Positions 1 through 43,768 of a DNA stretch of 43,768 nucleotides are shown here, piece after piece (the stretch's first letter is position 1; every line of letters begins with the position of its first letter). The notes beneath the pieces are model-generated. The model saw only the letters and a list, made by a program, of their open reading frames with translations. It searched no databases and was not told where the DNA came from. The position numbers and the translations under genes were made by a program. Source of the DNA: Aduncisulcus paluster (Eukaryota); contig BQXS01010878.1 in assembly GCA_024181965.1 (NCBI GenBank), positions 1 through 43,768 of the forward strand. The letters run 5' to 3'.

Positions 1-1
1 C

Positions 2-1306
2 GTCCATATTTCATCTAAAGATCCAACCGAAATAACTTCATTTAAAACTGAATCAACAGTTCAAATAGAAGAAAGAGTTTTAGAAAAAGGGAGAATGGAA
101 ATGTCAATGTCACAACCTGTAAATTCACTTGAAGAGTCAGCATTCCAACAAAAACAACACATTCTTTCTGATGATGGCATTTCTCAAGGTTCAGCAATGT
201 CTATGATTAAACAAGAAGAGCCATTCTCATCAGAATCCCTCCCCATCTTCCCTTCTCTTCCTCTTCCACATTTGATCGTTCCAGCAAAGCATTTATTACA
301 GCCAGGATATATGCAATCAATTCACAAAGTTTCTCAAGAGCAATATTCGAGTATTCTGACACAAAGAAGTGCCCGTGGAGAGTCTGCCCTTCAAATTTTC
401 AATGATCCTTACCTTTTGATGCAGTTAGTGCCCGAAAGAAATCTATGTTATCCCATCATTCTTTCTGATGTTACTTATGCGCTGAGGTATGATGTTTCTG
501 CATGCATTCGGCATCGAGAGTTCCTTGATAAACTTAGTAGTGTGGATTCAAATGAGTTTGTACTTGTAACACGTCCTATTTTTAGAAGCATTGAGAAAGA
601 TGAGTCTAAAATTAAGACAGAAAAGAGCCTTGAAGAAGTGAAAGAAGTGAAAGAAGAAGAAGGAGAAGAAGCCAGGGGAAGAGGAGAAGAGATGGTGAAA
701 GAAGTAGTTGAGAGAGAAAGAAGAATGATTCCGAATCGAATGGCTATTCCCCGTGGCTCATCATCCATGCACCATATGGCCCATTCTCTCCTGATGTCTC
801 AACACACAACCCACCAATATGCCTCCCATTCCACTATGCATCAAGGGCTTGGTGGACAGTCTGCCTCAAGAGATGGAATTAGGATGATATCGTCAAGTTC
901 ATCATCTGTGGCATCTTCTGTGACCTCTGCTTCCCCCACTCATACCCAGTCATCATCAAGATACTATCCTGCCTCAGCTCAGGGAGAGGGCCATGCTCAG
1001 GCTACTCATATGCAACCACAGGCCCAGGCTCAAGCCCGGCAGGCAGCACATATTCAGGCCGCACAACAAGCACAAGCTCAGGCTGGATATGGAGCGTATG
1101 CGTCAATGCCTTTATCTTCTATTCCGGCATTCCAACAAAATCATAAAAGGTTCGATATGGTTATATCAAGGTATAGAAGTACAAAGGATGAGAAAGAATA
1201 TAGGAATACAGTCATGACGTTTCCCGAAGAACTGCAGAAATTGTTTTCTCGTTATGTCCAAGAAATCAACCAAGCAAACCAACATCAACAACAGCAACCG
1301 AGATAA
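2..1306 (+). CDS. Hypothetical protein, 5'-truncated by the window edge; Ser/Gln/Ala low-complexity C-terminal half
   Basis: The frame of ORF 95..1306 has no stop back to position 2, so the gene probably starts outside the window. Contains QAQA and poly-S tracts; no family recognised. Confidence 0.7.
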   Translation, partial: VHISSKDPTEITSFKTESTVQIEERVLEKGRMEMSMSQPVNSLEESAFQQKQHILSDDGISQGSAMSMIKQEEPFSSESLPIFPSLPLPHLIVPAKHLLQPGYMQSIHKVSQEQYSSILTQRSARGESALQIFNDPYLLMQLVPERNLCYPIILSDVTYALRYDVSACIRHREFLDKLSSVDSNEFVLVTRPIFRSIEKDESKIKTEKSLEEVKEVKEEEGEEARGRGEEMVKEVVERERRMIPNRMAIPRGSSSMHHMAHSLLMSQHTTHQYASHSTMHQGLGGQSASRDGIRMISSSSSSVASSVTSASPTHTQSSSRYYPASAQGEGHAQATHMQPQAQAQARQAAHIQAAQQAQAQAGYGAYASMPLSSIPAFQQNHKRFDMVISRYRSTKDEKEYRNTVMTFPEELQKLFSRYVQEINQANQHQQQQPR

Positions 1307-1538
1307 AACGTCAATATATGATCAATATTTAAGGTAAAATACATTTATTTATTCCTATATCAAAAGGAATGATGGATTCCTTTAGAGAATTATAATAAAT
1401 CATTCTGATTAAAATGAAATGCTTAAAACATAATTAAATGTGTATAGACTTGTATTTTATTCATTTATAATGTTGTAACTATCTATCGAATCCTTGAAAA
1501 TAACAATTTGTTGTTTTGTCCTGATTGTAGATAGAATA

Positions 1539-2888
1539 ATGGAGTCTAGTGTTGTCGATAGTGCTTTAGAGTATTATAGCAGGTTAATTGATGGGGTAGG
1601 ATATGATTTTGTTATTAAACGCAGCGAGAAAGGTGGGAAAGGAATGTATTCTACAAAATACCTGGAATCTGGAACAGAATTGATAGAAGATGTGCCCATT
1701 TTATCATTTTTATCACAATTATGTGATAGCGAAGGCGTTTGTTCTTTTTGTTTAGGGCCTATCTCAAAAGAAGCACAAATCGATTCTAGATGTTATTGTT
1801 CGGCATCCAAATCATCATTATTTGGGTCTCATAGTGGAGAAATGTTTGAAGATAAAGATGAAGAAAGTTCTGATGATTTCCATGATCATTCAAGACATTC
1901 TCACTTGTCTTCTTCCCATTCTATTTCTTCTTCCTCTATTCCACATTCGTGTCGGTTTTGTTCTGAGAAATGCCGTGATAATGCGTTAAAATCTGGTCAC
2001 TCCATCCTGTGTCCCCTTTCGGTTTCATCCTCCGGTTCAGATCCTTCTATAGGTTCTTCTATTCGAGATATTATTGAAAAATTAGATTCTTACGGTCCTC
2101 GTCACACCCCATTTGGCAGTAGAGCCATTTCTCAGGTGGTGTGTTATCTGGCTGCTAAATTCGCAATGTATTCGTGTGATTTTGGTGATAGTTTGACTCC
2201 CCAACAGTGTTTAGGAGCAGCTACACAGGTCATTGAATGTTTATATTCGGCTCCAGCAGCCCATGCTCCAGAATCGATTGATTACGAGGGACTCAGTCGT
2301 GATTTGAAGATAATTATATCATCTTATATTAAACAGACAATTCCGAAAAGTAAGGATGAACATTTGCAACCGTATAAACTTTTCCTTGATACTGTGTGCT
2401 CTGTTGAATCTATAAAACGACTTACTACATTAATATGTTGCAATTCACAAGCACTCGAAATTAAACATCCTTCGGAACTTTCTCAATCCTCCCACTCACG
2501 TTCTATTTTTGGAACGTCATCTTCCTCTTCTTCTACATTCCTAACTATCACCGACGGATCCAGTGTCGGGGGTTCTTCTCTCTTCGGTGTGGAACAAGGA
2601 AGGTCTGAAGAATCACCTGACCATTCCAAGACAGTTCTTGGCATTGGTTTGTTCACATTCCTTTCCCAGTTAAACCATTCATGCACTCCCAACTGTGAGA
2701 TTGTCTCGACTCATAACCATTCGTGTGTTCTTCGTGTGCTAGAATCTGTGAGACCCGACGAAGAGCTCACGATATCTTATATTCCTCTTGAAAATGGAGT
2801 GAAAAGAAGAGAAGAGCTTCTCAGACCTTATCTATTTACTTGTCAATGCAAGAGATGTCAATTCGAAAGAAGGGAGGAGAAAGAGTGA
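1539..2888 (+). CDS. SMYD-like SET-domain lysine methyltransferase
   Basis: N-SET KGGKGMYS, Cys-rich MYND-like insert (CSFC...CYCS...CRFCSEKC...HSILC), C-SET LNHSCTPN and ELTISY, post-SET FTCQCKRC. First ATG at 1539 (the track start at 1494 is TTG). Confidence 0.9.
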   Translation: MESSVVDSALEYYSRLIDGVGYDFVIKRSEKGGKGMYSTKYLESGTELIEDVPILSFLSQLCDSEGVCSFCLGPISKEAQIDSRCYCSASKSSLFGSHSGEMFEDKDEESSDDFHDHSRHSHLSSSHSISSSSIPHSCRFCSEKCRDNALKSGHSILCPLSVSSSGSDPSIGSSIRDIIEKLDSYGPRHTPFGSRAISQVVCYLAAKFAMYSCDFGDSLTPQQCLGAATQVIECLYSAPAAHAPESIDYEGLSRDLKIIISSYIKQTIPKSKDEHLQPYKLFLDTVCSVESIKRLTTLICCNSQALEIKHPSELSQSSHSRSIFGTSSSSSSTFLTITDGSSVGGSSLFGVEQGRSEESPDHSKTVLGIGLFTFLSQLNHSCTPNCEIVSTHNHSCVLRVLESVRPDEELTISYIPLENGVKRREELLRPYLFTCQCKRCQFERREEKE

Positions 2889-3349
2889 AGATTTTGATAT
2901 TTTCTTAAAGATATCTTAGATATCATATGAGATATAGTTTCTCAACATGATATACCTAATTTTATTCATATAAATTATATGATATTATAATACAACCAAT
3001 GGTCCATTGAATGGACAGAATTATCGAGATTCTCAGAAGTTCAAGGGACCAAAGAAAGGAATTTTGTTCAAAACAGTTATGAAGACTTCATATATGAAGT
3101 ATGAACTTGAGATTAACTTCAATTTAATCTTAAATTGTAACACTGATTAAAGTTCTTTGAAGTCAGTATAATACAGTATAATATAATACTTGGGAGTTGA
3201 GAGAAGTTGGATGAAATTTCACTAACCATGTAAATCATTTTCTTCAATTGACATGAAACTCTTTGGCCAGAGGTTTTGGATGTAAAATTCCAAAGATTTC
3301 TAACTCCTTTGACTTCTTTGGAGTGAGTAAAGATCATCTTTCATCAGAA

Positions 3350-6300
3350 TCATTCAGATTTTTCGGACTCATCCTCATTTTCAAATGGAGCTCCATTTAA
3401 TGGAGATTGGGCAATGCCACTTGAGGAACCAACAGATTGAAATTCATCAGTTATTCCAGAAGAAGTTATTCCAGATGCACAAAAGGAATGAAAAATGTCC
3501 CCCGATTCACAAATTGAGTTGTGAATCTCTTTCTGTTCAACTGGTTCCACGGTAATAACATGTGAACTATGATATTTGATTTTATGAGTTGTTATAGAAG
3601 AAGGGGAGGAAGGCACAACATTTGAGGCCGACATTAATCGATCTTCTTTCTTTTCTCCAGTACATTTACCCCATTCTTCAATCTCATTTCGATGGCTATC
3701 CATTCCCCGAAGTCTCTGAAGAATCTCTCCACCAACTTGCTCATATTTCTCTTCTTGCAACGTCCAAGTAAATTTACACAATCCAATGTTGTCACCTTTC
3801 ATTGTAATTTCTCTCAAATGAAGTGAATTAAATGTATGAACATGAAATAAAGAAGTCAAAGAGGAATGTTCCATACATTTACCATAATATTTTCTGCAAT
3901 TTTCTTCACAAATTTGAATAATTTCTTCCGGAGAAAAATTCTTCGGCTGCGTTTTAAATTCATATTCATAAATAGATATTAACCAAATACAAGCCAACAT
4001 TGCTCTTTCAAAGTTCTTGACATGTTCCTTGAATTTCTCTATCATTGAAGAAGAATCTGTTTCTTTCCCATGTGTATCAGTGTACAATTTACAAGTTGGA
4101 GATATCAGAGATTCCACTAAAGTTTTTTCTTCCTCATCATTTAATTTACCAGACTTGAGGAATTTGGCCCATTCCATATTGATTTTTGTCATATCGTCCC
4201 ACTTCCATTTTGTGCTGCTAAATGAAAACTTTTTTTCATAGTATATTTCAAGCCATAGTTTTAAAAGATCGTCTTCTTCTTTATCACTTAATCCAGATTC
4301 AAAGAATATGCCCACGATTGACATGATAATATTGAAGATATCTGAATAATATTTGCGTATTTCAGCTGTAAATTTTTCAAATTTGTGAATAACGGTTGAT
4401 CTAACTCCACTATCTTTATCATAATTATGGACATAAACAATGGATGGAACTCGAGAAAGAGAATGATACAATTCGCCCTCAATATCTTCTTGTAACTTCA
4501 TAACTTTAGTATCTTTATAAGTTTGATAAGCCTGTAAATTATACTTTGCGACAATTGCTCCAAGCTCAACACATCCTCGACGTCTCAATGCACGAAATAC
4601 ATCTCGACGGCTATTTTTGTTCCATTGGAATCTGAAATTAGTAGTTCCAGTTCCACATGGAACACTCATGACCCCACCCCCAATACACTTATAAAAGTCT
4701 GTGTAAGTAGATTTTGAAGAGCCATGATGAGGAACAACAAAGAAATTTGTATCCGAAGCCCCAAATTTCTCAAAATATCCTTTTCCAAAAATAGAATCTG
4801 AATCAAGTATTTTGGTTGATTTTTTGTATTTGAAATATTCCATATCACCGGTGAAAAAAGCAGTAAATGGCTGATCAATTGGAGTGAGAGTACGTTTTCT
4901 CACTGTTGATGAGAGGTCTTCTCCTTCTCTGATTGACAATGAAAATGATTTGAAACTTGAGGATTGAGCATGAGAAACTGAAGATTTAGTATCTGAAGAA
5001 TGTTGAGAGAATGAAAATAGAACTCCAATTGAATTTGCATTCTTTTCTAAGGGTTCGTAACAGGGTTTTGGAATAAACAAAGTGATATCAAAGGGACATT
5101 TAAATTGAGGTCTCTCTTCTTCCTCTTCTTCCTCTTCTTCTTCCTCGATTCGAGGTCGTTTGAGTATGGCAATCGAGTTGCCCAAAGATTCCCCATCTTC
5201 TTTTGTGAAATCAGGGTGGAAATTAAATCCTCGATCTTTACAAGTTTTTGTAACAAATTTATCATGATCAGAATTAACTTTGGAGTCATATTCATCTTTT
5301 TTGGGCTTAATAAGAGACAAAATCAGATCTATTTTGGATTTATATTCTTCCGATTTATCCTTCAAATCCTCTAAAATATTCATTTTCTTCCTCCCTTCAT
5401 AATACTTCTTTAAATCATCAGGTGTTTTCAAAGAGAGAAATTCCTTTATCTTGTTTTCATATGAAATACCTTCCCGTTTAACTAATAAATCATCCACATC
5501 CCATTGTTTGATTGTAGCTTCATCAGATAATAATAAATTAACAAGGGGAACCATTCCATCATAACCATTTTTCTCTGACTTGAAAAAGGTTGAGGATTTT
5601 AGCAGAGTTTCGGTTATTTTAGGGAGAGGCTCGAATTTAGGGCGCATAATCACCCTTCCATTCTTTTCGCTTAGTAATTCTTTCAAAACCTGAGACTTTT
5701 CATGTACATATCGATGGTCTTCATGATCATGAGTTTCATAATACTCGAGATAATTTACATCAGAGAGATAATTTTTCAACATTGTCTCAATCTTTTCTAA
5801 ATTCCTCTCTAAACAAATACCTGAATCAATAATCGCTGCATATTCACCACATTTAATGATATAAAAAGCATAATATTCTGATGATCCTGTCATAACATAA
5901 CATATTTCTATATTGGATTTCTTTGTTCCTTCTTTGGAGAGAATGAGTGAGGTATCATCAAACCGAGTCATGGATTTAGGAGAATCAAAAGTAGTTCCTG
6001 AGAAATACTGGGAATTATTGAGAGATTTCCGATCCAAGGGGCCCTTTGTTATTTTTTTTGGAGAGGGAAATTCAGGTTTGATAGTTTCTTGTTTTTTCTC
6101 AGGACTAACTCCTAACGGAAGGATTTGTAGAGCAAGAGCCTGCGATTTATCAACAATTGCCTTGGATTTCTCGAGTTCTTTCTCCAATTCCTTAATTTTG
6201 TCTTCTAAGACCCTATTTTTTTTCTTCTGTTCTTCAGTTTGATATGTTAATGATCTATTTTTCCTTGATAGGTCTTTTTCTTTTTCCGATCTAGGAAGAA

Positions 6301-6703
6301 GAGAAATGTGGGAGAAATAGATATTACAAGCAGCATCTTCCGGAACTGATATTGTACACTTTTTAATATCAGGCAGATAAACAGGAAGGAAATGATTATG
6401 TGAAGGTCCTTCAAAAGAATGTGGTGTTGGAAATGGCGTGTCGTTCATATCGAATAGGGTCAAATTGAACTTAGCTTTACATTGTCCATCCTTTTTCTTG
6501 AGCTTAAACGACATAAATATTACATTTAAATATACAGGATCAAATGTAAGTTCTATGAATGAAAGACAAACATTTGGGCTGTTAAAAGGATCTAAAACTT
6601 TTTTGAGAATCTCAGATCTATCCGTTCCACCAGACATTGCTATTTGTGACTTGAACTGAATCTCCTTAATACAGTCTAAAATAGTGAACTTTTCTTCCTC
6701 CAT
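3350..6703 (-). CDS. Lineage-specific N-terminal domain + coiled coil + ComEC/Rec2-type metallo-beta-lactamase-fold hydrolase
   Basis: Ordered MBL motifs AAIIDSG, THDHEDH (HxHxDH, 5714-5734), NANSIGV, FTGDME, VVPHHGS, VPCG. Residues ~25-135 align by eye with the repeat unit of 14155..15258 and 40451..42913. Residues ~140-190 are heptad-like. Confidence 0.8.
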   Translation of the reverse strand: MEEEKFTILDCIKEIQFKSQIAMSGGTDRSEILKKVLDPFNSPNVCLSFIELTFDPVYLNVIFMSFKLKKKDGQCKAKFNLTLFDMNDTPFPTPHSFEGPSHNHFLPVYLPDIKKCTISVPEDAACNIYFSHISLLPRSEKEKDLSRKNRSLTYQTEEQKKKNRVLEDKIKELEKELEKSKAIVDKSQALALQILPLGVSPEKKQETIKPEFPSPKKITKGPLDRKSLNNSQYFSGTTFDSPKSMTRFDDTSLILSKEGTKKSNIEICYVMTGSSEYYAFYIIKCGEYAAIIDSGICLERNLEKIETMLKNYLSDVNYLEYYETHDHEDHRYVHEKSQVLKELLSEKNGRVIMRPKFEPLPKITETLLKSSTFFKSEKNGYDGMVPLVNLLLSDEATIKQWDVDDLLVKREGISYENKIKEFLSLKTPDDLKKYYEGRKKMNILEDLKDKSEEYKSKIDLILSLIKPKKDEYDSKVNSDHDKFVTKTCKDRGFNFHPDFTKEDGESLGNSIAILKRPRIEEEEEEEEEEERPQFKCPFDITLFIPKPCYEPLEKNANSIGVLFSFSQHSSDTKSSVSHAQSSSFKSFSLSIREGEDLSSTVRKRTLTPIDQPFTAFFTGDMEYFKYKKSTKILDSDSIFGKGYFEKFGASDTNFFVVPHHGSSKSTYTDFYKCIGGGVMSVPCGTGTTNFRFQWNKNSRRDVFRALRRRGCVELGAIVAKYNLQAYQTYKDTKVMKLQEDIEGELYHSLSRVPSIVYVHNYDKDSGVRSTVIHKFEKFTAEIRKYYSDIFNIIMSIVGIFFESGLSDKEEDDLLKLWLEIYYEKKFSFSSTKWKWDDMTKINMEWAKFLKSGKLNDEEEKTLVESLISPTCKLYTDTHGKETDSSSMIEKFKEHVKNFERAMLACIWLISIYEYEFKTQPKNFSPEEIIQICEENCRKYYGKCMEHSSLTSLFHVHTFNSLHLREITMKGDNIGLCKFTWTLQEEKYEQVGGEILQRLRGMDSHRNEIEEWGKCTGEKKEDRLMSASNVVPSSPSSITTHKIKYHSSHVITVEPVEQKEIHNSICESGDIFHSFCASGITSSGITDEFQSVGSSSGIAQSPLNGAPFENEDESEKSE

Positions 6704-7266
6704 CCTTAAATAGACTGAAATTAATGACAGAAACTGGATTTCAAAACTATCTCCCCGAAATAAAAATGGTAAAAGAAATATGAGCTTAGATATTTCAAAA
6801 TAAAATCATGGATCACAAAAAATAACTTACCTATTTCCCTTTATGACAAAAAAACAAAAATCATGTTCAAAAATGGTACTTCTACGAAATAATCAAACTA
6901 ATGTGCATCTCGCAATAATATATCGATTTTATTTATTATTATTGTTATTATTTTTATTCGTGAAATATGTGACAGAGACTCGGGAAGGAAAAAAATTGCC
7001 AGAGACTCAGTTGAGCAACAAAATTGTTTATTGATAAATAAAAATGGAATATATATTATTATTTCAATGATAAATACCTGAAATATCATCTAAAACAGCC
7101 ATTGATGGTGAAAATGTACCTATCAGTTACAAAAGAATGACAAAAGCATAAAAACTTTTAATAAACTTTCAACGTGGCCAAATAAATTTCGTGAACAGAA
7201 GATAAAAAAAAAAAAATATATATAAAAAAAAAAACGATTCCGACAACAAGAACAGACACAATATGA

Positions 7267-9934
7267 TTATTTCCTCAAACTTTCGAGTACTTTGGCGATG
7301 CAAGCAGCTGCTTCATCAGCGTATCTAAAGCATGGGACTCCAATTTCTTCACGACATTTGGCAGAAAACTCGTCATATTTCCATCCACCTTCCATCGACA
7401 CCACAATAGGTTTCTCAGTGGATTTGTTGACCTGGTCGATACGCCTCAGGAGTGACTTGGGATCATCCAAATCCTCTCTTCCATCACTGAGTTCTTTGGA
7501 CATTGTACTCAAGGTTCCAGCTTCGGGGACAACACTGAACAAGCCAATGTCGACTTCTTTGGCCTCAACAAGGGCCTGCATGAGCTCATACCATCCATCA
7601 GTTCCAAGCATTGGTGTGACATCCAAAACATCAGAAATATCCACGACAGCACCGAGTTTGTGTCTCCCATAAATATCACTGAGAATTGCACCAGTTTCAC
7701 GACTCCATGAACTCAAAGCATGTGATGATGGATCACGGGCGAACAGATGGTCAGCAATGGCAGTCTTCTCGAATCCAGCGTTACTGCATGCAGTCACATG
7801 GACAATGCCTTCCTTCTGCATCTTCTTAGAGAGAGTCTTGATCTTGGGACCCCACAGACCGAGAAGCATCATTGTGTTCTCAAATTCACGGGCAGTATCG
7901 ACAACAATAGCTCCAGCCTGGACCATCTTATCACTGAACATACCATAATCTCCAGCCATGGCGGCAGTGTGACCCTTGGCAGCCTCCTGGCCCTGCTTGC
8001 TCCTTCCAGCCTTGTAAATAACAACNNNNNNNNNNNNNNNNNNNNCAATGCCTTCCTTCTGCATCTTCTTAGAGAGAGTCTTGATCTTGGGACCCCACAG
8101 ACCGAGAAGCATCATTGTGTTCTCAAATTCACGGGCAGTATCGACAACAATAGCTCCAGCCTGGACCATCTTATCACTGAACATACCATAATCTCCAGCC
8201 ATGGCGGCAGTGTGACCCTTGGCAGCCTCCTGGCCCTGCTTGCTCCTTCCAGCCTTGTAAATAACAACAGATTTACCCATAGAACGGGCATCTTTGATCA
8301 ATTTCATCAATCTCACACCCTCTTCCTCTTTCAGCCCTTCGATATAGAGTCCAAAGGCATCGATTTCCTTGGTTTCAGGAGCAGTGTCATGGTGCAAGAA
8401 ATACTCAAGGAAGTCACAAACACTCATGTCCAGCTGGTTACCAACAGATACAGACACACGGGGGTTGACAATGTTGGCCATATCTCCGAGACGAGAGATC
8501 ATGAAGGCTCCACTCTGACAGATAATGGCAGAATTGGAACTTCCACGACCAGTTTTTGAGGACTTCTCAGAGGGAGTGAAAACAGTGTTCACACCAATGC
8601 CATCGTAAATGCATCCAAGGGTGTTGGGACCATTAATGACTGGACGAGGACGACCAGCAGCATCTGCTTCCGCGAGTTTCTTCTCAACTTCATGTTGAAG
8701 GGCAGCTCCTTTCTCTGTTTCAGCAAATCCACCAGAGATTGCAAGGACAGCTTTGGCAGCATTCTGTTCGATAGTGTCTTGAATGAGTCCTCCCAGCAGC
8801 AGCAGGAACACCAATGACCATAAGATCGACTGGTTCTCCTTTACGTTTGGCAAGAAGGTCAGAGATACTAGATGCACATGGGAATCCTTGGATATCCTTG
8901 GATTTGGGGTGGATCGGATAGAGCTGTTTCGTGTCAACACTGGAATTGGGTGCATCGGCAAGCTTACGAAGAATAACTGAGCAGGAATTGTTGGGATTCT
9001 TCGAACTAGCACCAATAACAGCAGCACTCTTAGGTCTTAGAAGAGCTTCAATCTGTTTGACGGGTTTACGAGTCTTGAAATCACTTGACATGGCGAGTTT
9101 ATCCTCTGAAATATTGAAGTTGGGATTCTCCTCAACCCTCATCACACCATCAAGGGCTAAGAGCTTTCCATCGCAGGTAACAGCGGGATTAACCTCAATT
9201 TCACGCACGACGTACCTGGCATCGGGGTTATTAACGGAATAGTGACGGACAATGTTCTGCATGGCCTTGAGAGAATTGGCAATAGCTCCATCGTCAACAC
9301 GACGTTTCATTCCTCTAACTTTACCTGTAAGCATCTCAGAGGCCGGTAACTTGTCGAGAGCATCGCGGATGACAGAGTCAACATCAATATCAAGAGCAGC
9401 AGGAATGAAGACCTGGGCAGGACGGCTCTTTGAGAATACATCTTTAGCGTACTCAACACCAGTCCCTCCGACACCAAAGGCAAGAGTGGGACCGAAGAAT
9501 GGGTCCTCATAGGCGGACAAAAGCCATTCACCACCACCGAGACCACCTTTATCAAAACCAAGCTGTTCAGCGAATAAAACACCTTCTAATTGCATATCAT
9601 TGAATTTTTTGGCAAACATATCAACGGTTTCAGCGGCATTTTCAGCAGTAACATTGAAAGTTACGGCCCCAATATCGGTTTTATGAGTACAACCTGTAAT
9701 GGTGGCTTTAGCAACGTACTTTTTACCAGAATCAAGGGCAGAAGCCAGAGAACTCACATGTTTAGAGATAGGGTGGAAATATCTATCTGGAAGTTCCATT
9801 CCAGCAGCTTCTAAGACCTCGTACACCTCATGCTCATTCAGGAGCTTATCGGGACGACCAGCCCCCAAGGAAAGAAGATGTTCAATCTTTGGGAGTGATT
9901 TCGCATGCTGAGAAAGAAAAACCGGTGCTGACAT
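7267..9934 (-). CDS. acs: ADP-forming acetyl-CoA synthetase (acetate-CoA ligase), beta-alpha fusion; split by a 1-nt frameshift and an assembly gap
   Basis: ATP-grasp part: LNEHEVYEVL, THKTDIGAV, EIEVNP, LALDG. CoA-binding part: LLRPKSAAVIGAS, YPIHPK, ISGGFAE, INGPNTLG. Ligase part: ICQSGA, VSVGNQLD, LYIEG, YKAGRS, phospho-His GHTAAMAG, SNAG. The frame changes at ~8792-8795 (VIGVPAAA / GGLIQD). About 807 aa after removing the 243-nt gap duplication. Confidence 0.88.
7803..8268. other. Assembly gap (N 8026-8045) with duplicated flanks
   Basis: 7803-8025 is repeated at 8046-8268. Confidence 0.95.
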
Positions 9935-10281
9935 TTGGTAAACGTCAAAAACTGCCTTCAATAATGCTGGTGACTTTTTTAGAACTATCAATAGAGGTAA
10001 AGTATTTTGAAAAATAGTTCGGTGAGCATTATATCTTCCTGATTATTTTAATTTTAATATGAAATTAGAATATAAATGCATGATTGACCGAAATAAGAAA
10101 TCCATTTTAAATCCTAAATAAGACACTTGATGTATTCTAACTTATTGAATTTATCATTTATATACCCATTTAAACTCAATAAAAGAACAAAATCAGTGAT
10201 TATTTTTTAAACAAATCTTCTAGCGAAACTGATTGCATTATAACCAGCTTTGAAAGCATTTATAATCATATCTTGAATTAA

Positions 10282-13200
10282 ATGTCATCTATTCAAGATT
10301 TTATTCAACAATTTGGAGGATTTGACTTCAAATCTGAGATGGATACTGAGATAACTGAAGCCAAATTGATTTCTCTCCTTGATCAGTGTAAAAAGGAATT
10401 TGAATCAAAAGAAGATGTTAAAATGAAAGAACATGCAGGAATTAAAATATCAGAAACTGAAATTGAGATTCTACGGATGCTCTATTCAGGATTTGAATCT
10501 GGTCGTTTGAATATTACTAATTTCCCCCTTTTATCTCCATTTTTTCAACATAGATATGGTGTAATTCGTCTATTTACTGCCATGTGTGTCTTTCGTTCTC
10601 ACATGGTTGGTGGAGAGTGTGAGAAGTGTCATCTTCTCATTGATTCTCTTGATTCTTGGAAAGTTGAAGATAATAATTACACTTGGCTTCCTAAATATGT
10701 CAATCAATTGAAAGAAATGACATCAAAGATTGGTTTAGTCGATGCTTCCGCCATGACTATGGATATCGTCGGTTCTGGCGGTAAATCGCCCGAAAGAGAG
10801 GAATTGGCCTCCCATTTCAGCTCTGTCTATTATAAAATAGTCTCTTCTGGCTCAGGGGCTCCCATGATTCTCAAGAAATATGTCACAATGGTGCAAAGTG
10901 GAGTTATGAATTCTCAAATCCCTTCCGAGGGTATTATTTCTGCTCTCTCAAGCCCCCAATCTCTCAATCCAAAGGTATTCTCAGAGCAATCTCAACGCTC
11001 TCTCTCCTCTCTTGGAGGTATTATCGGTATTTCTCTCTCGTCTCTCCAAGGAATGCTCTCGCGCATGAAGAATGATCTTGCCAAGGAAGATGTGTGGACA
11101 GAAGGGTGGGAATTCAGCAAGAACATGTTTGCTGCCATCGTAGGCCACATTCCATCCAATATCTCAGTGTTGGTTGAATCTACTCTCAAGGGAAATGAAT
11201 ATCACTATGCTCTGAAAGTTAAGGAAGAAAGAGAGAAAAGGGAAGAAAGAGAGAAAAGGGAAGGAGGAGAGAAAGAAGAATATGCTTATATTCCATTTCA
11301 GACTCTTTTGGCGTGTGTTTTCTTCCTTTCTCCCCACCTTATCTATCATTCTCCTTGTCCAATCCAAAAGGGTGTCATTAATGCTGTTCGGGAATGGGCA
11401 GCCTCAGAGCGTTGTGAGAAAGAAGAAAGAGAGAGAAGACAACGTCTAATAATAGATCTTGAGAAAGAAGAATATCTCCCACGTCTCTCTCCTCTTCCTT
11501 CCTCTCCTCTTCTTCCATGTGTCAGTGGATTGTTCGATATTTTCTCATTCTCTTCATCTGGGACTGCAATAATCAGCAATCTAACACATGCATATGGTGC
11601 TGCATCTCTTTCTCTCCCTTCCTTAACGATTTGTCTATTAAATGGAGATATTTCTGTTGTTAATGGAGAAGTGTTGGGTGCTTATATCCATCAGTTCACG
11701 CACTATTCTGTATGTGCTGGGCTAGCAAAGGTTCTTGGGGTTTTGTTTGATGGTGAAGTGTTTCAACTGAAGAACTCTTCAATACAAAAGGAAGATCAAG
11801 GAGAAAAACAATGTAATTCCCGGTTCCAATATACTCCATCCAAACTATCCACTCTCTTTTATATCATTTTAAAACTATGTTATGGTGTCAAAGGAGAAGA
11901 AAGAACCCTGTCTGGTTACGTATCTTTCAATCCAAAGACTTTCTCAATCGAAGCTAATAATAGCTCAGAAGCCACAGAGTTTGTGACGAGAGCAATCATG
12001 CAAAGGCATGTTGATTCAATCTTATCTCTTGTTCACATTCTTAGTGAAGAGAAAGAAATGTTCGGCACGGCTCTTATTGGACTTTGTTCAATACTTCCTC
12101 TTGTTTACACACCCAATCAAAGGTTGTTATGTATAAAGTTGAGTGAAAAGTGGTGTAAATATGTCAATACTGATTCTGATCTTGCTAAATTTAGCATCAC
12201 AAAATTAGCTTTTGCTTCCATGGCTTTGTCTCTGAGTATTTTTACTCAAATTCCTTCCCAAGATGCACAAGTTACTCTTATTAAAGAAGCAACAAAGAAA
12301 TTAAGGGAAGAAAGGGAATATAGAAACAATTTATGGCCCTTATTTTCTCAATGTTCTAAAAATAGAATTGAAGAAGAGGATGAAAAGGGGGAGAGGGAAG
12401 AAGAAGAAGGAGAAGACTGTTATATGTATCCAACAATTAGCATTGAGGATTGCATTGGCTTTATTTCTGGTCAAGACGACCATCAAAAGGAAAAGATTCT
12501 TAATATTATTCTTGAAAAAGCTTTGTTGATTATCGAATCAATTTGTTTCAGATGTTTACCTAAAGAATTTGATGAAGTGAAGAAATCTGAGAAAAAGGAT
12601 TCTAAAAAAAGAATTAGAGAAAAAGGGAAAGAACATGAGAAAGAAATGGAGGAATCCCATTCTATTCCGACCCGAGACAAGGATTTATTAGAAATTGAGG
12701 AGATTTCTATCTTGTTCGATAAAGAAAAGGATGAGAAAGAGGCACAATTGGCTAAACATGAGGTATGCAGTGTCATTTCTGCAATTGCTATTTTTAGATC
12801 GGTGTATAATTGTCCAATGTTGGCGAAGAAGTGGTTATCCAATTCTAAAATCCGTATTGAGTCCTCTGTTTCAGATCGTTCCTCTTTCTCATCTTTATCG
12901 TCAATTCTATTTTTGGAACAAGATATTAAGGATGAGAAAGAGAAACTAAGTATCATATCCTCTATTATTTCTGAGAGTTCCTCTTCCTCTTCTCTTTCCT
13001 CCTCTTCTTCCTCTTTATTTAGATATGTTAATATTAATTCTGATTATGCTTCTTTCTTGGAGAAAGATTATCTTCTTATTGGTGTTGCCAGAGAATATAT
13101 GAGGAGTGTCATGAATGAGGAAGAACTTTCCTCTTCTTCTTCTTCTTCTTCTTCTTCTTCTTCTTCCTCTGCTTCCTCTATAAATCATATTGACGATTGG

Positions 13201-14028
13201 GATAAATGGGATGATGAAAAGAAAGAGGAGTTTAGAAGTGCTTATACAAAACTCTCCGATGACCAGAAAAGAGCGTATAAAGAAGAACAAAGAAATAGGA
13301 AATTGCTACATTTCCTGAAGGAGCATTCATATTTCACCTCGGTGTTCCCGTATAGATTGGACACTGTATTAGTTACCAAATTAATCCCGATTGTTCTTCA
13401 GAAACGTCGCATATCCAAATTAATTGGTACTATTATTGAAAATGGAAAGTTATTTATTGATCGCGGACAAATATCTAATTATCGATTGATCAATTCATGC
13501 CTTGCCAAACTTTTCAGTTGTTTCTCACCGGATTCAAGTTTATGGGTGAACAAATTGGTCAATTGTCCTTCTTCCAGACTTGGCAGTTACATCCAACAAG
13601 GACTTGAAATGCCCGAATTAGATCACACTGCCACTCGTGAGAAAGTTTTTGCGGCTCAACAGACAAGTGAACAATGTGTGAGCAAACCGTCCCAACCTGA
13701 GAAAGAAGAAGATCCTGCAAAGAAAGAGCAAGACAAGCAATTGATGTGGCCATCTCCAAAGAAAGAGGTTCTTGAATATGCCCGCTCTGTGTTGGTTTGG
13801 GATGGAACCTTGGAATCGAAACTCGAACAAACACATTCTTCTCCTCCCGTGCAACTTCGATTGGCCGTGTTGAATGCTGTTCTTGACACTCCTGAATTAT
13901 GGACGGGTGTTTTGAAATGGAATCTTAGTTGTATTCTGTGTGCTTGTTTCTCTGGAGTTTTGGGTCCCGAATGGTGGCACAGACATGATATCGAGTTCCT
14001 CGTGAAGCCTTCACATCATATGAAATAA
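10282..14028 (+). CDS. Large hypothetical protein (1248 aa), probably helical, with poly-S and E/K-rich tracts
   Basis: Long uninterrupted ORF flanked by AT-rich spacers; no family recognised. Confidence 0.75.
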   Translation: MSSIQDFIQQFGGFDFKSEMDTEITEAKLISLLDQCKKEFESKEDVKMKEHAGIKISETEIEILRMLYSGFESGRLNITNFPLLSPFFQHRYGVIRLFTAMCVFRSHMVGGECEKCHLLIDSLDSWKVEDNNYTWLPKYVNQLKEMTSKIGLVDASAMTMDIVGSGGKSPEREELASHFSSVYYKIVSSGSGAPMILKKYVTMVQSGVMNSQIPSEGIISALSSPQSLNPKVFSEQSQRSLSSLGGIIGISLSSLQGMLSRMKNDLAKEDVWTEGWEFSKNMFAAIVGHIPSNISVLVESTLKGNEYHYALKVKEEREKREEREKREGGEKEEYAYIPFQTLLACVFFLSPHLIYHSPCPIQKGVINAVREWAASERCEKEERERRQRLIIDLEKEEYLPRLSPLPSSPLLPCVSGLFDIFSFSSSGTAIISNLTHAYGAASLSLPSLTICLLNGDISVVNGEVLGAYIHQFTHYSVCAGLAKVLGVLFDGEVFQLKNSSIQKEDQGEKQCNSRFQYTPSKLSTLFYIILKLCYGVKGEERTLSGYVSFNPKTFSIEANNSSEATEFVTRAIMQRHVDSILSLVHILSEEKEMFGTALIGLCSILPLVYTPNQRLLCIKLSEKWCKYVNTDSDLAKFSITKLAFASMALSLSIFTQIPSQDAQVTLIKEATKKLREEREYRNNLWPLFSQCSKNRIEEEDEKGEREEEEGEDCYMYPTISIEDCIGFISGQDDHQKEKILNIILEKALLIIESICFRCLPKEFDEVKKSEKKDSKKRIREKGKEHEKEMEESHSIPTRDKDLLEIEEISILFDKEKDEKEAQLAKHEVCSVISAIAIFRSVYNCPMLAKKWLSNSKIRIESSVSDRSSFSSLSSILFLEQDIKDEKEKLSIISSIISESSSSSSLSSSSSSLFRYVNINSDYASFLEKDYLLIGVAREYMRSVMNEEELSSSSSSSSSSSSSSASSINHIDDWDKWDDEKKEEFRSAYTKLSDDQKRAYKEEQRNRKLLHFLKEHSYFTSVFPYRLDTVLVTKLIPIVLQKRRISKLIGTIIENGKLFIDRGQISNYRLINSCLAKLFSCFSPDSSLWVNKLVNCPSSRLGSYIQQGLEMPELDHTATREKVFAAQQTSEQCVSKPSQPEKEEDPAKKEQDKQLMWPSPKKEVLEYARSVLVWDGTLESKLEQTHSSPPVQLRLAVLNAVLDTPELWTGVLKWNLSCILCACFSGVLGPEWWHRHDIEFLVKPSHHMK
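13128..13170 (+). repeat. (TCT)n microsatellite encoding poly-Ser
   Basis: Run of tct triplets inside the 1248-aa ORF. Confidence 0.9.
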
Positions 14029-14154
14029 GATGAGAGGTCTTTATTCTCAGATAAGACCCGGAAATAAAAACAAGTATTTTTTTGATTCTTCACACAATAT
14101 TAGTATTAGCATTTCACACCATTTCTTGAATTATTTCCATGGAAGAAGAGAAAA

Positions 14155-15258
14155 TCATTCAGCTGCAATGGTTTCCTCGGGCATAGTAAATACAAGGGAG
14201 TTGATTCTGAAAGATCGACAATTCTTAGCACACCACATTCCTTTCCCTTCAATCTCACACAATACAACATTATCTAAATCAGTAGGAAGGAAGAGCCATT
14301 CAAATTCATGTTTAGGTCTTGTGAATTCATACTTTTTGGATGTCTTCTTACCATCACAATCAGTGAAAGTGAAGAGAAGAGAGGGTGAACTATATAACTT
14401 ATTCACACAGATATAAGCACCTTTCATTGGACTAGGTGATGGGAAAGGAATGGAAAGATGGGATGAGGAAACAGAACCTTCCCCTTTTAACATTTTTTGT
14501 GCTTTTGAACTCCTATCATACCACTCAGATTCCTTACCATACAAATCATCCTTGCACTTAACCATTGAGAATGAAGGATCTACAAGCTTTGGATCATCTC
14601 GTAGAATGGGAATAGAATCTCTACCATCAGATTCTTCATCTCCTTCCTTAACAAACTCTGGTTTCACAACTGGAGTTTCAGACCATAGTTTCTCTCTGGC
14701 TTCACGAGCTTTGAGTTCGTCGGGGGTTTCTCTACTAATGAAAACAAGGCAATCGATTCCAAAACGCTCTTCCTCTCTTCCTTTCCCTGTAATCTCACAC
14801 AGAACAACATCAGGGAGATCAACAGGAAGGAAATACCAATGCTTACCTTTAAATTCAGGAAACTCGTATTTCTTTGACATTTTTTCGCCCTTTGAAGATG
14901 TGAGAGTGAAGATAAGGTGTGATGGAGATGAAGAATTACCAAATAGATAGATATAAGTCCCTTTCATTGGGGAAGATGAAGAGAAAGGAATGGAGATATG
15001 GGTAAAATATCCAAAATTATCCCCTCCTTTCATCATCTCTTGTACGTTAGAACTCTGATCGTACTCTTCATCGTCTTCTTCCATGGTTTCATCTATTGCT
15101 TCGATAGATGGAAATGCTGCCCTTTTAATATTGGGGGCATCCCTAGGAACTGGACAGCAAATTTCATCTCCGACATGAACAAACTCAGGCTCCACAGTTT
15201 GAATAATAACAGAAGCTATGGATGAACTCGTTTGAATAACACTTTCAACGCAACCCAT
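14155..15258 (-). CDS. Protein made of two tandem copies of a lineage-specific ~170-aa domain, with N-terminal acylation signal (MGCVES)
   Basis: Internal repeat: PEFV...P(V/I)(P/L)RD.P...YD(Q/R)SS..Q.M.KG...H(I/L)SIPF.S.SPMKG.YI...KKYEF...W.FLP.DL..VVLCEI.GKG. Collinear paralog of the N-terminal 350 aa of 40451..42913. Confidence 0.85.
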   Translation of the reverse strand: MGCVESVIQTSSSIASVIIQTVEPEFVHVGDEICCPVPRDAPNIKRAAFPSIEAIDETMEEDDEEYDQSSNVQEMMKGGDNFGYFTHISIPFSSSSPMKGTYIYLFGNSSSPSHLIFTLTSSKGEKMSKKYEFPEFKGKHWYFLPVDLPDVVLCEITGKGREEERFGIDCLVFISRETPDELKAREAREKLWSETPVVKPEFVKEGDEESDGRDSIPILRDDPKLVDPSFSMVKCKDDLYGKESEWYDRSSKAQKMLKGEGSVSSSHLSIPFPSPSPMKGAYICVNKLYSSPSLLFTFTDCDGKKTSKKYEFTRPKHEFEWLFLPTDLDNVVLCEIEGKGMWCAKNCRSFRINSLVFTMPEETIAAE

Positions 15259-15771
15259 TTGAATATATATAATATGTTATTTACGCAGGAAAAGACGACG
15301 ACCAAACTCACAACCCCCGTCTGACAATCATGGAAAGTGATATCGTATAATATAAAAATAAATATGTGTTAACTTTTCCTTTGGACCATATATTGCATGC
15401 CATCCTTGTGAATCAACTCCCGACTAAAAATCATATCATAAGTCCGAGTTTTGTTTACATATTGGATTATAAAGTGACAAAATATGCTGATAAATTGCAG
15501 ATGAAATCTATGAATATTGTGAATATATAATCGACTTATTGGCAGAGGAGCTATACTTCTGGTTTTCTTTGGACTCCAACTTGGAGTAATTCTTTGAAAG
15601 AATTTGTAATTCGAATTGTTCGTGAGAATCACCAAGATGGCATTATTCGGAAAAATTTACTTATGAGCGAGAATAAGGTGAATACACATCTACGTGATCG
15701 TAATCGAAAAACAGAGACACACAAGCAATTATGAGCGAGTGTTTCGAAAGAATTTTCTTTCCTGATATCAT

Positions 15772-17761
15772 TTAGAAATAAAGATCTCTGACCCCCTTCA
15801 TTTTGATCATGTCAAGCTTCTTCATGAACGACTTCTTGCGAGATTCAGACGGGATATTGTCCATTTCCTTTTCAATCAGCTCCCATCCGATCTTCTGTGT
15901 TTCTGGGGAAGCATAATCAATGAGATACTCAGCCAACGTGAGCAAGGCATTTGGCTGGCAATAGTTCCCAATGGCCCCACTCTTAGCAAAGTTCATGAAC
16001 ACCTCTCCAGTCCTGCCACTTCTGTAGCATCCAGTGCAGAAGGAAGGAATGAACCCTTTCTTCATCAAGTCACGGACGACCTCATCAAGAGAACGATGGT
16101 CAGAGAGCTCGAACTGTCCCTCGTCCTCTGTGGTCCCTGCTTTTGTCTGCACCTCCTTCTCTTCCTCACCCTTGCTGTAAGCACCAGGATCAGTGCGGGA
16201 GGCAGCACTCAGCTGACTCACTCCAAGTTGAAGGAGTTCATCACGCATGGCTTCAGACTCACGAGTGGAGAGGATAATCCCCGTATATGGGAGAGACNNN
16301 NNNNNNNNNNNNNNNNNCAGTGCAGAAGGAAGGAATGAACCCTTTCTTCATCAAGTCACGGACGACCTCATCAAGAGAACGATGGTCAGAGAGCTCGAAC
16401 TGTCCCTCGTCCTCTGTGGTCCCTGCTTTTGTCTGCACCTCCTTCTCTTCCTCACCCTTGCTGTAAGCACCAGGATCAGTGCGGGAGGCAGCACTCAGCT
16501 GACTCACTCCAAGTTGAAGGAGTTCATCACGCATGGCTTCAGACTCACGAGTGGAGAGGATAATCCCCGTATATGGGAGAGACACACGCAGCACAGCAAC
16601 GATCTTCTTGAACTGCTTGTCATTGACAGGGTAAGGCACAACATGGGACAATGGGGCATCCTTCGCAGGCTGGATACGAGGCACAGAGACAGTGTGAGGC
16701 CCTGTTCCCCAATTCTTGTCCAAGTGAGCACCATGCATGATCATGGCAAGGGTGTCCCATTTGTAATCGTAGAGCCCATACAACACACCCAGACCCACAT
16801 CGTCAATGCCTCCCTTGTTGGAACGATCCATGTTGGTGATACGGAAGTCGTAGTCAGCTTTAGGCCCTGACGAATGTACCTTGGCAAAGGTGGGACGATG
16901 GTATGACTCCTGGAAGAGAGCAACTGTTCCAATGCTATCGGTGGCCTTGAGACGCTTCATATCACTCACGGAGAGAGTAGGAACCTCAACATTAATGCGA
17001 CGGATAGAACTACCCTTCTCATCACGGACAGCATTGGTGGCAACCATTGCATCAACAAAGGAGTCGAAGGGATACTTGGGACTCTCACCACAAAGCATTA
17101 ACGTACGTTTGTGACCTTGTTTCACAATAGCTCGGGCATCAGCAGCAACCTGACTACTATCAAGAACAGTCCTTGGGGAATCTTTGTTATGACAGCTGAA
17201 TCCACAATATAAACAACCGTTAATGCACTCATTTGCAGTGTATAAAGGTGCAAACATGACAACACGCTTTCCATAGATTTTCTCTTTGATGAATTTGGCA
17301 GTCTTGTAGAGTTCTTCCATCAATTCTGGATGTTCTTCTTCATCAATGTTCAAAAGAAGAGCCGTTTCCTCGATTGACAGACCTTGAATGAACTCAGATC
17401 CAAATTGACACCCTACAGGAATCTTGAATTGAGCAGCATCCTTGGCCTTCTTAAGAATACGTTTCACGGTATCTACATCGGTGGAAGCAAGCTCTGTACT
17501 AACGAGGGCCCTACTAATTCTCTCTTCGTCAATAATATCCTTGGGATGAACGGTTTCTGGGTGAGGATCTTTTTCTATACTCCAGAAAGTTCCAGGATGT
17601 TTCCAAGCACGTTTTAATGGTCGTTTCATTCCCTCAATTGTAACTGGACCAGGAATAGTGATTCCTGTGGGAGTACTTTGAGAGAAAGAATGGGAAACTC
17701 CAGATAGGAGTGATTTAGGGATAATATCGGATACAATAGCTTTAGAAAGAGACGAAATCAT
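15772..17761 (-). CDS. hydG: [FeFe]-hydrogenase H-cluster maturase HydG (radical SAM), with putative organellar targeting peptide
   Basis: MFAPLY, CINGCLYC (CX3CX2C), RRINV, LFQESYH, GIDDVGLGVLYGL, GPHTVSVPRIQPA, PYTGIILSTRE, GQFELSDHRSLDE and the C-terminal CX2CX22C (SFCTGCYR...NYC). Removing the 286-nt gap duplication joins the two track ORFs into 567 aa. Confidence 0.95.
16032..16583. other. Assembly gap (N 16298-16317) with duplicated flanks
   Basis: 16032-16297 is repeated at 16318-16583. Confidence 0.95.
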
Positions 17762-17988
17762 TATGTAATGTTAAGTTACAAGTTCCAAAAGAAAAAGAAG
17801 AGCAAAACTATCGAAAAAAAGCAAAGGCTACAATCGATGATTGAAACGCGAGCATCAAAATATTAGAATACAGAGAAGATAATAAAAAAAAAATTTAATA
17901 ACGATATGTAAATTAATAGTTCATTTGATTTATTATCAGATTCATTTGATATAAAACCTATAAACAGGATAGAATTAAAATTTAAACC

Positions 17989-19890
17989 TTACCAACCCTT
18001 GGTCATTAATTCTACCTCCTTTCCGATAGGACCAAGAGGTTTAGACCCGATTGCCTTCAATATCTTATATTTAAAGGCGGCAAGAGCAGCAACCATGGTT
18101 TCTTTGGCCTTTTCTTCTTCAATTCCATTTTCAACTTGTCCACAGATACGTCCGACGGCAGCAAAACACCATTCTTGTGTTTTCTTTCCTTCAACATACT
18201 CGAGCAAAGCCCCAGAGTTCCCAATAATGAGGAATTCAAACATTGATGAAGCTCTCCCCATTATCGTAGATATATATCCTTCCAATTCGGCCTTAGAAAT
18301 CTTCAAATGTGTCATGTGGAGTTCCTTTGATTCCTTCTCAGCATCTTGAACGGACGTAATCTCACTTACTGACTCTTTCTCACCATCTTCCTCCTCATCT
18401 TTCTCAGGGTGGGAAGAGATCTCGGAAGGATCATCCAATTCCCTTCCACAAATATGCGCTCGCGCAACAGCGTCTAAATTTGGAGTGGATAATAGAACCT
18501 CAACAGAGAGGGCAAGGCAGATATTTGTGAGAGCTGCACAGACAGCAGAACTCAAAGCAGAGTCTGACATATCATGAAGAGAGAAAAGAGCAACAATGCT
18601 CAATGAAGCAGCGCATCTATCACACCCAAGAAGATCAGACACACCAGGGTTGACAAGAGCATTGGTGATGTATCTTGCTATCATAATCTTCAGACCCCTC
18701 TCCCACTCACTGAGCTTCTTACTTACTTTGGCAGCAATAACCTCACACAAGAGCACGGGGATGGAGAGTCGTTTCAACAGAGTATGTGGGAATTGCTCAG
18801 AAACAGAGATACAACGACACACGTCAACAAGGGGAAGGTAAGCAGAGATAGGAAGTTCAGCAGCGATGGCTTCACATGCATTAACAATGGTTTCAAGGGC
18901 ATCGGGTTTGAATTTATACCCCATGAATGAACTCTTCTTCACCTTATCACCGAACTCGTCCATGGCGCCAATATGGGCCTCAATGTCACAGATATGCTTC
19001 ATAAGCTTGCTTACAACTGCACTGTCAGCAACGTGCATTGGAATAGTCTCCCGAAGACGTAGCATAGTCTTGGCAAAAGTATTCTTTGTGAAGGCAAGGG
19101 GTTTAAAGGATAATAAACTAGGATATGAGGAAGCAACAGAAGAACTGGGGGGATCAGAAGAAGAGGAAGAGGAAGAGGAAGAGGAAGAGGAAGAGGAAGA
19201 GGAGGTGGGTGCAGGTCCAAAGAATCCCTCAATCATAGGTTTAACCATCCTACCGAGAGAAGTATCGAGAAAATCAGCTGGTAAATCGGTAATATGAGCT
19301 GGAAATCTGTTTGATCCAAGCAAAAATGTACTGAATTCTTTTGAAAACGTATTACAATTCCAGTGGAGAAGGTGATATTTGTTAGCCCTAAAATTATCAG
19401 TGTTATCAGCCATCCACTGACTAATTTCACCCTCAGACCTTGATGTATGCCCAAGATCTTTTGTTTCTATTGGAGATCCAAATGGGGTGCGTCCAGGAAT
19501 TCCGGCATCCACTCCAAATTCAGTAGAAGGGCCACCTCCATAAAAATATTCCTTTCCATAGACTACAACTCCAGTATGCCATCTAAAGGTCATGTTATTG
19601 GTTTGAATGAGATAAAAAAACAGGAATGAGATTTGAGTTTCAATCATTTCATAGAAATGTCAATTCATAGAATGAGGGGAAAATGGCATTAAGGGAAAAT
19701 AAAATAATAAATAATGAAATATATCAATAAATCCACATTAATAGATGAAAAAAATCCCGAATAAGAGAAGAAAATGTGATGGGAGTGAAACATACATTCC
19801 CTCAATCCTTTTTCCAAGAAGAGGTTGTGATAAAGATGCAGCCAATCCATTTGACAAATCATAAATGTGAAGTTTTACAAGTTCGACCAT
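17989..19890 (-). CDS. DeSI/PPPDE peptidase with C-terminal PUL-like helical domain; 2 exons (19890-19796, 19582-17989), 562 aa
   Basis: Splicing restores VKLHIYDLS..GLA...LLGKRIEGIWHTGVVVYGKEYFYGGG. Catalytic His in WHTG and Cys in YHLLHWNCNTFS. YLPLVDVCR and IMIARYITN resemble PUL repeats. Confidence 0.9.
19583..19795 (-). other. Spliceosomal intron (213 nt, phase 2)
   Basis: 5' GTATGT; 3' AATAACATGACCTTTAG; AT-rich interior. Removal gives GGA ATA TGG (G-I-W), the conserved PPPDE motif. Confidence 0.9.
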
Positions 19891-20234
19891 GTCTTTCCGA
19901 ACAAGAAACGATGTTTGAATCAAAATTGTAGATTACAATTATATACATAATATTAATTATTAAAATGATTTATTTTATGGCTAAATATAATAATAATCCA
20001 TAAGACTTCTTCGATGTATTTTGATTTCCCACTCAAACAATAGAATCTAGATCTAGATCTATTGAATAGATCGCTCAGAGATGTCATTACTACTCTAAAA
20101 GCAACAGAAACTAAAAGTTATACGGTATAAATGAAGCTAAATTTATCTTGTTTTGATTTGATATATCCATTGAAATGCATCTGATGTCACCCTACAAAAC
20201 AATTCGATAAATTTGAGTTAACTACAATTCCACG

Positions 20235-21659
20235 ATGGATAAAGATCATTCATCAGAAGAATTAAGTCCCACTGAAACAAAGAAAATGGAGTCAAAAGTT
20301 GAAAATCCATCTTCATCAGAAGATAAAGTTCAACTTGATGTTTCAGGCTCAAAATCAGTTTTTCAACCCGCGACAAGTCAATCGGGTGATAAAATAGATA
20401 TTAAACCCGAAGAATTAGCAAAAAAGAAATTAGCTCAGGCCCTTGCAATGCGGGATCGTAGGGAATCAGCTCTAATTGATTTTTGCAAAGAATTAGGCAT
20501 TGAAGAGAAATTTATTGATGAAGAAATTATAACCAGTCGAGCTGACATTGTTATAAGGCATTATATCCAGCATTCGATTTCAAAGAAGAAAGTCAAACCT
20601 TCTACTGAAGAGATACAATCTGTTGCGATGAAAATCCTTGCCTTCCAAAAAAACCAGTATGAATCTGAGAAACGTGCCAAGAAATCTGGAGAAAAACCTG
20701 TGACTGTGGGAAAAGTTTCCAAAGGTGGCATTGTAGAAGCCGAAGAAGAGGAATTTGCAGTCCATGAAGAGTCGGAGACGGAAGAAGAGAAAGAATGCGA
20801 ATGTGACGCTACATGTTCTTCGTGTAAAGCTCAAACCTCTCCTTCGAATGAAGATCTTTCCGAGGACGATTTTATTTTATTTGGCAAACATACTTTCCAA
20901 GAACAATTTGATAATTTTCTCGAGTCTCTAAGATGTTCTGTCATTGTTCCGGCCAAAAAATATATTGGTCTTGCCTTGAAATATAAAATGCCCCTTCAAA
21001 CGCCAATCCTAACGATTGATAACATTCATGAATTTGCCAATCTCTTAAAAATGCTTCCCATGCGTCCTCCTGAGCCAGTTCAGAAACAAATGATTGGAAA
21101 AATTGAAAATATGCTTACGACTATCAAAAAACAAAAACGTGGGCAAGTTATGTTTAGTTTGAGAAAGAGCCTTTGTTTTATTAATTATCCTCCAAAAGAA
21201 ATGGAAGAAATTGTGGCCAAACGAAACGTTAGTGATATAAAGGGGCTTATTAAATGGCTATTTATTATTGTTACAATCATTGTAATCATCATTTCCGTTG
21301 GCATTTCAATAGGTCCTAAACTTCAAATAGAAACCCATATTCCTTATCGTGAACCTTCAATTGATCTATATGGAATGCTATATCTTGAACCTGAAGCGTC
21401 CGAACAAGATATTCGTTCAGCATACAGGAAATTAGCAAGAAAATTCCATCCAGATCGTAATCCTGATTGTCCCGACTGTGAAGAACGGATGGGTGAACTT
21501 GCACAGGCTCAATCAATCCTTTTAGATAAAGACAGAAGGAGATATTATGATATGTATGGAACTGACATGCCAAAATATTTACAAATGCGTTTGCGAATGG
21601 AAAGAAAGGGTATCAGACCTGTGAGAGCGATTAAACTTGATGATAAATGGGCTCAGTAA
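20235..21659 (+). CDS. Membrane-anchored J-domain protein (one TM helix followed by a C-terminal DnaJ domain)
   Basis: DLYGMLYL...DIRSAYRKLARKFHPDRNP...ILLDKDRRRYYD with the HPD motif; hydrophobic WLFIIVTIIVIIISVGISI before it. Confidence 0.88.
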   Translation: MDKDHSSEELSPTETKKMESKVENPSSSEDKVQLDVSGSKSVFQPATSQSGDKIDIKPEELAKKKLAQALAMRDRRESALIDFCKELGIEEKFIDEEIITSRADIVIRHYIQHSISKKKVKPSTEEIQSVAMKILAFQKNQYESEKRAKKSGEKPVTVGKVSKGGIVEAEEEEFAVHEESETEEEKECECDATCSSCKAQTSPSNEDLSEDDFILFGKHTFQEQFDNFLESLRCSVIVPAKKYIGLALKYKMPLQTPILTIDNIHEFANLLKMLPMRPPEPVQKQMIGKIENMLTTIKKQKRGQVMFSLRKSLCFINYPPKEMEEIVAKRNVSDIKGLIKWLFIIVTIIVIIISVGISIGPKLQIETHIPYREPSIDLYGMLYLEPEASEQDIRSAYRKLARKFHPDRNPDCPDCEERMGELAQAQSILLDKDRRRYYDMYGTDMPKYLQMRLRMERKGIRPVRAIKLDDKWAQ

Positions 21660-22089
21660 TGATTATTTATCTTCCATCTTTTTCTACCTTTTTTTTTTTT
21701 TTTTTTTTCACTACTAGTAATTAGTAATTGATTCCTAGTAGGAATGTAAAGCATCTAATAATTTGATTTGATGTAGATCTACCATTTGGAATAACAATAT
21801 TCTCAATATAATCGTGCACATGGTGTATTAATTCATTTTTATAATGGAATAAACAACTTCCTTGTTGATTTGAACGAATATGATGTTTATCAAATTATTC
21901 CTGTTTATACATCATTATAATAGTCTAGCATTAGACTGAAAATACATTCATGAAGGAAGCTCAATGTAGTATCTTACACTTTATGTCGGATCTAAATATA
22001 GTGATTGTGAGCCTTTGATAACCATCGTTTGGGTACTCGTCTTTTGCTGGATCCTAAGATTATATCTTTATAATATCTACCTTTTGTCA

Positions 22090-22614
22090 ATGGATACCAT
22101 TTATATCTCAAATCTTTTTCCTGGATGTACCCAGAAAGATATCGAAGAATTGTTACCTTCCAGTGTTACACTCAAGGCTTCTCGTTTTAATACTACTCCT
22201 TCTGGTATTACCTTTGCCTTCATAACTCTTGATGGAACCTCTCATGATATAAAGGAAACTGTATCCAAGCTTGATGGATTTCTATTCCGCGAACGCCATT
22301 TGCGTGTTGAATTCCCAAAAGATCCAAAGCATGAGCGTACTATATATATATCTTCTATTCCTGATGGAATCAGATCTCCTGATTTAATGAAGGCATTCGA
22401 GGCATTCGCTCCCGAGAGAGCCTATGTGAGGTGTTTGAACCGTGGAACTGAGAACCAGAGAGAAATTGGATTTGTTGTCTTATCTGATAAAGCCACTCGG
22501 GATAGGGTTTTGGAAGAAATGAAAGATTTAAAATTGGGTGATGTTTCTGTGACGATTGCTAGTGCCCACCGCCCTCGTTATCGTCCACGTTCCTCACACC
22601 ATCTTGAAGAATAA
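22090..22614 (+). CDS. Small RNA-binding protein with two RRM domains
   Basis: RNP2-like TIYISNL and TIYISSI, RNP1-like FAFITL and IGFVVL, and LDGFLFRERHLRVEF. First ATG at 22090. Confidence 0.85.
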   Translation: MDTIYISNLFPGCTQKDIEELLPSSVTLKASRFNTTPSGITFAFITLDGTSHDIKETVSKLDGFLFRERHLRVEFPKDPKHERTIYISSIPDGIRSPDLMKAFEAFAPERAYVRCLNRGTENQREIGFVVLSDKATRDRVLEEMKDLKLGDVSVTIASAHRPRYRPRSSHHLEE

Positions 22615-22826
22615 GATCGTTTTTATATAAAACTTCAAGTCTAGTAAATATGTTCATCAATAATGGTGATTATTCTCCATCTCAGCCAAATTAAAGGCAT
22701 CAAAACATTAAATAATGAGACATGCCTTCATAGCCTTCTATTATTTAATTTTGAACATAAAAAGACATTTTGATTTACTAAGCAACAAGAATACCTTTTG
22801 CACTCATTTGAGAAATATCTACAAAT

Positions 22827-23711
22827 ATGGTGTCCTGGATTAGTACATTATTCACGAGTACAGTCATATTATTTTCGATATATATCATTATACGATTTAT
22901 ATTTAGAGAATCCAAGCTATTAATTAAACGATTGCCTTCTTCAAAAGATACGTTGCCCAAATTGCCATTATTTGTCGATTCAATGAGCAAACCTAATATA
23001 TCATTTATTATTGATTTGGTGAATGATGGTCAAGATGATATGACACAATTAGATAAGCTTATTTCAAAATGCACAGATTTCGTTCAAGGATATGATAAAT
23101 TCTTTGAAATTATTCTCTGTACACCTTTCTTATCCCGCGATCATAAGTCTGAGCTTCGAAAGATTATCCAACATTTGAAGGATGCTCACCCCACTGTTCC
23201 TTTCATTGTGATTGATGGATCTAAACATTACGGGAGTTCAAAATGCTTGTCTGGTTTATTGGTTAGAAATGCCATGTTGCAAGCCTCTGGCCGAACCCTT
23301 TTCATTTTGTCTTCATCGATCTCTCCCGAATCTATATCAACATATTCCAAGACTCCATTGACAACTGTTCATGGAGCTACAATTGATATTTGTTGGAACA
23401 AAAAGGTTATATGCATGAATCGTGATGTAGCTACTCTTATTGCTCCATCTCTTCATTGGCATGGAAAAGAATGGAGATCTGAATGCATATATCTGGCAAA
23501 GGCAGTATCAATCCCTGAATTACGCGCTACGGTTGACGAAAAAAAGAAATTTATCGAGATGATTACTCCTCTATTTGTATCTGTGGTCTGCCGTGTGTTA
23601 TATTTTTTGAAGGCTTGGAAAGTGGATTCGCGAGGCTTAAAGCAATGCATTTTGAAGGATATCAAGTTAAATAGATTTATTAATGTTGAAATAGAGAGAA
23701 GAGAGATATAA
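22827..23711 (+). CDS. Divergent ALG5-like (GT2, dolichyl-phosphate glucosyltransferase-like) protein, DxD motif apparently lost
   Basis: N-terminal TM helix, PNISFII, FEIIL, VRNAMLQASGRTLFIL and RDVATLIAPSLH...ECIYLAK follow the ALG5 motif order. Confidence 0.6.
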   Translation: MVSWISTLFTSTVILFSIYIIIRFIFRESKLLIKRLPSSKDTLPKLPLFVDSMSKPNISFIIDLVNDGQDDMTQLDKLISKCTDFVQGYDKFFEIILCTPFLSRDHKSELRKIIQHLKDAHPTVPFIVIDGSKHYGSSKCLSGLLVRNAMLQASGRTLFILSSSISPESISTYSKTPLTTVHGATIDICWNKKVICMNRDVATLIAPSLHWHGKEWRSECIYLAKAVSIPELRATVDEKKKFIEMITPLFVSVVCRVLYFLKAWKVDSRGLKQCILKDIKLNRFINVEIERREI

Positions 23712-24059
23712 ATATTTCGAATTCCAGAAGGGAAGGATTTGAATCTTCGTCAGATTTTTTTAAAAAAAAATGGGAAGTTCATCAAATTCAACAATGATCT
23801 TCGGTTTTTGAGTTAAAATCTCATTTATTATCCCCTAATACAGAGTCACTACAGGACAGTTGGCTTCATTATCTTTTTCAAGCGGATATTCCTCCTCCAA
23901 GAAAATATCAACCAAAAATAAATTAAATAATTGTAAACTGAGCATATTGATTTATAAATTAAACTCCAAAAAAATATTTTAACGATCAGAGTCAGAGAAT
24001 ATTTCTGCCAACTCATTTCACCTGAATTTGGACAACATAACATATTAAACAATTCAAAA

Positions 24060-24728
24060 ATGGGTCTTAGAAGAGCTGCTAAAACTGAAGAAGCCCCAGC
24101 AGAAGTCGATCGTGCCACTATTTCTGAAAAGAGGGAAGGATTTGATAAAAGAGCTGCTGGATTACAAGATCAGATCGACAAAATAAGTTCTGAACTTCAC
24201 GGATTAATGAAAGAGTATAAAACAGCCCCTGCCTCAAGAAAGATGCTCCTCAAACGTAAGATGCAGTCCCTTATCCAGCGTCGTAAAGGTTTTGAAAAAC
24301 GCCAGAAAATGATCACTGCTCAGAGCAATACTTTATTTTCCATCGAAAGTGCCCTTGATCAAGTTGAAACTGTATCAATGATTAGCAAAGAACTCACTGA
24401 AGTTTCCAAAGTGATTAAGTCAATTAATCCAGAAGGAATCTCTGCACAAATGGATCAAATGGCTGATATGATGGCCGATATTAGGGATGTTACAGATGAT
24501 ATGACCATGGCCTTTGATTTTGATGATGATATGATGGGTGTTGATGAAGAACTTGATGCTGAACTTGCTGCCCTTGAACAAGAATGTATTGATGAGGCAT
24601 TCGGCGCTGCCAGTGACCCCGTTGCTGCTGTTTCTGCACCTACCACGGAAGAACCTGCTACTTCTGCTCCTGTAGCTCCTGTTTCAACTACCGGTGGTGA
24701 TCCTAGTGAGATTGATTTTGATTGTTAA
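24060..24728 (+). CDS. ESCRT-III Snf7-family protein, Vps60/CHMP5-like
   Basis: Basic N-terminal helical hairpin (LKRKMQSLIQRRKGFEKR), acidic C-terminal half and the VDEELDAELAALE motif. Confidence 0.85.
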   Translation: MGLRRAAKTEEAPAEVDRATISEKREGFDKRAAGLQDQIDKISSELHGLMKEYKTAPASRKMLLKRKMQSLIQRRKGFEKRQKMITAQSNTLFSIESALDQVETVSMISKELTEVSKVIKSINPEGISAQMDQMADMMADIRDVTDDMTMAFDFDDDMMGVDEELDAELAALEQECIDEAFGAASDPVAAVSAPTTEEPATSAPVAPVSTTGGDPSEIDFDC

Positions 24729-25125
24729 GCGTAGAATGATATGATCTTCTTTTATTGAGTTTATTAGCCACTGAAATCCTTTTCATTTCATTAAATGGAG
24801 CAATCAATCTTTCAAAGATTGAAGTTCTAGACTGAAAGGCTCTCAGCATCTTTGCATATTGATCGACTTGGATTTTCTTGAAATAATTGTCAATTCATCA
24901 ATGAAATAATAGTTATATGACATTTCTGATAATAAAAATCCGTCTTAATAGTTTTTGATGAAGATTCCACTCAAGGTGAATCTAGTCAAATTATTCTGAA
25001 ATGAAAGCCAAAATAAATATCATATTTACTATTTATTGCCAATTATAAACAATGATATGTCATCAATTATCTGATGTGAAATACTGTACAATACTTGGAG
25101 TTTGTAGAGAGCATATATAAATTCA

Positions 25126-26046
25126 ATGGATAAAAAGAAATTGTTTAAGCAAGCTAAAGATCTCAGAAAGAAAGTTAAAGTATTGCATGACGAAATTTAT
25201 CGGAAAGCTTTCCACTCAATCTCTTTCGGATTACCCGATGCTATCTTAAGATTAGAGAAGATACTCAAAAGTCACCCCCTTTTACAAGAGGGATACTCAG
25301 CTCGATATGCTGTAGAATTAAAGAGAACCGTGATGGCTGGATGGATAGATGAAAAAGAATTATTAATGCAAATAGACGCTGCTCCACTCGAAACTCCTGT
25401 TTTACTTCCAACCAAAAAGAGATCTTCAATTAAAGGGGCCATATCTGCCGATATTTTGAGAGTTGCTGTGCTCCCTCCCAAGTCTTTTGATTCCACTGAA
25501 GTCGAAGGTCCATTTAAGGCCACGAAAGAAGATATTTCACTTGCAAGCCTCCCAATGTCAGCTCGGGATGCAATGGAAATGTGGAGGGTCACAATTCTTA
25601 AGGATGTTACCCGTCCAGTTGTCGAATTATATGCCATGATGAAAGATGAAATCGTTAAAATTGCTGAAATGCTCAATTCTATGAAAATGATGTTCCAGCT
25701 TAGAATGCCAAAGATTGAAGGTGGTCAGAACTTTGGTTTATCCGTTCAAACTGGATTTTTATCTGAATTAGGACGCGTCGAAGATGCCATTCTTACCCTC
25801 AAAGAGGAATCAATGAAATACCATCTTGAGAGAGGAAAGTTGCTTACTAAGCTTGAGAAAATGCCTACTGTTAGAGACTTATACCTTGCCATGATAATGA
25901 AAGATGAGAAGGAATTGAGCGAATTTAGATCAAGTGTGAGCGATATCAAGAGTCTCTTGTTGATAATATATGACCAATTGAGAAAGAATGAAGACGTATT
26001 GTTGAAAGTACACAAACAAGATCAGGTTCAAGGTATGGTAATGTGA
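25126..26046 (+). CDS. Proteasome activator PA28/REG (11S) subunit
   Basis: Activation loop QLRMPKIEGGQNFGLSVQ (canonical IPKIEDGNNFGV.IQ), YHLERGKLLTK, IYDQLRKN. Confidence 0.9.
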   Translation: MDKKKLFKQAKDLRKKVKVLHDEIYRKAFHSISFGLPDAILRLEKILKSHPLLQEGYSARYAVELKRTVMAGWIDEKELLMQIDAAPLETPVLLPTKKRSSIKGAISADILRVAVLPPKSFDSTEVEGPFKATKEDISLASLPMSARDAMEMWRVTILKDVTRPVVELYAMMKDEIVKIAEMLNSMKMMFQLRMPKIEGGQNFGLSVQTGFLSELGRVEDAILTLKEESMKYHLERGKLLTKLEKMPTVRDLYLAMIMKDEKELSEFRSSVSDIKSLLLIIYDQLRKNEDVLLKVHKQDQVQGMVM

Positions 26047-26607
26047 GATGGAAATAATAAAACCTTATAATTCAGCTATTCACTTGAAATAATATCTCTA
26101 AGCGGATAAAGTGACTACAAAAGAATAAGAATAAATGGTATTTGTTTCTTGATTTTGATCATATTCCAAGTTAAAGCATATTCATTCATTTTGATAGCAT
26201 TTATCATAATTCAATCTCATATATGGAAGGTTTTGCAAAGAAAGCTGATGGTTCAGTTCGTGTAGTGAAAAAGTTTCGTTCNNNNNNNNNNNNNNNNNNN
26301 NAATTGAGAAAGAATGAAGACGTATTGTTGAAAGTACACAAACAAGATCAGGTTCAAGGTATGGTAATGTGAGATGGAAATAATAAAACCTTATAATTCA
26401 GCTATTCACTTGAAATAATATCTCTAAGCGGATAAAGTGACTACAAAAGAATAAGAATAAATGGTATTTGTTTCTTGATTTTGATCATATTCCAAGTTAA
26501 AGCATATTCATTCATTTTGATCGCATTTATCATAATTCAATCTCATATATGGAAGGTTTTGCAAAGAAAGCTGATGGTTCAGTTCGTGTAGTGAAAAAGT
26601 TTCGTTC
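25976..26607. other. Assembly gap (N 26282-26301) with duplicated flanks
   Basis: 25976-26281 is repeated at 26302-26607, with a mismatch (A26196 vs C26522). Confidence 0.95.
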
Positions 26608-27430
26608 TAGAGCTCATGCTAATCCATTGAGTGATGACCATATTAAGAATCCATCTTCTCCGGATGATTTTGATTATGCTGCGTTCTATCCTGGATTTTC
26701 ACCCGAAAAGAGAATCGCTTATTTTGATATTGGAAGTGGATACGGTGGATTACTTTCATTTATGGCTCCTCATCTTCCCGATGATTTGATCATTGGTATG
26801 GAACTTAGGGTTCAACCAGTATCGTATGCACAGGAACAAATCTTAAGACAGAGGAATCCGTCGAGAGGATCATTATTGGAAGGTGAAAAAATGGATGAAG
26901 AGAGTGGAAAACGTCGTTTTCTTGAAAAAGATACCCCAGCAGTTGATTTGAGTCCAATACCTGTTGAAAAACATCATTTTAACAATGTTGCATGTGTCAG
27001 GTGTAATGTCATGAAAGCATTTCATAGATATTCTCATAAAGGTCAAGCTAAAGGTCTCTTCATTCTATTTCCAGATCCTCATTGGAAAAAGGCCAATATA
27101 CGCCGGAGAATTGTCTCACAGACATTATTAGATGTATATGCGTATTCTTTGAAAATTGGAGGGCACTTATTTATTGCTACCGACGTGGAAGATCTTTTTC
27201 ATTGGATGTGTGATCACGTAGATACTCATCCTCTCTTTGAACGTATGTCAGAGGCCGATCAGGAAAAAGAATTAACTTCGGCGGAACAATTTGTTTTCAA
27301 AAATATAACAGAAGTAACTGCAGATGCTACCCGAGCTCAAAGAAAGAAACCCACAGAAAAAAGACATAAGATTGTATATAGAAGAATAATAGCCAAGAAA
27401 GAAACAGAATTTTCAAGATTTTTTGAATAA
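26549..27430 (+). CDS. TRM8: tRNA (guanine-N7)-methyltransferase catalytic subunit (Trm8/METTL1)
   Basis: FRSRAHANPLSD, DIGSGYGGLL, IGMELR, LFPDPHWKK, RRIVS, TDVEDLFHWM, HPLFER. Confidence 0.95.
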   Translation: MEGFAKKADGSVRVVKKFRSRAHANPLSDDHIKNPSSPDDFDYAAFYPGFSPEKRIAYFDIGSGYGGLLSFMAPHLPDDLIIGMELRVQPVSYAQEQILRQRNPSRGSLLEGEKMDEESGKRRFLEKDTPAVDLSPIPVEKHHFNNVACVRCNVMKAFHRYSHKGQAKGLFILFPDPHWKKANIRRRIVSQTLLDVYAYSLKIGGHLFIATDVEDLFHWMCDHVDTHPLFERMSEADQEKELTSAEQFVFKNITEVTADATRAQRKKPTEKRHKIVYRRIIAKKETEFSRFFE

Positions 27431-27515
27431 AATACCAAATTCTTTTGAGAAACTCTGCCCATTATCCCGTGATTAATTCAGTAGTGTCCAATCACATTTT
27501 GCCACTGTTATTAAC

Positions 27516-27824
27516 ATGTCTTTCCCAGCCGATCAATTAATTCCTCTTCAAAGTCGTATTATTGTCCAAACTCTTAGAACCGTTAAGAAAGTTGGAGATG
27601 TTTTGCTCCCCGAAACAGCCAAGATGGAAGACTTCAAACAAGGAACTGTTATTTCGACCGGCGAAGGTAGATATTCATTTAATGGTTCAATTATTCCATG
27701 TTCTGTTAAACCTGGTGATCGTGTTCTGTTTGGAAATAGAACTGGAATGAAATTAAGCTCTTCTAGCGATTCTGACTATTATATGCTTGGAGATGAAGCA
27801 ATATTAGCAAAATTCAAAGAATAA
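27516..27824 (+). CDS. cpn10: Chaperonin 10 (GroES/Hsp10), probably of the mitochondrion-related organelle
   Basis: LIPLQSRIIV, GDVLLPETA, GTVISTGEG, VKPGDRVLF, ILAK; 102 aa. Confidence 0.92.
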   Translation: MSFPADQLIPLQSRIIVQTLRTVKKVGDVLLPETAKMEDFKQGTVISTGEGRYSFNGSIIPCSVKPGDRVLFGNRTGMKLSSSSDSDYYMLGDEAILAKFKE

Positions 27825-28249
27825 TGTGTGTCACTCATTTCCTTTTTCAATATATATTTAAACTTGACCCTCCAACATTCGATACTCACAGCGTGACAGT
27901 TCGATATCTAACAGCTTGATAAATAAATTCAATATTTTATTATCACATTGATTTTTATGAATCATATCTTCAAAATTAGTTCAACAATTGATCCCAGAAG
28001 AAAACTGATTTCGATTTTGACAACAACATAGACGAAATACATAAACATCAAAGATGTACTGCTTTTCATTACTATACAATAAACTCACTAAATATTAAAC
28101 AAAAATCAATTTTTTTACAATTTGGCCAAAAACTTATCTGTTTTTTGAACTGAGTGAATATTGAAATACATTTTTGTTGAATCAACAGAAATTTTGTTTA
28201 ATAATATTCCTTTACTCTATAAATTATCTCACTAATATCAAATTTCCAT

Positions 28250-29914
28250 ATGATTTCACGCAAAGATACTTCACAGAGTTTTTCGTTAAGAACTGATGAT
28301 ATTCCTGGAGCACAACCAAGGAAAAATGCTTGGAAACAAAGAACAGATGGCAGTGGGCCGAATTATGACTCGTATGAAGGAGTTCATCCTAGACAATTAC
28401 ATCCATCTTCCATATCTCGCGATGTTTTAATCCACACTACCAGAGATATTGAAGGAGCCTATCCAAAGGAGAAAGGGTTCCGCACTACACGTCATGTTGA
28501 CCCATTGAATCCCCAATATAAGCTTCCAACGACAAAAACTATTAAAGCTCCAACCCCCAAGTTTTTACGTGATACACTTGATGTTACAGACATTAAAGGG
28601 ACCAAAACGAAGCCTTTATATGTTGGACCAACTAAAGATTTGATGCGTACAGATGATTTACTTACTGTAGAATCTGCTAATGCCAAGCGTCTTGAATGGC
28701 TTGCTACAGTGGAGCCTCATACACGTTTCGATGTCAAAGATATCAATCAGCATTCAAGAAAGATTACTTACGATATTAATCCCGCGGATCCAGAGTGGAA
28801 ATGGAGTGGAGATGTATTGAAAAGACCTCAACCAGTTCACCGTGCGGAAAGGAAGAAACTCCCAAAAGATTGGGATGGAAACCCATCTACGAGTCTTTCT
28901 GTTGCTGGAATTTCACGTGCAACTCCTAGAAAAGTATTATCCGTGCCTAAATCGACTGAACGTAATACAAATCTTGATATTGTCGATATCAAGGGTGTTC
29001 TTCCTGGAAAACCACATCTTTGGAAGAGTAGAAGACATACTGACCCGTTAGATCCTGATTATTCAACTTACGATCAAATTCCCTTGCCTAAAAGATCTGG
29101 TCCCATTGCCGGAAAACCTGCTGATCGTGGTTCAGATGGAGTTGCTATCTGTGTCCATGCCAAGAAATTACATGAAATTACAGCCAAATATGAAAGCGAC
29201 AGAGCAAAGAAGGGTGGCAAAATGGAACGTTTTACTCATCGTCTTTTCCAGCAAGATAGACCCGATTTTTGTTCCGGATTATCATCAAAACAAATTGACA
29301 AGGCCAAAGAAGAGCAATATTCAAGGAAGAAGCGTGAATTTCAAAGAGTTGAACATTCACGAGTTCTTGCTCGAGTTCCCCAAGTCACAGGCATGTTAAC
29401 GGGTCCCCACGAACAAACTCTTCGTTATGGAGCCTGGGATAAGCGTGAAAGTGATGTTGGAAGAAAAGAGAAGCTGATGTTCACAAAGAAGTTTGACCAG
29501 GTCGATCCAAGGAGCGAACACTTGTTAGGGGCCCATGATAGTGTATATCCAAAGATTCCATCGGCTCTAATGGCTGGTATCACGTCGGATAACCCTGCAT
29601 TTACCCTTCAGGCCCAGAAAGAGAGGGAAAGACCCGTTCGAATGCGTGCTACAGGTTTTGGTGAGAGGACGACCCGTGTATCTGGCTCCACTTATGGCAA
29701 ACCAATGAGCACTGCCGCTGGGAAGTTCACTGAGAAGTCTGGGAGAGCTAAACCAGAGGTGTTCCTTCAGACAAGTTCAATGCCCTCTCGAAGTGCCATG
29801 ATTGGGAAAACAAGAATAGATCCCCCACCTTCATCAGCTGTATTAACCAGGAAGTCTATCATTGCCGAGAAGAGAGCAGAGATAAGTGCGGTTAAAGATC
29901 TTCCAGATTTCTAG
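28250..29914 (+). CDS. Basic, repeat-containing hypothetical protein (DIxG and DPLxPxY motifs), possibly flagellar/microtubule-associated
   Basis: Repeated LRTDDIPGAQP, TRDIEGAYP, LDVTDIKGT, LDIVDIKGV and RHVDPLNPQY, INPADPEW, RHTDPLDPDY. Function is inferred. Confidence 0.7.
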   Translation: MISRKDTSQSFSLRTDDIPGAQPRKNAWKQRTDGSGPNYDSYEGVHPRQLHPSSISRDVLIHTTRDIEGAYPKEKGFRTTRHVDPLNPQYKLPTTKTIKAPTPKFLRDTLDVTDIKGTKTKPLYVGPTKDLMRTDDLLTVESANAKRLEWLATVEPHTRFDVKDINQHSRKITYDINPADPEWKWSGDVLKRPQPVHRAERKKLPKDWDGNPSTSLSVAGISRATPRKVLSVPKSTERNTNLDIVDIKGVLPGKPHLWKSRRHTDPLDPDYSTYDQIPLPKRSGPIAGKPADRGSDGVAICVHAKKLHEITAKYESDRAKKGGKMERFTHRLFQQDRPDFCSGLSSKQIDKAKEEQYSRKKREFQRVEHSRVLARVPQVTGMLTGPHEQTLRYGAWDKRESDVGRKEKLMFTKKFDQVDPRSEHLLGAHDSVYPKIPSALMAGITSDNPAFTLQAQKERERPVRMRATGFGERTTRVSGSTYGKPMSTAAGKFTEKSGRAKPEVFLQTSSMPSRSAMIGKTRIDPPPSSAVLTRKSIIAEKRAEISAVKDLPDF

Positions 29915-30059
29915 TCATATTTTTATTAGATTTTGTTGAATGAAAAAAATAAATTTCATGTTTGTAGAAAATTTCAGATGTTCAACCGGCATTTCGCCTG
30001 TATATTACCGGTAATTAGTAATACTGTCGAAGTGTGAAGAATATTGGAAAGATTGGTCA

Positions 30060-33000
30060 CTATTTTCGATGCTTTCTACAGTAAAAACAGGGAGATTCAT
30101 CCTCAAACTTCCATCCAGACTTAAGTGCACATTCGGCATGTACACTCACATCACATGATGATATCCAACATCCGATTGAAGCCCCGTACTCCCCGCATAA
30201 TGCACATTTTAACTTACTTGCTCTTTGCGCACTCCTTGAAGTGTTGAACCACATTGCTCCATATTCTGTCCCATCTAATTGCTCTCCTCTCTCCTCCTCT
30301 CCCTCTCTCTCTTCCTCTCCCTCTCTCTCTTCCTCCTTTTCTTCCTCCTTTTCTTCAGAGACTACGCTTCCTCTGACCTCTGCAGGGCTCGCAGTGTAGG
30401 TCTCGGGGGACAAGAAGGCACACATATAGTGGAAGAAAAGACATGGTTTCTGTGCTGGTAAAGGGTCAGAAGAAAATGGAAGACAGGAAGCTTGAGGAGA
30501 AGGGAGATATGGAGTGATAAAGGGGCTTGTTTCAAGCTTGTGGGGGGTTTTCTCTCCTTCTTTCCTTTCTTTCCCATCAACAAGAGTTGTGGGAATCATA
30601 TCAGTAACAACTGGACCAACTAATGGCCCTAAACTTCCATTCTTGACCATAGATTTAATGGAAGGTAATGACATTGTTTCATGAGTCAAGGATGGGAATC
30701 TTGGATCTACAATCAAAGGCACTCCACCAACACATAACTCACAGGGTTTAGAAGAGCTTCCATACAAACTATCCTTTGGTTGAGAGTCCCAGTAAGGAGA
30801 AAATGATAAAGGAGAGTGGCAAAATGCACAAACACGCATTGATTTGTCAATGGTGTGAACGATGGCTGAATGATAGGATATTAACTGAGAAATATTTAGA
30901 GAACATCCATGGACAGACTTGAGCATATCCACAAGGAAGATTCGAGAAGACTTAACAAGCAAATCAAGACCACGGTGTGCCGAGGAAGAAGAGGAAGAGG
31001 AAGAGGAAGAGGAAGAGGAAGATGAGCTTGAAGATGAGTGTTTTAATACCCATCGCGGAGTGCAAGAGAGNNNNNNNNNNNNNNNNNNNNATGTTGTGAA
31101 CGATGGCTGAATGATAGGATATTAACTGAGAAATATTTAGAGAACATCCATGGACAGACTTGAGCATATCCACAAGGAAGATTCGAGAAGACTTAACAAG
31201 CAAATCAAGACCACGGTGTGCCGAGGAAGAAGAGGAAGAGGAAGAGGAAGAGGAAGAGGAAGAGGAAGAGGAAGAGGAAGATGAGCTTGAAGATGAGTGT
31301 TTTAATACCCATCGCGGAGTGCAAGAGAGAGGAAGAGATCCCATTTCAACGAGAAGATCTTCCTCGATATCCTCTTGGCCTCCTGGGGGTCGGATAAAAT
31401 CACACAAAGGTGATAATGGAAGAATCGGATGAGGGAAAGATTCAGAAAGACCATCAATGATCTTAACAAGCTTCCTATCTTGTTCGGAACAAGATATGGA
31501 ATATAGATTATCAAGATCAGAGGGAGAAAGTAGAGGAGTCCCAGGAACACAATGCAACGGAATATTGAAGACTTCTGTAGTAGTATCCCCAGATTCTGAC
31601 GAAAAAATCTCATGGGGTTTATGTTTATCAGGATTTTTATCCTTATCTTCACTGAATTCACTTTCCCATTGTTTATCGTTCCATTCCAAACCTTCACCGA
31701 GCCAGACCGTGCCTTGATGAGCCAATAAATGTGCAAATTGATAATGATTCTTCTTGGATATTTTTTCTTGAGATTGTTTTTCTTGGGAACGTTTTTCTTG
31801 GGAATGTTGATCGGGTTTCTCCGTCATCTTCTTTCCTTCTTTTCGTTGCTCTGGAACTGAACATTTCTTTCGATCGATTCCCTTTGTAAGTCTGACACTA
31901 AAAGAAGCACACCCGACCACACCCTGGATATCCTCAACGTTATGTATCTCACAGTGTGGAATTGAGGAAGAGGGTGGGAATGGTACAAAAATAGACGAGA
32001 AACTATTAATAGAACGAATGAATTGTGACGATGACTGCTCCTCAGTTTCTTTGATTTCTTCCTCTTGAAGATGTTTATCTTGTTCTTTATCATCTTTCTT
32101 CTTTTTCTCTTCCATGTCCTTTCCTTGATTTGATGAGCCCACCAATGATGGATCTTTCTCTTTAAGAGTTTGTGCGGAACAACACCAAACAGGTCCATAC
32201 ACCCAAATTCCATTCTCATCGGAGAAAAGTCTGTCCACACGGATATATACGGACAACGAAGAGTGAGATGTCTGTGAGTGGGGTGCGAGAAGACACAAAT
32301 CACCCACGGCAACGATCACACATCGTTTCTTAGCGGAGGATGTGGAGTGTAATAGAGATATGGCAAGTTGATCTATTATAAATCCCTTTGTATTGGGTGT
32401 TATATTGGGTTTTATAAGGTATTTATGCATCAAAACCATCGCACAGACAGGGCAGAGTGTTTTTTTCTCAGTGCAACAACATTGTAACGAACGGGGATCA
32501 AGAGGATACGGAATACTCGATTCGTTATAAATATCTATTAATTCTTTGAAAGGGGTGTTCGTAATCCTTTCAATTTCTCCTCGGAGAGTGCAAACTAACG
32601 GATTGGTGGAATCACAAACAACAGTGGAAAAAGACTTTCGTTGATCCTCAGATTTAACAAACATACACAGTTGATTGAATACAAGAGCAAAATCGTATAA
32701 TACAGAAGGATATAGAATTAAATTTGTAATCGCGGGACACACAGGAGAACCGAGGAATTGCAATTCTCGAATGGTGGGGATCCCATGCCGAGCATAATAT
32801 TCTTGCGCTTTTTTGAGACAAACAGATAAACCACTGGTTGAATCGTCATGTTTTGGAAATATTTCAGGAATTTTATCGGGAGATTTGGAAATATGAACAA
32901 TATGTTCAGCTAATACCCAACCACTAATGATGAAAATATTTGGAAATTAAGTGTTAGAGTAAAAATAAAAGGGGAAAGGGGTATATATCCATAAAAACAC

Positions 33001-33513
33001 AAATATTGACATACAATTCGGCATCTTCTTCTTCTTCTTCTTGGAAAAACTCAACAAGATATTCTACTTTGTATCTCGGTTCTCGTTCACTGATAATTGA
33101 AGGCGGGGCTCGCTTGGGATCTGATACAATGGCTGGCCATGGAGAAAATGGTGGTATGTAGGCCCAGATAACATCTCCTGGTGAANNNNNNNNNNNNNNN
33201 NNNNNAAATATGAACAATATGTTCAGCTAATACCCAACCACTAATGATGAAAATATTTGGAAATTAAGTGTTAGAGTAAAAATAAAAGGGGAAAGGGGTA
33301 TATATCCATAAAAACACAAATATTGACATACAATTCGGCATCTTCTTCTTCTTCTTCTTGGAAAAACTCAACAAGATATTCTACTTTGTATCTCGGTTCT
33401 CGTTCACTGATAATTGAAGGCGGGGCTCGCTTGGGATCTGATACAATGGCTGGCCATGGAGAAAATGGTGGTATGTAGGCCCAGATAACATCTCCTGGTG
33501 AAAAAAAGTTCAT
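30060..33513 (-). CDS. Chromatin reader: N-terminal PWWP, central BAH-like, C-terminal extended PHD finger; 2 exons, ~934 aa after removing two gap duplications
   Basis: FSPGDVIWAYIPPFSPWPAIV...YLVEFF...(spliced) EFGWVLAEHI runs into ORF 30964..32763. VAVGDLCLL...VYIRVDRLFSDENGIWVYG is BAH-like. FHYMCAFLSPE...CALCGEYGASIGCWISSCDVSVHAECA...CFYCRKH is an ePHD. Confidence 0.82.
30850..31329. other. Assembly gap (N 31071-31090) with duplicated flanks differing in microsatellite length
   Basis: The GAG/GAA tract is 39 nt (30982-31020) in one copy and 57 nt (31223-31279) in the other. Confidence 0.95.
32889..33502. other. Assembly gap (N 33186-33205) with duplicated flanks
   Basis: 32889-33185 is repeated at 33206-33502. 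Confidence 0.95.
32924..33014 (-). other. Spliceosomal intron (91 nt, phase 2); artefactual second copy at 33241-33331
   Basis: 5' GTATGT, branch-like CTCTAAC about 30 nt before the 3' CATTAG. Removal gives GAA TTT GGT TGG GTA (EFGWV) and joins the PWWP exon in frame to the main ORF. Confidence 0.88.
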
Positions 33514-33753
33514 TTTGAATAAAAGAATATATTAATAAATGAAATTGCTTTAAAATTAGAGAAAAGATATGCGTATATCCCACGAAAAACAAAATATTAT
33601 GTGAGATCAATAATATTACAAATATAATCATTCCTTTCATAATGGAATTTACTTATTTTATTAAATTTTAACTAATATAATATATTTATCCTCTCAGATG
33701 ACCCACAAATAAGCAAATAAGGAAAAGACTCTATTCTAAACAGATACATAGTT

Positions 33754-35589
33754 TTATTTATCAAGAAGATTCATTAAAACAAGTAAAGTCTCGCTCTTGT
33801 CGAATCCTTTTTCTTTGAGCTGTCCAATTGTTTTTCTAACATTAGACAATTGTGAATCAAGAGTTTCCAACAGACCTTGAACTTCTCCATGAGAAGTAGC
33901 GAGTGTTCCAACAGTGATTGCTGATTTTTCGGTTGATTCCTTCTCACCCGCTGTGCTACCATCTCCAATGTCCGTCTTTGGAGCCTCTTTCAAATCCAAA
34001 GGTTCCTTGATTGTTTTTGGTTCAGGACTTCTGCTTGATGGCAAAGGACTGGATCTATCGTCATCATCTTTCAGTGAGAGGACAGCAGGGGTATCTATAG
34101 AGGATCTACTCGGTGCGGACAAAGTCTTACTCTTCTTCTTTTTGATAACTCTGAAACGACCAATGTTGACTTCCTTGTGGTCTGGAGAGGTCGAGGCAGA
34201 TTCCGTACGTCTTTCTCTGCCAATAATATCTCTCTCTCTGTCCTCCTTGGATGATTTAGCAGACTCAGAAAGTCGATCGTCAGTCGATTTGGAACGTTGA
34301 ATTCGTAGTTTCTCATCAGATGCTCCAAAAGCGATAGGAGAAGTCCTTCCTCGCGAGTCTCTATCTTCGACTGGTGTCGATATCTCCTTTTCTCTCCTCC
34401 TTGAATGGTCACTATCTCTGCTCTCCCGTTCCTTATCAAGCTCCCTCTCTCTCTCAAGCTCCTCTTTTAGATCGCCAAAGCTCCACCCTCCATTATTGCT
34501 GCTCTCAACCTGCTTACAAAAGTCACATTTCCCGCACGTGCATTTGTACTTTCCTGAGCCCTGAGTAGGCATGAGAGGGGTCTTCGATGGAATTTTGTCA
34601 TCATTGGGGGAGAGACCAGCAGCTATACGTCTTTCACGACGCTGACGATCCTTCTCTTCTTTCTTTTTTCTCTCCTCTTCACGCTCGAAGAGGTACTCAT
34701 TTACAACTTCACGGGCAAACACTTCTCGTTTGCATGCCATCTTAAAGAAACGATGTTCAAGCAAGGCTGAGGCGGCTGGTCGCTCTGATGGTTCCTTTTT
34801 CAGGCACCTATCGATCAAATCCCGGAAGACACGTGAATACTTCCCGTACTCACCCGTGGCAGGGAGAGCCGGCGCTGGTTTGCGGAGAGTCATCATCATG
34901 ACCTTCATGGGAGGATATTCGCTGTTTGGAGCAGCTCCAAAAGCACACTCAAGAGCCGTAATACCCAATGACCAGATATCAACACTCTCATTGTATCCAC
35001 AAGAGACCTGTTCAATAATCTCTGGGGCCATCCAACAAGGAGAACCGACAAATGTCTTTCGAGAAGTTTTTCGTTTTCCAAACTCCATCATCCAAGCAGA
35101 CACTCCGAAATCAGCCAATAGAACACGACCTTCACCATCAATTAGGATATTTCCAGCTTTAATATCTCTATGAATGTTTCCACTTTTGTGAATATATTCA
35201 ATTCCCTTCAAGGCCTCCCGTAAAATATAAGCAATATGTGTTTCGGGTAAACCCCGTCTAAAACATGTCTTCATGACATTAAGAACAGAGCCCTGCATTA
35301 ATGGCATAACAATATAAAGTGAACTACCTTTTATAAATGATACATAATACCTTAAAATGTTTTCGTGATGAGACAACTGCATTGTTTGGATCTCCTTGCG
35401 TATATCATCCAAGGGAGTAGGGTGAGATTCCAAGTCAATCACTTTAATGGCACATGTTTGCTTGTTTGACTTGCAATAAGCCTCATACACGTTGGCAGAA
35501 GCACCACGCCCAATCTCGGAAAGAAGCTGATAACAATCAGGATCCGAAGGCCAAATCTCTGCTACGGATTGAAAAGGGGATTTCTCCAT
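33754..35589 (-). CDS. STE20-family Ser/Thr kinase, Fray/OSR1/SPAK-like
   Basis: WPSDPDCYQL, IGRGASANVY, CAIKVIDLE, IHRDIKAGNIL, DFGVSA, RKTFVGSPCWMAPE, YPPMKVMMMTL; C-terminal GGWSF, GRFRV and a coiled coil. Confidence 0.93.
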   Translation of the reverse strand: MEKSPFQSVAEIWPSDPDCYQLLSEIGRGASANVYEAYCKSNKQTCAIKVIDLESHPTPLDDIRKEIQTMQLSHHENILRYYVSFIKGSSLYIVMPLMQGSVLNVMKTCFRRGLPETHIAYILREALKGIEYIHKSGNIHRDIKAGNILIDGEGRVLLADFGVSAWMMEFGKRKTSRKTFVGSPCWMAPEIIEQVSCGYNESVDIWSLGITALECAFGAAPNSEYPPMKVMMMTLRKPAPALPATGEYGKYSRVFRDLIDRCLKKEPSERPAASALLEHRFFKMACKREVFAREVVNEYLFEREEERKKKEEKDRQRRERRIAAGLSPNDDKIPSKTPLMPTQGSGKYKCTCGKCDFCKQVESSNNGGWSFGDLKEELERERELDKERESRDSDHSRRREKEISTPVEDRDSRGRTSPIAFGASDEKLRIQRSKSTDDRLSESAKSSKEDRERDIIGRERRTESASTSPDHKEVNIGRFRVIKKKKSKTLSAPSRSSIDTPAVLSLKDDDDRSSPLPSSRSPEPKTIKEPLDLKEAPKTDIGDGSTAGEKESTEKSAITVGTLATSHGEVQGLLETLDSQLSNVRKTIGQLKEKGFDKSETLLVLMNLLDK

Positions 35590-35910
35590 ATTATAAAAAA
35601 AAGAAAGAAAATGGAACTAAGAGGGGCGTATCAGGAAAAAGTTCGAGGAGAAGTGAAAAATATAATAGTAAATATTTTACCAACATTTTTAAAATTTTTA
35701 TTATATATAAATGAGCTGAGAACCATTCATTTGATTACTATTTTTGAACTAATGGAGATAAACATCCAGACGTTTATCTTCTCAAATACTTAGAATAAAA
35801 ATATTTAATTTGCAAAATTAGCATTTAAAATGCTAGAATTGGGTGATTTATTTATTTAAATATGTCAAAATAGGTATAATCATCAAAGCAACAATCGAAA
35901 TCCAAAATTT

Positions 35911-37489
35911 TCATTTCTCATCTTCAAACAATCCAATATCGGTATCAATATCATCTTCATGATATTTTGTTGATACGTGTCGCTTTTCATCAGGATCAAC
36001 AAATTGATCATCCTCTTTTCCGCCAAACAGTTCAAACATCGATTTCCTTTCCTCGGGTGCAAAAAGAATAGAAATATCCTTCTCCCCCACTGGGGAAGCT
36101 TCTACTTTTCTTCTGATACTCCGCCGCCTTGACGGCAACCGTTTAAAAACGGCATATCTATATATGAAAGATGAATCCTTACTTTGCTGGTCCTTTTCAA
36201 TATTTTCGATAACTTTACGAAGTGAATCCATCGCTTTTGTTCCCTTTTTTTGGGTAAAAAATAATTCTCGCTTCTTTCGCGCCATAAATTCTGAAAATAA
36301 TTCAGTTTTCTCTTCCACCAAACTATGTTCACGTGCAATATCCTTGAGTAAAGGGTAATCAACAAGAAATTCTGGCACATTGGTAACCGCATTTTTCAAA
36401 GAGAAGTAATATTTCGCCCCAAAAGTCATTTGTGAAGGGGGCCTTGGGAGTTCTTCAAATTGAATTCTGAAGAGATCATTGCCGATTAGCGGTGGAGTTC
36501 TGTTATCTTCACTCCAACGCCAGGATAAAGCATGTAAATGTGATATAATTGTATCTTTGTCGGGGAAAGTACAAATGAAATACTCTCCATCTTTTAACAA
36601 TTCACTAACATTTCTAAGGAGCATACGAGCACGATCCTCCGATTCCCATGAATAATGGAGAGCGAAATGACATTGAATATAATCAAAAAAAGGAAGGGGT
36701 TGGTGTGAAGATGAAGAACTACGAGATTTCATCTGTGAGGGCTCAAAATACTCACAAAGACGATGTCTAAATGTATCTGCCCATATAATATCCATTTTAG
36801 CAAGTCCTGCAAGACTTCTGGATGAAAATCGTCTCTTTGTATTTCCATCAAGAAGGCCAAACAATACACGACCTTCCAATTCACTTTGAAGGTATTTGTT
36901 ATATCTTCTTGCAGCTTCGAGCAAGGAACCATATGCCACATCAACCAATGCATAATAAAATGGTTTTTTTGCATGTTGGAGAAAATAAAAATCTCCAGCC
37001 TTTCCACCACATATATCGAGAATAGCTCCACCATTATGACAATACATCATCCCCAATTCCTTCTTAATGGCTCTGTTAAATTCAATTGAATGCTTTGATT
37101 CCCTCCTTTCACGATCATCGATAGATCCAGCATAANNNNNNNNNNNNNNNNNNNNCAAACAATACACGACCTTCCAATTCACTTTGAAGGTATTTGTTAT
37201 ATCTTCTTGCAGCTTCGAGCAAGGAACCATATGCCACATCAACCAATGCATAATAAAATGGTTTTTTTGCATGTTGGAGAAAATAAAAATCTCCAGCCTT
37301 TCCACCACATATATCGAGAATAGCTCCACCATTATGACAATACATCATCCCCAATTCCTTCTTAATGGCTCTGTTAAATTCAATTGAATGCTTTGATTCC
37401 CTCCTTTCACGATCATCGATAGATCCAGCATCATGGGTTCCATAAAAAGATGAAATACCTTGAACAACAGCACTATCTGTTGTTTTCAT
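35911..37489 (-). CDS. ABD1: mRNA cap guanine-N7 methyltransferase (RNMT/Abd1), ~426 aa after removing the gap duplication
   Basis: FNRAIKK, ILDICGGKAGD, VDVA, QCHFALHYSWESEDRAR.LL.NVSELLKDGEYFICTFPD, FGAKYYFSL..AV.NVPEFLV, YRYAVFKR. Confidence 0.92.
36858..37431. other. Assembly gap (N 37136-37155) with duplicated flanks
   Basis: 36858-37133 is repeated at 37156-37431. Confidence 0.95.
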
Positions 37490-37593
37490 TATATTTTTAT
37501 CCTATTTTTTTTATATATTATAAGAGCTTTGAGCCAAAGCTGTGATTTCATAAAATGAAGCATGACAAGATCATCAAACATATTCAGGTTTAT

Positions 37594-38448
37594 TTAAACA
37601 ATGTATAAAATAACATTGAAAGTCAAGTAAAATAAAATGATTGGATATAATAACAAAAATACCTGAGAAACCGAGTTTCTGGCAACAACTAAGAATCTAG
37701 TTGCAACATAGGCCGACCATCCAACACAAATTGTCATTAATACTTTTCCGATCACAGCTTTCATATCTACAATAAAAGACACGATTCCAATGAATACTTG
37801 TGGAACTAAACCATAGGAAAGAGCACTCCCAACCACATAGAAATCGGTAGGACTGCCCTCATAATCGAACTGTGCCACATCCGTTGACTCAGAAGACGCA
37901 GATATCTGGGGATTTATGTCCAATTCCTGGGTCTCAGTTGGAATGAGGAATTCTGGAGGGCCTTGGGAATGAGAAGGAGGGAAGAAAATGGGAGGATCGG
38001 AAGGGGGTTGTTGAGGAGGCATGATGTCTTGTGGTTTTGGAGAAGGTAGCTTTGGAGAAGCAGGCTTTGGACTCTGAGTGGGATATTTGACAGGGAATAA
38101 ATAAGATGAAAGCTTGATGGCCCATCCATTTGGGGATTTCCCTTTCTTTAACATTTTGATATCGGGACAAGGGACAATTAATTTTGTCAAAAAGAATATT
38201 CCAACAACACCTAGCAGAACCCAGCCAATGACAAACCTGATGTGAACAGATCCGGCTTTAAGAGACAATATAATAGCTAATAGAAGTGCACAAAGAATGC
38301 ATACTGTCATTTCGGGAAAATTTGCGACAGAATGACTCAGAGAAGGTGAAAAGGGCCAAATTGTATGTAAAAGTTTATATCTAATATAATTAATATCTAT
38401 ACCCAACTCATCTAGGAGTGGTGGTTCAACAGAAGGTGATTCTACCAT
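37594..38448 (-). CDS. Yip1-domain (YIPF5/7-like) Golgi/ER membrane protein
   Basis: EPPLLDELGIDINYIRYK, SALSYGLVP, WSAYVATRFL, LLLYPIILFY; five hydrophobic segments. Confidence 0.88.
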   Translation of the reverse strand: MVESPSVEPPLLDELGIDINYIRYKLLHTIWPFSPSLSHSVANFPEMTVCILCALLLAIILSLKAGSVHIRFVIGWVLLGVVGIFFLTKLIVPCPDIKMLKKGKSPNGWAIKLSSYLFPVKYPTQSPKPASPKLPSPKPQDIMPPQQPPSDPPIFFPPSHSQGPPEFLIPTETQELDINPQISASSESTDVAQFDYEGSPTDFYVVGSALSYGLVPQVFIGIVSFIVDMKAVIGKVLMTICVGWSAYVATRFLVVARNSVSQVFLLLYPIILFYLTFNVILYIV

Positions 38449-38905
38449 TACTATGTGAGCAAATCCCAGAAATAATCGACAAAACCATTAAAACATGAAG
38501 TTGATAGTATATATTATATATACCAAATAAATTGATGAAGATATTGAATATTAAACATTTTATTTCCTTTTTCTCGGTATATATCCCAGGATATGGCGAG
38601 AATTGAAGACGAGATTCAAATAGATTGGGAATACCTGATGTCAGAAGATGGACAGGTTAAACAATTATTTGAATTTTAACTATTTAAGTGAAATAAATAA
38701 AAATTATTGATATATTTTAAGTAGAAGATACTGAAAATGGATTTTCGCTGTTTATACGAAGAAGATATTTAATAATTGCAAATCTTTGATTTCATCCTAA
38801 TATTTTAATATCTATGATTTTGAATTATCAAATGAAAACGATTGATCACAAATCCGAAACTGGATTTTATGAATTCAAATCTGCGGATTTCTCTCGATAT
38901 GAACA

Positions 38906-39934
38906 ATGAATTACACTGATCCAGAATTTCTGTATGTATTTAGCGTATATTATTCTGTTTTATGCCAAATGGTTTCTTATATTATTATTATTTTCAGTTA
39001 TTTTGCAGCTGCAGGACTTCTAGCCTCGTTGCTTGTTGTAACATGCATTGCTGGAATATTTATGACATTAATTTATAAAGATCCTCACAATGGATTCTCA
39101 CCAGGTGTTTATTTAGCCTTCTATTTTTTCACTATCATCTATTCTGTAATTCCTCTTTTATCTACGACATTTTTATGGGATACTCTTCTGAGTTCTTTGA
39201 CCGATTATCAAGGCATATTTTCATTAGGTATTTGTTCAATTCAATTTGGTCTTTTTGACTGTCTATTTTTTTTAATTCTTCGAGGAGTTGGTGCCTCTCA
39301 AGCTCGAGCAGCTCGGTCGATTCCGGCTCCTGTGTGGCAAGAACTTGCCCCTGTCCGGTATTCTGTTGGTCGAAGCAAACGAATTAAAAGGGAACAACCT
39401 CCAAGTTGTTGTGCTTATTTATTATCTTTTATCCCATTTGCAATCGATGGAATTCTTTACTATTGCCACCCTCTCATATCATGTACCTTCTTACAGCTTA
39501 TCGTTGATCCACCTCCGGACTGTTCGATGGATTTCCCCAATTCTTGGGACAGTCTCATATATTCCGATGAATTAACCATTAAAGAGGGTGTTTTATCATA
39601 TCCCATGTTTGTTTTTATTGTACCTATCATATCTACACTCATTGGAACTGTTTCTTATTGCCATAGCAAGAAGGGAGGTGAAGTGAGCTTGGGCATCTCT
39701 TCAATGCGGAAACCCGGTTCAGGTATCGTTGTAGTCCTCTTCTTTATGCTTTGGATTGGGAGAGTCGTTAGTATTGGTGGCTCTACTCTTTATCCTTCCT
39801 TTATTTCTACATCTGCCTATTTGGCTGGGTTTTATCTCCTATTTACAATTCCTATGATGATATATTTAATTAAAATCTCTTTTTCTCCTGCTAGAAATGT
39901 TAAAACAGCTCGTAAACATCCAGTGAAACTATGA
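38906..39934 (+). CDS. Multi-pass membrane protein of unknown function (about 7 TM); possible in-frame intron 38932-38997
   Basis: Seven to eight hydrophobic segments, a basic loop and a basic C-terminal tail. Confidence 0.75.
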   Translation: MNYTDPEFLYVFSVYYSVLCQMVSYIIIIFSYFAAAGLLASLLVVTCIAGIFMTLIYKDPHNGFSPGVYLAFYFFTIIYSVIPLLSTTFLWDTLLSSLTDYQGIFSLGICSIQFGLFDCLFFLILRGVGASQARAARSIPAPVWQELAPVRYSVGRSKRIKREQPPSCCAYLLSFIPFAIDGILYYCHPLISCTFLQLIVDPPPDCSMDFPNSWDSLIYSDELTIKEGVLSYPMFVFIVPIISTLIGTVSYCHSKKGGEVSLGISSMRKPGSGIVVVLFFMLWIGRVVSIGGSTLYPSFISTSAYLAGFYLLFTIPMMIYLIKISFSPARNVKTARKHPVKL

Positions 39935-40044
39935 CCAATTCGATCAAAAATTCAATCTTGATCTATCTCGATAAACGATCGTTATCTGGAAGAATATTGT
40001 GTTTCTTTTGAGTGTTCATTGATAAATAAATTATTTCTGTTGAT

Positions 40045-40249
40045 GATCTGAGCTTTTACCCAGTCGTGGCACGCGACGGTGCCAAAACGTGACGTTTTAA
40101 CAAATTTTATGATTGGAAATCAATTATTATTAATTTGGAAAGTTTAACGATATAAATTTGTTCATACCGAGAGCTACAGAGTCATTTCGATAGGAACCAC
40201 CGATTGTGTGGCACACCGCGCGGTCAGTGACTGAAAGCTCGGCAGATCT
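40045..40249. repeat. Imperfect ~45-bp GC-rich inverted repeats around an AT-rich core (MITE-like or structured RNA)
   Basis: Left arm gatctgagcttttacccagtcgtggcacgcgacggtgcca versus reverse complement of right arm gatctgccgagctttcagtcactgaccgcgcggtgtgcca. Confidence 0.45.
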
Positions 40250-40450
40250 ATTGGTCGTTTTTGTCACAAATAAGTTAATCTTAAATATTAAACTGTGTTT
40301 GTTTTGAATTTTCGTTGTTTAATCGTCTGAAATTTTGTTGTATGTTCTAATTCTGTTCGGATTTGTTCCTTGATTGTTTGGTACTTTTAATGCTTACTGA
40401 GTTGTTTGGTCCACTCAATAATAACAGAAATTGTATAATATATATTCTTA

Positions 40451-42913
40451 ATGGGTTCAACTGTATCTTCTGCACAAATTATACGAATTGAGTACATGCG
40501 TAAAGGAAGTGAAAATTGCTGTCCTATTCCTCTTGATTCCCCCAATATTAAGAATCCTGAGTACGAAATTATTAAAGCGAAAGATGGAACCAAGAAAGAA
40601 GATGGTAAAGGGTATGATCAGAGTTCTAATGCACAAGCAATGATGAAAAGAGATTTTAATCGTGGGCAATTTACCCATATTTCCATTCCTTTCTCAACAG
40701 CTTCCCCAATTAAAGGCATCTATATCTGTTTATTTGGCCATTCTTCAGACTCCCCACCATCTTTTCTTATCTTCACCTTCACATCTTCCGAGGGTGAAAA
40801 AATATCCAAGAGATGCAATTTTGATAGTTTTGATCCTGATGCCAAATACAGAAGGTGGTATCGGCTCCCTATTGATCTATCTGACATCATTTTGTGTGAG
40901 ATTACAGGAAAAGGAAGGAAACAAGAGTATTTTAATATTTTAAACCTTGTTTTCTTCCGAGAAGAAACCTCTGAGGAAACTGTGGTTCGTAAAGCCCAGG
41001 AGAAACTTTGGTCTGAAGCTACAGTTGTGAAACCAGAGTTTATTAAGGAAGGGGGGAAAGATGACATTCCAATTCCCCGTGATCATCCAAAACTTGTCAA
41101 TCCTTATTTCTCAATGGTTAAGGGCAAGAACGATTCGTATGGTAAGGTATCCAAGGAGTATGATCAGAGTTATCAGGCACAAAAAATGTTGAAAGGGGAC
41201 GCTTTGGTATGCTTGTCCCATCTTTCCATTCCTTTCTCATCACCTTGTCCTATGAAAGGTGCTTATATCTGTGTGGAAGAGCCTCATGGTTCACCCTCCC
41301 TTCTTTTGACTTTCACTGATTGTGATGGCAAGAAGACATCCAAAAAGTATGAATTTCCAATTTGGCCAAAACATGGTTTTGAATGGTATTTTCTTCCTAT
41401 TGATTTGTCAAATATTGTGTTGTGTGAGATTCAAGGGAAAGGAATGTGGCGCGAGAAACAAAGTAGATGTTTCTGGTTGAACTCCCTTGTTTTTCTTCGA
41501 GATGATATTTCATCTCTTCCTCTCTCTTTCTTTCCTTCCAGTTCCTCCAAGAAACCCGTATCAGAACTGTCTTTGGAACTCGCTAAAGGAGAGAAAGAGA
41601 AAGGGGGATCTTCAAAGCACGATTCACTAACCCTGACATCTGCATCCACCATCACTCCTCAGTGCATCATTGGCAGTGGTGGATTTGGGGAGGTTCTTCT
41701 TGTCAAAGTTGATGGCATTCCTTTCCCATGTGTTCTGAAGAAGATGCTTCAGATTGCGGACAAAACTGTTGTGAAAGGGTGTCGGAAGGAGTTTAAAGTG
41801 CAACTCAAGTTGTTTACGAATCCCAAATGTTTCAACCGTATCCCACGTCCTCTGTATATCCTTGACCTGCTTGATTGCGATATGAAAGGTGTGTATGGCT
41901 TCCTGATGGAGTTCTGTGTTGGAGGCAGTGTGAGTGCGTTTGCCAAGCGTTGGTGTGCTGATGGCAAGTATGTGAGTGTTGATGATACTGCTGATGATAG
42001 TGAACCCTCAGACTCAGATTCACTCTATCCCTCCACGCACGCCAATGACAGTGTTGTTGACACTGCTGTGCTTGAAATTAATCCCATGACACTGAACCCT
42101 GTGAAAGTGTGTTCGTTATGTGTTGGGATGATCGAGTGTCTTGATGATGTGTTCACGGCTAAGCCAATGCTTGTGCATCGAGATGTGAAACCTGACAACT
42201 TCCTTGTTCGTGTTGATCCCAAAGATGGGGAATGCTCCGTTGTCCTTGCAGATCTTGGATTCGTGCAGATCCAGGATTCCGTCTCCTCTTCAACATCTTC
42301 CCAACAAATTGATTCCTCAATATCAACCAAAGTGGATAGCAGTGGAAAGAAGGAAACTGAACAAGCTATTGGTTCAAATTGTGGGACTCTTGTTTACAAC
42401 GCGTTTGAAACATTAACGGAAGGTCTTCAAACCCAGAGCAGTGATGCCTATTCTCTTGGATTATCTATCCTTTCTTTATTCACTTGTCTTCCGCCCTTTC
42501 TCGGTCACCCAGGTCTTCGTGGGATCATTGATCGTCTGCAATTCATGACAATGCTGTCCGATTTGATAAAAACTGGTATGTCCCCAAAACTTTCCAGTTC
42601 TCCACTTTTCAAAACACTTTTAACCATTGATGATGGTATGTACGAACCCATTCATAAAGTGTTGAATGAAGTGTTCACAGGTCTTACTTTCCCTGATGCT
42701 GACAAACGCATGAGTGTGCACCAAGCTAGTGTTAAAGTCCAATCCATCAAACCTTTCTTGCCCAAGATCGGAGAAGGCTATGAATGCCCAAACATTGATG
42801 ACATTATCCGTGAGCAACGCAAGAAGTATGGTGGCTCTGTTGGAATCATTGAAGGAATGAGATGTGGTGTTGTTGGTGTTGAGCATGAGGAAGGATGGGA
42901 TCAGAGTCTGTGA
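40451..42913 (+). CDS. Protein kinase fused behind two copies of the lineage-specific domain; N-myristoylation motif (MGSTVS)
   Basis: Residues 1-350 match 14155..15258. Kinase motifs IGSGGFGEV, VLKK, LMEFC, VHRDVKPDNFL, ADLG, GTLVYNAFE, SDAYSLG. Confidence 0.92.
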   Translation: MGSTVSSAQIIRIEYMRKGSENCCPIPLDSPNIKNPEYEIIKAKDGTKKEDGKGYDQSSNAQAMMKRDFNRGQFTHISIPFSTASPIKGIYICLFGHSSDSPPSFLIFTFTSSEGEKISKRCNFDSFDPDAKYRRWYRLPIDLSDIILCEITGKGRKQEYFNILNLVFFREETSEETVVRKAQEKLWSEATVVKPEFIKEGGKDDIPIPRDHPKLVNPYFSMVKGKNDSYGKVSKEYDQSYQAQKMLKGDALVCLSHLSIPFSSPCPMKGAYICVEEPHGSPSLLLTFTDCDGKKTSKKYEFPIWPKHGFEWYFLPIDLSNIVLCEIQGKGMWREKQSRCFWLNSLVFLRDDISSLPLSFFPSSSSKKPVSELSLELAKGEKEKGGSSKHDSLTLTSASTITPQCIIGSGGFGEVLLVKVDGIPFPCVLKKMLQIADKTVVKGCRKEFKVQLKLFTNPKCFNRIPRPLYILDLLDCDMKGVYGFLMEFCVGGSVSAFAKRWCADGKYVSVDDTADDSEPSDSDSLYPSTHANDSVVDTAVLEINPMTLNPVKVCSLCVGMIECLDDVFTAKPMLVHRDVKPDNFLVRVDPKDGECSVVLADLGFVQIQDSVSSSTSSQQIDSSISTKVDSSGKKETEQAIGSNCGTLVYNAFETLTEGLQTQSSDAYSLGLSILSLFTCLPPFLGHPGLRGIIDRLQFMTMLSDLIKTGMSPKLSSSPLFKTLLTIDDGMYEPIHKVLNEVFTGLTFPDADKRMSVHQASVKVQSIKPFLPKIGEGYECPNIDDIIREQRKKYGGSVGIIEGMRCGVVGVEHEEGWDQSL

Positions 42914-43269
42914 GAGGAAAGTTTATTCGGAATGAACAGATCGTTATGAACAATAAGAGAAGAGTTCCTTTCTCTTGAAATTACTCCGGAGTAACTTCCT
43001 CCGGTAAAACGTATTTTCAAAAAGTTACTCCGTTTAAACCTCGTTAAAATAAATATTTATTGTATTTAATAATATTCTTATTATAATTTATTAAAGTATT
43101 ATGTGGCCATTATATCAATATTATCTTATTTCATGAGATATATTTCCAAGGTTTGTAAGAATTACCACTTGGCCATTTTAGTGGTAATTTTGGGAAAATT
43201 TTGGCTTTTAGTGGTAAAAATCACGATTTTGAGAGGCCTAAAACATCATTTTTTTGAAATATAAATTTG

Positions 43270-43768
43270 GGGAAAAATCAGTATTTTGGATGCATTACGG
43301 AATATGACCAAGGAAAGACTTGGGCAAAGTCAAGAATGTGAAGGTATTTGGCCTAACCTTGGCGTTACATGCTCAATATTCCAAGGCAAACAGCAAAGAT
43401 AAGAAACAGAAAGAGAAAGAGGAAGAGGAAGGGGAGAAATCTACAAGAGGACAAGAAATAGCAGACAAATTGATAAAGTTCTTCTCAGACCTGAAGATCA
43501 AGCCAACTTTTATCATCACACGACGCTCTCATGCAGAATGTTGGCAAGAGATTATATGATGACAAAAAATATACAATGATAAAAATATTTGGTGTTTGGC
43601 ACCAATTAGATTTGTTAATTGGGGATTTTTTTAAAACCAAAAGATATAAATTCATTCCTGATTTAATCACCATTATATCCTCTCAGAAGCATCGAAAGCA
43701 ACTTTTGTCCTCTTACCACGTTAAATCGGTAACAAAATGTCTCACTCGCTGGGTAGAAAATGTCGATT
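43270..43768 (+). mobile_element. Degenerate hAT-family transposase fragment (frameshifted, runs off the window)
   Basis: A +1 shift at ~43521 gives TRGQEIADKLIKFFSDLKIKPTFIIT-DALMQNVGKRL...IFGVWHQLDLLIGDFF...VTKCLTRWVEN. This follows the hAT order T.e.ia / ivTD / CxxHxLxL / TRW. The second frame is open to the window end. Confidence 0.6.

Follow-up and report, generated by a model that had tools for sequence, protein, structure and literature searches.

A tandem jelly-roll module amplified in Aduncisulcus paluster and partly fused to a protein kinase

Results

The window analysed here is a 43,768-nucleotide stretch of a contig from Aduncisulcus paluster. Three open reading frames in it had been singled out by a sequence-only reading (3350..6703, 14155..15258 and 40451..42913), and we found all three present as described, with the following features:

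14155..15258, minus strand: P0002, 367 aa, a stand-alone A-B didomain protein starting MGC
14725..15201, minus strand: P0002 unit A (residues 20–178), from the unit HMM
14173..14676, minus strand: P0002 unit B (residues 195–362), from the unit HMM and the AlphaFold2 model
40451..42913, plus strand: P0003, 820 aa, an A-B didomain with a divergent Ser/Thr-type kinase joined C-terminally, starting MGSTVS
40475..40966, plus strand: P0003 unit A (residues 9–172), from pairwise sequence comparison and the unit HMM
41021..41506, plus strand: P0003 unit B (residues 191–352), from the same comparison and the unit HMM
41663..42724, plus strand: P0003 kinase domain (residues 405–758), from Pfam PF00069 and motif conservation among paralogs
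3350..6703, minus strand: P0001, 1117 aa, an orphan in which a probable diverged unit precedes a helical stretch and an MBL-like region in two parts
6293..6637, minus strand: P0001 residues 23–137, a probable diverged, core-only unit, from the family HMM, hhalign and MAFFT
4544..5941, minus strand: P0001 MBL-like region (residues 255–720), from motif positions and embedding look-alike clusters

The claim that a unit of ~150–170 aa occurs twice in each of P0002 and P0003 held up, with units of ~160 aa; P0002 aligns with residues 1–352 of P0003 over 345 aa at 62% identity (E 9e-141). Units A and B of one protein share 30–33% identity (E 7e-31 and 1e-23; P0002 and P0003), and at the DNA level the two genes show 74% likeness over 1004 bp, ending inside coding sequence. 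Pfam and PDB sequence searches with the unit or the didomain returned no match, in keeping with the earlier statement that the domain has no name in Pfam.

An AlphaFold2 model of P0002, built with 71 paralogs as the alignment, reached a pLDDT of 92.9 and a pTM of 0.86, with strands in unit A predicted at residues 87–106, 112–120, 126–132, 139–160 and 170–174. The unit had been guessed to be a jelly roll, and both the check proposed with that guess (AlphaFold2 plus Foldseek) and VIA-align confirmed it for both units. The top Foldseek matches were the tandem CBM32 of ZmpB (E 6.5e-10), BF3416, neuropilin b1b2 and allantoicase; VIA-align returned 74 chains at Z of at least 8. Single-unit matches, comprising CBM32, F5/8-C, APC10/DOC, IFT25, muskelin discoidin and PITH domains, fell at Z 10–12.2 with rmsd 2.4–3.4 Å over 116–151 residues, among them unit A (model residues 41–177) against IFT25 (2yc2_A; Z 11.2, rmsd 2.7 over 118 residues) and unit B (residues 194–367) against APC10 (8a3t_A; Z 12.1, rmsd 3.2 over 151 residues) and CBM32 (2v72_A; Z 11.2, rmsd 2.5 over 116 residues). 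As modelled, the unit is a galactose-binding-domain-like jelly-roll β-sandwich of ~160 aa whose sequence likeness to named families has been lost. In its working form the unit is one half of a fixed pair, with a linker helix between an A-type and a B-type member.

ZmpB CBM32-1/2, neuropilin b1b2 and allantoicase are likewise tandem pairs of such domains, and the β-sandwich is common to both units of the didomain. By sequence, however, the units belong to none of the named jelly-roll families, and in each the core is preceded by an additional ~45-residue extension and a helix. The A-B orientation also differs from the tandem templates (rmsd 11.9–14 Å across both domains), and the family is presumably intracellular and has been multiplied massively within a single species. 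Since the fold class spans sugar-, lipid- and degron-binding domains, the fold is silent on what is bound.

The host is a bacterivorous microaerophile with 15,316 predicted proteins (PMC9933649), consistent with the bacterivorous anaerobe assumed from the sequence; it is also described as a free-living anaerobic flagellate. A search of 1.84 billion proteins matched 165 representatives (50% identity clusters), and 161 proteins matched at E≤1e-3 within a length band of 201–643 aa. We fetched a family set of 266 proteins and ran domain scans on 145 representatives. All 119 named rows of the protein search, and all 20 of the most distant matches that were looked up, came from A. paluster; none of the libraries searched yielded the A-B didomain from another organism. 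The didomain is thus amplified to hundreds of genes in A. paluster, as the proposed lineage expansion had implied. Many entries are marked partial, and because the assembly is fragmented, solo and kinase labels near contig ends may be mistaken; many of the long fusions could also stem from merged gene models.

The AB architecture was assigned to 113 of the 266 family proteins, and a 19-aa stretch with mean hydropathy of at least 1.8 occurred in only 20 of 266, mostly inside strands or the kinase. Judged from their sequences, most members would be soluble stand-alone A-B proteins lacking a signal peptide or membrane span, and a minority have a putative acylation-like MG start (23 of 242 Met-starting members), the MGC of P0002 being presumably of this type by the motif rule. 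The family is therefore probably cytosolic. Transcriptome-derived records exist for three members. Paralogs are 59–78% identical to P0002 and about half of the columns are at least 90% conserved, with entropy of at least 2 bits at 57 of 367 alignment columns. These variable columns cluster in equivalent segments of both units (80–84/261–264, 106–110/286–289, 137–140/318 and 162–169/341–353) and fall between predicted strands. Galactose-binding-domain-like domains bind their ligands through loops at one end, and the topology of the model suggests that the variable loops sit at one end of the sandwich.

The kinase of P0003 matches Pkinase (PF00069) at E 6.5e-12 and 45.8 bits, against a cut-off of 31.7, and carries a G-loop at 408, the VLK lysine at 430, HRDVKPDN at 576 and DLG at 601; we take HRDVKPDN to be a Ser/Thr-type motif, not a Tyr-type one. 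In the PDB, its best sequence matches were CDPKs, PDK1 and an unnamed Ser/Thr kinase, none better than E 2.7e-4. A Pfam kinase was found in 36 of 145 representatives and a P0003-type tail in 64 of 266 other family proteins, and the G-loop, VLK Lys, HRD Asp, Asn and DLG Asp were kept in 24–26 of 26 full-length paralogous tails. About a quarter of the members thus carry one family-specific, divergent, C-terminal kinase that looks catalytically competent from its motifs. Thioredoxin, PARP and LRR partners are rare, each non-kinase partner occurring in one or two proteins; thioredoxin is C-terminal in both of its carriers, P0048 and P0091. The unit accordingly has more than one partner domain, as had been claimed, but the description of these partners as interchangeable effectors was overstated, one kinase type being dominant and some of the rare fusions perhaps being merged gene models. 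In a quick, midpoint-rooted FastTree of 98 clean didomains (75 solo, 19 kinase, 3 with another tail and 1 thioredoxin), the kinase-versus-solo state required 8 changes, compared with 14–19 in the ten label shuffles printed, indicating that kinase-fused and solo forms interleave.

Whether P0001 adds a third architecture depends on its N-terminus, which had been read as a diverged copy of the unit. The four P0001 strings quoted in that reading are present and collinear, but the strings set against them were a composite, picked from P0002 unit B, P0003 unit B and P0002 unit A. An HMM of the four close copies, the test proposed for this claim, failed, giving 1.2 bits on the whole protein and 5.0 bits on residues 1–145, a score reached by 13 of 2000 shuffles. 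BLASTP aligned one 18-aa HSP with P0002 (E 0.003) and nothing with P0003. By contrast, a family-wide HMM built from 642 unit sequences, P0001 not among them, scored P0001 at 16.6 bits (E 2.8e-7 as a single target; HMM positions 43–140). The E-value was 1.7e-5 among the 61 window ORFs of at least 100 aa (next best, 4.2 bits) and 2.7e-4 among 955 six-frame ORFs of at least 25 aa (next best, 5.5 bits). Residues 1–145 alone scored 21.7 bits, against maxima of 9.5 in 2000 shuffles and 7.4 in 562 reversed units. With hhalign, the N-terminus matched the family in the same register over 90 columns (probability 48.6%, E 1.8e-4), and MAFFT placed it collinear with the units at 10–23% identity.

The alternative is that there are two architectures, the N-terminus of P0001 being an unrelated β-rich region whose short FLPxxLxD...C.I-like string matches that of the unit through chance or convergence. 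Besides the four-copy HMM, the short BLASTP alignment and the hhalign probability below 50%, it gains from P0001 having neither the near-invariant Trp nor the N-terminal extension of ~45 residues, and from the lack of any relative in our searches that could bridge the gap. The AlphaFold2 model of the region (pLDDT 75.1; best structural match Z 7.9, none at Z of at least 8) used the family alignment and so is no independent test. Against this alternative, the score climbs from 8.2 to 16.6 bits once divergent family members are included and stays at 16.5 with P0001 explicitly left out of the build, while no shuffle, reversed unit or other window ORF comes near it. HMMER, hhalign and MAFFT agree on one collinear register over ~100 residues, the one invariant Phe is retained, and diverged but undoubted units within family proteins fall in the same score range (18–34 bits). 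We regard the two-architecture view as somewhat doubtful, and a third copy in P0001 as probable rather than proven.

Downstream, P0001 has IIDSG at 291, HDHEDH at 325–330 (5714..5731), FTGD at 617 and PHHGS at 658–662 (4718..4732), collinear as in metallo-β-lactamase-fold hydrolases, and an embedding look-alike search returned Lactamase_B (PF00753) clusters at 0.95 with 171 shared features. Unlike in those hydrolases, the two halves are separated by an insert of ~280 aa, and Pfam, NCBIfam and PDB sequence searches gave no match, so that the label of MBL hydrolase is backed by the HxHxDH and PHHGS strings and the embedding clusters and not by sequence matches. The MBL fusion as a third architecture comes down to a single orphan protein whose unit is a probable homologue. 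The coiled coil ascribed to P0001 was read by eye only.

Discussion

We consider it somewhat better than an even bet that the jelly-roll A-B didomain is an amplified target-binding or localising module, partly fused to a kinase, with P0001 holding one degenerate copy. A conserved core would carry a few variable loops, positioned alike in the two units. In fused forms the didomain may bring the kinase to its target or gate it there, and kinase-less forms could compete for those targets or act as adaptors to them. P0001 probably acquired its unit as a one-off domain recruitment. The family has the look of a large repertoire of binding adaptors that arose within the lineage.

What the loops would bind can be read in other ways. 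Sugar-binding modules of the CBM32, F5/8-C and fucolectin kinds give the best structural matches, among them the tandem CBM32 pair 7jnd/7jnb (Foldseek E 6.5e-10, VIA Z 13.4), and a CBM32 cluster turns up at 0.82 in an embedding feature search, a lead only; the didomain might on these grounds be a CBM32/discoidin-like lectin, making the family cytosolic carbohydrate-binding proteins and glycan-regulated kinases that sense, for example, prey-derived or endogenous glycans. We find this quite unlikely, as the non-lectin intracellular APC10/DOC, IFT25, muskelin, PITH and XRCC1-N lie within ~1–2 Z units of CBM32, no Pfam CBM32 or F5_F8_type_C match appeared in 26 units scanned, P0002 or P0003, and the missing signal peptide puts the usual extracellular glycans out of reach. 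It seems highly improbable that the didomain stems from a ubiquitin-proteasome system domain of the DOC or PITH type and acts as a receptor module for substrates or the proteasome. The matches include APC10 (Z 12.1 and 11.6), the DOC domains of HECTD3, HERC2 and CUL7 (Z 10.8–11.7), PITHD1 (Z 10.8) and the PITH domain of TXNL1 (Z 10.1), and the thioredoxin of P0048 and P0091 recalls TXNL1, which combines thioredoxin with PITH. In these two proteins, however, thioredoxin is not N-terminal, the Z-scores do not set these families apart from CBM32, the same 26 units, P0002 and P0003 gave no Pfam ANAPC10 or PITH match, and the 145 representatives include no cullin, HECT or RING partner.

The sequence-only reading had favoured an immune or conflict role, in which a diversified intracellular sensor-effector system recognises prey, symbiont or viral molecules through its loops and uses kinase, MBL, PARP and other domains as outputs. 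Such a role would suit a very large expansion restricted to one lineage, variable positions confined to a few loops on a conserved scaffold, repeated kinase gain or loss on the tree, the occasional fusion with PARP, LRR or thioredoxin and the probable unit on the nuclease-like MBL protein. The dN/dS of ~0.39 in the one pair available is above what is usual for housekeeping genes, but it does not exceed 1. No NACHT, NB-ARC, TIR, death-fold or other known immune signalling domain was found (145 representatives plus 3 and 8 proteins), nearly all fusions involve one kinase type, and the paralogs are well conserved over about half of their columns. Comparable Giardia Nek/21.1 expansions are tied to cytoskeletal targeting and not to immunity (PMC3218828). 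Nothing we tested supports the immune reading, which is speculative and, in our judgement, decidedly improbable.

For a binding and localising module, the closest analogy is the Nek kinase and Protein 21.1 families of the related Giardia, whose logic the didomain and its kinase would share. These comprise a large, dynamic kinase family fused to interaction-module arrays and a kinase-less sister family, whose members gain and lose module or kinase in evolution, whose function is thought to be subcellular targeting, and in which 71% of the Neks are inactive (PMC3218828). Both systems occur in a fornicate and pair a module-kinase family with a module-only family, with gain and loss of parts. They differ in that the module is a jelly-roll didomain N-terminal to the kinase in A. 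paluster and TALM-ankyrin repeats C-terminal to it in Giardia Neks, and the A. paluster kinase, unlike those of Giardia, is not shown to be a Nek. The catalytic residues retained in nearly all A. paluster tails, set against the largely inactive Neks, likewise make the analogy a loose one. P0003 can also be compared with the discoidin domain receptors. DDR1 and DDR2 carry a discoidin-fold domain and a second discoidin-like domain upstream of a kinase in one polypeptide. Although P0003 has no signal peptide, no membrane span between didomain and kinase, a kinase motif that we take to be Ser/Thr type where theirs is Tyr type, and no sequence relation to them that we found, it too places two discoidin-fold-type domains upstream of a protein kinase.

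A tandem jelly-roll family in A. paluster

All three ORFs named by the sequence-only reading are present in the window:

3350..6703, (-), P0001, 1117 aa, orphan with an MBL-like region
14155..15258, (-), P0002, 367 aa, stand-alone units
40451..42913, (+), P0003, 820 aa, units fused to a kinase

P0002 matches the opening 352 residues of P0003 at 62% identity over 345 aa (E 9e-141). In each of the two proteins the first and second halves are in turn 30–33% identical, defining a unit of about 160 aa, for which we built an HMM 161 positions long. We collected 266 distinct proteins with such units (638 unit matches), and in 113 of them the architecture is one A-type unit followed by one B-type unit; longer family proteins repeat AB or multiply B, and the largest number of matched stretches, 11, is in a model of 2714 aa. 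In nucleotide sequence the two window copies agree at 74% over 1004 bp. This similarity breaks off within the coding sequence and the flanks share nothing; we therefore rejected the idea that the repeat is a shared mobile element.

A word-indexed protein search returned 161 proteins at E<=1e-3 in the 201–643 aa band, in which all 119 rows for named relatives are A. paluster. An exhaustive profile search of 1.84 billion representatives gave 165 clusters at 50% identity, 109 of them at E<=1e-30. Among the 42 weakest representatives listed, all 20 distant ones that we looked up are likewise A. paluster, three of them with transcriptome-derived records. The species range of the A-B family is given as far as the searched protein libraries reach, and copy number and partner tables are drawn from the same libraries. 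Set against the 15,316 predicted proteins, the 266 collected members amount to on the order of 1–2% of the predicted proteome. We found no description of the family in the literature on A. paluster or on fornicate gene families and kinases, and the main text of the genome announcement (PMC9933649) does not mention it.

The unit adopts a predicted galactose-binding-domain-like fold

Sequence searches give the unit no name. Pfam identified none in P0002 or P0003 (E up to 1; no F5_F8_type_C/CBM32 match), in eight family members including three called 'NudC domain-containing' (E up to 10), or in 26 single units (E up to 10), where the sole result was a chance DUF4695 match at E 0.025; P0002, P0003 and the 26 units show no sequence match to F5_F8_type_C/CBM32 at its curated threshold. 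NCBIfam has no name for the unit, a 71-sequence profile reached only E 1.2 against PDB sequences, and ESM Atlas features peaked at 0.84, below the meaningful level. The UniRef name 'NudC domain-containing protein' is carried by P0009, P0011 and P0096, family members with three units each and no room for another domain, and Pfam at E up to 10 found no CS/NudC match in them.

An AlphaFold2 model of P0002, built with 71 paralogs as the alignment, has a mean pLDDT of 92.9 and a pTM of 0.86. In each predicted unit, short strands at the N-terminus and a single helix precede a strand-rich core, and a helix at residues 179–194 joins units A and B. The top Foldseek matches were ZmpB, through its tandem CBM32 pair (E 6.5e-10), BF3416, neuropilin b1b2 and allantoicase. 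VIA-align against 48,161 chains returned 74 at Z >= 8, and single-unit matches were obtained for both units at Z 10–12.2, with an rmsd of 2.4–3.4 A over 116–151 residues.

Structural matches of the P0002 model (VIA-align Z)
BF3416: 12.2
APC10: 12.1, 11.6
HECTD3 DOC: 11.7
F5/8-C: 11.6
CBM32 modules, many: 10–11.4
IFT25: 11.2
Muskelin discoidin: 11.2
HERC2 DOC: 10.9
PITHD1: 10.8
TXNL1 PITH: 10.1

Because both units superpose on solved members of the superfamily as a jelly roll of about 120–150 residues, the modelled unit is a galactose-binding-domain-like jelly roll, as the sequence-only reading had guessed. By Z-score, the lectin branches are not distinguished from the intracellular ones (DOC, PITH and IFT25). 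For APC10/DOC (PF03256), structural Z reaches 10.8–12.1, with no Pfam match and no E3 partner domains in 145 representatives; for PITH (PF06201), Z is 10.1–10.8, with no Pfam match in the units, P0002 or P0003. Two family proteins, P0048 and P0091, carry a thioredoxin domain, in both cases at the C-terminus; in TXNL1, thioredoxin lies N-terminal to the PITH domain.

A divergent kinase is the dominant partner

Pfam detects Pkinase in 36 of the 145 representatives (7/42, 16/38 and 13/65), and phmmer finds a P0003-type kinase tail in 64 other proteins of the 266. The P0003 tail scores 45.8 bits against PF00069 (cut-off 31.7), placing it in the eukaryotic protein kinase superfamily. Of 26 full-length paralogous tails, 24–26 retain the G-loop GxGxFG, the VLK Lys, HRDxKPxN (HRD and the catalytic Asn) and the Asp of DLG. 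In sequence the kinase has diverged strongly: its best PDB sequence match is at E 2.7e-4, and no Nek is among the best matches. Other partners are rare: PARP, LRR, NYD-SP28, DUF5679 and importin-beta repeats each occur in single proteins among the 145 representatives (Pfam). Four models combine units with a PARP catalytic domain, LRR, sperm-tail NYD-SP28 or importin-beta repeats, namely P0124 (3335 aa), P0143 (1061 aa), P0144 (2092 aa) and P0235 (960 aa); some long multi-domain models may be merged neighbouring genes.

To relate kinase-bearing and solo members, we built a FastTree phylogeny whose 98 tips are clean A-B didomains; 75 are solo, 19 carry the kinase, 3 another tail and 1 thioredoxin. 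The kinase and solo states require 8 changes on this tree, and the ten label shuffles printed needed 14–19. Some kinase-bearing members lie close to the midpoint root and others are nested among the solo proteins, and this interleaved placement suggests, by a quick tree method on fragmentary gene models, that the kinase may have been repeatedly lost or gained.

A conserved motif downstream of the kinase, P-x-[IVL]-G-[ED]-G-[WFY]-x-C-P, is present in 18 of the 29 full-length kinase tails (residues 768–781 in P0003, window ~42752..42793) and bears a loose resemblance to the beginning of unit A (E-G-x3-C-C-P). We considered whether the kinase C-terminal tail mimics the N-terminal extension of the unit, for which BLAST gave an HSP at E 0.004, but the unit HMM scored -1.8 bits and we rejected the idea.

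A candidate third architecture in P0001

The sequence-only reading placed a diverged copy of the unit at the P0001 N-terminus, ahead of an MBL hydrolase; in our analysis the probable copy spans residues 23–137 and the MBL-like region residues 255–720. The four P0001 strings on which it drew are present and collinear, while the strings they were compared with form a composite from three different units. The test that it proposed, an HMM of the four close copies, fails on P0001 at 1.2 bits; BLASTP of the N-terminus aligned 18 residues. In favour of the copy, a 214-unit HMM reached 8.2 bits, and an HMM that also took in divergent members reached 16.6 bits, aligning positions 43–140 with residues 23–122. 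The latter score corresponds to E 2.8e-7 for a single target and, when scaled to 15,316 proteins, to about 4e-3. The score was 16.5 bits after rebuilding with P0001 explicitly excluded, and 15.7 bits with divergent members alone. Residues 1–145 by themselves score 21–22 bits, against maxima of 9.5 in 2000 shuffles and 7.4 in 562 reversed units, and the next-best of 955 six-frame window ORFs scores 5.5 bits. Six of 267 non-unit segments score >= 16.6, all in divergent multi-unit family members, and these are probably unrecognised units.

Profile alignment by hhalign joined the N-terminus to the unit in the same register (48.6% probability, E 1.8e-4). In MAFFT alignments the region is collinear at 10–23% identity, with the invariant Phe kept, the near-invariant Trp lost and an extension of about 45 residues absent. 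Its AlphaFold2 model (pLDDT 75.1) has the same helix and strand order and matches the same structural class at Z <= 7.9; this model is driven by the family alignment and is no independent test. We consider it likely, short of firm, that the P0001 N-terminus is homologous to the unit. P0001 has no relatives in the 614–1955 aa band, its N-terminus alone has none longer than 254 aa, and phmmer of P0001 against the 267 proteins collected gave <=11.4 bits.

Downstream, P0001 carries IIDSG (291), HDHEDH (325–330), FTGD (617) and PHHGS (658) in collinear order, which we take to be MBL motifs; the set comprises HxHxDH, an upstream Asp and downstream His/Asp motifs. Pfam, run on whole P0001 and three sub-segments, and PDB sequence searches gave no match, and Lactamase_B clusters of the ESM Atlas resemble P0001 at 0.95 with 171 shared features. 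The putative MBL character thus rests on the four collinear motifs and the Atlas look-alikes.

Variable loops, location and possible roles

In the 71-protein alignment, entropy is >= 2 bits in 57 of 367 columns, and these variable columns cluster at equivalent segments of both units, between predicted strands (80–84, 106–110, 137–140 and 162–169 in unit A, with counterparts in unit B). If the long DSSP strands 87–106 and 139–160 are hairpins, a reading adopted because the match to eight-stranded folds requires it, the variable loops would all lie at one end of the modelled sandwich. One coding-sequence pair gave dN 0.24 and dS 0.62, a ratio of about 0.39. A hydropathy scan found no systematic hydrophobic span in family proteins. 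An MG start occurs in 23 of 242 Met-starting members and in both window copies.

The best-supported reading is that the A-B family would provide lineage-specific intracellular binding modules, alone or ahead of a predicted active kinase, acting as putative targeting or regulatory adaptors. P0003 does not show the signal peptide, transmembrane helix and tyrosine-kinase loop of discoidin domain receptors: it has no hydrophobic span, and its catalytic loop, HRDVKPDN, is of the Ser/Thr type. In Giardia, Nek kinases that carry ankyrin arrays and their kinase-less counterpart, Protein 21.1, are large, dynamic families with a proposed role in subcellular targeting (PMC3218828). The A-B family differs from these in its module, in the position of the module relative to the kinase and in having its catalytic residues intact. 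No ankyrin Pfam match was found in the family proteins scanned, and the family is thus not an instance of the Nek-class kinase plus TALM-ankyrin arrangement; as an analogy, Giardia Nek/Protein 21.1 would be its nearest described parallel.

The sequence-only reading proposed a candidate immune or conflict-like sensor family. A bolder version would be a protist-invented, cytosolic and diversified recognition repertoire. In hundreds of paralogs, variable apical loops on a discoidin-like scaffold would bind non-self or prey ligands, be they glycans, lipids or proteins, set free by phagosomes, symbionts or viruses; a dedicated active kinase would signal, kinase-less members would act as decoys or adaptors, and occasional outputs would be enzymatic (MBL nuclease-like, PARP or thioredoxin). 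If true, this would be an innate-immunity-like system whose components have no kinship with NLRs or TIR proteins. NACHT/NB-ARC, TIR and death-fold domains are absent from the 145 representatives and from 3 and 8 other proteins, and LRR occurs in 1 of the 145, setting the family apart from NLR/STAND receptors. The immune reading has no specific support: no immune-type signalling domain turned up in the proteins scanned, the one coding-sequence pair has a dN/dS ratio below 1, and we regard the recognition repertoire as improbable.

The analysis gives the family a predicted fold, defines the A-B pair as its module and identifies its dominant partner, a family-specific kinase that is predicted to be active. 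The family would extend the galactose-binding-domain-like superfamily by an intracellular branch that is an orphan in sequence, and the HMM and structural model offer a handle for annotating hundreds of 'hypothetical proteins'. The results suggest that large families combining an interaction module and a kinase with kinase-less siblings may have arisen repeatedly in fornicates, each time out of different components. This bears on how signalling is organised in fornicate cells and on whether the Giardia Nek/21.1 expansion evolved as a parasitic adaptation or continues something that the lineage did earlier.

Window contents and assembly

[quoted passage not shown] The window is eukaryotic in content, encoding SET, PPPDE/PUL, DnaJ, RRM, Snf7, PA28, a cap N7-methyltransferase, a canonical kinase, HydG and an ADP-forming acetyl-CoA synthetase. 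An ORF of 1248 aa that adjoins P0002, at 10282..14028 (+), has no Pfam, NCBIfam or unit-HMM match. Six sites combine a 20-N scaffold gap with a flanking direct duplication, and two of the genes are each spread over two ORFs:

7803..8268, gap and duplication
16032..16583, gap and duplication
25976..26607, gap and duplication
30850..31329, gap and duplication
32889..33502, gap and duplication
36858..37431, gap and duplication
16259..17761 and 15772..16248, (-), [FeFe]-hydrogenase maturase HydG (TIGR03955, E 6.3e-111)
7267..9027 and 8720..9991, (-), ADP-forming acetyl-CoA synthetase, two overlapping ORFs

The duplications are 221–306 bp each, five of the six at 99.7–100% identity and one at 92%, and they look like assembly artefacts in which overlapping ends of contigs were left unmerged. 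None of the six touches the genes for P0001, P0002 or P0003. They coincide with apparently split genes for HydG, the acetyl-CoA synthetase and the cap methyltransferase. The C-terminal BATS part of HydG recurs in the second ORF, 15772..16248 (-), most likely because of the duplication at 16032..16583. In the acetyl-CoA synthetase region, G+C rises to 0.457 (bin 8001–10000), against about 0.37 on either side.
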